Of a DNA stretch of 64,000 nucleotides, positions 1 to 64,000 are shown one piece after another. Made by a program: the position numbers and the translations under genes. The stretch is from a bacterium. GTDB taxonomy: Bacteria; Zhuqueibacterota; Zhuqueibacteria; Residuimicrobiales; Krinioviventaceae. The notes below the pieces were generated by a model that had not been told where the DNA came from, ran no database searches, and worked only from the letters and a program-made list of their open reading frames with translations. The number at the start of each line of letters is the position of its first letter. Positions within the stretch are counted from its first letter, which is position 1. Location: positions 1-64,000 of the forward strand of contig CAXXFV010000013.1 of NCBI GenBank assembly GCA_963674595.2. The letters run 5' to 3'.

Positions 1-302
1 GGATTGGGATAATTCTGCAGCAACCGGAAACCATTGGGTTTTTGCAGAGAATTATTTTCAACGCCTGCTGCACTTATTTGGATAGAATATTGGCCCAGTT
101 CATCTGTATAAGCGCTAAAGAAAACGATGGGATTAGGCTGATATATCAATCTGACAAACGCGTTCGCTACCGGTTCTGCTCCGTTACCCAAATATTTTGC
201 GCCGTTATCTGTCACGGTCCCATGAATTACGATTTGGGCAAAAACAGCTTGAACCAATACCATAAACAAGCTGAAAAACGTGAGAAAATTTCGTTTAAAC
301 AT
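1..302 (-). CDS. Secreted protein, partial (runs off left edge): signal peptide, carboxypeptidase-regulatory-like beta domain, then QNYPNP secretion/FlgD-type motif
   Basis: Manual translation from ATG at 302 (RBS AGGAGAG): MFKRNFLTFFSLFMVLVQAVFAQIVIHGTVTDNG...YTDELGQYSIQI...FRLLQNYPNP; open to the window edge; absent from the ORF track. Confidence 0.8.
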   Translation of the reverse strand, partial: MFKRNFLTFFSLFMVLVQAVFAQIVIHGTVTDNGAKYLGNGAEPVANAFVRLIYQPNPIVFFSAYTDELGQYSIQISAAGVENNSLQKPNGFRLLQNYPN

Positions 303-339
303 GTTTTCTCTCCTCATAAAAACCGGTGATTATTGATTA

Positions 340-680
340 CTGCCATCACTCCGCTCAGCGTCCGCCTTGAACCCGGGCCTTGAGCAAAGCCGAAAGACCA
401 CTCAAGGTGACATGCTTCAAAATCGTCTTCCTGTCATCCCGAGCGGAGTCGAGGGATGCTGCAGAACCAATGAAATAGGGATTTTATCCCCAATATAAAC
501 AAATTCCTTCCTTCATCACAATTCAGGATGATGACACTCAACGACGCTCCCGCTTCAGACTCGGTCCTTGAGCGAAGCCGAAAGGCGCTCAACATCCTCC
601 TGGAACCCGGGCCTTGAGCGGACCCGAAAGGCTGCTCAGAGACTTGTCTCCCCATAATCCCGAGTGAAAACGAGGGCCGT
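340..680. repeat. Intergenic REP-like palindrome mosaic
   Basis: GTCATCCCGAGCGGAGTCGAGGGA, CCCGGGCCTTGAGC..CGAAAGG x3, GAACCAATGAAA.GGGATTTTATCCCCAAT. Confidence 0.85.
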
Positions 681-723
681 TCAGGGATACACAAAACCTT
701 TGAACGAAAAAATCTAATATAAC

Positions 724-1287
724 TTATTGAATATGTCCAAGCTGAATACATAACAAAATACCCCAATAAGAACGTTCATTATTAATATTGGCATTAAGGT
801 TAATTCCAAATCCTAAAATGGGTGTAATAATAAATGTATTGGTATCGATTGAAAAGCCCAATGTATTAAATGGCAAACTTTGATAACTATAGGATTCTTC
901 TCCCGGTGTACCATACCATTTGCCACGGTCCACGCCTTTCACGAACCCAGGCCCAACAGCTACAGAAACATTATATACATCACCTTTAATACACTTACCG
1001 TAAAGCAAACTAATATCCGTAATATATTGTGCAGGTCTCGGTCCCTCCATAATAAACTCAATTAATCCAAGACACCTTAATGAAAATATGTTATTATTAA
1101 ATTGCAATGTCGGTATAATAGCAGCAGAAATTGTTGAATATTTTGGATACAAATCAGGATTCCTTCCCACCCCCAACGTTACCCAAAAATACTTTTCATG
1201 TGGCTGATGCAAAGGCGTTTCTGCTAGTGCAGGCAACACAAACACAGCCAGCAGGCAAAAGACAATTATCATACTTGTTTTTCTCAT
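724..1287 (-). CDS. Secreted hypothetical protein, probable small outer-membrane beta-barrel; paralog of 1378-1932
   Basis: Signal peptide, alternating hydrophobic strands, C-terminal ILLCIQLG. Confidence 0.7.
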   Translation of the reverse strand: MRKTSMIIVFCLLAVFVLPALAETPLHQPHEKYFWVTLGVGRNPDLYPKYSTISAAIIPTLQFNNNIFSLRCLGLIEFIMEGPRPAQYITDISLLYGKCIKGDVYNVSVAVGPGFVKGVDRGKWYGTPGEESYSYQSLPFNTLGFSIDTNTFIITPILGFGINLNANINNERSYWGILLCIQLGHIQ

Positions 1288-1377
1288 TCATATCCCAATT
1301 TTTTTAGGCCAATCTTGCCCCGAAATTCCACTCCAGGGCGATTAAAATTTAATGCAACATCACCGCATTTCAACGGA

Positions 1378-1932
1378 TTATCTTATTTTACCGAATTGAA
1401 GACAAAGTAAAAAGCCGTAAACATTCCATTCAGTATTAAAATTTGCAAACAAATATGTCCCCAATCCAAAACGCCGGGCCGTAAGAAATGCCTGCGCTTC
1501 AAGGGACAAACCCAGAGCATTGAATAGTATGTCTTCAAAAAGACAGCAGCCTAAAGGCTTGCCATGACGATGTCCTGTAATAAATCCGGGGCCAAAACCT
1601 GCACTGACAAGAGCGGCCTGGTCGGTAAAAAATTTTTTCCTGCCATATAATATTGAAAAATCCATTATATTTTCACTATTATATTCCATATCAAATTCAT
1701 AAAGATTTATAAACCTGTATGAAAAAATATTATTTTGACGGTAAAATGAGAAAATAATACCAATGTCAACAGGAAGTCCACCGTAAAGACCGAATATTTC
1801 GGGACTGGTTCCCAATCCCAACGTTAGCCATGAATGTTTATCATTTGGTTTATTCAAAGGTATTTCTGCATGTGTGGATGAAACAAACACAGCCAACAGG
1901 CAAAAGCCGATTATCGCACTTTTTCTTTTCAT
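1378..1932 (-). CDS. Secreted hypothetical protein, probable small outer-membrane beta-barrel; paralog of 724-1287
   Basis: Shared FCLLAVFV...WxTLGxG, NNIFS, DxSxLYG, GPGFxxG and LLCxQxG motifs. Confidence 0.7.
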   Translation of the reverse strand: MKRKSAIIGFCLLAVFVSSTHAEIPLNKPNDKHSWLTLGLGTSPEIFGLYGGLPVDIGIIFSFYRQNNIFSYRFINLYEFDMEYNSENIMDFSILYGRKKFFTDQAALVSAGFGPGFITGHRHGKPLGCCLFEDILFNALGLSLEAQAFLTARRFGLGTYLFANFNTEWNVYGFLLCLQFGKIR

Positions 1933-2029
1933 TTAAACCCGATTGTTTTATAAAATTCTTATATTCGAGCAACTCTACCCTGCAAAAAATTCGCAGGGTG
2001 AAAAAATTGCAGGGTTTAACAACGATCAT

Positions 2030-2410
2030 CACTGTAAGAGGTCGCCTCTACGCTTTAATTTACGCTCCCGTCATCCCGAACCTTAACAATGTCTGTGATT
2101 GTATATATCTACAAAAAACATGCCCTGTTTACTCTCTCCGCTCGACAACGTTCCCGCTTCGACTCGGTCCTTGAGCGGAGCCGAAAGGCCCATAAAAAAC
2201 CTGCTCTCCCGGGGGTTCCGCCCCCCTGGGAGCAAAATAAATCAGGGCTTCTGCCCGGATCCGTTCTCAAATAACGGGCCCATATTAATATTTACATCAT
2301 TAACCCTTTGCTTTACCGGGATAAATACCCCGCCAAATCGCGCCTTGAAATTTCCAGAGTCGGCAAAACCACCCTCTGCGGCTCTGCGTTTAAACAAATG
2401 CACAACATCC
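2030..2410. repeat. Intergenic REP-like palindrome mosaic
   Basis: CCTTGAGCGGAGCCGAAAGGCC, CAGGGC..TGCCCGGATCCGTTCTCAAATAACGGGCCCATATT, GGATAAATACCCCGCC, CTCTGCGGCTCTGCG modules. Confidence 0.8.
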
Positions 2411-2456
2411 CAAAAAACGTTACTCGTCTTGTCATTCATTTCTAAAGCGAACAAAT

Positions 2457-3080
2457 TTAATTTGAACACTGCCCATTTCTATTTATTGCAAAAACTATTA
2501 CTGAATTTGGCAGTATAGTTAATTTACTTTCCTTTTTTTTCAGCTCTTCAATACATCTATTATTCTCATCAGTGTTACGTAAAAGATACTGCCAATTGGA
2601 TAAATCAATTGGTTCATTAATTTTTAAAATCAGGTATTCATACTCTTTTTCGGCAATATAATAATAATCCAAACCTTCAATGACCCGAAAACAGCCGCCA
2701 TCAAGATTTGATTTAGAGTATTCAACATTATCTAGTGTGATGGTAATTTCATTAGCCCATGCATAGGTTGAATAGGTTAATTTCGTTTTACCTCTTGTCG
2801 TAACTCCGCCGTATCTCTTCCAACTAATATCATACACTTTATCTTCATCAGGTATTATATTTAAATCTGCCTTGCTACCCTGAAAATCAAGGAGGACAGT
2901 GTTATTATCTGCTGTCTTAATTATTATAATACCATTAATTGTTCCCATAAAGTTGCCTGTTTCCATATCTTTAAAAACAGTATCAAATTCTTTAGACTCG
3001 TTATATATCTCGCCCAGGGCAAAAATCCTAACAATGTCAGTGAATAGTAAAATAAGCGATAACAACAGTATTCGTTTCAT
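2457..3080 (-). CDS. Hypothetical secreted protein
   Basis: 207 aa ORF with N-terminal signal-like segment. Confidence 0.7.
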   Translation of the reverse strand: MKRILLLSLILLFTDIVRIFALGEIYNESKEFDTVFKDMETGNFMGTINGIIIIKTADNNTVLLDFQGSKADLNIIPDEDKVYDISWKRYGGVTTRGKTKLTYSTYAWANEITITLDNVEYSKSNLDGGCFRVIEGLDYYYIAEKEYEYLILKINEPIDLSNWQYLLRNTDENNRCIEELKKKESKLTILPNSVIVFAINRNGQCSN

Positions 3081-3219
3081 AATGATGTGCTCACAAATTA
3101 TATCTTAAAAAATTCCCAATAATCATCAGCAGTAATATTTTTAATTAATTGATGGACCCGAATCACGAATCCAATCTACCACGGTAACACAAACAACAAT
3201 ATTAGTCCTCTTGTTCAAT

Positions 3220-3645
3220 CTAATCCTCTAAAAGATTTTTGATAACTAGAAATTCTTTTAATTCTTTATATCTACTGCATAGATCATTATCTATTATAAA
3301 CTTTTTTTTCAGTGTACTAAATCTGAACACCAGCCTATAATCGGATTTTGTCAGGAGATTCGGTACGGCTTTTTCTTTTACTGACAAATCATATATATTA
3401 AATTCATTTTTTCTTAAAATCTGATATATAATAATTTTTTCATCCTTAATTTCAATTTTGATAATATATTGAATAATATATGATATAGTATAAAAAACAG
3501 ACAATAGAAAACACCCTAAATAGACTATTAAAGAATGACTATTAGTAGCTAAAAAATTAGTTAGAATTACAACGAAATTATAAAAAATAATAGATAAAAA
3601 AATAGCAATCCAGTTAATATCCTTAAAATAAAATACTTTTTTCAT
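3220..3645 (-). CDS. Hypothetical membrane protein (2 TM plus small soluble domain)
   Basis: 141 aa, two hydrophobic helices, very AT-rich. Confidence 0.65.
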   Translation of the reverse strand: MKKVFYFKDINWIAIFLSIIFYNFVVILTNFLATNSHSLIVYLGCFLLSVFYTISYIIQYIIKIEIKDEKIIIYQILRKNEFNIYDLSVKEKAVPNLLTKSDYRLVFRFSTLKKKFIIDNDLCSRYKELKEFLVIKNLLED

Positions 3646-3797
3646 TTTGCTAATACTTTCTTTTGTAATGCTTATCTTTGAACTTGAGAAAAGGGCCCAA
3701 AATACACTCCGGCCAACAGGGATTTCATCCCAAACGGTTTAAACCCGCCACTATTGATTAATAGTAAAACTCCAAATTAATTACTTTAATAGCAAAA

Positions 3798-3856
3798 TAA
3801 TCGATTTAAAATAAAAATTTATCGTTTTACAATAAATTTTTATTGCATTATGATAT
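3798..3856 (+). promoter_or_regulatory. Three 21-bp-spaced imperfect palindromes, putative operator array for the downstream XRE regulator
   Basis: TAATCGATTTAAAATAA (3798), TTATCGTTTTACAATAA (3819), TTATTGCATTATGATAT (3840). Confidence 0.5.
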
Positions 3857-3919
3857 TTTTCTTTGTATGTTAGTCTTACAAATGGATTTCAAAATCATAA
3901 ATAAATTGGGAGAAATAAT

Positions 3920-4522
3920 ATGATTGAAAATGAAAAATCAATGTCCACTTTAATCAAAACAGTATTATTCATTCTGTTTTATTCCTTTATAATTTTAATA
4001 GTTGGAAGTTTTTTATATAATTCATTCCTGTTAATTTCTCCAAAAGATTACAGAATTGAATTAAGAATCAAAGACAATAAAATTATTAAACCGGACATTA
4101 ATATCACAATCGATAAATGGAATAAAATACCTGGTTATCTTCAAAGAACAATAATTATGAGAACAAACCTTCCAGCGTTACTTTCTTTTATTGCAGGTCT
4201 CTTTGTAATATTCTTCTTGAGAAAGTTATATAAAGAAATATTATCAACAAAGAATTTTAGCATTATAAATGCAAAATACTTGAACAGAATTGGATTGGCA
4301 GCGCTGTTATATACGGTAATTAATTTTACAATAAATTTGATATTAAACCTGATTATCTCATTTAACAGCTATACACCCGCATCAGACAATATTCATGTGT
4401 CATCACGCCTTTTTCCTAAATTCAATTTTCAGCTTTTAATTTTCGGGCTAATTATCGTTGTTATATCAGATGTCTATTTAAAAGTAACTGAAATTCAGGA
4501 TGACTTGAAATTAACTATATAA
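3920..4522 (+). CDS. DUF2975-like membrane protein
   Basis: 4 TM, FSxxNAKYLxRIG, C-terminal EIQDDLKLTI; typical pairing with the downstream HTH gene. Confidence 0.8.
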   Translation: MIENEKSMSTLIKTVLFILFYSFIILIVGSFLYNSFLLISPKDYRIELRIKDNKIIKPDINITIDKWNKIPGYLQRTIIMRTNLPALLSFIAGLFVIFFLRKLYKEILSTKNFSIINAKYLNRIGLAALLYTVINFTINLILNLIISFNSYTPASDNIHVSSRLFPKFNFQLLIFGLIIVVISDVYLKVTEIQDDLKLTI

Positions 4523-4533
4523 AGAATATTAAT

Positions 4534-4749
4534 ATGAGTATAGATATACGTTTAGATGTTGTCATGGCCAAAAAGCGAATAAAGTTAAATGAACTCGCAC
4601 CAAAAGTGGGAATTACGGAAGCTAATTTATCAATATTGAAAAACAACAAGGCAAAAGCTATTCGATTAACGACTTTAAACGCTTTATGTAGAGAATTGGA
4701 ATGTAAACCAGGCGATTTAATTGAATATGTTCCAGATAATATAGAATAA
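4534..4749 (+). CDS. XRE/Cro-C1 HTH transcriptional regulator (YozG/HTH_26 type)
   Basis: LNELAPKVGITEANLSILKNNKAKAIRLTTLNALCRELECKPGDL. Confidence 0.92.
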   Translation: MSIDIRLDVVMAKKRIKLNELAPKVGITEANLSILKNNKAKAIRLTTLNALCRELECKPGDLIEYVPDNIE

Positions 4750-4759
4750 ATTTAATTTC

Positions 4760-5300
4760 CGTTGACAGTCCAAGGATTCTCCGCTCAACTTAACTTTCGC
4801 TTCGACTCCGCTCAGCGTCCGCGTATGATCCGTGCCTTGAGCGGAGCCGAAAGGCCCGTGAAAAACCTGCCCCGCTCGCAGTGGATTTGCAATCCCCTGC
4901 GGAACCAATGAGCCGATCGTCCAAGGGTTCATACCCTTGGACGGATTAACAAAAGGGCTTTGCCCTTCTGTGCAAACAGTCTCTATGTATAGTTATAATG
5001 TGCAAAGGCCAAGCCTTTACTTTTTTACGCCCAGAGGTAGGAACCTCTGGGCGATCATAATTTCTCACAATGTTCACAAAGCTCACAAAGGATGATTTTA
5101 ACTATGATTTCTTTGTGTGCCTTGTGTGCTTTGTGAGGGCTTAAATAAACCTGCGGAACCAATGAAATCGGGAATTTATCCCTATTTTAAACAAACTCCA
5201 TCCTTCGCCTGCGCTCAGGATGAGGACACGCTTCCACTCCGCTCAGCGTACACTTATGGTCCAGGCCTTGAACCAAGCTGAAAGGCCCATACAAAACCTT
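4760..5300. repeat. Intergenic REP-like palindrome mosaic
   Basis: CGCTCGCAG.GGATTTGCAATCCCCTGCGG, CCAAGGGTTCATACCCTTGG, CCCAGAGGTAGGAACCTCTGGG, CTCACAA...TTGTGAG modules. Confidence 0.9.
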
Positions 5301-5307
5301 AAAACTG

Positions 5308-5772
5308 TCAGGCCGTCTTAATTTTTTTCAATTCTATATACTCTTCGAGTCTCTGTTTAAACTCTTGATGTTCTTTATACAGCAAATCGCCCAGTTCCAT
5401 TTCCTGGGTATTTCCATTTTTTAACTTAAACCGGACTTTTAACGCGCTAACGGTTACGGATTCTATATCGCCCCATTTAATTTCCAATTCTTTATATTTG
5501 GGAAATGTGCTAAACTTGTCGGCAACCCTGGATGCAACGCCGGTGTCATCCAAAGAGATGTAACGACGCTTTATTACTTTTCTATAAATTATGGCGTATC
5601 CCAATGTAATAACGCCGCCCAATATGTAAAAAATGCTGGGACCACTGAATGGTTTTAAAATAATGATTAATCCGATTGCCAAATAAACAGCACCCGTTAT
5701 ACCAAAAAACAATTGCCTTTTTGTATCGCTTTTTGGGTTGGTTTCATTCAGGTAAAATTTTAAACTTTCCAT
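5308..5772 (-). CDS. Hypothetical membrane protein (2 TM plus PH-like domain)
   Basis: RBS GGAGG; 154 aa; IKWGDIESV motif. Confidence 0.75.
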   Translation of the reverse strand: MESLKFYLNETNPKSDTKRQLFFGITGAVYLAIGLIIILKPFSGPSIFYILGGVITLGYAIIYRKVIKRRYISLDDTGVASRVADKFSTFPKYKELEIKWGDIESVTVSALKVRFKLKNGNTQEMELGDLLYKEHQEFKQRLEEYIELKKIKTA

Positions 5773-5871
5773 ATCTCCACCTCCATTACTTGTAACAATT
5801 CTTTAGCATTTAATTCAGCGTTCACACACGCAATTTACCGCATCGTTATATAATATTTTGTCATTATTCTT

Positions 5872-7155
5872 TTATACCTTGGGTACAATGGCCCCGAACT
5901 TCCGGAGCGTTTCCCGAATGTCTTTTAACGGCACATCAATCGGCGTGGTGCCTGTTGCCGCAGCCAGCGCAGCAGCCGCACCTGCGGCTTGTCCCATGGC
6001 CATGCAGGACGCCTGTACACGAAGCCCCGAGTTTGCCAAACGATCGCTGGAAACACACCGGCCTGCTACTAAAATATCGCTACTACCCTTGGGCACCAGC
6101 GCACTCAAGGGAACAGTCGGCACTGTGCCCCGGCTCAATGGTTTGGGTTTAACACCGTCTCTGGTGTGCAGGTCCACCGGATAAAAGGCGTAACACACCG
6201 CATCTTCAAACACGCGCCCCGACGTATAATCATCAACGGTTATGATGGTTTCACCCTCAATACGAAAGCTTTCGCGAAAACCGGCCTCGGGCTGCAAATG
6301 CATCAATCTTTTATTTGAAGAGCGGATTTTGGCCAAAAGGTCCCTGCGGCCTTTTAAATTTGCCGCCGTTACGGTGCGGGCGTTCGACGAGTCTGCCCCA
6401 TGAATATACAGAGAATCAATCACACCGGCCCGGCCGACTTGATAGGGACTGCCCAAACAAAAAAGCAAAGAGCCGGGCTGGGTTTCATCTCCACGAAACC
6501 GGGGCAAATTCAGCATACCCGCCACTTCAGCGCCGCCGGTGCAGTCAATGATCTGTTTGCACAAAACCCGGCGCCGGGTTCCAAATCCTGCACAATCCAC
6601 CTGCCGGCCATCGGATTTTTTAAGGATAGAGATCGGGGACTCGTAATAAGCAATCTCAACGCCGGCCTGCCCGCACTTTTCTTCTGCAAGCAGAGGGTAA
6701 AGAAACTGGTTAATTTTAACCTGGTTCATCCAGTGCCGTTCCGGCACCCTGGAAAAATCGGGCAGCGTTCCGCCATCCAGTTCTACGCACTCTTTAACCA
6801 GCTCCCAGCCAATGCCTGCAATAATCTGTTTGCCCCAGGCATCAAAAAGACCGGGAAAAGCAACGCCGCCGGTTGTTGCGGTGCCGCCCAGTTGCGTACC
6901 GCGCTCCACAATCAGCGTTTTCGCGCCCGCTCTGGCGGATTGAATAGCGGCAATGGTCCCGGCGGTACCGCCGCCGACAACAAGCACGTCCACCTGGTTC
7001 GTTATACTTTCCTTCTCCCTCTCCGGTTGGGACATGGAAACCGATTCAGCGCTCACACCGGCCGCAGACGATCCGGCCAGGGCCATACCCGCAGCAGAAT
7101 AGTTTATAAACTCTCGTCTTCCCATGCGGCTGTTTTTCATATTGTCTTGCTCCAT
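5872..7155 (-). CDS. Tat-exported FAD-dependent oxidoreductase (FAD_oxidored family)
   Basis: GRREFI twin-arginine motif, DVLVVGGGTAG..AA..AR.GA, IDCTG, LVAGRCVS, RVQASCMAMGQAAG. Confidence 0.9.
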   Translation of the reverse strand: MEQDNMKNSRMGRREFINYSAAGMALAGSSAAGVSAESVSMSQPEREKESITNQVDVLVVGGGTAGTIAAIQSARAGAKTLIVERGTQLGGTATTGGVAFPGLFDAWGKQIIAGIGWELVKECVELDGGTLPDFSRVPERHWMNQVKINQFLYPLLAEEKCGQAGVEIAYYESPISILKKSDGRQVDCAGFGTRRRVLCKQIIDCTGGAEVAGMLNLPRFRGDETQPGSLLFCLGSPYQVGRAGVIDSLYIHGADSSNARTVTAANLKGRRDLLAKIRSSNKRLMHLQPEAGFRESFRIEGETIITVDDYTSGRVFEDAVCYAFYPVDLHTRDGVKPKPLSRGTVPTVPLSALVPKGSSDILVAGRCVSSDRLANSGLRVQASCMAMGQAAGAAAALAAATGTTPIDVPLKDIRETLRKFGAIVPKV

Positions 7156-7301
7156 ATTCTCATTGATAATATATTTTTACCCGACCTGTGAATGTTCCCT
7201 GAACCAGCATTTTCCCAAGATACGCAACTCTACCCTTTACGTCAACTGAATGTTTATTTAAGCAGGAATCCAGTTTCCTTGCTTTTTCCTTATTATATTT
7301 C

Positions 7302-7994
7302 TTAAAAAATATCTAAAAAACGCAGATATACAGGCGGCCACCTTTTTGATTTAAATACTTTTTTTCGCATTGTGACGTTTAAAGAATCTGGTTTTGGTGA
7401 ATATTCGCGAAATCGATACTCTTCGATTTCTCCTTTAACTAATCCTTTTTTAATTATAAAAGTAGAATCGTTTTTAATAATGCCTGTTTTCTCTACTAAT
7501 GTCCTATAAACAGGATCGCCGCCGCCACTAAAGTCAAAATACACAATTTTTATAGTATCCTGGTTAATAGAATATCGTCCCCAACCAACTAAATCTTTTC
7601 CAGTTTTTCCAGAAAATTCATGCATAACTTTATAAAGTGCTTTATGCGCATGTTCATATGTATTATATTCTAAAGTTAATTTTTTTTCATTATCCTTATG
7701 GGGATTTATTTCATCTTGCCTGTAACTACTTGGCCCGGAAATACTCCAACCGAAAGTATTAACAGTACCATCTTGATAAAACATAATCGGTTTTATGACC
7801 CTCTCATTATTACAAATACCAGAGTTTGCTGTATACTTATAATAATAATAGCCATTAATACGGATAGATTTATATGCCATCTGTTTATTATTGCTAAAAT
7901 CGACAAATTTGTTTCTATTAACAATAATGGCACAGGAATTAACAACCAGCATTATAAAAACAAGTAACAAAACTCTTACTGCATTGGCTTTCAT
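7302..7994 (-). CDS. Hypothetical lipoprotein; distant paralog of 62276-62827
   Basis: Lipobox-like VNSC; FYQDG, WGRYSINQDTI, GIIKNDSTFII. Confidence 0.75.
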   Translation of the reverse strand: MKANAVRVLLLVFIMLVVNSCAIIVNRNKFVDFSNNKQMAYKSIRINGYYYYKYTANSGICNNERVIKPIMFYQDGTVNTFGWSISGPSSYRQDEINPHKDNEKKLTLEYNTYEHAHKALYKVMHEFSGKTGKDLVGWGRYSINQDTIKIVYFDFSGGGDPVYRTLVEKTGIIKNDSTFIIKKGLVKGEIEEYRFREYSPKPDSLNVTMRKKVFKSKRWPPVYLRFLDIF

Positions 7995-8099
7995 TTTAAA
8001 CTCTAATAATATAAAAAACTTGGCATCTGACTACTATGGTGACAATATGTTCGGCTTTTTATTGGCTTATCAGCAATGATGAGAGGAGGACCAAAAATT

Positions 8100-8500
8100 T
8101 CATGCTCGCCCCGGAAATGTTTTCCGGGGGGTTAAATAAACCAAGGCATCTTGCCCGGATCTGTTCTAAATAAACAGTTAGATATTAAAATTCACATCAT
8201 TGAACATCAAGCTCGCTCGCAGGGGATTTGCAATCCCCTGCGGAACCAATGAAACAGGGATTATATCCCCAATGTACACAAACTCTCTCCCTTGGCTCCG
8301 CTCAGGATGACACCGCTCACCTTAATCTCTCACAATGTTCACAAAGGATGATTTTAACTATGATTTCTTTGTGTGCTTTGTGAGGGTTTAAATAAACCAG
8401 GGTATTTTGTCCTGATCAATTTTCAAACGATGGGCCCATATTGATCAGCAAACCTTGGTTTATCGGGGTAAATACCCGCCTGATTTACGCCCTGAGAAAG
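8100..8500. repeat. Intergenic REP-like palindrome mosaic
   Basis: GCCCCGGAAA..TTCCGGGG, GCAGGGGATTTGCAATCCCCTGC, CTCACAA..TTGTGAG, GGGGTAAATACCC modules. Confidence 0.9.
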
Positions 8501-8534
8501 GTTAAGGCGAGCTGAACATCTGAACCATCACTTA

Positions 8535-9173
8535 TTATGGCCCCATTGAATAAACCCATCCTTTAGATCGGATAAAGTTAACATGAGGAAAATAAATCTT
8601 TTCATTTTCAATTTCAATTCCATCAATATATAAAACAAATGATCGAATCATCTCGGTTTTAAAATTAAATTGCGCAACAACACTTTTATTAGACGAATCG
8701 CTAATTGTAATTTCAGAACTCTTTTGAAGATTATGCCTATAAAACGTTGAAATTGAATCACAGAAAATAGGATTTTTCATGTCATCCAATTTTATATATA
8801 GTTTGCTCGTATTCCATTTTATTTCTTTCCCATTTGGTTTAAATTCAAAATGAACTTTAATTTTACCATCACCGAAATTAATATCGTTGAACCATCCTAA
8901 CGGCAAAGGAATTATTGGAAAGAATGCTGGTCCTATTGAAACAAGTTTACTTTTATATTGATATACAAAAAGTTCAATTTCAATATTTTCACGAGTAATA
9001 TTGATATGATCAGCCGGACCTGAAATAGGCTTTGGGAATTCAGGAATAAAGCCCTGACGTGATTCTTTTAAACCCTCTCCTGATGGTGAAAAGTAATATT
9101 CAATTCCGGTCACAGAACATTCCAAAGATAATATAAATATTAATAATAAAGATAAATAAAATGAATATTTCAC
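8535..9173 (-). CDS. Hypothetical lipoprotein, cassette-like
   Basis: GTG start with AAGGA RBS, LEC lipobox-like; preceded by GTTAGGGC (9206-9213) and followed by GCCTTAAC (8501-8508) on the minus strand. Confidence 0.7.
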   Translation of the reverse strand: MKYSFYLSLLLIFILSLECSVTGIEYYFSPSGEGLKESRQGFIPEFPKPISGPADHINITRENIEIELFVYQYKSKLVSIGPAFFPIIPLPLGWFNDINFGDGKIKVHFEFKPNGKEIKWNTSKLYIKLDDMKNPIFCDSISTFYRHNLQKSSEITISDSSNKSVVAQFNFKTEMIRSFVLYIDGIEIENEKIYFPHVNFIRSKGWVYSMGP

Positions 9174-9318
9174 CTGTTATCCTTCTGTATGTTGATATTA
9201 TCTCAGCCCTAACGCCAAGTTGCATGGTACAGTTTTACAGCACCGTTTAATTACTTTTTCATTCTTAATCATGCAATGGTGCGGTAGAACCGGCACCCTG
9301 CTGCTGATAGCACTATAC

Positions 9319-9363
9319 CTCTAACGCTTGGTTTAACCTGCAAGATGGAACGCCTTGTCGGAG
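9319..9363 (-). other. Short, degenerate attC-like site
   Basis: Minus strand: CTCCGAC-AAGGC-GTTCCATC-TTGCA-GGTTAAA-CCAAGC-GTTAGAG, 12 bp after the stop of 9376-9681. Confidence 0.45.
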
Positions 9364-9375
9364 CTGAAACTTTTG

Positions 9376-9681
9376 TCAAGTGTCTTTTGGGCTATTTACT
9401 TCCCAAAAGCACAAATATTCAGGGTCAACAACAACTTCTCCAGTAGATTTTAACTCATAATCCCCTGGATCAGCTTTTTCAAATGCCGATAAATCCGGCG
9501 GTAATGTAAAATCATAGCTGTCATTCTTTAGCCGGATATGTACTACATCGTCCATAGATTCAAAATATCCATGGAATTGTTTTTGTTCTTCTATATTGCC
9601 ATCAGCATCCAGATAAGTAATGCCGATTAGAACATATTTACCAATTAATTCTTCAAGAGTTGGAGTAGTATCTTCATTCAT
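9376..9681 (-). CDS. Small acidic hypothetical protein, cassette-like
   Basis: 101 aa; GTTAGGTG 9 bp upstream of ATG; attC-like site downstream. Confidence 0.75.
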   Translation of the reverse strand: MNEDTTPTLEELIGKYVLIGITYLDADGNIEEQKQFHGYFESMDDVVHIRLKNDSYDFTLPPDLSAFEKADPGDYELKSTGEVVVDPEYLCFWEVNSPKDT

Positions 9682-9807
9682 TATTTTTCACACCTAACAT
9701 AGTTTTAATACACTTCTATATCCGTATTTACAGCGGCTGTATTTAGCCACTATTATATTGTTTTATCAGCCACGATTTTGCCCTGATCAATGTTTTACGA
9801 GTACGAC

Positions 9808-9990
9808 TAACAGGAATATGACTAACCAACCCAATCTCTTCCTCGTAAGTACTGTAACTTCCCATATATAATTTTAGAAATGGTAAATCAGCCAAAGGTA
9901 TCAGGCTCTCCCGTGCGCGACCAAATTGTCCTGAAAAATCAGTCCTTTTGTCTGACAGATAATTATACAAATTAAACAAAATCAAGGCAA
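9808..9990 (-). promoter_or_regulatory. Conserved promoter plus structured leader element, copy A
   Basis: -35 TTGCCT (9985-9990), 17 bp, -10 TATAAT (9962-9967); GTCAG..AAAGG..TCAGG..CCTGA..CCTTT..CTGAT-TTACC; AGGAA...TTCCT stem. Confidence 0.75.
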
Positions 9991-10019
9991 GATAATTTTT
10001 AAGAATGTAGAAAATAATT

Positions 10020-10215
10020 GCAGGGGTACATATCCTGTAGGGACAATTCATGAATTGCCCACCCTTCGACTTTGCTCAGGATGACACCGCTCACCTTAAT
10101 CTCTCACAATGTTCACAAAGGATGATTTTAACTATGATTTCTTTGTGTGCTTTGTGAGGATTTACATAAAACAGGGCATTTGCCCGGATCAGTTCATTGT
10201 CTGGGCCAAATCACG
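10020..10215. repeat. Intergenic REP-like palindrome mosaic
   Basis: GTAGGGACAATTCATGAATTGCCC, CTTCGACTTTGCTCAGGATGACAC, CTCACAA..TTGTGAG; about 90 bp near-identical to 8300-8385. Confidence 0.85.
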
Positions 10216-10242
10216 AACCCACTCTGCTACTTGATATATATA

Positions 10243-11355
10243 TTATTGACTCTGCTTTAAAGTTAAACCATCTATCCAAACTTCTTCTATTGGCAGGTAT
10301 ATTAATATTTCAACAGAACCGGTGTTTGAAGTAAAAAATGTCGTTTCTTTATAGGTCCAATCAACATCAATTGAATCAGCACTCCAATCAGGATTAAACA
10401 TTAAATGAGCTAATCCAGTTTGATTTTGATTAACATCTACAAAAACACTACCAATATCTGTAAATTTACCCCGGGCTTTAAACCAGCCTGAAAGTTTGTA
10501 TGTTATTTGCGGAACTAAATTAACAGGCTTGTTTAATGTTAACATTGTATATGTATTAATAGCTCCATCCGTATATGCTTTTGGATTACGATTATATAGA
10601 GCAGAATAACCTTCCATTTTTATGTTATCATCCAAAGTTGTAATATAGTTAGAACCTGAACCACGGCTAATATTCCAGTTTTGAATCAGGCTGTTCAAAT
10701 CCTCAAATTCACCATCCGGTATTAAATTACCAACGATGGTTTGTGCATTAACAATATTGCTTCCGCCCAACCTGCCATATTGATTCATTAAATAAACTCT
10801 ATAATAATATGTTTGTTGAGATAATAAATTTTTATCAGTAAATGTTGTGTCATTACGATTCGTTGAAACGTATATTAATTCTCCGGTAGTTTCATCCAGA
10901 CCAGGTGTGTCCCGTCTAAATAATTTATATTCATAAAAATCATCTGCATCTGTTGCATCCCAGGTTAATTTAATGGTTGACATTGATATATCTAAAGGGT
11001 CATACAGCAAAACAGGACGGGGTAATAGCAATGCATCTAAATTAATATCAGAATATACGGATATATTGGTGCTTTTTTCAACAAAACTTTCATTTTCATT
11101 TATTTGTTCTATATATAAATCATGTTTACCTTCACTCACATTTTGTATCTGAAACTCACCAGTTGGTGATGTCGTTACAGTCCAATTCAAAGCATTATCC
11201 ACACTTACTTTAACATTATTTACAGGTCCCTGAGAATTTAGTACGCTACCAGAAACGGTAAATAATTTTGTTTCAGGTTCGTTAGGAGATTTTCCACAAC
11301 CGGCATACACAATTAGAAGGAATAAAATTAATATGGAGGAAGCTGTTTTTTTCAT
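10243..11355 (-). CDS. Lipoprotein with carboxypeptidase-regulatory-like, fibronectin type III and carbohydrate-binding-like domains
   Basis: YAGC lipobox; FTDKNLLSQQTYYYRVY (FN3); NLIPDGEFE (CBM4/9-like start). Confidence 0.8.
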   Translation of the reverse strand: MKKTASSILILFLLIVYAGCGKSPNEPETKLFTVSGSVLNSQGPVNNVKVSVDNALNWTVTTSPTGEFQIQNVSEGKHDLYIEQINENESFVEKSTNISVYSDINLDALLLPRPVLLYDPLDISMSTIKLTWDATDADDFYEYKLFRRDTPGLDETTGELIYVSTNRNDTTFTDKNLLSQQTYYYRVYLMNQYGRLGGSNIVNAQTIVGNLIPDGEFEDLNSLIQNWNISRGSGSNYITTLDDNIKMEGYSALYNRNPKAYTDGAINTYTMLTLNKPVNLVPQITYKLSGWFKARGKFTDIGSVFVDVNQNQTGLAHLMFNPDWSADSIDVDWTYKETTFFTSNTGSVEILIYLPIEEVWIDGLTLKQSQ

Positions 11356-11454
11356 GATAGACACCTTTATTCAAGGCTAACATAATATTGACAAAATTTA
11401 TTAACCAATTAAAAATTACCAACCACACACCACCGCATCCAAGAGTTGTTGGCC

Positions 11455-11757
11455 GTGTTTTGATCGTACAAGGGTTCATACCCTTGGATGGATTAACAAA
11501 AGGGCTTTGCCCTTCTTTGCAAACAGTCTCTATGTATAGTTATAATGTGCAAAGGCCAAGCCTTTACTTTATTACGCCCAGAGGTAGGAACCTCTGGGCG
11601 ATCATACCTCCCGTCATCCCGAGCGGAGTCGAGGGATTCTCCCGCTCGCAGGGAATTTGCAATCCCCTGCGGAATCAATGGAACAGGGATTTTATCCCCA
11701 ATGTAAACAAACTCCCTCCTTCACCTGCGCTCAGGGTGACGCCGGTCAACAACCCGG
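11455..11757. repeat. Intergenic REP-like palindrome mosaic
   Basis: About 145 bp near-identical to 4914-5059, plus GTCATCCCGAGCGGAGTCGAGGGA and GCAGGG..TTTGCAATCCCCTGC modules. Confidence 0.9.
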
Positions 11758-12477
11758 TCACTTATTTTCTCTTCGTTCCCGCCTGTCCTCACGGCGTTCT
11801 CTTCGGTCTTCTCTTTGCTCTACTTTATCCTCAGTCAATTCAGCCTCAGTCGCAGCGATATCCGCTTCCATTGTCTGCTGAAATTCTTTCATCAACGTTA
11901 TATTGGCAATTGCTTTTTCGCGCAGTGTCGGGTTATCGGAAAAAGTGAACGCTTCCAGGGTACTCAAAATATGTTTCTGACGGGCAGTACGGGCAACCTG
12001 ATCATCAACATCTGCTTTGTCGTCTCTGGCATCTCTCCTGTCATCCCGCTTATCCCGACGGTCATCTCTCAGGTCTCTTCCCTCTCCCACATCGCCGTCG
12101 CCGTTTACCCGGTCTCTGCGGGATCGCCGGACTTCTCTTCTTGACGAGTTAACTTCAGAAACACTTTGAACCAATTCCTTTTCGTCCTGCGTAATTTTTC
12201 GCTCACTCTGTTCAATTTCCCGCCGCATATCGGTCATAATGTCTTGTTTCAATGATTTGACTTTAGCCATTTTTTTATCGGCAAAGGCCTCTTCAATGGC
12301 TGCAATCTTTTCTTTAAACGCTGCAAGTTGAGCCATATCTTTTTCCAATTGTGCCCTGTCAACTTTAATGGCTTTTTTATCATCGGTTGCCTCTTTCACA
12401 TTTCTGAGGACCTGAGCATGGCTGTTATGAACCAGCACCATCACTAAAAATATCATCAATCCAATGATTTTTTTCAT
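11758..12477 (-). CDS. Secreted coiled-coil protein with RDDRRD/REDRRE charge repeats
   Basis: Signal peptide ending SHA; low-complexity R/D/E runs; GGAG RBS. Confidence 0.8.
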   Translation of the reverse strand: MKKIIGLMIFLVMVLVHNSHAQVLRNVKEATDDKKAIKVDRAQLEKDMAQLAAFKEKIAAIEEAFADKKMAKVKSLKQDIMTDMRREIEQSERKITQDEKELVQSVSEVNSSRREVRRSRRDRVNGDGDVGEGRDLRDDRRDKRDDRRDARDDKADVDDQVARTARQKHILSTLEAFTFSDNPTLREKAIANITLMKEFQQTMEADIAATEAELTEDKVEQREDRRERREDRRERRENK

Positions 12478-12646
12478 GATCTACTCCTTTTTAAAATTTT
12501 AATGTCAATTTTTACATGACTTTTGCTTTACAATCTAAAATCAGGCTGCAGAGTACGGTCCTGTCGCAATAGTTATATAGTATAAACGTTCCGGTTTATA
12601 AAAGACATACCCCACTCACTCCAACCCAAATATTTAAACCATGAAA

Positions 12647-12828
12647 TAACAGGAATATGATATTGCAACCTACGCAATCTCTTCCTCGCGTGTATGTTGG
12701 AATCCCATTTATATGTTTAGTAAATCAGCCAAAAATCTTCAGGCACTCCCGCGCGCCACCAAATCGTCCTGAAAAATCTCCATTATTGCTGATAAATCAA
12801 TTATACAAATTAAATAAAAACAAGGCAA
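12647..12828 (-). promoter_or_regulatory. Conserved promoter plus structured leader element, copy B
   Basis: TTGCCT (12823-12828)-N17-TATAAT (12800-12805); ATCAGC..TCAGG..CCTGA..GCTGAT-TTAC; GAGGAAGAGATTGC..GCAATATCATATTCCTG. Confidence 0.75.
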
Positions 12829-12856
12829 GGGATTTTTAAAAAATGTTAATTATTCA

Positions 12857-15145
12857 TTAACTTTTGGTATCCAGTTTTATAAGAACATTTTCAGACAGTT
12901 GCAGTTCAAGCAGGGACTGAAGAAAAGCCAGTGTAGACTCTGCACCCTGGTTTTCGTTAATGCGGTCAGGATGTAAACCGTCCTGGCAGCCTCCGGTAAT
13001 GGGATCGTATAAAGAGAGATTCAAGTCGTTACGCCCAAGAAACCATTCAAAGGCACGGCGGGCTTCCTTGCGCCACTTTTTGTCAAGCGTAATCCGATAC
13101 GCTTCAAGACATGCTGAAACCATCGTTTGTGCTTCCACAGGTTGTTGATCAAATCGTGCACGAGGACTCCCCTTCACATAAAAACCATTGGAGCCTATAG
13201 GAACAAAATATCCGGAACCCGAACGCTGTAATTCCTTCAACCAATTCAACGATTCCAGACCGGCTTCGGTTAAAAGGGTATTTGACATAACTCGACCGGA
13301 AACAAGTAATGCATGGGGCAATACTGCGTTACAATAAGTCAACCTGTTTTCATACCATCTCCATTCAGCTGAATAATTGTTTTGATATAACTTGAAAAGT
13401 CGATTTGCAAGTTCCTCAAGGACCAGGTTGGCACGGCGATCACCTTCAAAGCGCTGCAAATATTCATGAATTCCAATAATGGAAAAAGACCAGGCCCGGG
13501 GACTGGTTGTATCAATAATGGCAGGCAGGGCCTTTTCAAAAATATGGCTCGCCATACTTTGTAAAGCCGGTATGTTAGAACGTCCCAGCAGAGTTCCCAA
13601 TGCCCACAATGTTCGTCCATGACTGTCCTGAGAGCCGCTTTCTTCCAACCAGTTACGCTGATAGTCCATAAAATTACGAAAGCGCCCTGTTTTATCATTA
13701 AATGCATACCAGATAAAGGCGAGATATCGGGAAGCGAATTTTAACGCATCTTTATTGCCGATTGCTTCTAAAAAAGCACTCACTATGAGCGCACGTGCAT
13801 TGTCGTCAATAGAATATCCTTCCTGATAATTTGGAATTGTGAAAACAGCATGTTGTATCATGCCTGTTTCATCTGTCATATTCCGTAAATGATCCAGTTT
13901 TAGGTTTGGTAATTCACCCGGTCTTTTATCTAAAGGTTTAACAGCAAAATCCGGATTAGCGAAATGACGTCGTTCAGTCCGTGCACGTTCAAAGCTTTTT
14001 ATATATAATTTGGCCACCTGTGGCCAAATCATCTCTCGCCCAAAAACATAGGCACGTTTGCGCATTGCATGACGTTCCGATTCGTTATTTAAAAGTTCAA
14101 TTACCTGGTCTGCAAGGGCAGCAGGATCTTTAAAAGGGACTAAAACGCCGCGTCCATCAGCCAGCATTTCTTCCGCATACCAATACGGTGTAGAAATAAC
14201 CGCTTTGCCTGCTCCCAGTGTGTAAGCAAGTGTTCCAGAAGTTATTTGTGCGGCATTTAGATAGGGCGTAATATAAATATCTGCCGCACTGATGAATTGA
14301 ACGAGTTCTTCCAGGCTCACATAACGATTATAAAAAATAACCTGACTTTCAACACCTAACTCTTGGGCCAGCCATTGTAAGGACAACCGGTATTTTTCAC
14401 CTTCATTTCGCAGCACCTGAGGGTGTGTGGCTCCAAGGATAATGTATACAATATTCGGGTGTTTTTTTGATATTGCAGGAAGGGCTGAAATGACATTTTC
14501 TATGCCTTTACTCGCGGAAAGAAGTCCAAAACTTAGTAAAACGGTTTTACCTTCAACTCCAAACAAGTCTTTGTGAAAACTCGGATCAACAAAAGAGACA
14601 TCCGGAATTCCATGATGTATCATATCAATCTTTTCCGGCTGTATACCATAAATGTTTTGCAAAAATTCCGCCCCGCGTTTGCTCATAACAATTATCCGGT
14701 CAGACAATGAAGCAACTTCCATCAACACTTTTTTCTGCTCGGGAGTGGGTTCACGCAAAATTGTGTGTAATGTTGTAACAATGGGCATCCGCAGTTCATG
14801 TAAAAGCTCAAGAATATGGCTTCCGGCACGTCCGCCAAAAATGCCGTATTCATGCTGCAGGGAGACAATGTCTACATTATTGATATTTAAAAACTCGGCA
14901 GCGCGCCGATAAGAATCGATGTTTTTCTCCACAAGTTCAAATCTGACACTGGACGGATAGGTGTAACCCTCTTCAATATCATTAACCGGTACAGCTATAC
15001 AGGCTGTTTTATTATATTGATCGGCAATTGCTTTACACAAGTCGGTAGTAAATGTAGCGATACCACATTGACGCGGCATAAAAGTACCAATAAACGCAAT
15101 GCGTTTTAATATTGATTGGTTTGTATCGGGTTCCATAATAAACAT
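12857..15145 (-). CDS. Family 4 glycosyltransferase with C-terminal six-hairpin glycosidase-like domain
   Basis: PRQCGIATFT, QHEYGIFGG, TPYLN..QITSGTLAY, VISTPYWYAEE; C-terminal GYSIDDNARAL, FDQQPVEA, NENQGAESTLA. Confidence 0.9.
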   Translation of the reverse strand: MFIMEPDTNQSILKRIAFIGTFMPRQCGIATFTTDLCKAIADQYNKTACIAVPVNDIEEGYTYPSSVRFELVEKNIDSYRRAAEFLNINNVDIVSLQHEYGIFGGRAGSHILELLHELRMPIVTTLHTILREPTPEQKKVLMEVASLSDRIIVMSKRGAEFLQNIYGIQPEKIDMIHHGIPDVSFVDPSFHKDLFGVEGKTVLLSFGLLSASKGIENVISALPAISKKHPNIVYIILGATHPQVLRNEGEKYRLSLQWLAQELGVESQVIFYNRYVSLEELVQFISAADIYITPYLNAAQITSGTLAYTLGAGKAVISTPYWYAEEMLADGRGVLVPFKDPAALADQVIELLNNESERHAMRKRAYVFGREMIWPQVAKLYIKSFERARTERRHFANPDFAVKPLDKRPGELPNLKLDHLRNMTDETGMIQHAVFTIPNYQEGYSIDDNARALIVSAFLEAIGNKDALKFASRYLAFIWYAFNDKTGRFRNFMDYQRNWLEESGSQDSHGRTLWALGTLLGRSNIPALQSMASHIFEKALPAIIDTTSPRAWSFSIIGIHEYLQRFEGDRRANLVLEELANRLFKLYQNNYSAEWRWYENRLTYCNAVLPHALLVSGRVMSNTLLTEAGLESLNWLKELQRSGSGYFVPIGSNGFYVKGSPRARFDQQPVEAQTMVSACLEAYRITLDKKWRKEARRAFEWFLGRNDLNLSLYDPITGGCQDGLHPDRINENQGAESTLAFLQSLLELQLSENVLIKLDTKS

Positions 15146-15395
15146 CTCTTTTCCGGAAAATTTTCCTTTTTGTTACCTCTTGGTTAATACATAAAAATGG
15201 ATGGTTTCATTATTTAATGTTTTAACGGATTGTCCATATTTTGGGTTAGCGCAAATATTTTTAGTGAGGAAGGTGAGCCGCAGTTATCCATCTGATTAAA
15301 AGAATCAGACCAGGGATATTCGTCTTACTTTTCCCTGGTCAAATTGTTCTAATAATATGCTAAAGTATTTGTAAGATAATCTTTTATGTGTTGAT

Positions 15396-16250
15396 TTATT
15401 TATTTAGCGGAACAACACCAGCCATCTCGCCAATAACATTAACCAATTCAGACCCAACAGGAACAACTATTTTTGTATTATTCTCAAGGGCTGCTTCAAC
15501 AGTCTGCAGCTTTCTTAATAATTGTGCATTTCCAATAAAATATTTATTTGCCGCCTCGTTCACTAATCTAATAGCCTCTGCATCGCCTTCTGCATGCAAA
15601 ATGCTGGCCTGCTTTACGCCTTCAGCTTCTTTGATTTTTGATCGTTTTTCACCGTCTGCTCTTGTTTCAGTCGCTGTAGCAAAATCTATGGATGATATTT
15701 TTTCATTTTCAGCTTTTACGACTTTGTTCATTGTTTCCTGAACATCTGCCGGAGGGTCTATTTCTTTTAGCTCGGTTCGCACAATTTCAATTCCCCAACT
15801 TTTGGTTTCTTCATGTAATGTTTTGTGCAGCTCGGAATTGATTTTTCCCCGCTCACTATTAGCAGATTTTAGTGTAAGTGTTCCGATTATATTCCTTAAC
15901 GTGGTCCGGGCAAGGTTTACTATCTGCCATTGATAATTATTCACATTATATTGCGAGCTTTTAACACTTTCTTCATCAAGTTTTACTTTAAAATAAACTT
16001 GTGCATCAACTCGTGCGTTTAAATTGTCGTTGGTAATTATTTCCTGCGGTTCTGCGTCTATCATTTGTTCCGTTGTATTTACCTTGAACATTTTTTCTAT
16101 TCCAGGGATTACCCAATGAAAACCCGGATTGGAAAAACGATTATATTTTCCGAATCGCTCTACTAAACCCCTATGTGTCGGCCTTACAATTTTTATCCCG
16201 ATTATAAAAATCAGGAAAAGAACTGCTATGATAAAAGTTATAGTATTCAT
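15396..16250 (-). CDS. SPFH/band 7 (stomatin-like) protein
   Basis: GLVERFGKY, QEIITNDN, TTLRNIIG, WGIEIVRTELKEIDPP. Confidence 0.92.
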   Translation of the reverse strand: MNTITFIIAVLFLIFIIGIKIVRPTHRGLVERFGKYNRFSNPGFHWVIPGIEKMFKVNTTEQMIDAEPQEIITNDNLNARVDAQVYFKVKLDEESVKSSQYNVNNYQWQIVNLARTTLRNIIGTLTLKSANSERGKINSELHKTLHEETKSWGIEIVRTELKEIDPPADVQETMNKVVKAENEKISSIDFATATETRADGEKRSKIKEAEGVKQASILHAEGDAEAIRLVNEAANKYFIGNAQLLRKLQTVEAALENNTKIVVPVGSELVNVIGEMAGVVPLNK

Positions 16251-16325
16251 TTTGTCTGCCTTTTTTTGTAAGTTAGAACAATCTTTTTTCTGAATTATAA
16301 TTTAAACTTTGGATATTGTTTTGTT

Positions 16326-17216
16326 TCACTTTGTATCCAAAATTATCGGCAAACCGTCTTTGCCGGCGCCGACAATAATTACTTTTGTATTGGGTGAGCT
16401 TGCAAGCTTTTCTGTTGCTTCAATGCCTTTCCAACGAAGTAATTGTTCGCTGATACCTGCAGCAACAATAGACTGAAAATCTGCAATACCTTTTGCTTCT
16501 ATCCGCTTCCTGTCTGCTTCCTGCTTTTCTTTTGTAAGGATAAATTCCATCCGCTGACTTTCCTGATCAGCTTTTTGCTTTTGCTCAATTGCTTCAGTAA
16601 GCTGGACCGGCAGTGCAACATTACGTAAAGGTGTGGTTTCTATAGTGACTCCACGCGGGGCAACTATCCTGGCTAGTTCTTCCTGAATAGCCATACCCAG
16701 CTGGTCCCTTTCGGTTGAATAAAGCGCACTCGCTTGAAAACTTGCAGTAACGGCACGGCTGATAGAACGAAATTGGGGAATGAGGATAATGGTCTCATAA
16801 TCGCCTCCGGCTACAGTTTTGTAAACACGAGCTGCAGAGTCTGGGTTAAGTCTGTAAAGAGCGCTTATCTCTAAACCAATAGTCAGACCTTCACGTGAGA
16901 GCACCTCCATTGTTTCCTTATGTTCCTTGGTTTGTATTGAAAATTTAATAATACGTGCAAATGGATTAACGATATTTATACCAGCTGGCAGTGTTCTTGC
17001 TGATACAATACCAAAGGTATCTATTACGCCAACATGTCCGGCAGGCACTTGTGTGAAAAACTGAATCAATGCAAGAATGCCAGCAGCAACCATTGTAAAA
17101 AGACTTATATTACTGCCTGATCGATATATAGTATTGTTTTGTTTCACCTGTCTTGCGGTATATCGCCAGGAAAAAAATGCGGTTATAGTAATGAGTACTG
17201 ATAATATAAAAATCAT
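16326..17216 (-). CDS. SPFH (prohibitin-like) protein
   Basis: VPAGHVGV, AIEQKQ, EADRKRIEAKGIA, LLRWKGIEAT. Confidence 0.9.
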   Translation of the reverse strand: MIFILSVLITITAFFSWRYTARQVKQNNTIYRSGSNISLFTMVAAGILALIQFFTQVPAGHVGVIDTFGIVSARTLPAGINIVNPFARIIKFSIQTKEHKETMEVLSREGLTIGLEISALYRLNPDSAARVYKTVAGGDYETIILIPQFRSISRAVTASFQASALYSTERDQLGMAIQEELARIVAPRGVTIETTPLRNVALPVQLTEAIEQKQKADQESQRMEFILTKEKQEADRKRIEAKGIADFQSIVAAGISEQLLRWKGIEATEKLASSPNTKVIIVGAGKDGLPIILDTK

Positions 17217-17239
17217 GATATTCTCCGGTTATTTTTAGT

Positions 17240-18895
17240 TTATGTTTTTATCAATTCCAAATATAATTCGGCTTTCTGGCTATATTGTTCTGTTAAAGAC
17301 ATATCCTGTTTTTCTTTAAAGTCACGGGCCTCAATAGCTTTAATCTCTTGAGTGATATGTTTAATTGTAAAGTTTGACTGTTTTTGAAAATGGATAAACA
17401 TAGCAGAAAGGCTGACAGCCGCTTCTATGTTTTTAGGGTTCTTGAACAAAACCTCTAAAAGCATTTTAAAATAAGGCCGTGCGATTGACTTGTCTTTTCC
17501 AAGTTGACGGCTAATCTTTATTAAGACCAAACTTGATTTTAAACTTTTAAACCACCCCTGTTTATACCTGGGAACTCTCTTCAAATCAAGCGCAACACCT
17601 GTCACTCTTTTAAAATAGTTAACCGGATCATAGACGGCACGTTCTATCCGTACAAAATCTTTCAAAATATCAATCCTCGGCCTGTTGGTGATAAAGTTTA
17701 AACCGCTTGTTGTCTGGTCGACCATGGTCTGATTATTATCAAGTTTCGAACTATTATCAAACAACCTTTTTTCTTTTCTCAAACGTTTTGACAATTTGGT
17801 ATTGGGTAATGCGTATAGCATGCCAATCATAGCCATGCAAATGTTTGAATCCTGGATACACCGGACCATGTTGTCAGCGATTTGATGGCTCTCATGATCA
17901 AAACCAATAATAAAACCGGCATTAACAATCATCCCGTATGAGTGTATCTTTCTGGTTGTCATCTCAACAGATTTGTTTATATTCGCTGTTTTGTTTGTCA
18001 TAATCAGCGCTAAATCTTCCGGGGTTTCTATACCTATAAAGACATATCGAAAATCAACCTCTTTCATCATTTGCATCAATTCTTCATCGTCTGCCAGATT
18101 GATAGAGCATTCTGTTGATAAAAAAAATGGATAATTGTACCATTCCAGCCATCTTTTTATGGCAGGTAATAATCTTTTTACCTTTCTCTTGTTTCCGATA
18201 AAATTGTCATCCACAATATCAATATGTCCCCGGTAACCCAAATCATAAAGGGTTTGAAGTTCCCGAATAATCTGTTCAGGATTTTTAGTACGCGGTGAAC
18301 TGCCAAATAGTTCAACAATATCGCAAAACTCACATTGGAACGGGCAGCCCCGTGAATATTGAATGCCGATTTGTAAATAATCCTCAAACCGGATTAAATC
18401 AAACCTCGGAACAACGGCCTGCATCATGTCCGCTTTTTCTTTAGATTGATACAAACCTCTTGTATAACCTTTTTCCCAATCGGCCAGAAAACAAGGTATC
18501 GTCACTTCACCTTCACCAAGGACCAAAAAGTCAGCAGATTGATACAACTCGGGCTGGGATGTTGGATCAGGCCCGCCCACGACAACCGGCAGATTAAACT
18601 GATGTGCCCTGTCAATAATGGAAAGCATATTAGCTTGTTGAGGCAGCATACCTCCAATGCATACAATATCCGCCCATTCAAAATGTTCATCAAGGACCTC
18701 TTTAACATTTTGATCTAAAAGTTTGAACGTCCATTGCTGGGGGAGTAAAGCGGCAACCGTCAGCAGTCCCAAAGGTGCAGCCGGGTATTTCGCACCGACC
18801 AATTCACAGACATCCGTATAATTCCAGTAACTAAAAGCAGAAAACTTTGGCTGTACCATTAAACACCTGGTATTGGGTTGTGGTAATGTTTTCAT
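17240..18895 (-). CDS. B12-binding radical SAM protein (DUF4070-type C-terminus)
   Basis: PLGLLTVAALLP, VVVGGP, SRGCPFQCEFC (CxxxCxxC), DDNFIG. Confidence 0.92.
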   Translation of the reverse strand: MKTLPQPNTRCLMVQPKFSAFSYWNYTDVCELVGAKYPAAPLGLLTVAALLPQQWTFKLLDQNVKEVLDEHFEWADIVCIGGMLPQQANMLSIIDRAHQFNLPVVVGGPDPTSQPELYQSADFLVLGEGEVTIPCFLADWEKGYTRGLYQSKEKADMMQAVVPRFDLIRFEDYLQIGIQYSRGCPFQCEFCDIVELFGSSPRTKNPEQIIRELQTLYDLGYRGHIDIVDDNFIGNKRKVKRLLPAIKRWLEWYNYPFFLSTECSINLADDEELMQMMKEVDFRYVFIGIETPEDLALIMTNKTANINKSVEMTTRKIHSYGMIVNAGFIIGFDHESHQIADNMVRCIQDSNICMAMIGMLYALPNTKLSKRLRKEKRLFDNSSKLDNNQTMVDQTTSGLNFITNRPRIDILKDFVRIERAVYDPVNYFKRVTGVALDLKRVPRYKQGWFKSLKSSLVLIKISRQLGKDKSIARPYFKMLLEVLFKNPKNIEAAVSLSAMFIHFQKQSNFTIKHITQEIKAIEARDFKEKQDMSLTEQYSQKAELYLELIKT

Positions 18896-18993
18896 ATTAA
18901 ATCTTTCATAATATTCAAGTTTCGTTTAAACTTTTACGAATCGTTTCCGGCTTGCACAACAACATTATTATTTTTCAATAATAACCGCTGGCA

Positions 18994-19287
18994 CTAAGAT
19001 GTATATGCATAAATTTTGATTGCATCATCACTAATAATATATTCAGGACAGATCATTTTAAGCATGGTTTTAAAATTCAGAAACAAGTTGCTTAAAATTT
19101 CATAAGAAACCCCGCTATTGGCAATTTTTACAATATAATCATCGGAATCAATTTGCAACACTTGAAGGTATTCGGGATCATTGTTCATAAAATAAGGTTT
19201 AACTGAAGTTTTGCTGGAATCAAGATTGTCCTGTAGTTTATCATTTATTTTTATACCTACAATGATCTTGTTATTATTATGTTGCAT
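18994..19287 (-). CDS. Small hypothetical protein
   Basis: GGAG RBS before ATG at 19287; co-oriented within the cluster. Confidence 0.6.
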   Translation of the reverse strand: MQHNNNKIIVGIKINDKLQDNLDSSKTSVKPYFMNNDPEYLQVLQIDSDDYIVKIANSGVSYEILSNLFLNFKTMLKMICPEYIISDDAIKIYAYTS

Positions 19288-19407
19288 AGGAAACTCCAAA
19301 TTCTTTTGGCTTGCTTTCTTCAAGTTCTACAATTCCATCGTTATTCCCGGTCGTTTTGAATTTTTATCCGTTAAAAAAATGAATTAAAGCAAGATATAGA
19401 ATAGATA

Positions 19408-19534
19408 TTATTTTTTATTTTCATCAAAAATTGCTGCCGGATTATTTTTCTCTTTATTTTTAATTTTTTTTTCTTCCTGTTTTACTTTTTGTTTTTTTTC
19501 TTTTATCCATATCTTTTTTTCCTTTATCACCCAT
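19408..19534 (-). pseudogene. Small Lys-rich ORF (MGDKGKKD...) with an apparent +1 frameshift in an A8 tract
   Basis: AGGAG RBS; as written it stops after 24 aa; removing one A at 19492-19499 gives a 41-aa MGDKGKKDMDKRKKQKVKQEEKKIKNKEKNNPAAIFDENKK. Confidence 0.5.
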
Positions 19535-19604
19535 TTTTTACTCCTTTTTTGATAGAAAATTAGCTTTTAAGGGCCTATACACATAACTGACAATAATTTA
19601 TTAA

Positions 19605-19964
19605 TTACTGTTGTAATGATTCACGAATAACATCTATTATGCTTTGTCCTGAAGGTTTATTGTAGCATTTTCTTGGCAAGCCGGATTGATAGATATATAC
19701 AGCTTTGCTTTCAACGGTCAGTGTTAAAATCTTTAAATCAGGATTTTCTTTGAGTAATTGGCTGCAAATTTTAGGGTCACCGTTTACTTCAAGTGGTGTA
19801 ATGATGACCACATCAGCTTTTATCTCCCTGAGTGCAAAAATAAGTTCTATCGGGTCAACAACTTGACCAACTACTTCCATATCCGGTTGATGTTCAATCA
19901 GATTTCGAATGACTTCAGATAACAATTTTGGTCGGCTTGAAAACATTACACTAATTTTTGGCAT
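19605..19964 (-). CDS. Stand-alone degenerate NarL-type receiver domain
   Basis: LIEHQPDMEVVGQ..ADVVII..NPDLKILTL; lacks the acidic pocket and the phosphoacceptor Asp. Confidence 0.7.
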   Translation of the reverse strand: MPKISVMFSSRPKLLSEVIRNLIEHQPDMEVVGQVVDPIELIFALREIKADVVIITPLEVNGDPKICSQLLKENPDLKILTLTVESKAVYIYQSGLPRKCYNKPSGQSIIDVIRESLQQ

Positions 19965-20126
19965 GACATTCCTATAATTAAAATACCGGATAATATCAGC
20001 ATTTTAGTGTTGAGAAACAATAGACCCCAGGGTTCAATATGGAACTATGAAAGGGACCATACTAAAGATAGACCGGATTTGAAGTTTATGAAAAAAGTAC
20101 TGGTACTTTAGAAGGGAGACCCATAT

Positions 20127-20804
20127 TTATTTTTTTAACAGACTGCGTTCACGGGCATAGTTTACAGCTTCAAAGCGGTTATGCAATTGCAGCTTGTCAA
20201 GAATGTTATGGATATGATTTTTTACTGTCTGCGTTTCTATAAAAAGCTGTTTGGCAATTTCTTTATTCGATAGGCCTTCTGCAATCAAATTTATTACATC
20301 CAGCTCCCGCTCTGTAAGGTTTACAGAATTTGTTGGTATTTGTCCCCTGGTTTCTTTTGTCAACTCGGCAATCCGCGAGAAAAGTGAAGCCGCCATGCGG
20401 GGTGAACAGAATGTTTCATTTTGGTAAACAGCTCGAATCGTGTCAACCAGGTGCTCAAAAGAGTCCTCTTTTAATACATATCCTGTGGCCCCGGCTTCGA
20501 TACAGGCCATAATTTCATCAGTCAAATCTACTAAACCAAGAATAATCACCTTAACTTTGGGTAATTTCTGATGCAAAATTTGTGTCACTTCCAGCCCGTC
20601 TTTGTCAGGCATGCCAATGTCTATAAGTGCTACATCGGGTTGTAATTCAATTATTTGTTCAATAGCATTCTGACCGCAGGACGCGGTGCCTAAAACACTA
20701 AAATCCCTCTGTTCTTTTAACATAGAGACGAGTCCTTCAAGGAGCAGGCAATTATCATCTGCAATAAAAATACTAATAGATTTTAATTTCAAGAGTTTCC
20801 TCAA
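20127..20804 (-). CDS. NarL/LuxR family response regulator
   Basis: IADD, PDVALIDIGMP, GATGYVLK, LTERELDVINLIAEGLSNKEIA..TVKNHIHNIL. Confidence 0.95.
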   Translation of the reverse strand: MRKLLKLKSISIFIADDNCLLLEGLVSMLKEQRDFSVLGTASCGQNAIEQIIELQPDVALIDIGMPDKDGLEVTQILHQKLPKVKVIILGLVDLTDEIMACIEAGATGYVLKEDSFEHLVDTIRAVYQNETFCSPRMAASLFSRIAELTKETRGQIPTNSVNLTERELDVINLIAEGLSNKEIAKQLFIETQTVKNHIHNILDKLQLHNRFEAVNYARERSLLKK

Positions 20805-20982
20805 ATCTCATTTTTTTAAAAAAATAATGCAAACCTGTAATAATCGAAAAGAGGCATTAAACACAATTCCATCAAATAGTTTTTAAGGTTTTTAGTAATT
20901 ATTAGGTAATATAACAATTAATAACGAGAAATCACAGTTACATAATCAAGTTTGATCATTGACCGTAAATTTTCCAGGATTG

Positions 20983-21879
20983 TCAATTGATTTTACTTTT
21001 CTTTTGAGGGAAAAAATCACCCTTTCTGCGCCAAACTTTATATTCAATATCATCCTTTTTATCCTTTTTTACACTATACATTAAATCATCCGCAATTTTA
21101 ACGGCCGAATGAATATCCTCAGGTGGAGATTCAAACGTAACAACGCCTACACTAAAACTGACGTGCCATTTACCCACGGCCATTTTTTTGGATAATTTAT
21201 TTGAAACTTTTGCAAATGTTTTTTTTGCATCTTCAGAGTTTGTTTCCGGCAGCAAACTTAAAAATTCATCTCCACCAAGCCGCGCAACCTTGTCCGTTGC
21301 ACGCAAAGATGTTTTCAGGCTTTTGGCAACTTCTATGAGCAGCTTGTCACCCATTTCATGTCCCAAAGTATCATTAATTTCTTTAAAATTATCAATGTCA
21401 ATATATGCCAGCGAGAATATGTTGCCATATCTTTGAGATCGATGCACTTCATTTGTGAGTTCTACATAGAAACTCCTCGGACTCAGTACCCCTGTTAAAT
21501 TATCTGTATCAGCGGCAATTACTTCTACTCTATGAACACTCCGAAAATTGGTTATGATGATTGCCAGCAGTGAATAAGCACACAAATGAGATAATACACT
21601 GAAAATATAAGGCCAAACATCCATATTATATGTGGTTATAAATTTTATTGAAAACGCCCAGGCTATCGTCGAAATGAACGCCAAAAATACGCCAGCTTTT
21701 TTAGAACCGTACCAGCTAATCAAAACAATAGGAAGAAAAAGAAACGAATTCATATAAAGACCACCTGCAATGATATCAATGCATAAAATAGATGACAATA
21801 AAAACATTGATAACGACCAAATAAGCAGTGATGATCGTTTATCCAGAATATTAAATATGGTTTTCATCTTGTTCTGCAA
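20983..21879 (-). CDS. Membrane-bound diguanylate cyclase (GGDEF)
   Basis: TM N-terminus, DNLTG, DIDNFKEINDTLGH, RATD I-site plus ARLGGDEF. Confidence 0.92.
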   Translation of the reverse strand: MQNKMKTIFNILDKRSSLLIWSLSMFLLSSILCIDIIAGGLYMNSFLFLPIVLISWYGSKKAGVFLAFISTIAWAFSIKFITTYNMDVWPYIFSVLSHLCAYSLLAIIITNFRSVHRVEVIAADTDNLTGVLSPRSFYVELTNEVHRSQRYGNIFSLAYIDIDNFKEINDTLGHEMGDKLLIEVAKSLKTSLRATDKVARLGGDEFLSLLPETNSEDAKKTFAKVSNKLSKKMAVGKWHVSFSVGVVTFESPPEDIHSAVKIADDLMYSVKKDKKDDIEYKVWRRKGDFFPQKKSKIN

Positions 21880-22199
21880 GTTTTTTTTGATATGGATAGA
21901 TTAATTTTTTATGAGTTGACTAATTTTAACACCTATTATCTTAAATAAACAGTCTATATAAAAATATAAAACCTGGTTAAAATTTGTTTAGATTGTAAAT
22001 GAAGTAAAAAATGTTTTATCGGAAGTGTCTTTACTATAAAAGTAAAAAAGTGTGTATTTATTAGAAAAGAAAAAATACCGGCCCTTTATCAATTTAATTG
22101 ACAATTCTATAAGATCATTGCCGAAAACAGTTATTATAATATATTCAATTTATTTAATAAATAACAGCTAAAAGTGCAGTGTTTTTTTTGAGTTTAAGA

Positions 22200-22350
22200 A
22201 AAGGCCGAAAATCCCCTGCGAAACCAATGAAACCGGGATTATATCCCCAAGGTAATTGATCGTCCAAGGATTCTACCCTTGCACGGAATAAAAAAAGGGC
22301 TTGGCCCTTCTATTGCAAACATTCCTTATTTATGTGCAATGGTGCGGTAA
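22200..22350. repeat. Intergenic REP-like palindrome mosaic
   Basis: ATCCCCTGCGAAACCAATGAAACCGGGATTATATCCCC, GATCGTCCAAGG..CCCTTG, AAGGGCTTGGCCCTT, GCAATGGTGCGGTA. Confidence 0.8.
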
Positions 22351-22353
22351 ACC

Positions 22354-23028
22354 TCACCCAACGACGTTGGGATTAAATCCCTTTACAAAAAGCCAGATGG
22401 GCAATAAAAACAGTTCAAATAAAGCGCCAGGTACATATAAAATACCTCCTGCCCCGGTTGTATTAATTATCCCAAGAATATCCAAAGGAGCACTCACTAA
22501 TAACAATGCATATCCAATAAGGCCTGCCACCGAAATGAATCGTGGAATTAAACGTGTTTTGTAAAGTAAATAACACAGCATGATACTGGCAATACCCAGA
22601 ATAATCATTGCTGTTTGATAACCACTATATCTGGCTTTTACAGCCAAATTTGCCAGGGTTTGAAAATAGGATACCTCCGGAGAGCCTGCCTTTATATATT
22701 CCTGACTCAGAACTAAAAGAAGAAAATAAACAATGACACCAATGATAAGGAGTAAACACTCCATCACTCTCGAGCATACATATGTAATGGCTATTATTTT
22801 ATTGTGCTTTTCCAAAATCGGGTAAAACAAAATTGCAATTCCTGCAACCCCAAGGGACATGAATAAAATTGAGAATGCTCCGATATAAAATTTAAATTCA
22901 TTAACATAATAGCCGGCAAGTGGTCCGTGGAGAAGTGGCGCCACAGCATAAGCATCAATCATCCCCAGAATCATCGTAATAATAAACAGAGCACCCACAG
23001 CTTTTGCCAGTTTGTTTTCTGTATCCAT
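22354..23028 (-). CDS. DUF4386 family membrane protein
   Basis: Multi-TM; AVGALFI, LYKTRLIPRFISVAGLIGY, PGALFEL..WLFVKGFN. Confidence 0.8.
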   Translation of the reverse strand: MDTENKLAKAVGALFIITMILGMIDAYAVAPLLHGPLAGYYVNEFKFYIGAFSILFMSLGVAGIAILFYPILEKHNKIIAITYVCSRVMECLLLIIGVIVYFLLLVLSQEYIKAGSPEVSYFQTLANLAVKARYSGYQTAMIILGIASIMLCYLLYKTRLIPRFISVAGLIGYALLLVSAPLDILGIINTTGAGGILYVPGALFELFLLPIWLFVKGFNPNVVG

Positions 23029-23179
23029 ACTTTTCTCATTTTGTTAAAATTTAGCCTTTATATATTTCCAAAGCCATATCTACAACGGCGGCATCCTGGC
23101 TTTTCCCTAAATATAGTTATTTTTTATACAAAATGGTTAAATATAAGAACTTTTTATTCGTCCAAAACGTTCACACACC

Positions 23180-23390
23180 ATTTACCGCTCGCCGGGGATT
23201 TGCAATCCCATGCGGAACCAATAAAATCGGGATTTTTTCCTCCAATGCCAAAAAGCGCCCTCCCTTCAACTTCACTCAGGGTGACACGGTTTAAAATTAT
23301 CCTTCCCCGTCATCCCGAGCGGAGTCGAGGGATGCTCAGAGCCCAGTCTCCTTTCCACCCTTCGACTACGCTCAGGGTGACGCCTGTTAA
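23180..23390. repeat. Intergenic REP-like palindrome mosaic including an inverted REP doublet
   Basis: GTCATCCCGAGCGGAGTCGAGGG...CCCTTCGACTACGCTCAGGGTGAC. Confidence 0.85.
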
Positions 23391-23544
23391 AAAAAACAAT
23401 CTAAAACATGTATACCATTTGGTATACAAAATCGTGAAATTTTAAATTTTAAATTCTACTTTATTGAATATTCATTCAAAACGATTTCAGCCTATTTATA
23501 AAATTTACAACACATTACATAAAAAATCAGCAAAATCCCAAAAC

Positions 23545-23560
23545 TGGCACAAATCCTGCA
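23545..23560 (+). promoter_or_regulatory. Putative sigma54 (-24/-12) promoter
   Basis: TGGCAC-AAATC-CTGCA about 60 bp upstream of the REC-kinase/cheW/MCP operon. Confidence 0.6.
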
Positions 23561-23619
23561 TTAGTCCGGATATAAATACGCATCTGTAGAGGAATGAACA
23601 ATATAGAGAAGGAAACAGA

Positions 23620-24621
23620 TTGAAATTATTACTCATAGACGACCAAAAAGATGTAACACTCAGTCTAAAAGAAGCAATTGAACCAGGGGGCCATGAATGT
23701 GTGATGTATAACAATCCCCGAAAAGCGATTGAAAAGTTTAGACAGGATAATTTTGATGCCATCATAACAGATTATAAAATGCCCGGGATGAATGGTATAG
23801 ACATTTTAAAAGAAGCCCAGCAGCAAAAACCAGGGTTACCGGTTATTATATTAACGGGTTTTGCCAATGCAGATAATGCAATTGAAGCCGTTAATCATGG
23901 TGCTTATGCCTTTATGAAAAAACCATTGGACTTTAAGACATTTTTAAATACCCTGAAAGATATTGAAACAAAATTCTATCGCCATCCAAATGTAAAAACA
24001 AAATGCAACAAACTTTTAAAAGAAAATCAAATACTAGTTAAAGAAATTCATCATCGAATCAAAAACAACCTTCAGCTTATCAACAGCCTGATAAAATTGC
24101 AGCAACAGCATATAAGCAACCAGGAAGCAAAAGATATTCTCAGTAAAACATATCAAAGAATTCAAGCCATTTCAATGGTTCACGAAAAACTCTACAGCTC
24201 TGAAAACTTGAATTTAAACCTTGAAAAATATATAAAACAACAAACAAAAGACATGTTATCTTGTGCGCCGGATAGTATTAAAATAAAAACTAAATTCAAC
24301 TTGAATCCAATTTATGTCAGTATCAACAATGCGGTTCCCTGGGGAATTGTTATATACGAACTGACTAATAATGCTATTCTACACGCTTTTCAACATCAAA
24401 AAAATATAGATAATACTATCACCATCAGCCTTCATAAAAACAAGGCAAATCGAATAGAATTATCAATTTCCGACAATGGTGTCGGGTTTCCCGACTCTTT
24501 TGATATTGGTAATATACACACGTTGGGTCTAAATATGGTTTCACTCATTGTTCAAACACAGCTTGAAGGAACAATGACAATAGAAAGACAGCCTGAAAAC
24601 TGTATACACATTTTAGTTTAA
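23620..24621 (+). CDS. Receiver domain plus HisKA_2-type histidine kinase
   Basis: LLIDD, TDYKMPGMNG, KEIHHRIKNNLQ, ELTNNAILHAF, DNGVG. Confidence 0.9.
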   Translation: MKLLLIDDQKDVTLSLKEAIEPGGHECVMYNNPRKAIEKFRQDNFDAIITDYKMPGMNGIDILKEAQQQKPGLPVIILTGFANADNAIEAVNHGAYAFMKKPLDFKTFLNTLKDIETKFYRHPNVKTKCNKLLKENQILVKEIHHRIKNNLQLINSLIKLQQQHISNQEAKDILSKTYQRIQAISMVHEKLYSSENLNLNLEKYIKQQTKDMLSCAPDSIKIKTKFNLNPIYVSINNAVPWGIVIYELTNNAILHAFQHQKNIDNTITISLHKNKANRIELSISDNGVGFPDSFDIGNIHTLGLNMVSLIVQTQLEGTMTIERQPENCIHILV

Positions 24622-24673
24622 CCTAAAATTAATTTAATACAATTAAAAAATGGACATGGAAAAGGAGTTAAAT

Positions 24674-25198
24674 ATGGCTAACACAAAAAATGAAACGGTT
24701 GTTAACCGTGCATTTGATCTTGGCGGTAAATATCTGACATTTTTCCTCGGCTCAGAAGAATATGCATTGGAAATTCTTAAAGTCGTGGAAATTGTTGGGT
24801 TCATTCCACCTACGCCCATTCCACAAACTCCGAATTTCATATTAGGCCTGATTAACCTGAGAGGGAAAATTTTGCCTATTATGGATCTGCGGTCCAAATT
24901 CAATATGACAAACCAGGAACAAAACGAAGAAACAGTTATTATTGATGTGCAGGTACGCGGAGTGGAGATGGGAATTGTGGTGGACAAAGTATCTGAAGTA
25001 TTAGATATTCCAACAGAGTCGATAGAAGAAGCGCCGGATTTTGGAACAAACATCACTACGGACTTTATTCTTGGAATTGGTAAAACAGAAAAAAATGTGA
25101 AAATTCTGTTAAACATAGATAAAGTATTAACCAGAGAAGAATTAAAATCAGTAGAAAAAATGGCGCAAAACACAAAACAGGAACAAGCTGCTGCTTAA
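24674..25198 (+). CDS. cheW: Chemotaxis adaptor CheW
   Basis: KYLTFFLGSEEYA, PIPQTPNFILGLINLRGKILP, GIVVDKVSEV; AAGGAG RBS. Confidence 0.95.
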   Translation: MANTKNETVVNRAFDLGGKYLTFFLGSEEYALEILKVVEIVGFIPPTPIPQTPNFILGLINLRGKILPIMDLRSKFNMTNQEQNEETVIIDVQVRGVEMGIVVDKVSEVLDIPTESIEEAPDFGTNITTDFILGIGKTEKNVKILLNIDKVLTREELKSVEKMAQNTKQEQAAA

Positions 25199-25237
25199 CA
25201 AATTGACAATACGGAATAGAGTTTTAGGAGAAAAAAA

Positions 25238-27649
25238 ATGAAAAACAAATTAAAAAGTTTAAAATACCTGTTAACGATCATTGTTGTATTTGGCTTTATC
25301 GTTTTAATAGCCGTTAGTGGAATCATTTCCTACAGGTCGGCATACCACGCTGTTGAAGAATCGTTCGTCAACCAATTGTTAAATTTTAATAAAGATATTG
25401 ATCGTCAGCTCGTTAACTTTATAGAAGACCAAAAAAACAACGCTCTCTTTTTAGCGAAAAACAGAACTGTCGTCAATGCAATGAAAACCGGTAATTATGA
25501 TGAAGCGTCAGAATTATTAAAAACCTTTTATAATCAAAAGGGAATTTATGAAAACACATTCCTCTCAACCGCGCAAGAGAACTCGGAAATTGTCGCGGAT
25601 CCGGGAATCGGCTCCGTAGGTCTAAAATGGCGCAACACCGGTTTTAATGATAATATTACAGCCACACTGGCAGGTAAAGTTCATGTTAGCGACATCAACA
25701 AATCACCTGTAAACGGAATGATCGTCAAAGTGATAACAGCACCCATTATGGACAATGGTGAGGTTATTGGTATCCTTGGTTTACCGGTTGATGTTGGAAC
25801 CTATTCTTATAAACTGGTTAGTGAATTAACGATGGGTGTGACAGGTTATGCATTCGTAATAAACGATGAAGGAAAGACATTTGCCCATCCGGACAAGAAA
25901 CAAATTTATAATCTTAATGTTTCTGATTTTGACTGGGGAAGACAAATTCTGGATTCTAAAGGAGAAACATTAATTCGCTATGAATGGGAAGGCAAAAAGA
26001 AGATTTTAACAGCGGTTTATAACAAAGAATATAACCATTACGTTGCTGCAACAATTTATGTCTCAGACATTTCAGCAGAAGCAACCACAATGGCAAAAAC
26101 AACCGCAACAATTGGTATTTTACTGCTTGTTCTTATCGGTGGATTTATTGCAATATTCCTTATTAAAAGATTACAGCCATTGCAGGATGCTGTTACTGTT
26201 GCCGACAAACTGGCCCTTGGTGATATAAATGTAGACATTCATGCAAAACGTGATGATGAAATAGGTCAATTGATCTCATCCTTTAACAAAATGATCGGCT
26301 CTTTACGTGAAAAAGTCCGGGCAGCAGAAAGCATCGCGGCCGGAGATTTTTCAGTCAACGTCGAAGCCGCATCCAGAGCCGATGTACTTGGTAATGCAAT
26401 GATTACCATGAAACAAAGTGTAGGTCATATGGTAACGGACGTCAACATGCTGGCAAAAGCTGCGGTTGAAGGCCAGCTTTCTGTTCGTGCAGATCAAAGC
26501 AAACATGCCGGCGAATATGGCAATATCGTTAACGGCATCAACAACACGCTGGATGCCGTTGTAGGCCCGATAAATGAGGCTGCCGATGTATTAGACCGTG
26601 TAGCGAATCGTGATCTATCAGCAAGAATTTTAGGCGATTATAAAGGTGACTATGCCCGAATCAAAAATGCCGTCAATACAGCCGTTTCAAACCTCGATGA
26701 AGGTATGCAGCAGGTTTCCATAGCCTCGGAACAGGTTGCCTCCGCATCTGATCAAATCGGAACAGGCAGCCAGGTTGTTGCCCAGGGAGCATCCGAACAA
26801 GCCAGTTCTTTGGAAGAAGTTTCCAGTAACCTGCAGGAAATGTCTGCCATGACAAAACAAAACACTGCAACCGCCAAAGAAGCAAAAACCACTTCCGAAA
26901 GAGCACGTGAATTTGCAGCGCAGGGAAGCGACAGCATGAACAATCTTTCTGATGCAATCAGTCAAATTAAAAACTCTTCAGATGAAACTGCAAAAATCGT
27001 TAAAACCATTGATGAAATTGCATTTCAAACAAACTTGCTGGCCCTTAACGCAGCCGTAGAAGCAGCCAGAGCCGGCGAAGCAGGCAAAGGATTTGCCGTT
27101 GTGGCCGAAGAAGTTCGTAACCTGGCAATGCGCAGTGCAAAAGCCGCTAAAGACACGGCAGCTATGATCCAGGAAGCTGTTAAAAACGCGGATAACGGTG
27201 TTAATTTAAACGTTGAAGTAACAAAAATATTAAAAGAAACAACCGAAAACGTAAACAAAGTCGGCGAAATGATGGCTGAAATTGCCGCCGCTTCTGAACA
27301 GCAAAGCGAAGGTATTGACCAGATTAATAGCGCTGTTGACCAGATGAATCAGGTCACCCAGCAAAACGCTGCAAACTCTGAAGAATCAGCAAGCGCCGCA
27401 CAAGAACTCTCCAGTCAGGCAGAAGAAATGCGCAGCCTGGTGGCAGCTTATAAATTAAGCAAAGAGACAAGTTCCTATAGCAGTAAAGGTTCGATGAATT
27501 TTAATACTGTTCAACGGCCTGCACCTGCGCCTGTTAACATTGCTAAAAACGGAAACTCTAAAGATAGTGATCCGGAAACAGTCATTCCATTTAGTAACGG
27601 AAATGCTTTTTCATCATCATCAGATGGTGATATTTTAAAACATTTTTAA
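25238..27649 (+). CDS. Methyl-accepting chemotaxis protein with Cache sensor and HAMP domains
   Basis: 2 TM, Cache-like periplasmic region, [37 protein letters not shown]. Confidence 0.95.
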
Positions 27650-27903
27650 ATATATATTCCGTTTCTTTTGCAGATTTGGTTTTAATGTGTGTTATGTTTA
27701 TGTATAATTAATATGAGGTAAATAACATCTGCAAAAGAAGCCTTTATAGCTGTAATACGCAAATGAATGGCTCTCAACACATTGTTGGAGCCATTTTTGA
27801 TTTGCCCTTATGTCATCCCGAGCGGAGTCGAGGGATTCTCAGAGATACTCGCCCCGGAAACATTCCCAAAACGAACAAAAGATTTTCAATTCAACGGCAG
27901 ATT

Positions 27904-28920
27904 TTACTTGAATTCCTCGCGGTCATCAGAATGTTTTGCAAACCGGCCTTTATCTTTCGGGTGCACATTATCGTGCCGTGGCCACGGCCATCCCCCGAAT
28001 TGGGTCGTTTGATAATCATAAAAAGCCTGTTGTATCTCTTGCCGGGTATTCATAACAAACGGACCGTGCTGCACAACCGGTTCGTTAATCGGACGTCCCT
28101 GCAACAACAACAGAGAGGCCGGCTCATTTCCATTTTCAAGAATAACAGAATTTTCAGGCAGCAGATCCACAGAATTATACGAGTCAATTTCAATACCTGC
28201 AAGCCTGATCTTGTCGCCCCTGTAAAAATATAGAGAACGGTTGATCTCAGGTGATGCTGTTGGAATGGTCCATTGGGCATTTGCCTCTAATTGAACAAGC
28301 CAGATAGCCACCTCATTGCTTGCATCATGTGCCCAGGAGTCCGGCGCAGGTTCCGGGGCCGTGGTGTCACTGATTCTTCCGGCAATGATGGTTATTTCAA
28401 TTGCCCTGCCGGACGGGTCCTTTGTTGTCAGTGTGGGGATGTCCTCAGCCCACAACATATTATAATACGGATTCGCAAACTTTTTTTCCTTTGGTAGGTT
28501 TAGCCAGATTTGAAAAAGTTCAAGCGGATTCTCTTTATCCTGGTTGATGAGCGGAAACATTTCACAGTGCTGAAGTCCCGCACCTGCCGTCATCCATTGA
28601 ACGTCGCCATCGCCATATCGGCCCGACGCTCCATGCGAATCGGAATGATCGACAAATCCCTTTAAAGCGACGGTAACAGTTTCAAACCCTCTATGAGGAT
28701 GGGCCGGAAAACCGGGAATCCTTTCTCCATGATACATTCGCCAGCCATCCTTTATCGTAAAATCCTGTCCCAGATTACGTCCTGCCAGCGACGCATTGGG
28801 TCCCAATTCGGCGTTGCCTGCCGGATAGTTGTCCTGGTGATGCACACAAAAAAGAAACGGATTGGGAGTTTCCCAGGTAAAACCAAGAGGTTTAATATTT
28901 GAAATGAGTTTATTATACAT
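27904..28920 (-). CDS. Pirin family protein
   Basis: GFPAHPHRGFETVT, HSDS, QWMTAGAGLQHCEM, FQIWLNLP, GPFVMNT. Confidence 0.95.
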   Translation of the reverse strand: MYNKLISNIKPLGFTWETPNPFLFCVHHQDNYPAGNAELGPNASLAGRNLGQDFTIKDGWRMYHGERIPGFPAHPHRGFETVTVALKGFVDHSDSHGASGRYGDGDVQWMTAGAGLQHCEMFPLINQDKENPLELFQIWLNLPKEKKFANPYYNMLWAEDIPTLTTKDPSGRAIEITIIAGRISDTTAPEPAPDSWAHDASNEVAIWLVQLEANAQWTIPTASPEINRSLYFYRGDKIRLAGIEIDSYNSVDLLPENSVILENGNEPASLLLLQGRPINEPVVQHGPFVMNTRQEIQQAFYDYQTTQFGGWPWPRHDNVHPKDKGRFAKHSDDREEFK

Positions 28921-28954
28921 GTTCTCACCTCATCTTGAATAAAAATTATGTTAT

Positions 28955-29330
28955 GGATCAATTTGATCTTCAAGGGGTTCTCTACCCTTGTAAAGAATAA
29001 CAAAAGGGTTTTGCCCTTCTATTCCAATCATTCCCTATGTATGGTTATAATGTGCATACGTTGTAGGGGCAATTCATGAATTGCCCTTCCTGTCATCCCG
29101 AGCGGAGTCGAGGGATGATTATCGACCTGTCTCCTGTCCACCCTTCGACTTCGCTCAGGGTGACACCCATCAACAACACGAGAGGTGACATGATTTAGTC
29201 CGTCTACACGTCATCCCGAGCAGAGTTAAGGGATGATTATAGACCTGTCTCCTGTCCACCCTTCGACTACGCTCAGGGTAACACCCATTTTAAATTCGTC
29301 TTCCCCTCATCCCAAACAAATTCAAGAGCG
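28955..29330. repeat. Intergenic mosaic with two tandem REP-doublet (REPIN-like) hairpins
   Basis: GTCATCCCGAG...GACCTGTCTCCTGTCCACCCTTCGACT.CGCTCAGGGT.ACACCCA twice; GTAGGGGCAATTCATGAATTGCCC. Confidence 0.85.
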
Positions 29331-29336
29331 GCATAT

Positions 29337-29365
29337 AAAAAAAAGGGAACTCAGCGTTCCCTTTT
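29337..29365 (-). terminator. Rho-independent terminator
   Basis: AAAAGGGAAC-TCAGC-GTTCCCTTTT hairpin with T-run on the minus strand after 29381-31318. Confidence 0.65.
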
Positions 29366-29380
29366 CACATCAATACTCTT

Positions 29381-31318
29381 TTATTTAACCAGCATCACCT
29401 TTTGCGTTTTCTGCACGTTCCCGGTCTGCATGCGGATGATATAGGTTCCTGTGGGCACATGGCTTCCGGCATGGTCTGTGGCGTTCCAGCAGACGTGATA
29501 ACGTCCGGCAGTCTGGTTACCGGCATGCAGCACCTTGAGCCGGCGGCCCAGCATGTCAAAAACAGCAATTTCAACATCCGAATCGTCTGCCAGGTTATAG
29601 CCGATGTATGTTTCCGGGTTAAAAGGATTGGGGTATGCCTTGTCCATGTCTGTGGTTTCAGGCAAAGCATCCACGGTTATGTTTACAGAAGCGATCATGC
29701 TCACCCGTCCGTCAACATTTACATCCGAAAGCCGGTAAAAATAGGCGGTCCCGGGATGAACGTTGGAATCGGTAAAGGTGTAATTCGCAACAGAAGAACT
29801 GGTACCCTGGCCGTTTAAAGCGCTGTGTGTTTTATAAGAAGCAACAGGTGCCCAGGAAGTTTGGTCCTGCGAACGTTCAAGAACAAATCCCAAATTATTG
29901 GTTTCACTTTCGGTGGTCCATTTTAGAATGACAGAAGCGCCTTGCTGCGTTGCCGAAAAACCGGACAATTGAACGGGCAAAGAAACGTCGCCGCTGGAAA
30001 GCGGATCATTGTTAATAGTCCCTGCAAGTGAACCGGTAACCAGCGTTAAACCGGCATTTTCAACAATCACGCCCTGCACCACACCGGTGGCGTCCCCGGC
30101 CACATCACAGGTAAGAAAATACCAGGCATCGCCGACACCAATGGCATTGGAGAATCCCGAAAAAGACACACTGCTGCCTTCACCCGGGTCGGCGGCAACA
30201 GTAGAGCCGAGCTGTGTGTCTGAACCGAATGAATTATTTGATGATTTCCACAATTTAAAATTGGTGGCCCCCGTACGCGCTCCGTTCAGTTTGATGGAAA
30301 CACCGGTCAGCGACGCGCCTGCCGTGGCAGCCGTCAACTGAAAACGGCCGATGGGCTGGTCCGTGTCACCTCTCGTTACACTGGGCGAAAAAGCGCTGCC
30401 GTTGGTAAAGGTCACGGATTCCGTTTCAAAACTTTGCACGGCCCCGTAACCCGTGCCGGCCGAATTGGTGGCATAGGCCCGGTAATAATACGTGGTGTTT
30501 GAGGACAAAGAGCCGATTGCCTCACTAAAACTGCCTGTCCCGGACCCGTTTCCGTCCTTGGTGATGCCGCTCTCCCACACCTCGGGATCGGTGCTGTCGG
30601 TGGTGGAATAGACCACGCCCCGGTCCAAAACGGTCAAGTTCCCGGCGGACGTCACATTTCCGCCAAGAGTGGCGGCCGTATACCCTATGGACGAAGCCGC
30701 CGTGGTGGTTACGGTGGGGACCGATACGGTGTTTTTGACGGTCAGCGTCGCCCACTCTTCAACGCCGTCCCAGGGGCGGTTGTCGTTCAAATATCCACCA
30801 TTCGGCTTGATGATGAAATAATATTCCGTGTTAAGGCTGGCATTGGCCGTGGCAACGATAGAGTATTCTAATTCATGGGAGCTGTTTCCGCTAAACTCAA
30901 AGCTCCTGTTGGGATTGGCCTCAATGAACGTGCCGCCGGCAAAGGGATTTTCATTGGGAAAATTCGGTTCATTGTTCATCACGTCCGCTTCTGTAAAATA
31001 ATCGGTAAGTGCGATATTAAAATGCGCCGATGCATTATTGTTCACCGCTGTCCAAACAGCGTCATTCGTATCTTTAACCGTAGAATAATACAAATCAATG
31101 TAATAACCGCCCGAAAAGGATTCTTCGTTTTCAATGCCGAGTCTCAACCTTATTTGCTGGCCCGGGGTAATGGTAATGGCCGTGTTGGTGGCGCCGGCCC
31201 AGTTTTCGTTACCGGGCTCGGCGTTGTCAAGACGCCACCGGTAGTTGGCCTGGCGAAGGTCCGCAAAAGCATGCGATGCCAAAAGGAAAACAAATAACAA
31301 AATTACAACTTTTTTCAT
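29381..31318 (-). CDS. Secreted surface protein with FN3-like region and C-terminal secretion/FlgD-Ig domain
   Basis: Signal peptide, TTYYYRAYATNSAGTGYG, SLPVQLSGF..WTTESETNNLGF, AYPNPFNP...QKVMLVK. Confidence 0.85.
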   Translation of the reverse strand: MKKVVILLFVFLLASHAFADLRQANYRWRLDNAEPGNENWAGATNTAITITPGQQIRLRLGIENEESFSGGYYIDLYYSTVKDTNDAVWTAVNNNASAHFNIALTDYFTEADVMNNEPNFPNENPFAGGTFIEANPNRSFEFSGNSSHELEYSIVATANASLNTEYYFIIKPNGGYLNDNRPWDGVEEWATLTVKNTVSVPTVTTTAASSIGYTAATLGGNVTSAGNLTVLDRGVVYSTTDSTDPEVWESGITKDGNGSGTGSFSEAIGSLSSNTTYYYRAYATNSAGTGYGAVQSFETESVTFTNGSAFSPSVTRGDTDQPIGRFQLTAATAGASLTGVSIKLNGARTGATNFKLWKSSNNSFGSDTQLGSTVAADPGEGSSVSFSGFSNAIGVGDAWYFLTCDVAGDATGVVQGVIVENAGLTLVTGSLAGTINNDPLSSGDVSLPVQLSGFSATQQGASVILKWTTESETNNLGFVLERSQDQTSWAPVASYKTHSALNGQGTSSSVANYTFTDSNVHPGTAYFYRLSDVNVDGRVSMIASVNITVDALPETTDMDKAYPNPFNPETYIGYNLADDSDVEIAVFDMLGRRLKVLHAGNQTAGRYHVCWNATDHAGSHVPTGTYIIRMQTGNVQKTQKVMLVK

Positions 31319-31395
31319 TACTCAAACCTCCTGTTGGAGTGATATGAATGGATTATCCACGTCAAAAACAACCGATTATTTTCTCCATGGAACTG

Positions 31396-32928
31396 TTAGT
31401 TACCGTGTTTCATTTTTCTATTAAACAAAAAAGCTGAAATCAAAATAAAAATACCCGCCCAAATCATCCAGTCGCCCAGGGTTTGATACAATGTCGTCCG
31501 GGTCCCGGGCGTCAGCTCAACATCAATACATGAAGGAAGAGTTGAAACATGGCGTTTTATTATTTTACCATTTCCTTCTATCAGCCCGGCAATCCCCCGG
31601 TTGCTGTTTACAACCACGTTTTTACCTGTTTCCACGGCCCGCATTCGTGCATAGTAAAAATGGTGTTTAACCAGGTGGGTACCTTCAAACCAGGCGTCGT
31701 TACTCATATTTACCAAAAAATCGGCTCCCATTTTTACCGCCTTATGGGACTGGTAAGGCAGCAAAGACTCGTTGCAAATCAGCACGCCGATTTTGCCGAA
31801 AGACGTATTTAGCAGCCGGATGTCTGACCCGGCCAAAACATTGTTGTGAACACCTTGCGACAGAAAAGGCACTCTCAGCGATGGACTGAGCAAAGGTTTT
31901 TCTATAAACGAAAGCAGGTCCACCTTGTCATACCTTGATGTGACCCTGCCATCCGGTTCAATATAATAAGCGGAATTATAAACCTTGCCGGGGTCCCCTT
32001 CAGCCTCACTCAAAGAACCAAGGATGTGTCCCGCTTTCGATTCATAGGTAATTTGCAAAATCATATGTAAAAGATCGTCGTCCGTTCGAAAGGTCCAGGG
32101 CAGGGCCGTCTCCGACCACAGGATAATATCGGGATGTTTCTTTACAGCCTGGCGGTTGAGATTAAAATAAATGGCTGCCAGCGAGTCACCGGTGGATGCC
32201 TGCCATTTTGTTTCGGCTTTCATATTTTCCTGAAGAATGGCTATTTTTACGGGCTTGCTTTTCTCATTTGACGGATTGGACGCAATAAACCCGAATCCAT
32301 AAAAAAGCAAAACCAGTCCCGCCCCGATAACAGCAACGGAACACTGCTTTTTCACGATAGCATAAACAAAAAGATAATTGACCGCCATAATAACAGCCGA
32401 TATCCCCCACTGTCCCGTAACCGCAGCCAGTTGAATGCCGTTAAGGTTTGATGCCTGTGTGAACCCGAGAGAGTATTTCAGCCAGGGCATTCCGGGCAGC
32501 AGATTCATACGCAGCCATTCGCACAGAATCCAGATGGCGCCCGCCAATATTATTTGAAGGACCAGGGAAGATTTTATATGCTCTTTTTTACCAAAAAACC
32601 AGGTAAAAACAACGGCAAATAGCGCCGGAAAAAACGCGTAATAGAGCACCGCCGCCATCCAGATAGGCACGCCCAAAAGGGTCTGGCTGCCGCTGTAGCG
32701 TTGGGTGCTTGCTGTAATCCAGAACAATAGCACACTTGCTTCGGTAATCCCGAACAACCACCCGTAAAAAAAGGCCTTTTTGGGAGGCTGTGAAAGCAAT
32801 ACGGACAAAAGCGGGACCAGGGCGATCCAGATCAGCCAAAACCACACATGATAAATGGAAATGCTAACCATAATACCGGACAGGATGACCATGAAAATAT
32901 TATGGTATTTTTGCGGAACAAAAGGCAT
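31396..32928 (-). CDS. lnt: Apolipoprotein N-acyltransferase (Lnt family)
   Basis: Multi-TM plus nitrilase fold: WSETA (E), YNSA, YDKVDL (K), LICNES (C), SNDAWF, RMRAVETG. Confidence 0.85.
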   Translation of the reverse strand: MPFVPQKYHNIFMVILSGIMVSISIYHVWFWLIWIALVPLLSVLLSQPPKKAFFYGWLFGITEASVLLFWITASTQRYSGSQTLLGVPIWMAAVLYYAFFPALFAVVFTWFFGKKEHIKSSLVLQIILAGAIWILCEWLRMNLLPGMPWLKYSLGFTQASNLNGIQLAAVTGQWGISAVIMAVNYLFVYAIVKKQCSVAVIGAGLVLLFYGFGFIASNPSNEKSKPVKIAILQENMKAETKWQASTGDSLAAIYFNLNRQAVKKHPDIILWSETALPWTFRTDDDLLHMILQITYESKAGHILGSLSEAEGDPGKVYNSAYYIEPDGRVTSRYDKVDLLSFIEKPLLSPSLRVPFLSQGVHNNVLAGSDIRLLNTSFGKIGVLICNESLLPYQSHKAVKMGADFLVNMSNDAWFEGTHLVKHHFYYARMRAVETGKNVVVNSNRGIAGLIEGNGKIIKRHVSTLPSCIDVELTPGTRTTLYQTLGDWMIWAGIFILISAFLFNRKMKHGN

Positions 32929-33092
32929 GAACGATCTCCCTCGCAGCATTTTGTTTGGAATTTAATAACACTGGTCAAGTCACAGTATGGACCCTTGATC
33001 CGTCATTTAATTGATATAAAAGTATATGGCGTTTGCAGAAATATCTTATTACCAGGTGCTGAACATAAACACAATATTCCACTTGAAACAAT

Positions 33093-33270
33093 CAGGAATA
33101 TGATGACAGCCAAACGTAATCACTTCCTTGTGTATGCTTTTGAAACCCGTACTTGTAAAAGGTGGTAAATCAGTCAGGGACCTCAAAAAATTAATGCTCG
33201 ACCAGGTTGTATAAAAAACAGTCCCTTAAAACTGACAGACAATAATACAAACTTTCTTAAACTGCTGCAA
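33093..33270 (-). promoter_or_regulatory. Conserved promoter plus structured leader element, copy C (divergent)
   Basis: TTGCAG (33265-33270)-N17-TATTAT (33242-33247); GTCAG..AGGGAC...GTCCCT..CTGAT-TTACC; AGGAAGTGAT..ATCATATTCCTG. Confidence 0.65.
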
Positions 33271-33354
33271 GCTGTTTTTAAAAAATTTTTAGCCGGCAGT
33301 TGTAAATATTGCGCTTAGTGTGGGTGTTGGGTAATTTCCAGGTCAGCAAAATGT

Positions 33355-33600
33355 CCGGGCGATCAATTGATATATGCAGGGGTTAAAAATTTAAAATCCC
33401 CATGGTTTACTTTATTCAGAACACAGGCATCGTAGAGACGCACGGCCGTGCGTCTCTACAACTTTGCTTAAGGTCCGGGCCTTGATCGGAACCGAAACAC
33501 AAATCAAAACACGTCATTCCTGCGAAACAGGAATCCAGAAATTTTACGGAACGTCTTTGTGACCTCTGCAGCTCTAAAACTAATTTTTTGCTCGCAATTG
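33355..33600. repeat. Intergenic REP-like palindrome mosaic
   Basis: GCAGGGGTTAAAAATTTAAAATCCCC, GTAGAGACGCACGGCCGTGCGTCTCTAC; similar block at 63175-63265. Confidence 0.8.
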
Positions 33601-33628
33601 GAACACTCTAGGCGGGTAAAAAGTCAGT

Positions 33629-34885
33629 TTACTTAAGCAGGATCATTTTTTTAATCACACTCGTACCGCCACCGTCCAGACGATAGAAATATGTTCCTGA
33701 AGATAAATTCCGAGCATCAAACAACACCTGATGTGTACCGGCCTGACAGTGACCGTCCAACAATACCGCAACCTTTTGTCCACTCATGTTGTAAACCTGG
33801 AGGCTGTAATGATCGTTTTTTGCCGCCTGGAAGGTGATTTTTGTGGCCGGATTAAATGGATTTGGATAATTTTGTTGTAAAACAAAATCCGTAAAAAGTT
33901 CACTATCGATTTGTTCAATTCCTGCCGTGCTTCCTGAATAAGTATACGCGGATAGTAATCCACCACCATTAGTGGTAAAAATAGTACCGCTAGATGAAAC
34001 AGCAACGCTTATGGGATAACCATCCTCAATGTTTGCAGTATTGGTAAAACCGGAACCATCAAAAGTATAAGCACGCAGGCCATTATTACTATTAGCAAGA
34101 AAAATTGTACCATCTGATGAAATTGCGGCATCAATTGTACGGCCAATATCAGTCTGAGTGATTTGAGTAAAAGAAACACCATCATACGTGTACGCACACA
34201 AACCTCCGGCGTCACCATTTGAAAGAAATACAGTACCATCTGATGAAACTATCACACTATGGGCGTCACTTTCTCCGTCACCAATATTTGCTGTTTTAGA
34301 AAACGTAGAACCATCAAATGAGAATGCAATTAAACCATTCGATTCTATAGCAATAAAAACTGTATTGTCAGAAGAAACAGTTAATCCAGTAGCATAAATA
34401 TCATAATTTAATATTTCAGTTATTTTATTAAAAGAGGAGCCATTATAACTAAATGCATATAATCTTGAAGACTCACCGGCAGTAAATACTGTGCCGTCAG
34501 CCGATACAGCTATATCTTTGGCATGAAAACCTTGCGCGGATGCTGTGTTGGTAAAAGAATTTCCATTATATGTAAAGGCATGAATGCCCCCATCACCGCT
34601 TGCAGTAAAAACCGAACCGTCAAAAGAAACAGTGACTGCCAAAATTTCTATTCCATCCAAATTAATATGGGCGGTATTGGTAAAGGTCGTTCCATCAAAC
34701 GTATAGGCACGCAGACCATCATAACCGTTAGCAATAAAAACAGTACCGTCCGAAGAAACAGCTACATCATATGCCTGACCATCGACATTGATAGCAGCGG
34801 TATTGGTAAAGGTGTGAGGTAGCTGACAATAAACCAGGTTGTACCCCAAAAAAACAAACAATAATAGTAAAGCGCTTTTTTTCAT
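33629..34885 (-). CDS. Secreted beta-propeller repeat protein with C-terminal secretion domain
   Basis: Seven ~42-aa repeats VSSDGTVF.A....GL.AY.FDG..F; LQQNYPNPFNP...KKMILLK. Confidence 0.88.
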   Translation of the reverse strand: MKKSALLLLFVFLGYNLVYCQLPHTFTNTAAINVDGQAYDVAVSSDGTVFIANGYDGLRAYTFDGTTFTNTAHINLDGIEILAVTVSFDGSVFTASGDGGIHAFTYNGNSFTNTASAQGFHAKDIAVSADGTVFTAGESSRLYAFSYNGSSFNKITEILNYDIYATGLTVSSDNTVFIAIESNGLIAFSFDGSTFSKTANIGDGESDAHSVIVSSDGTVFLSNGDAGGLCAYTYDGVSFTQITQTDIGRTIDAAISSDGTIFLANSNNGLRAYTFDGSGFTNTANIEDGYPISVAVSSSGTIFTTNGGGLLSAYTYSGSTAGIEQIDSELFTDFVLQQNYPNPFNPATKITFQAAKNDHYSLQVYNMSGQKVAVLLDGHCQAGTHQVLFDARNLSSGTYFYRLDGGGTSVIKKMILLK

Positions 34886-34984
34886 TTTACCTCCTTTTTA
34901 AATTGAAAAGATTTATCAGGATTATTTTAATTTATATATAATTTGCCGTTGCCATTATATCCTGGTCATATAACAAAATCGGGT

Positions 34985-35139
34985 AATCTCTTCCTTACAA
35001 GTATTTTAAATCCCGATATTTTAAAAAAAGTGGTAAATCAGTCAAGGTTGTCAGGAGGCCCCGTGCGTGACCAAATTGTCCTGAAAATCGTCCTTTTGTC
35101 TGATAAAATAATTATACAAATTAAATAAAATCAAGGCAA
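34985..35139 (-). promoter_or_regulatory. Conserved promoter plus structured leader element, copy D
   Basis: TTGCCT (35134-35139)-N17-TATAAT (35111-35116); ATCAG..AAGG..TCAGGA..TCCTGA..CCTT..CTGAT-TTACC; AGGAAGAGATT. Confidence 0.75.
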
Positions 35140-35189
35140 GATATTTTTGAAAAATTTTGAAAATAATATTTACCCATCCTCAAATTCTT

Positions 35190-35560
35190 TATCTTCTCAC
35201 AATGTTCACAAAGCTCACAAAGGATGATTTAAATTGTTATTTCTTTGTGTACCTTGTGTACTTTGTGAGGGTTTATATTAACCAGGACATTTGGCCCTGT
35301 TGAAAATGTAAAGTTACCTTTTTTGAATATTGTCGTTTAATCTCGATTTTGTAAAAAATTCAGGACAGACTAATTCTCCGCTCGCAGGGGACATACATTC
35401 CCCTGCGGAACCAATGAAACCGGGATTTTATCCCAAATGGAAACAAATTCTCCTGCTTGAAACCCGGGCCTTGAGCGGAGTCGAAAGGCCGCTCAGGGTA
35501 GCACCCGATTGAAACCCGTCTACACGTCATCCCGGGCGGTGTCGAGGGAACACTCAGCAG
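35190..35560. repeat. Intergenic REP-like palindrome mosaic
   Basis: About 235 bp near-identical to 47857-48092, plus CCGGGCCTTGAGCGGAGTCGAAAGGCC. Confidence 0.9.
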
Positions 35561-35871
35561 CTCTCCCCCACTCTGCATTTGCCTTTTGTTTAAAAATTAC
35601 GTATCTTTTATTCAGATACTCGCCCCCTATTCATTCATGTTCATACCAGGTGTACACGTTCAATGCACCCGGTTGATATATGGATAAAAGTGTACAATAA
35701 TTTAAATTTTTATTATTCCAGATCAAACAAAATGTTGATTGTCCCTCGCCAGGCGATCGTTTCATTGGTTAACGAATGTAAAAATAAGGATAAACATAAT
35801 TTGCCGGTACTCATAACGACAAGAATTATCCTGATATCATTATCATGTTCGCTTATTCGATGGAGGTGTTA

Positions 35872-36867
35872 ATGAAAACGATAATCCTCAGGTTGTGCAT
35901 CATCATAATAATGGCGAATGTAATAGTATTTGCAGATACCGGTTCAGGAGCATCTGATTCCGGCTTTTTAACGTCCTTGCCGCCGGCACCGCCGAATTTG
36001 AAACAGCCTTTTAACAGTCAGCAATCGGTCCAGGCTCCTGTAAACTTTTTATGGGACCGCCTTTTACATGCTGCCTCCTACAATATTCAGGTTTCACTCT
36101 CTGACAGCCTTGATGATCCTATTGTAAACCAGGACGCCCTTTCCGATACGTTTTATACTCTCACTGATCTTGATCGTAATTCAAAATATTACTGGCACGT
36201 GTGCGCCGTAAATGTGGCCGGTACAGGAAATTTTTCACCAACCTGGGATTTTACGACCATCGGAGATGAACCCGGTATACCGGAATTATCCTCACCGGAA
36301 AACGCGGCACAGGGGATTTCAATCAGTACCGATTTAATATGGAACTCTGTGCCTGGCGCCGAAACCTATACGTTGCAGGTTTCCACACTTCCCGATTTTT
36401 CTTCTCTTACCATTGAAAAAACTGAAACCAATGATACCCTGTGCACGGCTGAAAATCTTGTCATCAATACGCTTTATTTTTGGCGTGTTAATGCAAAAAA
36501 TTCGGTTGGAACAAGCGCCTGGTCATCCGTTTGGATGTTTACTACAGGCGCAACATCGGTTGACAATTCAAAAACCGGTCAGCTCCCGGAGAATTTTGCA
36601 CTGTTACCGATCTATCCCAATCCTTTTAATGGCAGGACCTCGATAACGTTTGAGCTTCCCCGGGCTGCCAATGTATCCATCATCATTTATAACAGCATCG
36701 GTCAGGTTTTTTACAAGGCGGCAGCAGGATATTATCCGGCAGGGCGCCATACAATCCACTGGAACGGATACAGCAGTTCCGGAGAGAGTGCCACCAGCGG
36801 CCAATATATATGCCGTTTTCAGGCACAAAATCACATCATGATACAGAAAATGCTGCTAGTTCGATAA
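35872..36867 (+). CDS. Secreted protein with two FN3-like domains and C-terminal FlgD-Ig/secretion domain
   Basis: GGAGG RBS; YYWHV.A.N..G...S.TW.FTT x2; IYPNPFN...QKMLLVR. Confidence 0.85.
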   Translation: MKTIILRLCIIIIMANVIVFADTGSGASDSGFLTSLPPAPPNLKQPFNSQQSVQAPVNFLWDRLLHAASYNIQVSLSDSLDDPIVNQDALSDTFYTLTDLDRNSKYYWHVCAVNVAGTGNFSPTWDFTTIGDEPGIPELSSPENAAQGISISTDLIWNSVPGAETYTLQVSTLPDFSSLTIEKTETNDTLCTAENLVINTLYFWRVNAKNSVGTSAWSSVWMFTTGATSVDNSKTGQLPENFALLPIYPNPFNGRTSITFELPRAANVSIIIYNSIGQVFYKAAAGYYPAGRHTIHWNGYSSSGESATSGQYICRFQAQNHIMIQKMLLVR

Positions 36868-36921
36868 ATGAAATAAAAATGCTGCATTAACATCAAAACA
36901 ATCAATTCAAAAAAGGCAGAT

Positions 36922-39024
36922 ATGAAAACATTCATAAAATGCTTCTTTGTTTTAATAACCTGGGGGACATTGTTTTCTCAAACAAATAATGTACCTGTGA
37001 TTGAAAATGTACGATTCATACAGCACACTGACGGAACATTGCTGGTGGACATATATTACGATGTTTTGGACGCTGATGGGAACACGCTTGAAATTAAAGT
37101 TGAGGCTTCTAACGATAACGGCGCCAGTTGGACATTGCCGTGCAGCACATTAAGCGGTGATGTTGGCTCCGGCATAAGTTCCGGCCAGAATAAACATGTG
37201 TTGTGGGATTTTTACGCAGACAATCCTCTTATCAGCGGCTATAGTTTTCGTATTCGCATCACGGCAGATGACAATAAACATACGCTCTTTACCAGCATCA
37301 GTCCTGCCGGTTCAGGCAGCATAAGCCGCAATCCCGATCAATATGTCTTTGATCACAACGAAACCGTCACCTTAACGGCAACGGCAAATGCCGGATATCT
37401 GTTTGATTACTGGGTAGGAGATGTGGCCGACAGCACCAATCCGAAAACATTAATCATGGACAGCACGAAAAGTGTCACCGCTCATTTTACACAATCCGGC
37501 GCCCATGTCATAGTTACCTCTCCCAACGGCGGTGAAAATTATGACACCAATGACACCATGCCGGTGCGGTGGGATTATTCGCCGGATTCGGGCGACAGTG
37601 TATGGATTGATTTATATAAAGGCGGACAGTTTTACAAACGCCTCAATGACGGGCAGGATGTCGGCAATGACGGTGATCACGACGAGCATATAGCCGATGA
37701 CATTGAATCAGGGTTCGATTACCGCGTACGCATCACCAGTACAGCCGATTCAAGCATCAACGATGAAAGTGATGATAATTTCACCATCACTCAGCCAACT
37801 CCCGCCTATATAACCGTCACCTCTCCCAACGGCGGGGAAACCTTTAATATCGATGACACCATGCCGGTGCGATGGAATTATTCGCCGGATTCGGGCACAA
37901 GAGTGTGGATTGATTTATATAAAGGCAGTCAGTTTTACAAACGATTTAAAGGCGGGCAGGATGTCGCTAATGACGGCAATCACGACGAAATTATAACCGA
38001 TGATATTCAATCAGGGTCCGATTTCCGTGTACGCGTCACCAGTACATCCAATTCAAGCATCAACGATGAAAGTGATAATAATTTCATCATCACCCAGACC
38101 GCTGCCGCCTATATAACCGTTGCCTCGCCCAACGGCGGGGAAACCTTTAAAGTCGGTGACACTATGCCGATACGATGGAATCATTCGCCGGATTCAGGCG
38201 ACAGAGTATGGATTGATTTATATAAAGACGGACAGTTTTATAAACGCCTCAAAAACGGTCAGGATGTCGATAATGACGGCAGCCACGACGAAATTCTGAC
38301 CAGTGAATTTCAACTGGATGAAAATTATCGTGTCCGTATTACGAGCACCTCGAATTACAGCATCCGGGATGAGAGCAACCAGGATTTTACAATTGCACAG
38401 GGACCGCCATACGAAATCGGCTCAGTCACCGACATCGATGGCAATATCTATAAAACCGTAAAAATCGGCACCCAATGGTGGATGATGGAGAACCTGAAAG
38501 CAGAGCACTATCGTAATGGCGAATCCATACCTAACATTACGAACGCTGGTGAATGGAAAAGCCTGAATAACGGCGCCTGGTGTGTTTATGATAATGATGA
38601 GACCTATGCAGACACCTATGGCTATTTATACAATTGGTATGCGGCGATAGATATCCGTAACCTTGCGCCGACGGGCTGGCATGTGCCGACAGATGACGAA
38701 TGGCAAATTTTGACAGATTACCTGGGCGGCAGTGCCACCGCAGGCGGGATGATTAAGATGACCGGTACTGTTGGAGACGGCACCGGACTGTGGCTTTCGC
38801 CAAACCTTGGAGCAACAAATGAAAGCGGCTTTTCCGCGTTGCCTGGCGGGCATCGTACCAGCAATGGAGACTTTAACAATATAAAAAGTTATGCGATCTT
38901 TTGGACCTCTACTGAATACACTAACTATGCGTGGCGGCGGGTCCTGTATTATAATGATGCCACTATCAGCCGTACCTACATTTATAAGGGAATGGGATTT
39001 TCAGTTCGCTGCGTCAAGGATTAG
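36922..39024 (+). CDS. Secreted protein with InlB-B-like repeat, three SPNGGE (Kre9/GPI-anchor-like) domains and C-terminal FISUMP domain
   Basis: 303-bp unit x3 (37522, 37825, 38128); TDIDGNIYKTVKIGTQWWMMENL, YGYLYNWYA, GWHVPT, GFSVRCVKD. Confidence 0.9.
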   Translation: MKTFIKCFFVLITWGTLFSQTNNVPVIENVRFIQHTDGTLLVDIYYDVLDADGNTLEIKVEASNDNGASWTLPCSTLSGDVGSGISSGQNKHVLWDFYADNPLISGYSFRIRITADDNKHTLFTSISPAGSGSISRNPDQYVFDHNETVTLTATANAGYLFDYWVGDVADSTNPKTLIMDSTKSVTAHFTQSGAHVIVTSPNGGENYDTNDTMPVRWDYSPDSGDSVWIDLYKGGQFYKRLNDGQDVGNDGDHDEHIADDIESGFDYRVRITSTADSSINDESDDNFTITQPTPAYITVTSPNGGETFNIDDTMPVRWNYSPDSGTRVWIDLYKGSQFYKRFKGGQDVANDGNHDEIITDDIQSGSDFRVRVTSTSNSSINDESDNNFIITQTAAAYITVASPNGGETFKVGDTMPIRWNHSPDSGDRVWIDLYKDGQFYKRLKNGQDVDNDGSHDEILTSEFQLDENYRVRITSTSNYSIRDESNQDFTIAQGPPYEIGSVTDIDGNIYKTVKIGTQWWMMENLKAEHYRNGESIPNITNAGEWKSLNNGAWCVYDNDETYADTYGYLYNWYAAIDIRNLAPTGWHVPTDDEWQILTDYLGGSATAGGMIKMTGTVGDGTGLWLSPNLGATNESGFSALPGGHRTSNGDFNNIKSYAIFWTSTEYTNYAWRRVLYYNDATISRTYIYKGMGFSVRCVKD

Positions 39025-39064
39025 GCTTTAAATCAAGCTGACACCCTTTGACAATAACATATGA

Positions 39065-39730
39065 CGCTGTTGGTGGGGCAATTCATGAATTATCCTTACG
39101 TCATCCCGAGCGGAGTCGAGGGATGTTCAGCGACATCTCGCCCCATGATCCCGAGTGTTAACGAGGGATGTTCAGCGACATCTCGCCCCATGATCCCGAG
39201 TGTTAACGAGGGATGCCTGCTCACAGAGGATTTGCAATCCCCTGCGCAACCAATGAAACCGGGATTTTATCCCCAATGCCAAAAATTCAATTTCTGCGAA
39301 AACCCGCCATCGTACATCTAAAACAAAAAAACCAAATGTCATGCTGGAAGCATCTTCCCGACTTTTAATCTACTCTTAATTCCGGCAAGATTCTTCCGGA
39401 ATGACAGAGTGAAAAATTCGTTAAACAAACCAGGGCATCTGCCCTGATCCATTCTCAAAAAACGGGACCATATTAATATTTACATTACAAAACCTCAAGT
39501 TAATTTGCGCCCTGGGAAATTTCAAGAATCAGCAGAATCATTGGACGATCAATTAATATGTGTAGGGGTTAAAAATTTTTAACCCCTACATGGTTTGACC
39601 GTCTTAAAATTTCACTTTGGTAAGTTCAATAAATTTGACATACCCCTTGTTCACCCTCTGAAAACGTTCCCGAATCAGACCCGGTCCGTGAGCGGAGCCG
39701 AAAGGCCGCTCCAGGTGACACCACACAACA
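39065..39730. repeat. Intergenic REP-like mosaic including a 45-bp tandem duplication
   Basis: GAGGGATGTTCAGCGACATCTCGCCCCATGATCCCGAGTGTTAAC x2 (39118-39207); GTAGGGGTTAAAAATTTTTAACCCCTAC and other modules. Confidence 0.85.
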
Positions 39731-39737
39731 TCGCCCC

Positions 39738-42122
39738 CTACTGACCGGTGCCGCTCCATTTCCAGTTACGGATTTCCGGCATGTCTTCTCCGTGTATCCG
39801 GATATACTTTTTATGGTCCAGCAGCTTATCGCGGAGAAACTGTTTGGCATAGGCCGCACGTGAACTCAACTTGGGCACGCGGTCAATAACATCACCCACC
39901 AGATGGAACCGGTCAAGATCGTTCAGCACCATCATATCAAAAGGCGTGGTTGTGGTTCCTTCTTCTTTATATCCACGCACATGAAGGTTTTTGTGATTGG
40001 TCCGGCGATAGGTGAGCCGATGAATGAGCAGAGGATATCCGTGAAAAGCGAAAATAATGGGTTTGTCTTTGGTAAAAAGCACATCAAAATCCTTGTCGCT
40101 CAATCCGTGCGGATGTTCACTCTGCGGCTGCAGCGTCATTAAATCTACCACATTGACAAAACGAACCTTCAGGTCCGGAAAGTGCTGCCACAAAATATCA
40201 ACCGCAGCCAATGTTTCCATGGTCGGGCCATCACCGGCACAGGCCATCACCACATCAGGTTCTCCGCCCTTGTCATTGCTGGCCCATTCCCAGATGCCCA
40301 ACCCTGCCGTGCAGTGTTTAACGGCAGAATCCATGTCCAGCCATTGCAGTGACGGCTGTTTTCCTGCGATGATGACATTGACATAATCACGGCTCCGTAA
40401 ACAATGGTCGGTCACCGAAAGCAGAGTATTGGTATCCGGCGGCAAATACACACGAATGATTTCCGCTTTTTTATTCACAACATGGTCGATAAAACCAGGG
40501 TCCTGATGGCTGAACCCATTGTGGTCCTGCCGCCATACAAGTGACGAGAGCAGATAGTTCATGGAAGCAATCGACCGCCGCCACGGGATGTTCTTGGTCA
40601 CTTTGAGCCATTTTGCGTGCTGGTTAAACATCGAATCAATAATATGAATGAACGCCTCGTAGCAAGAGAAAAAGCCGTGTCGGCCTGTTAAAAGATAACC
40701 TTCAAGCCAGCCTTCACACTGATGCTCGCTTAACATTTCCATCACCCGGCCCTCGGGCGAAACGTTTTCGTCACCGGGAACGATCTCTGCGGTAGAACAG
40801 CGGTCCGTCACCTCAAACACGGCCTTCCAGCGGTTTGACGCTGTTTCATCCGGACTAAAGACACGAAAGTTAGTAGGGTTATATTTTATCACATCGCGGA
40901 TAAACTCGCCCTGAACACGTGTGGCTTCTCCATACACCGTGCCGGGATTCGGCAATTGAATGGCATAATTACGGAAATCCGGTAAACGAAGATCATGCAG
41001 TAAAAGCCCGCCATTGGCATGCGGATTGGCGCTCATGCGGCGTTCCCCTTTCGGGGCCAGCTCTGCAAATTCAGCATGCAATTTACCGTTTTCATCAAAC
41101 AACTCTTGCGGCTGATAGCTCCGCATCCATTTTTCCAAAAGCTTTACATGCCCCTCATGGCTCATATCGCCCATGGGCACTTGATGCGAACGGAACGTAC
41201 CTTCGGTTGGTTTGCCGTCCACTTCCTTGGGACCGGTCCATCCCTTTGGCGACCGCAGGATAATCATCGGCCATTTGGGACGCGTTGTAAATCCATTCTT
41301 ACGGGCATCCTTTTGAATTTTGCGGATATCAGTTATCACAGTATCAAGGGTGGCAGCAAAAAGTTGATGCATCTCTGCCGGATCATCTCCCTCCACAAAA
41401 TAGGGCGAGTAACCATAACCGGAAAAGAGCGCTTTCAGTTCGTCATGCGGAATGCGGGCCAAAACAGTAGGACCGGCAATTTTATAGCCGTTTAAATGCA
41501 GGATAGGCAGCACAGCGCCGTCATGGACCGGATTGAGAAATTTGTTCGAATGCCAGCTTGTAGCAAGCGGACCTGTCTCGGCTTCGCCGTCACCAACTAT
41601 ACACGCAACCAGCAAATCGGGATTATCAAATGCAGCCCCATAAGCGTGAGACAACGAATACCCCAGTTCACCGCCTTCGTGAATGGAGCCCGGTGTTTCG
41701 GGCGCCACATGGCTTGGAATACCCCCCGGAAAAGAGAATTGTTTGAACAACTGCTTCATCCCGTCCTGGTCTTGCGAAATGTTGGGATAAACCTCGCTAT
41801 AGGTTCCTTCAAGATAAGCGTTTGCCACCAATCCCGGACCTCCGTGACCCGGTCCGGTGATATAGATCATGTTCAGATCAAATTCCTTGATCAACCGGTT
41901 AAGGTGAACATAGATAAAATTCAGGCCCGGTGTAGTGCCCCAGTGACCAAGAAGCCTCGGCTTGATGTCCTCCAGCTTGAGCGGTCTTTTTAAAAGTGGA
42001 TTGTCATAAAGATAAATTTGGCCGACGGATAAATAATTCGCGGCACGCCAATAAGCATTCATTTTCGAGACAAGCTCGGGAGATAAGGACTTGTCTACTC
42101 TATTTATATTATTTGCATTCAT
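39738..42122 (-). CDS. xfp: Xylulose-5-phosphate/fructose-6-phosphate phosphoketolase
   Basis: [63 protein letters not shown]; alternative start at 42158. Confidence 0.97.
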
Positions 42123-42299
42123 AATGTTAGTCCCTTCTATAATTTTGATTGTTCCCATTGTCTGATAACAAAAGGTATTATCAAATTACAAAAGAAAACC
42201 TGCATTCCCAAGATAAAAAAGTGAATATGGAAAAAGTGTGCGTTTCTACCGCACTTTTTTCGCCCGTTCCGGTATTCATTTTACAGGGCGCTAAAAAGT

Positions 42300-42585
42300 T
42301 GTAAAAGCAATTCATGAATTGTCCTCTGGTCATCCCGGGCGGAGCCGAGGGATACCCATAAAAGCCAGGCCTTTTTTTCCATTCCTCGACCTCAAAGGCA
42401 GAATTTCGCCGAGGTTAAAAATTTCCCTCCGCGACCTCTGCGGCTCTGCGTTAAAACAAACAAGCTCGCCCCGGAATTCCTTTTCCAGGGCGTTAAATAA
42501 AACAGGGCATTTTGCCCTGATTATTTCTAAAACATCGGAATAAACACCCCGCCTTATTTGCGCCTTGTGAAACATTCCCAAAGGA
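42300..42585. repeat. Intergenic REP-like palindrome mosaic
   Basis: GCAATTCATGAATTG, GTCATCCCGGGCGGAGCCGAGGGA, CTCTGCGGCTCTGCG, GCCCCGGAA..CAGGGCG, CAGGGCATTTTGCCCTG. Confidence 0.8.
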
Positions 42586-42605
42586 AGCAAAAAAAATATT
42601 TTTTT

Positions 42606-43469
42606 CTACCAGCAATGCAAAGTTAAACCTAAATAAACTTTTAAAAAGAAATTCGGATCAAATTCCGGTACATCTGCCATGTGATATGATGGTGGATGCT
42701 GTTTTGTATTATTAACGTTCCAGTATTCTTTATTAAATGATATTGTGCCACCAATTTCGCAACCCAAAATATACAAACCTGGAAGTTTTTTTATTTTGAA
42801 ATATTTATTAAATACAGCACCGTAAATCAAACCCGTATTATATGTTGAATAACGTTTGTCAGTAGTAAAAAAACAATTTAAATGTCTTATTCTATAACTC
42901 ATTTCCGGATGTATCCATAAATACTCAAAACATATACCCAGGTAGGGGTAAACAATTAAATTTGAATTCAGAAACGGACGAAAGCCTATTTTTATATCGG
43001 TATTCAGGTTGTAAAATAATATTTTACGATTAAAAGGAACAGTAATATCCAAAATAGTTTTCATTTCATTCTTTTCCAATTTATTAAATCCACCTGAAAT
43101 ACACGTGTTTAGAACAAGGTGTTTTTTTAAAAACGTTCCGTGAATATCAATTGGTAGAAAGTAGTCAACACCGTCAAGCTCATGGTATCTTTTCAACTGT
43201 GCATTAATGGCATTATATTCGACTTTTTCATATCCGAATGAAATACCCGTTATAATACTATTTTGAGAAATATCATTATTCTGTTTTCCAAAAATTATCG
43301 TTGAATTGAGGACAAACACAACTATAAGCAAAAAATTTAATTTCATTTTAACCCCTGCTGTATAATAAACCGTATTTAACAGTAACTTTTTTACAAATGA
43401 GAAAGTTATATGAATTGATTTAAGAATTATAACGAGTGATGCATAGAAAGAGATGTTGGTCTTTTTCAT
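42606..43469 (-). CDS. Hypothetical protein, possible outer-membrane beta-barrel; true start may be the internal MKLNFLL
   Basis: Internal signal-like segment; amphipathic strands; ends YLGLTLHCW. Confidence 0.6.
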   Translation of the reverse strand: MKKTNISFYASLVIILKSIHITFSFVKKLLLNTVYYTAGVKMKLNFLLIVVFVLNSTIIFGKQNNDISQNSIITGISFGYEKVEYNAINAQLKRYHELDGVDYFLPIDIHGTFLKKHLVLNTCISGGFNKLEKNEMKTILDITVPFNRKILFYNLNTDIKIGFRPFLNSNLIVYPYLGICFEYLWIHPEMSYRIRHLNCFFTTDKRYSTYNTGLIYGAVFNKYFKIKKLPGLYILGCEIGGTISFNKEYWNVNNTKQHPPSYHMADVPEFDPNFFLKVYLGLTLHCW

Positions 43470-43560
43470 TGTTTTTCCTTTTGCTGACCGTTATATTTCA
43501 TTCCCTGTGTTTAAACATCTTGTTCTCTTTGTTCTTATTCCCGGGGCACACATAACGCTT

Positions 43561-44286
43561 TTAATATCCGCCGACGTCAACCATGCACCATTCATAATTA
43601 CCTCTTATAGAGCCGGTTTTCGCATCAATTTCAATTCCATGTCCGCCCAATTTTTCCGTTTGATTTTTAATATACCAACAATAGCGTTTTACGGTTGGAT
43701 TAACCCGGAAAACGACATGCCATGGAAAATAGCCTGGTGCAAATCCATTTACTTTTGCAATTTCAACCGCTTGTCTATCGTTTATATTAAAAGGCATTTT
43801 CAATGTATTACCAGGGTCTCCATCCGTTACCGCCACATCTTCCACGATATGCCCCAAAGAATTGTGATAGGTTGAAACTACCAGGTTTGTTCTATAGTCA
43901 TTGATCGTTATTTGATGGAAATATGATACCAGGTATTTACTACAAATGTCATCGGTTTCACAATAGTCAGAAAGGACCATAGATGAACGAAATTTCAAGT
44001 ATTTATTAAAATAATCCAGACCAAAATGGTCTATTAAATATCCCCTTGAAACGGCAATAATCGAATCCGGTACCTGTGCAAGATTAGTATTGTAACGATC
44101 ATTATTTTCACTGAAAAGCAGGTATGGTTGACCATTTGATACTTTTAAAATACTATTACCCGGTGAGCGTAAAAAGTCCTCAACATTTTCTAAATTTTCA
44201 ACGAAAACCAGCGATTTGTCCCGTTGACAGTTGACAAACAACAAACCTGTTATGATGACTAAAAAAACGGTCCTTGTTGTTTTCAT
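43561..44286 (-). CDS. Hypothetical lipoprotein with PepSY-like C-terminus
   Basis: FVNC lipobox; INDRQAVEIA...IEIDAKTGSI. Confidence 0.7.
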   Translation of the reverse strand: MKTTRTVFLVIITGLLFVNCQRDKSLVFVENLENVEDFLRSPGNSILKVSNGQPYLLFSENNDRYNTNLAQVPDSIIAVSRGYLIDHFGLDYFNKYLKFRSSMVLSDYCETDDICSKYLVSYFHQITINDYRTNLVVSTYHNSLGHIVEDVAVTDGDPGNTLKMPFNINDRQAVEIAKVNGFAPGYFPWHVVFRVNPTVKRYCWYIKNQTEKLGGHGIEIDAKTGSIRGNYEWCMVDVGGY

Positions 44287-44455
44287 TTACCCCTCCATAA
44301 GTGATGATGACATTGCATTACGCATGAACAGTCATTGGATTTTTTCCCATGACATGACAATTGCGAGATATAACAGAACTGAAATTTCTTGATAGATTTT
44401 TCACTGTCTGAAACATTCATATAATTTTAATTGTCTAGGTTAAAAATTATCAAAA

Positions 44456-44471
44456 AGCAATTGATGTGCCA
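44456..44471 (-). promoter_or_regulatory. Putative sigma54 (-24/-12) promoter
   Basis: TGGCAC-ATCAA-TTGCT, matching the consensus, upstream of 43561-44286. Confidence 0.65.
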
Positions 44472-44609
44472 TACCCTTAAATTATTGTAATTTATTGAAT
44501 TAAATTATTTTAACAGGAAAGATTTATATTATTAGTTTACAGTTTTTTGAAAAAACCATCAAAAAACTGAGGTCGCTATCCTTAAAAACAGATATATTTC
44601 CGAAAAAAA

Positions 44610-44775
44610 ATGTGATCGTCCAGGGGTTTCTTTGAACAGATTAACAAAAGGTCTTGGCCTTTTATATAAAACATTCATTATTTATGGTCATAACGTGTAA
44701 AAGCCAAGCCTTTACTTTATTACGTTTTTACTTCTTAATCATGCAATGATGCGGTAGAACCGCACCCTGCTGACT
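44610..44775. repeat. Degenerate intergenic repeat mosaic
   Basis: GATCGTCCAGGGG, AGCCAAGCCTTTACTTTATTACG, TTCTTAATCATGCAATG.TGCGGTAGAACCGCACCC. Confidence 0.7.
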
Positions 44776-44804
44776 TTTACAAACAACAAAACCTTTTATT
44801 TCTG

Positions 44805-45647
44805 CTATTCAAAACTTTTCCTGTTTGCCATCATTTCAAGTTTTTCAATCCGGTCTTGAACAGGCGGATGTGTTGAAAAAAGTTTTTGCAGCCCGCCCAA
44901 AAACGGGTTCACAATAAACATATGAGCATGGGCCGGGTTACCGCGTGTCATAGACCTCTGCTGAATTCCGTTACTGATTTTAACCAAAGCATTGGCAAGG
45001 CCCAGGGGTTTATTTGATATTTCAGCGCCGCCGGCATCTGCCGCATATTCACGGGTCCGGGAAATCATTGAACGGATTAACATTCCTGCCAGAGGTGCGC
45101 CGACAAGCACAAAAATAAGCGCTAAAGGATTTTGGCGCTGCTGAGAGTTCCTCATGGACCCGCTAAACCTCGCAAACTGACCCAGCATGGCCAACGCGCC
45201 TGCCATGGTGGCGGCTATTGTTCCTGTTAAAATATCACGATGCCGAACATGGGCCAGCTCATGGGCCATTACCCCCTCTAATTCGTCATCATTTAAAATA
45301 TTCAAAATCCCCTCAGTTGCCGCCACAGCCGCATGCTGCGGATTCCTTCCGGTGGCAAAGGCATTCGGGGTTTGTTCCGGCACAACATAAACTTTTGGCA
45401 TGGGAAGGTCGGCCTTTTGCGACAGGTCCCGGACAATGCGGTAAAGCCGTGATTCAGGTCCGGCTTCCTGGACCCGGTATTGTTTCAATACCATTTTGTC
45501 ACTAAACCAGTAAGCATAAAAATTCATGGCGCCTGCTGCCAGGAAAGCAATAAAAGCGCCCTGACTGCCGGCCACGGCTCCGCCAATATAGACAAAAAGT
45601 ACTGTTAGAACCGTCATTAACAAAAAAGTACGAACATTGTTGCCCAT
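44805..45647 (-). CDS. htpX: Zinc metalloprotease HtpX (M48)
   Basis: PNAFATGRNP, ELEGVMAHELAHV, ISRTREYAAD, LFSTHPP. Confidence 0.95.
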   Translation of the reverse strand: MGNNVRTFLLMTVLTVLFVYIGGAVAGSQGAFIAFLAAGAMNFYAYWFSDKMVLKQYRVQEAGPESRLYRIVRDLSQKADLPMPKVYVVPEQTPNAFATGRNPQHAAVAATEGILNILNDDELEGVMAHELAHVRHRDILTGTIAATMAGALAMLGQFARFSGSMRNSQQRQNPLALIFVLVGAPLAGMLIRSMISRTREYAADAGGAEISNKPLGLANALVKISNGIQQRSMTRGNPAHAHMFIVNPFLGGLQKLFSTHPPVQDRIEKLEMMANRKSFE

Positions 45648-45895
45648 TTTATTACCTCACAGATCAGAACCGTCTCACGGTCCGTTCATTTTTAATTTTT
45701 TCGTCTATCCGGATACAGTGGTATCACACGGACTTGTAATCCGGGTAAAAACAGACGTATCCTGTTCCGATCCAATCAACTGATGGACCAGCCCGTCTCT
45801 TATAATTTTAATCCGGGTTTTCTGAGAATCCCGGTGGTGGAATTGATGCAATTCCATCGTCAATTCATACACCAAATTCCCGCAAAACCGCTTGC

Positions 45896-46099
45896 CTAGT
45901 CTTTTAAAACAAACGTAACTTTCATCACAACACGATATTCCTTTATCTCGCCGTCCACAACCTCCACATGTTGATCTTTAATCCAGGCTCCCTTGACATT
46001 ATCAAGAGTTTTATTGGCCCTTTTGATTCCCCTTTTAATAGCATCGTCAAAACTTTCTTTGGAAGATGATATAATTTCAGTGACCTTTGCTACACTCAT
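45896..46099 (-). CDS. Dodecin family protein
   Basis: MSVAKVTEIISSS..SFDDAI..GI.RA.KTL.NV...W...EYRV.MKVTFVL. Confidence 0.92.
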   Translation of the reverse strand: MSVAKVTEIISSSKESFDDAIKRGIKRANKTLDNVKGAWIKDQHVEVVDGEIKEYRVVMKVTFVLKD

Positions 46100-46289
46100 G
46101 GTTATCTCCTTTTAAATCAAAAATGATTGATTTGAATGATAATTACAACTTGACACCTGCATAACATATCACAAGCAGGATAATATTTCCAAATTTATTA
46201 TTTAGCCGCGATGTAACAATATTTAAATTGAATCAATAAAAATATAATGGTTATGCCACACGTTCGCCTTTCAATTTATCTTTCAACGC

Positions 46290-46420
46290 TTGTTGATCGT
46301 ACAAGGGTACGGAATAACAAAGGGGCTTTGCCCTTTTATGAAAAACATTCCTACCCGCTCGCAGGGGATTTGCAATCCCCTGCGGAACCAATGAAACCGG
46401 GATTTTATCCCCAATGGAAA
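46290..46420. repeat. Intergenic REP-like palindrome mosaic
   Basis: GATCGTACAAGGG, AAGGGGCTTTGCCCTT, CCCGCTCGCAGGGGATTTGCAATCCCCTGCGGAACCAATGAAACCGGGATTTTATCCCCAAT. Confidence 0.85.
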
Positions 46421-46515
46421 CCGCATTCCACAACTTTGAATTGCATATTATAAAATAAATAGATATAATTTATTATTGTTTAGACAAAGACATCAATTAC
46501 AATGCGGAGAAGACT

Positions 46516-47760
46516 ATGAATCATGACTATTTAAAGATAAGTTTGGAATCAAACCTGAAAGATGAACTCTATGATCTGCTGGAAGGAGACATTATTGAAG
46601 AGATTATACAACAGGGACAAGTTGGTAAAGAAATGAACTTTTGGAAGATGATTCATGAAGGTCACAGCTTCAAGATTACAAAAAACCTGGCGCCAAGAAT
46701 ATTTAAATTGTGCACCGAAGCAAAAGATGCCTTGAGCTTTGACGAGGATATTGACTTTTTCATAGCCAATTCACCGGAAACAAATGCGGTTGCCGTGCCC
46801 AAATTTGGAGAGGAGAGCAAACACCTTGTCATATTAAACTCTGAGATTATAGAAAAATTTGATGACGATGAACTCAAATTTATCATCGGACATGAAATCG
46901 GCCATTTGATCAGTGATTACGGCACATTTTCAAGAATTTTAAACTTTGTTTTTCCTGAATTCAAACAAATACCCATTGTTTTTAAAAATAAAATCATACT
47001 CTGGCAAAAGTTATCAGAACTGACGGCCGATCGTTATGGATTTATCGCTTCACCAAACCTGGAAAAATGTTTATCCAATTTTTTCAAACTGGCATCGGGA
47101 TTGGACACGACCAAAATATCCTTTAATGCAGACGCCTATTTGACGGAAACAAATCAGCTCATTGACAAATTTAAAAAAGAGCCCTATTCCATGATTTCAT
47201 CCCACCCGGTTAATCCAGTCAGGATAAAAGCAATACAGTACTTTAGTGAATCTGATCTATTCAAAAAAATTAAAAATCATAAAGCGATAAAAAAAGATGA
47301 TGCACTTGACAAAAATATAAGTGAGCTCAGCAGCCTGTTGATGGTCCTTTCCAATTCGGAACTGGATGCTCACCGGACCTATTTTATAGCATCGGCCGGT
47401 ATTTTGTCGGCTTCAATTGATAAAAAAATAGGTATTGAAGAACTGGACCATATTATAGATGTGTTGGGCAATTTTACAATGTTCCCCAAGGCTTTCATAG
47501 ATAATCTTGCACAAGCGGGTGATGTTCAAAACGTCTTCCTGCAATCAACGGGCGCCATATTGAAAATAAATCCGGGGGAACGATTCAACATGTTTGCTTT
47601 TTTAATAGAAATGGTCCTTGCAGATAAAAAAATCGCCAAAGAAGAGATAGAATTTCTTTATACCACCGGAAAAGGGGTATTCGGATTTCAAAAAAAGGAA
47701 ACAGCGCAGATGATTGGGGAGGCAATCCGCAACAAGTTTATGCCAAGGTCTTATAATTGA
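46516..47760 (+). CDS. M48 family metallopeptidase with TerB-like C-terminal domain
   Basis: ELKFIIGHEIGH, ELTADRYG, SHP...RI; C-terminal ADKKIAKEEIEFL resembles TerB. Confidence 0.8.
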   Translation: MNHDYLKISLESNLKDELYDLLEGDIIEEIIQQGQVGKEMNFWKMIHEGHSFKITKNLAPRIFKLCTEAKDALSFDEDIDFFIANSPETNAVAVPKFGEESKHLVILNSEIIEKFDDDELKFIIGHEIGHLISDYGTFSRILNFVFPEFKQIPIVFKNKIILWQKLSELTADRYGFIASPNLEKCLSNFFKLASGLDTTKISFNADAYLTETNQLIDKFKKEPYSMISSHPVNPVRIKAIQYFSESDLFKKIKNHKAIKKDDALDKNISELSSLLMVLSNSELDAHRTYFIASAGILSASIDKKIGIEELDHIIDVLGNFTMFPKAFIDNLAQAGDVQNVFLQSTGAILKINPGERFNMFAFLIEMVLADKKIAKEEIEFLYTTGKGVFGFQKKETAQMIGEAIRNKFMPRSYN

Positions 47761-47769
47761 AATGCTTAA

Positions 47770-48235
47770 ATCTTGATCGTCCGGGAATTCATACCCTTCG
47801 ACGACGCTCAGGGTGACACTCGCCAACAGCGAAGGGTAATGCCGCTCGGTTTCGACTCTCACAAAGCTCACAAAGGATGATTTAAATTGTTATTTCTTTG
47901 TGTGCCTTGTGTACTTTGTGAGGATTTAAATTAACCAGGACATTTGGCCCTGTTGAAAATGACAAGTTACCTTTTTTGAATATTCTCGTTTAATCTCGAT
48001 TTTGTAAAAAATTCAGGACAGACTAATTCTCCACTCGCAGGGGATTCGCAATCCCCTATGGAGCCAATAAAACCAGAATTTTATCCCCAATGCCAAAAAC
48101 CTGATCGTACAAGGGTTCTACCCTTGTACGCAATAACAAAAGGGCTTTGCCCTTATCCGTTCTCAAATAACGGGTCCATATTAATATTCACATCATTTAG
48201 CCTCAATTTAATTTGCGCCCTGGGAAATTTCCTGC
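47770..48235. repeat. Intergenic REP-like palindrome mosaic
   Basis: Shares about 235 bp with 35196-35440; GTACAAGGGTTCTACCCTTGTAC; CCGTTCTCAAATAACGGG. Confidence 0.9.
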
Positions 48236-48442
48236 AAAAGCAGTGTGGATGAAATTTTTCGTTTGATCAACTATTTTTTTCAAAAATCCGAAAATTATGT
48301 TTGACATTTATCATAAAATTGTTTTATTATACGGTATGCGTTATATCTTTATGTTTTGTTGAATGTTTAGCGATAACTTTTTTGGAATAACTCTGGCTCT
48401 TTTTCTCAAAATTATTCTTTTAAAGGGACAGTGTATTTATTT

Positions 48443-48793
48443 ATGAAAAAAATCTTTTTGATTAAAGTGTTTTTATTTATAATATTGTTCACAAACGTGT
48501 TTGCTCTGTTTGCTGCTGATTCTATCAACGTTAAAAATGCCGGCATGGATGCTGTCAATGGAAATTATGAATTAAAAGGGACTTTTAACAATCACCCGTT
48601 ATATGTCAAGGGCGATTGCCAGATCCGTTACAAGGGATGCAAAAGCAAATGGGTCATTCTTTATAAAAATATATCATATTATAAAAACTATAACGATAGT
48701 GACATTTGTCCAATACTGGATTGGCAAATGACCTGTGCAGCAAAAAAAGACTCTCTCCAGGCGCCGGTTTTAACTGTTATTGATGATAAATAG
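48443..48793 (+). CDS. Small secreted Cys-containing protein
   Basis: Signal peptide; V.NA....NG.Y...N.PLY...KGC..KW motif shared with the next gene. Confidence 0.7.
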   Translation: MKKIFLIKVFLFIILFTNVFALFAADSINVKNAGMDAVNGNYELKGTFNNHPLYVKGDCQIRYKGCKSKWVILYKNISYYKNYNDSDICPILDWQMTCAAKKDSLQAPVLTVIDDK

Positions 48794-48848
48794 ATTGCAA
48801 ATACCTGTTATGGCGAAAGAATAAAAAGCAGTAGAAAGGAAGAAGACC

Positions 48849-49847
48849 ATGGGTTTATTCAAAAGAGTTGTTGTGATAGCTTGCCTGATAACATCAATTC
48901 GGCTTTATGCCGATGACCCGCCCTCTTGTTACATTGTCAGCAATGCTGAGAACAGTAGCTATAACGGCACCTATCTATTGTTAAACAGAACATGTGATAA
49001 TCGCCCACTATACGCGATGGCTGTGGGATCTGATAGCATTTTTTTAGGAAACAAAGGTTGTACTACTAAATGGGCATTAGCATTAAATGATATTACATAT
49101 GAATGCCCGACATATACAATAGATAGTGATGGCGATTTGCCGCCCTCCTCGGGATATTATCAAGGATCAATTGGCGCTAATCCTGGTGGTGTTACACCAT
49201 CGAACCTCGTTATAACCAACGGTGACGGATCTTTACCGGTTGAACTGTCTGCTTTTTCAGCCTGTGAAGAAAACGGAGTGGTTGTTATTTCATGGACAAC
49301 CCAGAGTGAAATTGATCATTTGGGTTTTATCTTACAACGTGCCATAAAAGCTGATGAGGATGCAAACTGGCAGACGGTTGCCAGCTATAAAACCAATTCT
49401 CATTTAAAAGCAAGCGGCGACAGCCGAAACGCCAAAACTTATGAGTTGCGCGATAAAACGGTTGAAAACGAAACCGTATATTATTACCGATTGAAAAGTG
49501 TGAATATTGACGGTTCAGTTGAATACTCTTATGCTATTTCGGTTGAAACCAGTGTTGCAGCGCCTGTTGAATTTGCTTTGCATCACGCTTTTCCCAATCC
49601 CTTTAATCCTGAAACAACACTCACATTTGATCTTGCCCGGGCTTGTAATGTTTCTTTGATTGTTTCAGATATTACCGGAAAACAAATCAGGGCATTATTG
49701 TATAATTACATGTCTGAGGGAAACCATACAGTGAAATGGGATGGATTGGACCACCAGGGTAATCGTGCCGTCAGTGGAGTTTATTTTATTACACTAGAGA
49801 CAAATATGGGGCACCGGTTTACAGAAAAAGTTTTAATGTTGAAATAG
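48849..49847 (+). CDS. Secreted protein with C-terminal secretion/FlgD-Ig domain
   Basis: SLPVELSAF..WTTQSE, AFPNPFNP...EKVLMLK. Confidence 0.85.
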   Translation: MGLFKRVVVIACLITSIRLYADDPPSCYIVSNAENSSYNGTYLLLNRTCDNRPLYAMAVGSDSIFLGNKGCTTKWALALNDITYECPTYTIDSDGDLPPSSGYYQGSIGANPGGVTPSNLVITNGDGSLPVELSAFSACEENGVVVISWTTQSEIDHLGFILQRAIKADEDANWQTVASYKTNSHLKASGDSRNAKTYELRDKTVENETVYYYRLKSVNIDGSVEYSYAISVETSVAAPVEFALHHAFPNPFNPETTLTFDLARACNVSLIVSDITGKQIRALLYNYMSEGNHTVKWDGLDHQGNRAVSGVYFITLETNMGHRFTEKVLMLK

Positions 49848-49850
49848 ATC

Positions 49851-49880
49851 AAAAGCGGCATATTTTGCCGCTTTTTTTTT
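49851..49880 (+). terminator. Rho-independent terminator
   Basis: AAAAGCGGCA-TATTT-TGCCGCTTTTTTTTT. Confidence 0.85.
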
Positions 49881-49894
49881 ACTCTCCCCGAAAT

Positions 49895-50010
49895 TTCCGC
49901 TCGCAGGGGATTTGCAATCCCATGCGGAACCAATAAAACCGGGATTTTATCCCCGATGGAATTAAATTCTCCCGCCTCGACTCTGGCCTTGAACGAAGCC
50001 GAAAAGCCGC
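49895..50010. repeat. Intergenic REP-like palindrome mosaic
   Basis: CCGCTCGCAGGGGATTTGCAATCCC..GGGATTTTATCCCC..GGCCTTGAAC..GCCGAAA; similar to 55000-55090. Confidence 0.85.
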
Positions 50011-50041
50011 TCATGAAAGAGTCCCTGAAAAATCAAAATAA

Positions 50042-53000
50042 TTATACCCTTGGTTTATATTGTTCTTCCTTTATGACAATTTTCCATGTTAAACCATTTA
50101 CATTATCAACTTTAATCCGGCCGTCAAGCTGGTTTTCAACCAGGCTGAATACTGTTTTAAGGCCTAAATTAATATCCCTTTCTATATCAAATCCATCCTC
50201 AAAACCAATACCATTATCACTTAAAATAATATAAAGTTCACCTTGCCGCGATGTTGATATATTTATTTTTATCATTCCCTCCCGGTTTTCGGGAAAAGCA
50301 TGTTTAATACTATTTGATATCAATTCATTCAAAACCAATCCCAGGGGTGCAGCCGTATCAATGAGTATATTAATGTCCTCGCATTCACAAAAAAACCGGA
50401 CATTGTTTGAAACAAGGTAACTCGATTTTATCAAAGGTAACAACTTTGTTATATAATCATTTAAATTTAAATGTGACAGGTCTTTGGACTCATATAACAT
50501 TTGATGAACAAGTGACATTGATATAATTTTTCCTTCAATCTCTTTAAATATGAGGTTGATTTTTTCATTAGATTCCCGTGTTGCGTACAGTCTAAGCATG
50601 GATGAAATAATTTGCATATTGTTTTTCGTTCTGTGATAGAGTTCACGCAATAGAATTTCTTTTTCTTCAAGTGAAGCTTTAATTTTGTCTTCATATATTT
50701 TACGTTCGGTAATATCACTGACAACACCGGTAACCTTTTTAACGTTACCCTGAACATCTCTTTCTACCTCGGCTATTGAATGAATTGTTTTCCGAATTCC
50801 CTTATCAGCCGTTAAGATATCAAAGACCAGATCGTATTTTTTCTCATATTCTATCAGATCAATTAAGGCCTGATGCACCCGGTCTCTTTCCGGAATGCAG
50901 CTTTCCACATTCTCTGTAGTAAAATCCGGGCTCTCCAGTTCAAAACCATAGATCCTTTTGGCTTCATCCGAACCCCAAAATTTTGTCGTTACAGGGTCAT
51001 ATTCCCAATTACCTACATGCCCCATGGCCTGAGCTTTTTTATAGCGATTTTGATTAATCAGGAGGTCTTTTTCCATTTGCTTACGTTCTGTGATATCTGT
51101 TACAACCGCTTCAATAGCAATCGGATTTCCTGTTTCATCTTTTCGCAATGTATTACGCTGGTTCAACCATTTTTCTTTGCCGTCCTTGCAGATGATCTGA
51201 TATTCGCAGGATGGTGGTAATTTACCATCAATCATTTTGTGACATTCATTTTTGAAATATTCTTCCCAATCCGGATGAATCATTTTCCTGAACAATAAAG
51301 GATCTTTATAAAACTCATTTGGTGAATATCCCGTAATATCTAAAGACGCTGGACTGATATACTCGTAAATTGCATCCGGAATGGACATACGATAAATCAT
51401 ATCTTTGGCATTTTCAGCCAATAAGCGGAAGAGCCGCTCACTTTCTTTTAGTTTTACTTGTGCCTGTCTTTTATCGGTTATGTCACGAGTTACTCCTGCA
51501 ATACCAACAATAGTACCATCAGCATCATGGAGAGGATTTAAAATTACATCATAGTGTCTGATCTCACCAGTGCGGTCGGGAGTTGATGTTTCGGAAATGA
51601 CCGTCGAATTCGTCTCATACACCATTCTATGGAGTTCGTCCCATTCCTGACACATCTCCTCAGGGAAATTCAGCTCTCTGTGAGTTTTTCCCAGAATTTG
51701 GTCCACAGGCAGCCCAAAAAACTTGACCAGACTGGGACTGGCATGAGTGAATCTGCTGTCACGGTCGTAACTGTGGATATAATCAACTGAAGCGTTATCT
51801 ATCAAACGGTATTTTTCTTCGCTGGTTTTTAAAGCTATTTCGGCCTGTTTTTCTTTCGTTACATCCTGTAATGTTCCATAGATTTTTATGCATATATCAT
51901 TTTCCATTATCCTGCGGCCATGAGCCCTAAACCACCTTATATTTCCCTTTGCCGTTTTCGCCCTGGCCTCAAAATCCAGTTCAATTCCATGCTCTATCAG
52001 ATCTGTCATTTTTTTTGAAATCATTTCCCGATATTCAGGCAGGTAAAATTCCACATGTTCATCAGGTCCGGGAACTGGATGGTTATAATCGATTTCTACA
52101 ACATCATAGGTCCCTTTTGTCCAAAGTGCCGTTCGATGAATTAAATCCATTTCCCAGCCACCGATATTGGCAATATTGCCGACTTCTGTGAGCAGAGCGT
52201 CGTTTTTTAACAACTTTTCTTCTGCTTGTTTTTTTTCTGTAATATCTTGTGCAGCGCCCCATAAAGCTGTGGTTTTTCCCTCTGCATTTTGAATGGCTTC
52301 ACCACGCACCCACATCCAACCTTTGCTTCCGTCTTTTTTTACCGTTACCAGTTCGAGTTCATATGCAATCCCTGTTTTTCTCGTCTTTTCCAAAGCAGAT
52401 GACAGAACATCCCAACTTTCAGGTGTAAACAACTTCATATGTTCGGTATAGGGCGGCACTGGAAGTGCAGGATCAAAACCATACATTCTATACAGTTCTT
52501 CTGACCATGTAACCTGATTTGTTGCTACATCCAGATACCAACTTCCTATATGCGCTAATGCCTGCGCTTTTTTAAGCTCTTTTTCGTTATTTTCTGCTCG
52601 TTCTTTGGCTTTTATTAACTCCTCTTCTGCTTTTTTTTGTTCGGTAATATCATCAAAAATCACACAAAAACGATCCTTAGTATCCCAGGGGCGATATGCC
52701 CGACAGTGATAGAGTTTTTGGGTCGGCCCATGATAATTATCGAAAATCAGGGTTTCACCTGTAACAGCAGCATGTCCATATTTTTCAATCCAACTTTGTT
52801 CTGTTCCGGGCCACACTTGATGAACTGTTTTTCCTTTTACTTTATCATCTTTCACACCGGTAATTTTTTCAAAAACTTCATTGATATACACAAACCTGTA
52901 ACTGACAAATTTACCATTTTTATCAAACACAGAATCGAATATCACAAAGGCATTCAGCATACTATCCAAAACCGATTGCAGCTCTTTTGATTGTTCTATA

Positions 53001-54550
53001 ATGTCTTCTTCTGCTTTTTTGCGTTCGGTAATATCCACAGCCATACTATGCAGTATTCTTTTTCCTTTGGCGTTTTTTCCTATAGGCGTCGTTTTAAATT
53101 CCCAGATTCTTTTTGAACCATTCTTGGCCCGAACATTCCATTCGCAATTATTTACAGTTTTATCGATTTCAAAGAGTTTATCAATATAATTTTTTTTAGT
53201 ACCTGAAGCTGATCCGTAGGCTTGTTTGGTCCAGGCAGATATAGTTGGAATGTCTTCAATGGTATAACCCGAATAATCTGTCCAACCTTTACTTATTTGT
53301 AAAACATTACCATCCTCGTCATAGATCATAATAGGCACAGGCGAATCAGTAATAGCTCTTTTAAATTGTCTTTCACTTTCTTTCAAAGCCTCCTGGGCCA
53401 ATTTTCTCTCGGTCGTGTCCGTTAACAGGTTGATGGTTGCCGGCTTGCCCTCCCATTGAATTTTTGCTGACGTAATGAAAACCCACTTTATAATACCTCC
53501 TGCGCTCATAATCCTGAAATCATATGAATCAGGAAATTTTTCACCAGCGATGCGGCGCTGATAGTTCGAAAATACAAATTCACGGTCTTCAGGCCATATA
53601 TAATCAATAAAAGGTTTCCCCAAAAGTTCTTCAGCAGGAGCGCCTAAAAGCTCTGACATCTTTTTGTTTACAAATTTCAAGACTCCTTCCTGTGCAACAA
53701 TAATTGCTTCATTTGCCGTATTGATAAGAGTACGGTACTTTTCTTCACTTTCTTCCAAAGTTTTTTCAGCCTGTTTGCGTTCTGTGATGTCTTCACCAGA
53801 ACTTAATAAACCGGTTATATTGCCAAAATCATCAGTAACCAGAGTATTGAACCATTTTACAATTCTCTTTTGGCCATCTTTTCTTACAATTTCATTTTCA
53901 TGCGTCTCCTGACCCTCTGCTTTCCCATGAATTAATTTTTTAAAATACTCTTTTAACTCATGTCTATTTTCTTCCGGTAAACATACCGAGAACCAATCCT
54001 TCCCATATAGCTCACCTTCTTTATAACCCAAAATATCGTGACCTTTTTTATTCAGTAACGTTATTTCGCCATTCCGGTTTAAAGCAAGAATCATACTTGC
54101 GACAATGTTTAAATAGTTATTAGCCACATTTTGTTGTTTAATAAGTGCTTCTTTAGCCAGTTTGTGTTTGGTAATATCTCTGCCGATACAATATATCGTC
54201 TTTTCTTTAATATCAGGTGTTGCAGTCCACTGAATATGCTTGATTGTACTGTCCTTACAAACGATTCGAATTTCAAAATTTTTAGTAATTTCTCCCTTAA
54301 TTAAACGAGCAACATGTTCTTCATTTTTGGTATGATCATCAGGATGTATAAATTCCTGAAAAGGTTTTGAGAGTAATTCTTTTTCAGTATATCCAAATAA
54401 TTTTATACAGGCAGGATTTATGTATTTATAATGTCCATCCATTTCGGCAATGCAGATTAAATCCGGTGATAGATCAAAAAATGAATCTTTCATTTCTTCA
54501 GATAGGTTTATGTTGCATCGATTTTTCGTTTTTTTCGTGTGATGCGGCAT
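50042..54550 (-). CDS. Multi-PAS sensor histidine kinase (HisKA_2 type)
   Basis: About 10 PAS/PAC units ending DIT/DVT; RELYHRTKNNMQ, NELISNSIKHAF, DNGIG. Confidence 0.93.
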   Translation of the reverse strand: MPHHTKKTKNRCNINLSEEMKDSFFDLSPDLICIAEMDGHYKYINPACIKLFGYTEKELLSKPFQEFIHPDDHTKNEEHVARLIKGEITKNFEIRIVCKDSTIKHIQWTATPDIKEKTIYCIGRDITKHKLAKEALIKQQNVANNYLNIVASMILALNRNGEITLLNKKGHDILGYKEGELYGKDWFSVCLPEENRHELKEYFKKLIHGKAEGQETHENEIVRKDGQKRIVKWFNTLVTDDFGNITGLLSSGEDITERKQAEKTLEESEEKYRTLINTANEAIIVAQEGVLKFVNKKMSELLGAPAEELLGKPFIDYIWPEDREFVFSNYQRRIAGEKFPDSYDFRIMSAGGIIKWVFITSAKIQWEGKPATINLLTDTTERKLAQEALKESERQFKRAITDSPVPIMIYDEDGNVLQISKGWTDYSGYTIEDIPTISAWTKQAYGSASGTKKNYIDKLFEIDKTVNNCEWNVRAKNGSKRIWEFKTTPIGKNAKGKRILHSMAVDITERKKAEEDIIEQSKELQSVLDSMLNAFVIFDSVFDKNGKFVSYRFVYINEVFEKITGVKDDKVKGKTVHQVWPGTEQSWIEKYGHAAVTGETLIFDNYHGPTQKLYHCRAYRPWDTKDRFCVIFDDITEQKKAEEELIKAKERAENNEKELKKAQALAHIGSWYLDVATNQVTWSEELYRMYGFDPALPVPPYTEHMKLFTPESWDVLSSALEKTRKTGIAYELELVTVKKDGSKGWMWVRGEAIQNAEGKTTALWGAAQDITEKKQAEEKLLKNDALLTEVGNIANIGGWEMDLIHRTALWTKGTYDVVEIDYNHPVPGPDEHVEFYLPEYREMISKKMTDLIEHGIELDFEARAKTAKGNIRWFRAHGRRIMENDICIKIYGTLQDVTKEKQAEIALKTSEEKYRLIDNASVDYIHSYDRDSRFTHASPSLVKFFGLPVDQILGKTHRELNFPEEMCQEWDELHRMVYETNSTVISETSTPDRTGEIRHYDVILNPLHDADGTIVGIAGVTRDITDKRQAQVKLKESERLFRLLAENAKDMIYRMSIPDAIYEYISPASLDITGYSPNEFYKDPLLFRKMIHPDWEEYFKNECHKMIDGKLPPSCEYQIICKDGKEKWLNQRNTLRKDETGNPIAIEAVVTDITERKQMEKDLLINQNRYKKAQAMGHVGNWEYDPVTTKFWGSDEAKRIYGFELESPDFTTENVESCIPERDRVHQALIDLIEYEKKYDLVFDILTADKGIRKTIHSIAEVERDVQGNVKKVTGVVSDITERKIYEDKIKASLEEKEILLRELYHRTKNNMQIISSMLRLYATRESNEKINLIFKEIEGKIISMSLVHQMLYESKDLSHLNLNDYITKLLPLIKSSYLVSNNVRFFCECEDINILIDTAAPLGLVLNELISNSIKHAFPENREGMIKINISTSRQGELYIILSDNGIGFEDGFDIERDINLGLKTVFSLVENQLDGRIKVDNVNGLTWKIVIKEEQYKPRV

Positions 54551-54994
54551 GAGAACGACCTCATTAAAATATTTTTAGTTAAATATAGATGTATAATATA
54601 AGATAGTTTGTGGATAATTATGAAGCGAGCGTCTACATCAGTGGTGGTGAATAAATATATCTTGCCAGATTATTCGGTTTTAAATCAATCTCCAGGTTTA
54701 AATTGATAATATATATATAATCCACTGCATATTTATATTGAGCATATTGTAAACATTACAATTAAACTTAATATGTATCAAGATGTTAAAAAGGGGGATA
54801 AAGGCTGAGTATAATTAACTGCAATTACCAATCGTCCTAAAAAAAACATGAATGACCGTCTATCAAAAATACAAATTATTCATGGCTAGTGCAACTGGTA
54901 TTTAGGTTTATTCAAGTTTTTAGAGATTATTAGCATTATTTTCAAGTACTATTTGAACAGTTTAACTCTAATATGATAGTTTATATTAGAAATG

Positions 54995-55205
54995 TATTCC
55001 CCGGCGGAACCCATAAAACCGGGATTATATCCCCAATGGAAATTAATTCTCCCGCTTCCACTCGGGCCTTGAAAACAGCCGAAAGGCCGCTCCGGGTGTT
55101 ACTCCCCGCTCGCAGGGGATTTGCAATCCACTGCGGAACCAATGAATTCGGGATTTTATCCCCGATGTAAGCAAATTTCCCCCTTTGGCTTTGTTCTGGG
55201 TAACA
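54995..55205. repeat. Intergenic REP-like palindrome mosaic
   Basis: Two GGAACC.ATG/TAAA..GGGATT.TATCCCC modules plus GGGCCTTGA..GCCGAAAGGCC. Confidence 0.8.
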
Positions 55206-55299
55206 CCGATTTAACTCCATCTACACTTCATCCCAGAGTCCGGAGATGCAGATATTTGCCATGAAAAAATCACCAAAACGAGCAGAGAATGAAAAAACT

Positions 55300-58083
55300 C
55301 TATTTTTGTAAAATTAATTTCCTGGTCTCAATATAATTATCAGCTTTTAACCTGTACAAATAAATTCCATTTGCCAGGCCGCCAGGTTGCCATTTTACAT
55401 TGTATTCTCCTGCTGTATGATAACCATCAACTAATGTCTCTATGAGTTGACCGGAAAGATTATAAATAGCAAGCTTGACATATGATGATGTTGGTAACTG
55501 AAAACTAATCGTTGTTTCAGGATTAAAGGGATTCGGGTAATTCTGTTTCAATCTAAAAGACTTTATGTTTTCAATATCATTAGATTCACACGTTACATCC
55601 GAACTGGATGTAAAATAAGCCGTAACATCTTTATCCTGCGTCATCGTTATATTTTTAGGATTTACGCTTCCGCTTATTCCACCCCAATAATCAAATGTAA
55701 AGCCTGAATTTGCGACTGCTTCTAATTGTACTGTTTCGTTATAACTAAAATTAGTCTTGTTTGGAGTTTTATTCACACTACCAGAACCTGATGGACTGGA
55801 AGAAAGTACAAGATTACAATAAGAAAGAGCAACAGATTTTGTGCCTGACCAGCCGGAAACGATACCTGTGTGTGTTTGACATCGGGCGCGTGCTTTAACA
55901 TATTTAGTGCCGGAGCTGCTAAAAGCGTGGCTTTTTGTTAAAGCGCCCCAGCTTGATTGCGATCCGTCACCCCAATCAAACTGATATTCAACCGTATGTC
56001 CCAAATTGCTGCTTGAGCCTCCGGTAGTGAATGCTAAACTTTGCCCAACCTTGCCGCTAGAAGGACCGCTTGGTTTATTTGGTGTGGAGACAGTCTCCTG
56101 ACTCTGGTTTTGAGTAAAATTAGCCGTAACACTTTTATCACCGCTCATTGTCAACGTTTGTGGATTGGCACTGCCGCTTAACGCACCATCCCAAGTATTA
56201 AAGTAATAACCTGAAATCGGATTAGCAGTTAACTGAACTGTTTCATTATAAGTAAAATTGGTCTTGTCCGGATTTTTATTAACACTCCCTTTACCGGCAG
56301 GATTTATTGTAATTGAAAGAACACAGTAAGAGATGGCAACAGATTTTGTGCTTGACCAACCGGATACTATACTTGTGTGTGTTTGACATCGGGCGCGTGC
56401 TTTAACATATTTAGTGCCTGTGCTACTAAATGTGTGGCTTTTTGTTGAAGCGCCCCAACTTGATTGTGATCCATCACCCCAATCAAACTGGTATTCAACA
56501 TTGTGTCCTAAATTACTGTTTGAGCCTCCAGTACTGAATGATAAACTTTGCCCAACCTTGCCGCTAGAAGGACCGCTGGGCTGATTAGGTGTGGAGATGG
56601 TCTCCTGACTTTGGCTTTGAGTGAAATTGACCGTAACACTTTTATCACCGCTCATTGTCAATGTTTGTGGATTGGAACTACCACTTAACGCACCATCCCA
56701 ACTATTAAAGTAATAACCTGAAATTGCGCTGGCTGTTAACTGAACTGTTTCGTTATAAGTAAAATTGGTCTTGTCTGGATTTTTATTAACACTTCCTTTG
56801 CCGGCAGGATTTATTGTAATTGAAAGAATACAGTAAGAGATGGCAACAGATTTTGTGCTTGACCAACTGGAAACAATACTCGTATGTGTTTGACATCGGG
56901 CGCGTGCTTTAACATATTTAGTGCCTGTGCTGCTAAAAGTGTGGCTTTTTGTTAAAGCGCCCCAACTTGATTGTGATCCATCACCCCAATCAAACTGGTA
57001 TTCAACATTGTGACCTAAATTACTGTTTGAGCCTCCGGTAGTAAAAGATAAACTTTGTCCTGCTTTACCGCTTGAAGGACCGCTGGGTTGATTGGGTGTG
57101 GATACTGTCTCTTCTGTTTGAGGTTCTGTTACAGTTATATAATTTGTTTTTGTTACTTCATCTCTTTGACTCACAGAAATTGCATTCAAAGTAACATTAT
57201 AAGTACCTGGTGTACTATAAGTATGTAAGGGATTTTGTGTACTGCTGGTTGCTCCATCTCCGAACGACCAGTTCCAATCTCTTGGATCACCCACAGTTAA
57301 ATCTGTAAAATTTACAGATAAAGGGGCAGAACCTGTCCTTGGAGATGCTGAAAAATCGATATTATGCGTTATAGGACCTTCAAAACTACCGGAACTTGGA
57401 AAAAATAAATCATGCCATGTACCATCATTATAAGTACATTGAAAACGAAATGTGTTGGTGCCAAACATGAGATAGCTGCCATTAACTGTTTGATAATACT
57501 CTTTTCCTGTTCGAATATCACCAGATCCTTCATTCATTATCATAGTGTTTGATCTACTGGTACCAGAGTTTATACACACATAAACACTAGAGGGTTCGTC
57601 TCCTTCAGTGTCGGTGCAAATAACACTATATCTATAGGTATCCTCATTAAGCTTTCCCCCGGATTGAGGCGTCACCTGACCATTTGACAAAGCCGGAGGT
57701 TGATTTTCAGGTTCTTCAGATGCAATTATTACAATATCAAAAACTTTTTCTATTTTTAGTTCGTGATCAGAATTATAAAACCGATAAGTAACAGTCCCGG
57801 TAAACGTTGTACCATTAGCGACAGAACCGGCAACCGATATGTCAAATCGGGCATATACAGCATAACCATTACTTATAAGATCATCATGAGTGACATTAAT
57901 AGTGCCTGGAAACGAATCATTTATTTCATAAAATGGATAAGCGAGAACAGAGGTCGATCCTACATTTTTATTTAAACTCTTCGTTTCTCCAGGTGGGATA
58001 TAAATCGTTGTTTGCGCCAGCACCAGTTCTGACATCAAAATCAAACCCGAAACCAAATAAAACAACATGCTTTTACAATTCAT
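55300..58083 (-). CDS. Secreted PKD/InlB-B-repeat surface protein with C-terminal secretion domain
   Basis: WSFGDG PKD; 507-bp unit x3 (YQFDWGDG + ETVQL.A...GY.F..W.G); QNYPNPFNP...KLILQK. Confidence 0.9.
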   Translation of the reverse strand: MNCKSMLFYLVSGLILMSELVLAQTTIYIPPGETKSLNKNVGSTSVLAYPFYEINDSFPGTINVTHDDLISNGYAVYARFDISVAGSVANGTTFTGTVTYRFYNSDHELKIEKVFDIVIIASEEPENQPPALSNGQVTPQSGGKLNEDTYRYSVICTDTEGDEPSSVYVCINSGTSRSNTMIMNEGSGDIRTGKEYYQTVNGSYLMFGTNTFRFQCTYNDGTWHDLFFPSSGSFEGPITHNIDFSASPRTGSAPLSVNFTDLTVGDPRDWNWSFGDGATSSTQNPLHTYSTPGTYNVTLNAISVSQRDEVTKTNYITVTEPQTEETVSTPNQPSGPSSGKAGQSLSFTTGGSNSNLGHNVEYQFDWGDGSQSSWGALTKSHTFSSTGTKYVKARARCQTHTSIVSSWSSTKSVAISYCILSITINPAGKGSVNKNPDKTNFTYNETVQLTASAISGYYFNSWDGALSGSSNPQTLTMSGDKSVTVNFTQSQSQETISTPNQPSGPSSGKVGQSLSFSTGGSNSNLGHNVEYQFDWGDGSQSSWGASTKSHTFSSTGTKYVKARARCQTHTSIVSGWSSTKSVAISYCVLSITINPAGKGSVNKNPDKTNFTYNETVQLTANPISGYYFNTWDGALSGSANPQTLTMSGDKSVTANFTQNQSQETVSTPNKPSGPSSGKVGQSLAFTTGGSSSNLGHTVEYQFDWGDGSQSSWGALTKSHAFSSSGTKYVKARARCQTHTGIVSGWSGTKSVALSYCNLVLSSSPSGSGSVNKTPNKTNFSYNETVQLEAVANSGFTFDYWGGISGSVNPKNITMTQDKDVTAYFTSSSDVTCESNDIENIKSFRLKQNYPNPFNPETTISFQLPTSSYVKLAIYNLSGQLIETLVDGYHTAGEYNVKWQPGGLANGIYLYRLKADNYIETRKLILQK

Positions 58084-58302
58084 TTCTAGTCCTCTTGGAT
58101 TTAATTATTAACCTATGTTAATATGAAAAAACAAATAAATAGTTATAATAAAAAATTAATTTAAAATTTAATTCAATATAAAAAAAGGGACATACAAATC
58201 AATTATGTTTTCTATAATAAAAACCGGCTAATTGTTTCACACAAAATGTTTGATTTTTCAAAAAAATAGTTTAGTACTTTGCTTTTGGAATTTTTTTTTA
58301 AG

Positions 58303-58405
58303 GTGGTAAATCAGCTAAAGGTTGTCAGGAGTTCCCAAACTTATTCCTAATAACAAACTTAAAGTCTGACAAAGTAATATAACAAATTTAATAAAAGCAA
58401 GGCAA
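58303..58405 (-). promoter_or_regulatory. Conserved promoter plus structured leader element, copy E (first hairpin only)
   Basis: TTGCCT (58400-58405)-N18-TATATT; GTCAG..AAGTTTGT..AGGA..TCCTG.ACAACCTT..CTGAT-TTACC. Confidence 0.65.
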
Positions 58406-58459
58406 GGGATTTATATAAAATATTGAAAATAAAAAAACAGCCGATATAAACAGGGGTTT

Positions 58460-58840
58460 ATTTTCCCGCTCGCAGGTGCTTAAAAATCCCCCTGCGCAAC
58501 CAATGAATTCGGGATTTTATCCCCAATGGGAACAAATCCCCCCTTGGCTCCGCTCCGAGTGACACGGCTCGTTTTAACCTCTCACAATGTTCACAAAGCT
58601 CACAAAGAAACAGTTGTAGGCTGGGCCAAAATGGCCCGGCATTGAATTGATACTTTTATTAATTTTGTAATATTTGTATAAATATTTTCTTTCCGTTTAT
58701 CTTATTGCCGGGTTCCACAAGGGAACCCGGCCTACAACTCAGGGCAACACCCGTTTTAATTTCGTTTCCCTGTCATCCCGAACGGAGTCGAGGACTCTAA
58801 GAGACCTGTCTCCGTATCTTCCTTCGATTTACTCAGGGAA
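58460..58840. repeat. Intergenic REP-like palindrome mosaic
   Basis: CCCGCTCGCAGG..ATCCCCCTGCG, CTCACAATGTTCACAAAGCTCACAAAG, GTAGGCTGGGCC..GGCCCGGC, GTCATCCCGAACGGAGTCGAGG. Confidence 0.8.
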
Positions 58841-58881
58841 AACGAAAGGTTGTGTTCGTCATTTTGAATCCAGCATTTTCA

Positions 58882-59691
58882 CTAAAAAATTCCCTTTGTA
58901 TGAAGCGCATTAATCACCATAAACAAAGCTGCCAACCAATTCGTATAAGCAAATAGTTTTTTAAGATGTTTAGGCTTTGTTATCAACGCAAATTTTCCGC
59001 CCAACAATCCACCCATAACTGTAACAAATGCTAACGGAACAGCCCATAAAGGGTTAAAATCTCCCTGGATAGCATGCCCCGCAAAACCCATAAACGCAGT
59101 TGCCGCTATAAGTGTTGATGCTGTTCCGACGGCTGTGTGCATCGGCACCCCACAAGCCAAAACCATTAACGGAACCAGGAAAGAACCTCCTGAAACGCCA
59201 ACCATCCCGGAACCAAAACCTGTTAAAACAGTGACCGGTAAAGCGATCCATAAATTTACATTATAAATTTCATTGCCGGATTTTATACTTATAATTCCTA
59301 AATGTTTATTTTTTGAGATGGTCTGATTCTCTGAAACAGGAACCAGCATTACTATTCCGGCTATTAACAACATTACGGCAAAAATCAGCTTTAATGAAAA
59401 TCCGCTGAACAAATGAGAAAAATATCCTCCCCCAAGTGCTGACAAGGCCGTAAATGTGCCGATCAGCACAGCCAACACCCATGATACGGACTTGTTTTTT
59501 TGAAAAACAATCATGGCTGCCACAGAAGCCGAAAAAAGAATAAACTGACCGGTTGTCGCTGCTTCGTGCATTGGAATATTGGCAATTGCCAAAATTACAA
59601 CATAAAAATTCCCTCCGCCCTTACCAACCATTGTCATGGCAACAGCAACAATAAAAATGAGAAAGCTAACTATAACAAGATTTATCATCAA
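58882..59691 (-). CDS. Sulfite exporter TauE/SafE (TSUP) family protein
   Basis: MVGKGGG, SGMVGVSGGSFLVP, AVGTAS; multi-TM. Confidence 0.9.
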   Translation of the reverse strand: MMINLVIVSFLIFIVAVAMTMVGKGGGNFYVVILAIANIPMHEAATTGQFILFSASVAAMIVFQKNKSVSWVLAVLIGTFTALSALGGGYFSHLFSGFSLKLIFAVMLLIAGIVMLVPVSENQTISKNKHLGIISIKSGNEIYNVNLWIALPVTVLTGFGSGMVGVSGGSFLVPLMVLACGVPMHTAVGTASTLIAATAFMGFAGHAIQGDFNPLWAVPLAFVTVMGGLLGGKFALITKPKHLKKLFAYTNWLAALFMVINALHTKGIF

Positions 59692-59702
59692 ATAATCCCT
59701 CT

Positions 59703-60095
59703 TTAGTTTTTGCCTTTAATGACATTGAGAACCTTTCCCGGCTTTAAAGCTTCTGTCAGAGCAGAATATCCGCCGTCAACAATGCGTATTTCCGGGAATC
59801 CTAATGATAGCAAATAGGCATAGACAATGGATGATCTGACATTAGAGGGACAAAATACACCTATAAATTTTGTTTTTGATATCTCATCAATTCTGTCAGG
59901 AATTTCGTTGATCGGTATATTCAAAGATTCCACATGAGCGTGATGCTCCAATTTTATAGAGATGGAATCGGATTCTTCTTTTGATCGAACATCCAATAAA
60001 AGACATTTCTCCATATCAAAAAACTTTTCCGGTGATATTTTATGTTTTCCGTTTCCAAAATAATCTAATGTAAAACTTTTAAGAACATTTTCCAT
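59703..60095 (-). CDS. Rhodanese-like domain protein
   Basis: LLDVRS.EE, LNIP, VFCPSNVRS, VDGG. Confidence 0.88.
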   Translation of the reverse strand: MENVLKSFTLDYFGNGKHKISPEKFFDMEKCLLLDVRSKEESDSISIKLEHHAHVESLNIPINEIPDRIDEISKTKFIGVFCPSNVRSSIVYAYLLSLGFPEIRIVDGGYSALTEALKPGKVLNVIKGKN

Positions 60096-60286
60096 TTCAC
60101 TCTCCTTTATAATATGGGTATAACGTTATTTCAATACATTTCTTTACCCATATTCGCAGTGGACATATATAGTTTTAGAGTGCCGTCTTTCGGCATCGTT
60201 TAGATGATTTTTTCTTAATCCTCATGCAATGGTGCGGTAGAACCGCTCCCCACAGATGAAAACAATTCTCAATATCTTGTAAAATA

Positions 60287-60315
60287 ATGATACAGATTAA
60301 ATAAAATCAAGGCAA
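60287..60315 (-). promoter_or_regulatory. Conserved promoter element, copy F (promoter only; leader hairpin absent)
   Basis: TTGCCTTGATTTTATTTAATCTGTATCAT = TTGCCT-N17-TATCAT, with a spacer nearly identical to copies A and D. Confidence 0.65.
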
Positions 60316-60339
60316 GGAATTTATAAAAACACTGGAAAT

Positions 60340-60710
60340 ATTTTCGAGGGCGTAAAAAAAAACAGGACATCTGCCCTGCTATAATAATTATCCCCAATGG
60401 AAATAAATTCTTCCCCATCAGCTTTGCTCAGGGTGGCACCCGTTCGAAATCGCGGACGCTGAGCAAAGTCGAAGCGGGAGCGTTGTCAAGCTGTGATCGT
60501 CCAGGGGTTCTCTACCCCTGGACGCATTAACAAAAGGGCTTGGCCCTTTTATATAAAACATTCTTTATTTATTGTTGTAATGTGCCGCTCGCAGGAGATA
60601 TACATTCCCCTGCGGAACCAATGAAATCAGGATTTCATCCCCAGCAAAACATCCGCACGATCAATTGATATGTGCAGGGATTAAATTTTTAATCCCTGCA
60701 TGGTTTGATC
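60340..60710. repeat. Intergenic REP-like palindrome mosaic
   Basis: GTCCAGGGGTTCTCTACCCCTGGAC, AAGGGCTTGGCCCTT, CGCTCGCAGG..CCCCTGCGGAACCAATG, GCAGGGATTAAATTTTTAATCCCTGC. Confidence 0.85.
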
Positions 60711-60726
60711 GTTATAATAAATCACT

Positions 60727-61875
60727 CTATTTTATTTCAAGAGAGCCTTCCATGCCCTCCACTTGCTCCAAATCGTCCTTGTCGATTTTATCCATATATT
60801 TTTTCAATGGACTGCCGTTATCAATCTGTTTGGCGACCCACAGAAAAGAATTGGCGTTTTCTTTACCCAAACTTTTATAAACCAGATAAGCCTGAACATA
60901 TCCCTCGCCAATGTCCTGCAAATCATTCGAACTCAGGCTACCGGGCCTGCCGTCCAGACCGGGAATTTGAATATCAGTTCCGGTAACCATTTCATCCGGA
61001 TTGCCGATATTCTCATTGTTCGCACGATAAATATTGGGCCACAAGTTGCCCGCAGCGTAATACTCTTCCGACAACAGCCACAAACTCTGTCCGGGGGCAA
61101 TGCTATGCTGTGCAGCAGGAATTCCCTTGCTGGCAGCCGGCGCTTTTTTGACAACAGGTGTGGCCGGCTGTTGTGGGGTCTCCCCGGCAGCCTGTTGTTC
61201 GGCAGCCTGCGGGGTGGTAACAGGTTCTTCCTCGGCAGCTTGTTGTTCATCAGCCTGCGGGGTGACAACAGGTTCTGACGCTGCAGCCGGTTCCTGCTGA
61301 CCGGCAGTTTGCGGGGGCGTAAGGGATTCATCCTGAGCGATATTTGATCCGGAAGACGGCCACAAAAAATAGATGAGCAGCACAACAATTAAAAGTAAAG
61401 CCAAAATCCACAGCCAGCCAAGGTTACGCTTTTTTTCTTTGGGAGCAGCCTGAAACGCCGGTTCTGTTTCCGCTTTAAAAATTGGGGCAGGTTCGGGTGC
61501 AGGGGCTGTATCAGGTTCTGTTTCTTTTACCGGTTCAACCGGGGCTGCCGGTTTTTCTTTAAGGAGTGTTGCCTTTAGGTGCGCATATTTGCGGTTTATA
61601 AATGTTCGCAAATCCAGCTCAGGTTTATAATGCACGGCGCTATGGGCGGCAACGACTATCTCTTCACCGGTCTGCGGATTACGTCCGTTTCGGGCCTCGT
61701 GCCATTTTAAATGAAAACGCCCCAATCCTTTATAAATCATCAATCCATCTCTGTCCAGTCCTTCTTTAGCCAGTTGGGCAGATTCAAGCAAAAGGTCGTG
61801 AACCAGTTGCCTGGAAGCGCCTGTTTCCGCTGCAACTTTATCAACCAGTTCGGTGAAATTAAGTTTATTTTCCAT
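60727..61875 (-). CDS. HU-family DNA-binding domain, Pro/Ala linker, single TM, LysM-like domain fusion
   Basis: GLGRF...ARNGRNPQTGEEI; TM WLWILALLLIVVLLIYFLW; HSIAPGQSLWLLSEEYY...WPNIYRAN...NPD.M..G..IQIP. Confidence 0.88.
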   Translation of the reverse strand: MENKLNFTELVDKVAAETGASRQLVHDLLLESAQLAKEGLDRDGLMIYKGLGRFHLKWHEARNGRNPQTGEEIVVAAHSAVHYKPELDLRTFINRKYAHLKATLLKEKPAAPVEPVKETEPDTAPAPEPAPIFKAETEPAFQAAPKEKKRNLGWLWILALLLIVVLLIYFLWPSSGSNIAQDESLTPPQTAGQQEPAAASEPVVTPQADEQQAAEEEPVTTPQAAEQQAAGETPQQPATPVVKKAPAASKGIPAAQHSIAPGQSLWLLSEEYYAAGNLWPNIYRANNENIGNPDEMVTGTDIQIPGLDGRPGSLSSNDLQDIGEGYVQAYLVYKSLGKENANSFLWVAKQIDNGSPLKKYMDKIDKDDLEQVEGMEGSLEIK

Positions 61876-61876
61876 G

Positions 61877-62161
61877 TTATAACCTCCTGTTCTTCAAGGC
61901 TTCCTTGAGGGAGGCGCTTGCACGGAACTTGACAACCCGTTTTAGCGGCAGCAGCATAAAACATTTTTGCTGTGGATTATAGGATTTGCGTTTTTTCTTC
62001 AAAACCACTCTGAATAAACCCAGTCCCGGAATTGTAATAATCATATCTTTATCAAGATATTCCATTATAATCCGGGCGCTGCTTTCCAAAATGTGTTTTA
62101 TTTCAGTCTGTGGTATTCCAAGTCGTGTGGATAGACTCTTTTGCAGCTCAGAATTGGTCAT
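61877..62161 (-). CDS. HU/IHF family DNA-binding protein (divergent)
   Basis: MTNSEL...IPGLGLF...KRKSYNP...VVKFRAS.SLKE. Confidence 0.85.
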   Translation of the reverse strand: MTNSELQKSLSTRLGIPQTEIKHILESSARIIMEYLDKDMIITIPGLGLFRVVLKKKRKSYNPQQKCFMLLPLKRVVKFRASASLKEALKNRRL

Positions 62162-62275
62162 TACAGCCTCCTTGTATTTTTGGTCGTCCCTCCTGTATCA
62201 AATAGTCCTTAATTATGGTTACATTTTTCAACGCACACCGGCCGGAACCGCTGAGCAATCAAGAATTTCATCAAT

Positions 62276-62827
62276 CTACCATTTTGGAGCCGATGAAAGC
62301 GAAAACCAGGATTCCTTATATTTATAAAGTTTTTCCATTGTAACAGGATGTTTTTTTGCCTGTCTTTTAACGAAATATAAATAATTCTCTTCTTTATCTA
62401 TGATGATTGAATCACCATATGCAATTCCATATTCTTCCAGAATTGGTCTTCCTGTATTTACAGGGTAAAATATTTCGGTAGTAAGAACGCTGTCATTATC
62501 AAGTTTATAATAACCAATTAAACCACCATCTGTATAATTTAAATCCTCATTTGTTAATGAATCACTAAATAGATCACTACGGTAAACTCGTCCATTTCCC
62601 CAAAATCTATAAAAATAAAATTGAGTAGTATCAGTACCATATAATTTAGACATGTAGACAGCATTTGTATCAATATATGTCGTCGTAGATAACTGGAATG
62701 GATAATTTATAAGTTCAAATTCCGGTTTAATTGGTCGATAACCGCCACCCGGCGTTTGATAAGCAATAGGTGAACATGATATAAATAATAATGCTATAAA
62801 TACTAATTTTAAAAATAGTGATTTCAT
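62276..62827 (-). CDS. Hypothetical lipoprotein; distant paralog of 7302-7994
   Basis: FISC lipobox; RFWGNG, GYYKLDNDSV, GIAYGDSIII. Confidence 0.75.
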   Translation of the reverse strand: MKSLFLKLVFIALLFISCSPIAYQTPGGGYRPIKPEFELINYPFQLSTTTYIDTNAVYMSKLYGTDTTQFYFYRFWGNGRVYRSDLFSDSLTNEDLNYTDGGLIGYYKLDNDSVLTTEIFYPVNTGRPILEEYGIAYGDSIIIDKEENYLYFVKRQAKKHPVTMEKLYKYKESWFSLSSAPKW

Positions 62828-62959
62828 CTTTATTCGACCTGGTTATAATTTAACGGCGCCATCCATTATATATTTTAAATGGTAATCATAGCGGTACTCC
62901 CGAACCGGCACCATATTAATATAAACAAACCACACCCCATCCAATAATAATGACCGTGA

Positions 62960-63147
62960 AATAACAGGAATGTGATTTTGTGAGCAACGCAATCTCTTCC
63001 TCGTGTAAGTATTTGAATTTCGTATTTATATAAAGGTAGTAAATCAGCCGATAACTTGAATAGTTCCCGTGCGCGACCAAATCGTCCTAAAAAGTCGTTC
63101 GTTATGACTGACAAGATAATAATACAAATTAAATAAAAACAAGGCAA
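62960..63147 (-). promoter_or_regulatory. Conserved promoter plus structured leader element, copy G
   Basis: TTGCCT (63142-63147)-N17-TATTAT; GTCAG.CATAAC...TTTGGTCGCGCACGGGA...GTTATCGGCTGAT-TTAC; GAGGAAGAGATT..AATCACATTCCTG. Confidence 0.75.
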
Positions 63148-63169
63148 GTGGTTTTTAAAAAAAGTTGAA

Positions 63170-63590
63170 AATAGTGCGGGGATTTAAAATTTTAAATCCT
63201 TACATGGATTACTTTACAGAACACTGACTTGATAGAGACGTACGGCCGTGCGTCTACAACTATGCTGCGGAACCAATGAATTCGGGATTATATCCCCAAT
63301 CCAAAAGTGATTCCCTTCGAGTCTGCCCAGGGTGACACGACTCGCCTTCATCTCTCATAAAGCTCACCAAGAAGCAGAACTGTGATCATCCAGGGGTTCC
63401 TGGCCCTTGTATATAAAACATACCTTATTTATAGTCGATGCTCGCCCCGCAACTCTTTTCCGGGGCGTTAAATAAACCAGGGCATCTGCCCGGCCCCGTT
63501 CTCAAATAACGGGCCCATATAAATCATTACACCTCGGTTTATCGGGGTAAATACCCCGCCTGATGTGCGCCTTGAGAAATTTCCAAGGCG
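63170..63590. repeat. Intergenic REP-like palindrome mosaic
   Basis: AGACGTACGGCCGTGCGTCT, GGAACCAATG..GGGATTATATCCCC, GCCCCG..CGGGGCG, CAGGGCATCTGCCC, GGGGTAAATACCCC. Confidence 0.85.
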
Positions 63591-63615
63591 TCCAAGTAAA
63601 CAAAACAAAGCGTCA

Positions 63616-63999
63616 TTATTCCGCTATTTCCAACTTGTAATAAGATTCGTTAACATATGGATTTGGATCATAGCCCGGGTCCTGGCTTACCTTATAATCT
63701 CCCGAACCGTTTGTCCAGACACTTTGAATGGTGTTATCAAATTCCAGTAAATCATTTTTATAGGTATCAGCATACGCATTTACACTAAAATTGTATTCGT
63801 GATAATTTTGAAACACTTGATCCTGTATGTTACTGCGATACCAATAACCATCGTTGACAATATCTGCGGTTTCGGCCAGTGTTCTTTGAAATTGACTCTG
63901 GGATGAAGCAATGGACACCTGCCTTTGCGAATTAGCCGCCATAATAGCCTGTTGGTTATACCATGCAGCAAATCGAGCATAGGCCTCTTTCCACGCGTT
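63616..63999 (-). CDS. C-terminal part of a hypothetical protein (begins beyond the right edge)
   Basis: Frame is open from the window edge: NAWKEAYARF...SVWTNGSGDY...DPGYDPN. Confidence 0.7.
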   Translation of the reverse strand, partial: NAWKEAYARFAAWYNQQAIMAANSQRQVSIASSQSQFQRTLAETADIVNDGYWYRSNIQDQVFQNYHEYNFSVNAYADTYKNDLLEFDNTIQSVWTNGSGDYKVSQDPGYDPNPYVNESYYKLEIAE

Positions 64000-64000
64000 A

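Follow-up and report, generated by a model that had tools for sequence, protein, structure and literature searches.

Why should one promoter and one structured leader recur, nearly always in the same orientation, in front of genes that have nothing in common? The question is raised by a 64-kb stretch of bacterial DNA (hereafter the window), in which a preliminary description had placed seven copies of such an element, A to G, all on the minus strand; direct reading confirmed every copy. In the reading developed below, to which we give roughly an even chance of being correct, the element is a cis-acting expression module, composed of a promoter and a 5′ leader, that forms the 5′ edge of exchangeable accessory-gene units.

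All of the window features listed here lie on the minus strand, and two covariance models were used to delimit them, namely R1, built from six window copies, and R2, a model of hairpin 1 alone. In copy A, the promoter (TTGCCT, 17 nt, TATAAT, with an A-tract upstream) was located at 9962–9990 by consensus scan. It is followed by hairpin 1, comprising helices P1 to P3 and a TTTACCA tail, at 9881–9956 (R2 match, 77.4 bits), and by a linker and hairpin 2 at 9808–9880, in which the SD-like stretch GAGGAAGAGA is paired with ATTCCT (R1 match 9808–9958; pairing counts). An alternative 3′ leader domain, termed module 4, occupies 9694–9807, at whose end homology with the copy at C29:61395 stops, and the gene behind it (9376–9681, 101 aa) belongs to no Pfam family. 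Copy B has its promoter at 12800–12828 (consensus scan), a leader at 12647–12795 with hairpin 1 at 12718–12793 and hairpin 2 after it (R1, R2), a G/U-rich block at 12603–12629 read from the sequence, and a 239-aa gene with a signal-peptide-like N-terminus and no Pfam family at 11758–12477. In copy C, the promoter (TTGCAG, 17 nt, TATTAT) was read directly at 33242–33270, and the leader at 33090–33238 carries a hairpin 1 with a diverged loop at 33163–33236 (R1, R2); the gene behind it, at 31396–32949, encodes the apolipoprotein N-acyltransferase lnt (Pfam LNT_N and CN_hydrolase). Copy D consists of a directly read promoter at 35111–35139 and a leader at 34960–35106, with hairpin 1 at 35031–35104 and a hairpin 2 that lacks its 3′ half (R1, R2), before a beta-propeller protein with a T9SS sorting tail at 33629–34885 (Pfam).

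The remaining copies are more variable in extent. Copy E combines a promoter at 58376–58405 (consensus scan) with a hairpin 1 at 58304–58370 that has a shortened loop and a different P2 sequence (R2, 36.6 bits); conservation stops after the tail, and a PKD/InlB-B-repeat protein with a T9SS tail follows at 55300–58083 (Pfam). Copy F is a promoter only, at 60287–60315 (consensus scan), with a different small hairpin motif after it and genes for a rhodanese and then TauE/SafE at 58882–60095 (Pfam). Copy G has a promoter at 63119–63147 (consensus scan), a leader at 62962–63114 with hairpin 1 at 63037–63112 and hairpin 2 after it (R1, R2), a G/U-rich block at 62928–62943 (sequence) and a 183-aa lipoprotein-like gene without a Pfam family at 62276–62827. 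A lone G/U-rich block at 11419–11442 (sequence) is a leader remnant before the gene at 10243–11364. These results bear out the earlier account that copy F is a promoter without the leader hairpin and that the G-rich block occurs in B and G and alone near 11419–11442; its gene list likewise agrees with Pfam, which returned lnt, the T9SS propeller, the T9SS PKD protein, rhodanese plus TauE, and three family-less proteins.

The predicted promoter is of the sigma70 type, with an upstream A-tract, a −35 CTTGC, a 17-nt spacer and a TG-extended −10. Its hexamers were recovered at all five window copies scanned (A, B, E, F and G), and together with the direct reading of C and D this sustains the claim that such a promoter stands in every copy. 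There are 47 occurrences of the extended promoter word in the genome versus 0–1 in each of 18 same-family genomes, and 0 of its reversed control; the CTTGAC ... TTTGTA style is common to the genome's tRNA, groES and rRNA promoters. Transcription, the start site and co-transcription of leader and gene are predictions from sequence, and we propose that a strong sigma70-type promoter is fused to the structured leader and would be co-transcribed with whichever gene follows.

Hairpin 1 spans 75 nt, opens near the expected +1 and encloses a conserved apical loop of 18–20 nt. The RTCAG/CTGAT closure, conserved loop, TTTACC tail and second hairpin of the preliminary description were all found, except that copy D holds only the 5′ half of hairpin 2. 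Pairing was assessed in two alignments, whose copies are all paralogs of one genome and hence not independent in covariation statistics. In A5, a MAFFT alignment of 43 copies not fitted to the model, the base pairs of the proposed hairpin can form in 80.8% of cells versus 31–43% when partners were slid by 1–3 columns; both-side changes occur in 13 of 20 pairs, a number equalled by 1 of 500 shuffles, and covariation is 0.186 versus 0.05–0.08. In A7, a model-fitted alignment of 72 distinct copies, 82.6% of cells are paired (25–43% when slid), both-side changes affect all 20 pairs, and compensated cells number 98 versus 46 ± 6 in shuffles. Both alignments thus contain compensatory changes, as the preliminary description had stated for the middle stem. 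The helices differ in character: the basal stem P1 has 50 G·U against 11 A·C combinations, and P2, with 72% of its cells paired, has no G·U excess (34 G·U vs 43 A·C). RNAalifold found no consensus structure in the gappy alignment A3 and only a weak one in the second domain.

Downstream of hairpin 1, the leader continues with the conserved tail UUUACCA, the purine motif ACGGGA, hairpin 2 and often a G/U-rich block; after about 230–300 nt it gives way to a non-conserved spacer and the gene's own RBS. Hairpin 2 is mostly invariant and 84% paired, with its SD-like stretch opposite an anti-SD-like stretch, and its covariation is not above shuffles (7 pairs vs 4.1; 27 of 500). Terminator prediction on leaders A, B, E, F and G yielded no intrinsic terminator. 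A conserved short reading frame is absent, since copies differ by indels of 1 and 4 nt that disrupt the frame following the SD-like motif and TTG; a leader-peptide attenuator was rejected on these grounds. A T-box leader was likewise set aside, with no Rfam T-box match and no terminator. Against Rfam 15, the 64-kb window gave 0 matches at gathering score and none at E ≤ 10 overlapping any copy, so that, with the compensatory base changes, the element was rightly called an unrecognised structured one.

This architecture bears on two RNA-level alternatives. A processive antitermination or anti-Rho leader (rrn/nut-, put-, EAR- or RfaH/UpxY-like), promoting read-through of AT-rich foreign genes, would suit a structured RNA placed right after the predicted start of long 5′ UTRs before AT-rich accessory genes, with neither a terminator nor an RBS-sequestering platform; hairpin, conserved single-stranded tail and G/U-rich block also follow in nut/rrn-like order, nut and rrn leaders having a similar order of elements. 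However, the genome's own boxA, TGTTCTTTGAAAA, present in the 16S leader and spacer, is absent from the leader, and no Rfam antitermination family matched. The genome has 2 NusG-family (PF02357) genes, within the range of 0–3 in each of 18 relatives, and therefore no genome-specific paralog; the paralog at C7:125383 could still act on the leader. The antiterminator leader of the preliminary description thus survives as a reading, though a very improbable one, minus a genome-like boxA and a dedicated NusG paralog. In its strict rrn/nut form it was rejected, the organism's own boxA, read twice in the rRNA operon, being missing from the leader tail.

The other alternative, to which we give hardly any credence, is a riboswitch for a metabolite or second messenger, or else a set of small or guide RNAs acting in trans. 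It could draw on hairpin 1 with its conserved 18–20 nt apical loop and covariation, and some riboswitch classes do occur in many copies per genome before varied genes. Here, however, a single irregular hairpin without a multi-helix junction precedes genes of unrelated function, with no terminator and with a non-conserved spacer before each RBS; the element is absent from Rfam and from 150 genomes of the phylum, and the tRNA scan returned 0. The riboswitch suggested earlier is unsupported because the genes share no function, no terminator was found, the RBS is not sequestered and a single lineage carries the element. The suggestion of a guide or bridge RNA is unsupported as well because loops are conserved and stems vary, the reverse of a programmable guide; a recombinase-type integrase adjoins 1 of 79 copies, and, among the matches listed to the loop complement, the best lie at leader copies (their own opposite strands excepted; 24 within 3 mismatches). 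IS110 bridge RNA, TnpB omega RNA and crRNA were rejected on the invariant loops and unrelated downstream genes.

A covariance-model search, as the preliminary description had proposed, was extended to the 6.6-Mb genome and revealed a family far larger than the seven window copies: R1 found at least 79 copies at E ≤ 0.01 (150 of 1878 candidates scored) and R2 found 70 matches. The genome total of diverged units is about 80–100. Chance is excluded as the source of the seven-copy pattern by the 79 R1 and 70 R2 matches and by pairing far above the slid controls. The earlier length of about 100–190 bp was too short: the unit reaches from around −70 to where the leader ends and measures about 300 nt. 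No similar element was found in 40 relatives or in 150 genomes of the same phylum. Median pairwise identity among copies is 63%, and copies less than 20 kb apart are 69% identical versus 62% for other pairs. The leader copies are old and diverged, and their loop, tail and hairpin 2 are nonetheless conserved.

The genes served by this family are diverse. Counting ORFs of at least 80 aa, 74 of the 79 copies share the strand of the first one downstream, and where the two neighbours are co-directional 61 copies are sense and 1 is antisense. The 72 downstream proteins contain 109 Pfam families, the commonest in only four of them, in line with the earlier statement that the genes are unrelated. Accessory, defence, toxin–antitoxin and secreted T9SS cargo genes are included, as is one integron integrase; PADLOC matches include ThsB, LmuA, DrmD, type I R-M and HEC-05. 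The GC content of downstream genes is 35.1% versus 39.2% for all genes (p = 4e-10).

A unit with a conserved promoter that has spread within a single lineage also resembles a DNA repeat that moves or recombines. Under this explanation, which we hold to be unlikely, the units would be non-autonomous mobile DNA (MITE-, PATE- or REP-like), hairpin 1 would be a single-stranded DNA signal for a Y1 HUH transposase (IS200/IS605 TnpA or RAYT), and the promoter would be an outward-reading passenger kept where it activates a neighbouring gene. The abundance of diverged copies here and their absence from relatives, the expansion of the promoter word itself and the greater likeness of nearby copies are all expected of such an element. 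The genome has 8 Y1_Tnp matches, and a RAYT (NF047646, 85.5 bits vs cut-off 80) lies between two direct leader copies on contig C23. A TTAC word, as used by IS608, follows the hairpin. The one-strand G·T asymmetry of P1 would also suit recognition of single-stranded DNA, since G·T pairs are tolerated in that form too when folded, which makes the asymmetry compatible with a DNA-level role. Against this, neither terminal inverted repeats nor target duplications were found consistently (AT-rich, low-identity arms flank three of the four copies examined, and none flank B), the 3′ boundary differs across subfamilies, and the 61:1 gene-relative orientation is far above any replication-strand preference. 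The RAYT here sits between direct 300-nt units, whereas RAYTs are normally flanked by inverted REPs, and specific loops are kept despite a median identity of 63%. No IS copy with matching ends was found. A Correia-like MITE in particular was rejected, being without consistent terminal inverted repeats and target-site duplications in the four copies, variable at its 3′ end and oriented 61:1 rather than either way.

Around copy A, strain contigs differ by genes that were gained, lost or replaced. In strain X9, position 8277 is joined exactly to 11707, a 3.43-kb indel whose breakpoints fall in two copies of a second repeat family, Repeat-2, at 8195–8325 (minus strand, closing the unit behind A on its 3′ side) and 11625–11748 (minus strand). 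In strain X7, leader A is kept, 8178–9694 is not alignable and the alignment stops at 9695, coinciding with the end of paralog homology at 9694. Module 4 ends abruptly in copy A at ATGTTAG, 13 nt upstream of the ATG; its seven genome copies end sharply at ATG|TTAG shortly before different genes, and among the 79 leaders with hairpin 1 just 2 contain it. The 3′ boundary of the unit varies among subfamilies.

Such junctions recall integrons. The unit could be an integron-related docking platform that combines the equivalent of a Pc promoter with a 3′-terminal attI-like site, into which the genome's integron integrase would insert promoterless genes, and in which the leader would chiefly provide a constant 5′ flank to that site; we regard this as quite improbable. 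A bona fide integron integrase (TIGR02249, 454 bits vs cut-off 265) directly follows the copy at C3:116782 and shares 45–52% identity with annotated IntI proteins, IntI1 among them; a second, decayed leader with an intI remnant lies at C6:1585. Besides the sharp end of module 4 and its agreement with the X7 breakpoint, there is a resemblance, noticed with hindsight, to the crossover region of attI1 as given in the record of a class 1 integron: 12 of the last 18 nt of module 4 are shared with it, TAAAAC and G|TTA among them. However, the rarity of module 4 and the lack of a single 3′ boundary position count against the proposal, and neither ATGTT (23 of 79 vs 18 ± 3.6) nor GTTAG (8 vs 10.4) is enriched in leader tails. 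No attC-type sites were recognised in Repeat-2, no cassette array lies beside intI, and leader and intI point in the same direction, unlike in classical integrons. Direct reading of hairpin 1 and Repeat-2 for attC core sites (RYYYAAC...GTTRRRY) found none, and the leader was accordingly rejected as an integron attC. A broader version, also distinctly unlikely, would treat the copies as expression docks of a distributed, integron-related gene-capture system, in which accessory and defence genes are swapped between a conserved promoter-leader 5′ dock (some with an attI-like G|TTAG) and a 3′ Repeat-2, via the integron integrase and/or RAYT, or homology. If gene capture were true, each captured gene would receive an identical strong promoter and RNA leader, and the integron-related version would widen the range of gene-capture architectures.

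The family, its size, orientation and covariation, its restriction to one genome and the turnover of adjacent genes are established, and the 'portable expression platform' of the preliminary description is the best fit: a 5′ edge of strain-variable units whose genes are AT-rich, unrelated and in some cases defence-like. For the expression module, transcripts would start within the first bases of hairpin 1, which would leave the mRNA 5′ end base-paired. The leader probably acts after initiation; its 5′-terminal hairpin may protect or insulate the transcript, and the invariant loop and three ACG(R)GGA-type purine motifs may be contact sites for a common putative factor, so that we infer a stabilising or factor-binding role. 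Some 80–100 accessory gene units would then share one expression and regulation regime; the module would delimit exchangeable units on their 5′ side, and recombination would have candidate substrates in the repeat families. If this is true, one bacterium has standardised the expression of about 80–100 horizontally acquired genes with a single cassette, a natural counterpart to the promoter-plus-insulator parts of synthetic biology and a handle on the domestication of foreign genes. It would also provide a new structured RNA whose invariant loop presumably binds something, and a compact test case of dispersed repeats organising defence islands.

Several known systems resemble parts of this module. 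REP elements are 20–40 bp hairpins with a tagged tetranucleotide, usually located 3′ of genes, and Repeat-2 suits this description better than the leader does. REP/BIME elements with their RAYTs share with the present genome abundant, strand-biased palindromic intergenic repeats and RAYT-type genes. A literature source on this group is PMC3733652.

An integron platform is similar in its fixed promoter region before unrelated, exchangeable and often promoterless accessory genes; a genome-encoded integrase stands behind one copy, and one leader subtype ends at an attI1-like G|TTAG. Integrons have a single platform, whereas here dozens are dispersed, no attC array is recognised, the leader is co-oriented with intI and the junction motif is missing from most leaders. 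Antitermination leaders (rrn/nut boxA-boxB, put, EAR, ops/JUMPStart and UpxY) resemble the unit in placing an RNA or DNA signal close to the promoter, within the long leader of an accessory or foreign operon; here, in contrast, there is no own-type boxA, genome-specific NusG paralog or Rfam match.

Correia (CREE/NEMIS, in Neisseria), ERIC, BOX and RUP elements belong to the short intergenic repeats that are confined to particular lineages and reach tens to hundreds of diverged copies; they are co-transcribed with their neighbours, form RNA hairpins and in some cases carry promoter elements. They are palindromic units of 100–150 bp with terminal inverted repeats, inserted in either orientation, whereas the present unit is about 300 nt, non-palindromic overall, equipped with a complete predicted promoter, 61:1 sense, devoid of consistent terminal repeats and characterised by stems kept through compensatory change. 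Repeats of this type are the subject of PMC2229807, PMC10969869 and PMC3049150.

Stabilisers of the ompA type are similar in having a hairpin near the predicted 5′ end and a function independent of the downstream coding sequence. In the ompA 5′ UTR, this hairpin lies at or near the transcript 5′ end. The 5′-terminal stem-loop stabilisers known to us are single-gene features that need no conserved loop sequence, whereas here about 80 copies share a loop of invariant sequence together with the tail and the second domain.

The seven promoter-leader copies (A–G) of the preliminary description were each read directly and then aligned, and all lie on the minus strand of the window as described. Each copy carries a −35 box (TTGCCT or TTGCAG), a spacer of 17–18 nt and a TATAAT-like −10 box, and a consensus scan confirmed the promoters of A, B, E, F and G. 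The hairpin closed by RTCAG/CTGAT was recovered 3′ of the promoter, followed by TTTACC, and copy F is a promoter only. The conserved loop (A, B, D and G), the second hairpin (A, B, C and G) and the G-rich block (B and G, with one more alone at 11419–11442) also held. The impression that the RNA belongs to no known family agreed with Rfam 15, which gave no match at gathering score and, at E ≤ 10, none that overlaps the elements.

The promoter-leader element is real, and its family is larger than first noted. The genome comprises 6.6 Mb (38.8% GC) in 37 contigs, with the window on contig C13. A covariance model of six window copies (R1), scored on 150 of 1878 candidates, gave 79 genome matches at E ≤ 0.01, and a model of hairpin 1 only (R2, 20 base pairs) gave 70; additional diverged leaders are visible behind the same promoter type. 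The leader copies are locally co-oriented and concentrated on few contigs (20 on C29, 10 on C26 and 8 on C13). R1 found no match in 40 relatives (18 of the same family and 22 of the same order), and R2 found none in the 18 same-family genomes or, under stricter filters with 31 candidates scored per genome, in 150 genomes of the phylum that span 93 genera. An exact-pattern scan of public genome contigs returned six loci, each single, below 15 bits with R1 and chance-like, and two metagenome scans and one IMG/VR scan returned none. A keyword search reached general papers on MITEs, repeats and RNA motifs, a part of the literature that does not show the element to be undescribed. Within the databases and genomes searched, the element is uncatalogued.

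This genome contains 47 occurrences of the promoter word (A-tract, CTTGC, spacer, TTTGTAWWAT), against 0–1 in each of the 18 same-family genomes, indicating that the promoter belongs to the expanded repeat and is not just a local promoter consensus. A looser pattern matched 124 sites, of which 65 have a leader and 52 are intergenic without an R1 leader, so that the promoter module can be separated from the leader module. Upstream conservation ends about 25 nt 5′ of the −35 box, in an A/T-tract resembling an UP element. In copy A, 5 nt separate the end of the −10 box from the first hairpin base, so the expected +1 would fall inside the first three bases of P1. A different conserved leader, beginning TTAATTRACTTRATCA, was observed 3′ of the same promoter type at C9:148626, C10:45899 and C25:13554 (contig:position), and the promoter module thus pairs with more than one leader family. 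Separately, five tandem promoter-like repeats of the form CTTGACA with a TAYCTT-type −10 lie upstream of the single 16S gene of the rRNA operon on contig C3 (3160–3560 of locus L106), and boxA occurs in the rRNA leader and again in the 16S–23S spacer after tRNA-Ile and tRNA-Ala.

The promoter-leader unit has a conserved order of promoter, a 75-nt three-helix hairpin (hairpin 1, helices P1–P3), a UUUACCA tail, a ACGGGAUU motif and a Shine–Dalgarno (SD)-like GAGGAAGAGA; hairpin 2 arises from the pairing of this last segment with AUUCCU. Many copies continue 3′ of hairpin 2 with a GGUUUCACGGUC stretch plus a G/U-rich block, and the 3′ end varies by subfamily. The three-helix model was assessed on 43 copies aligned with MAFFT and fitted to no structure, where it pairs in 80.8% of cells, compared with 31–43% when partners were slid by 1–3 columns. 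Both sides changed in 13 of 20 pairs, a level reached by 1 of 500 shuffles, and covariation was 0.186 versus 0.05–0.08 in the slid controls. In an alignment of 72 distinct copies, which was model-fitted and so is biased towards the model, and whose copies are paralogs, pairing was 82.6% versus 25–43%, both-side changes occurred in all 20 pairs, and compensated cells numbered 98 versus 46 ± 6 in shuffles. The G·U and A·C counts were 50 versus 11 for P1, 29 versus 22 for P3 and 34 versus 43 for P2. By its asymmetry, P1 is under selection for pairing on the putatively transcribed strand.

Hairpin 2 pairs in 84% of cells versus 30–50% in slid controls, and its sequence is too conserved to show covariation. 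RNAalifold suggests, weakly, that the 3′ strand of hairpin 2 could pair instead with the G-block, which would be a candidate switch, and it returned no structure on the gappy R1-fitted alignment. Subfamily signal dominated a mutual-information scan of a MAFFT alignment. On paper, the tail ACCA can pair with the loop UGGU, and hairpin 2 with either the loop or the G-block, all in segments that are nearly invariant. A third motif was also observed, a hairpin of about 40 nt with GGTGYGG TTCT ACCGCACC within an outer stem, in at least 33 copies on C13, C26, C29 and C18 and with no match in Rfam. It lies at 60228–60249, 44745–44766 and 9275–9296 on the minus strand of the window and at 42237–42258 on the plus strand. 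The motif stands 5′ of genes, in some cases within the 3′ part of the leader and in others by itself, for example between promoter F and rhodanese/TauE.

In 74 of the 79 copies, the first ORF of ≥ 80 aa downstream lies on the same strand, and in 72 a same-strand ORF starts within 700 nt. Where both neighbouring genes run in one direction, the leader is sense in 61 cases and antisense in 1, an orientation that argues for promoter behaviour rather than random repeat insertion. Against this bias, a mobile DNA repeat whose promoter reads outward is an unlikely reading, although a gene for a REP-associated tyrosine transposase (RAYT; NF047646, 85.5 bits; C23:97828–98376, minus strand, 1243–1791 of locus L117) lies between two direct leader copies about 90% identical to each other (C23:98522 and C23:97284), and the genome has eight Y1_Tnp matches. 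The products behind the 72 copies span 109 Pfam families with at most four proteins per family, and include T9SS-tailed proteins, helicases, Gp49 toxins, GmrSD, a caspase, a TIR protein and lnt. PADLOC matched 73 models at E ≤ 1e-5, among them ThsB, LmuA, DrmD-like, type I R-M subunits and HEC-05. Leader-headed genes have a GC content of 35.1% versus 39.2% for all genes (p = 4e-10), and each retains its own RBS 3′ of a non-conserved spacer. No intrinsic terminator was predicted inside the leaders scanned (A, B, E, F and G). At C29:46582–51164 (4583–9165 of locus L086), four promoter-leader copies were observed in 4.6 kb, with genes for a porin-like protein, two near-identical Gp49(HigB-like)/HTH toxin-antitoxin pairs, a 69-aa membrane peptide and a nucleoside 2-deoxyribosyltransferase-like protein; this segment is a defence and toxin-antitoxin island made of leader-headed units.

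Several mechanisms were considered for the leader. The structured segment between promoter and gene could suit an antitermination leader, a very unlikely reading here: boxA/NusB-E antitermination was rejected because the genome's own boxA (16S leader and spacer) is absent from the leader. The genome has two NusG-family genes, as in relatives, and no extra NusG paralog. A riboswitch or trans-acting RNA is less likely still. The loop complement has 24 genomic matches within three mismatches; the best of those listed, the copies' own opposite strands aside, lie at leader copies. A leader peptide behind the SD-like motif was rejected because indels between copies break the frame. A tRNA-like structure (an acceptor-like P1 with ACCA) was likewise discarded, as ARAGORN found nothing in the window, and terminal inverted repeats of the leader unit were not consistent. 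The single CsrA gene has a flagellar context (flgL-fliW-csrA), and the three ACG(R)GGA motifs are only a lead.

Strain-level variation was analysed by aligning contigs of four coded sequencing runs to 5000–24000 of the window. An 11.4-kb contig of run X9 joins 8277 to 11707 with no extra letters and lacks 8278–11706 (3.43 kb), where copy A, three genes and the remnant of a leader lie; this interval is a strain-level presence/absence polymorphism. Both breakpoints fall within copies of a second dispersed repeat, Repeat-2 (8195–8325 and 11625–11748, minus strand). A 6.5-kb contig of run X7 retains 9695–10143 (leader A) and 5202–8177, separated by 1.3 kb with no alignment at ≥ 85%, and its break at 9695 coincides with the end of homology between copy A and its closest paralog. 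Repeat-2 measures about 60–130 nt and contains two small hairpins; full copies also carry terminal inverted repeats of 13–25 nt, and the family looks REP/MITE-like. At least 45 genome copies are co-oriented with genes (22 of 22 on C13), and no Rfam match was found. Further copies lie on the minus strand of the window at 459–515, 4871–4911, 5150–5223, 10074–10099, 22210–22255, 23185–23287, 35373–35458, 39207–39278, 46354–46421, 48026–48092, 49897–49977, 54998–55057, 55105–55208, 58460–58570, 60585–60643 and 63265–63348. A Repeat-2 copy or fragment stands 55–270 nt upstream of the promoter in five of the seven window copies. Given this position and the indel breakpoints, gene units look leader-bounded 5′ and Repeat-2-bounded 3′. 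Two RAYT-like genes were seen adjoining Repeat-2 copies, on C29 and C26.

The preliminary description suggested looking for a recombinase next to a copy, and one was found: a complete integron integrase (TIGR02249, 454 bits; C3:115820–116812, minus strand, 539–1531 of locus L010) lies directly behind one leader, which would form its 5′ UTR and is truncated directly 3′ of hairpin 2. A decayed leader with an intI remnant occurs at C6:1585. In copy A and the leader copy C29:61395, an alternative 3′ domain of about 110 nt, module 4 (about 40–110 nt over copies), replaces the usual 3′ part of the leader. Module 4 has a sharp end at ATGTTAG or a near variant of it, 15–30 nt before differing genes, and was located at 9694–9731 (minus strand) of the window and at C29:61625, C25:9208, C29:1283, C10:50122, C13:74156 and C13:73616. 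Over its final 18 nt, 12 positions agree with the attI1 crossover region in a plasmid record of a class 1 integron. The integrase and this junction would fit an integron-related dock, but G|TT-type junction words at leader ends are not enriched across the family and no cassette array was found beside intI, which makes a dock distinctly unlikely. A CRISPR array was observed 4 kb from the integrase (C3:108318–111900, 318 to about 3900 of locus L087), with about 48 copies of a 37-nt repeat and spacers that also measure about 37 nt. Three ORFs in the interval (243, 322 and 419 aa) may be cas genes.

We give an even chance to the best-supported reading, that the element is a promoter with a cis-acting structured 5′ leader, a module that has spread within a single lineage through its accessory and defence islands and marks the 5′ edge of exchangeable gene units. 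In such a module, the 5′-terminal hairpin would be protective and the leader would bind a factor. Correia elements, which are promoter-bearing dispersed repeats, and integron Pc platforms are similar in kind to this promoter-leader module, but the defining features of either system are not those found here.
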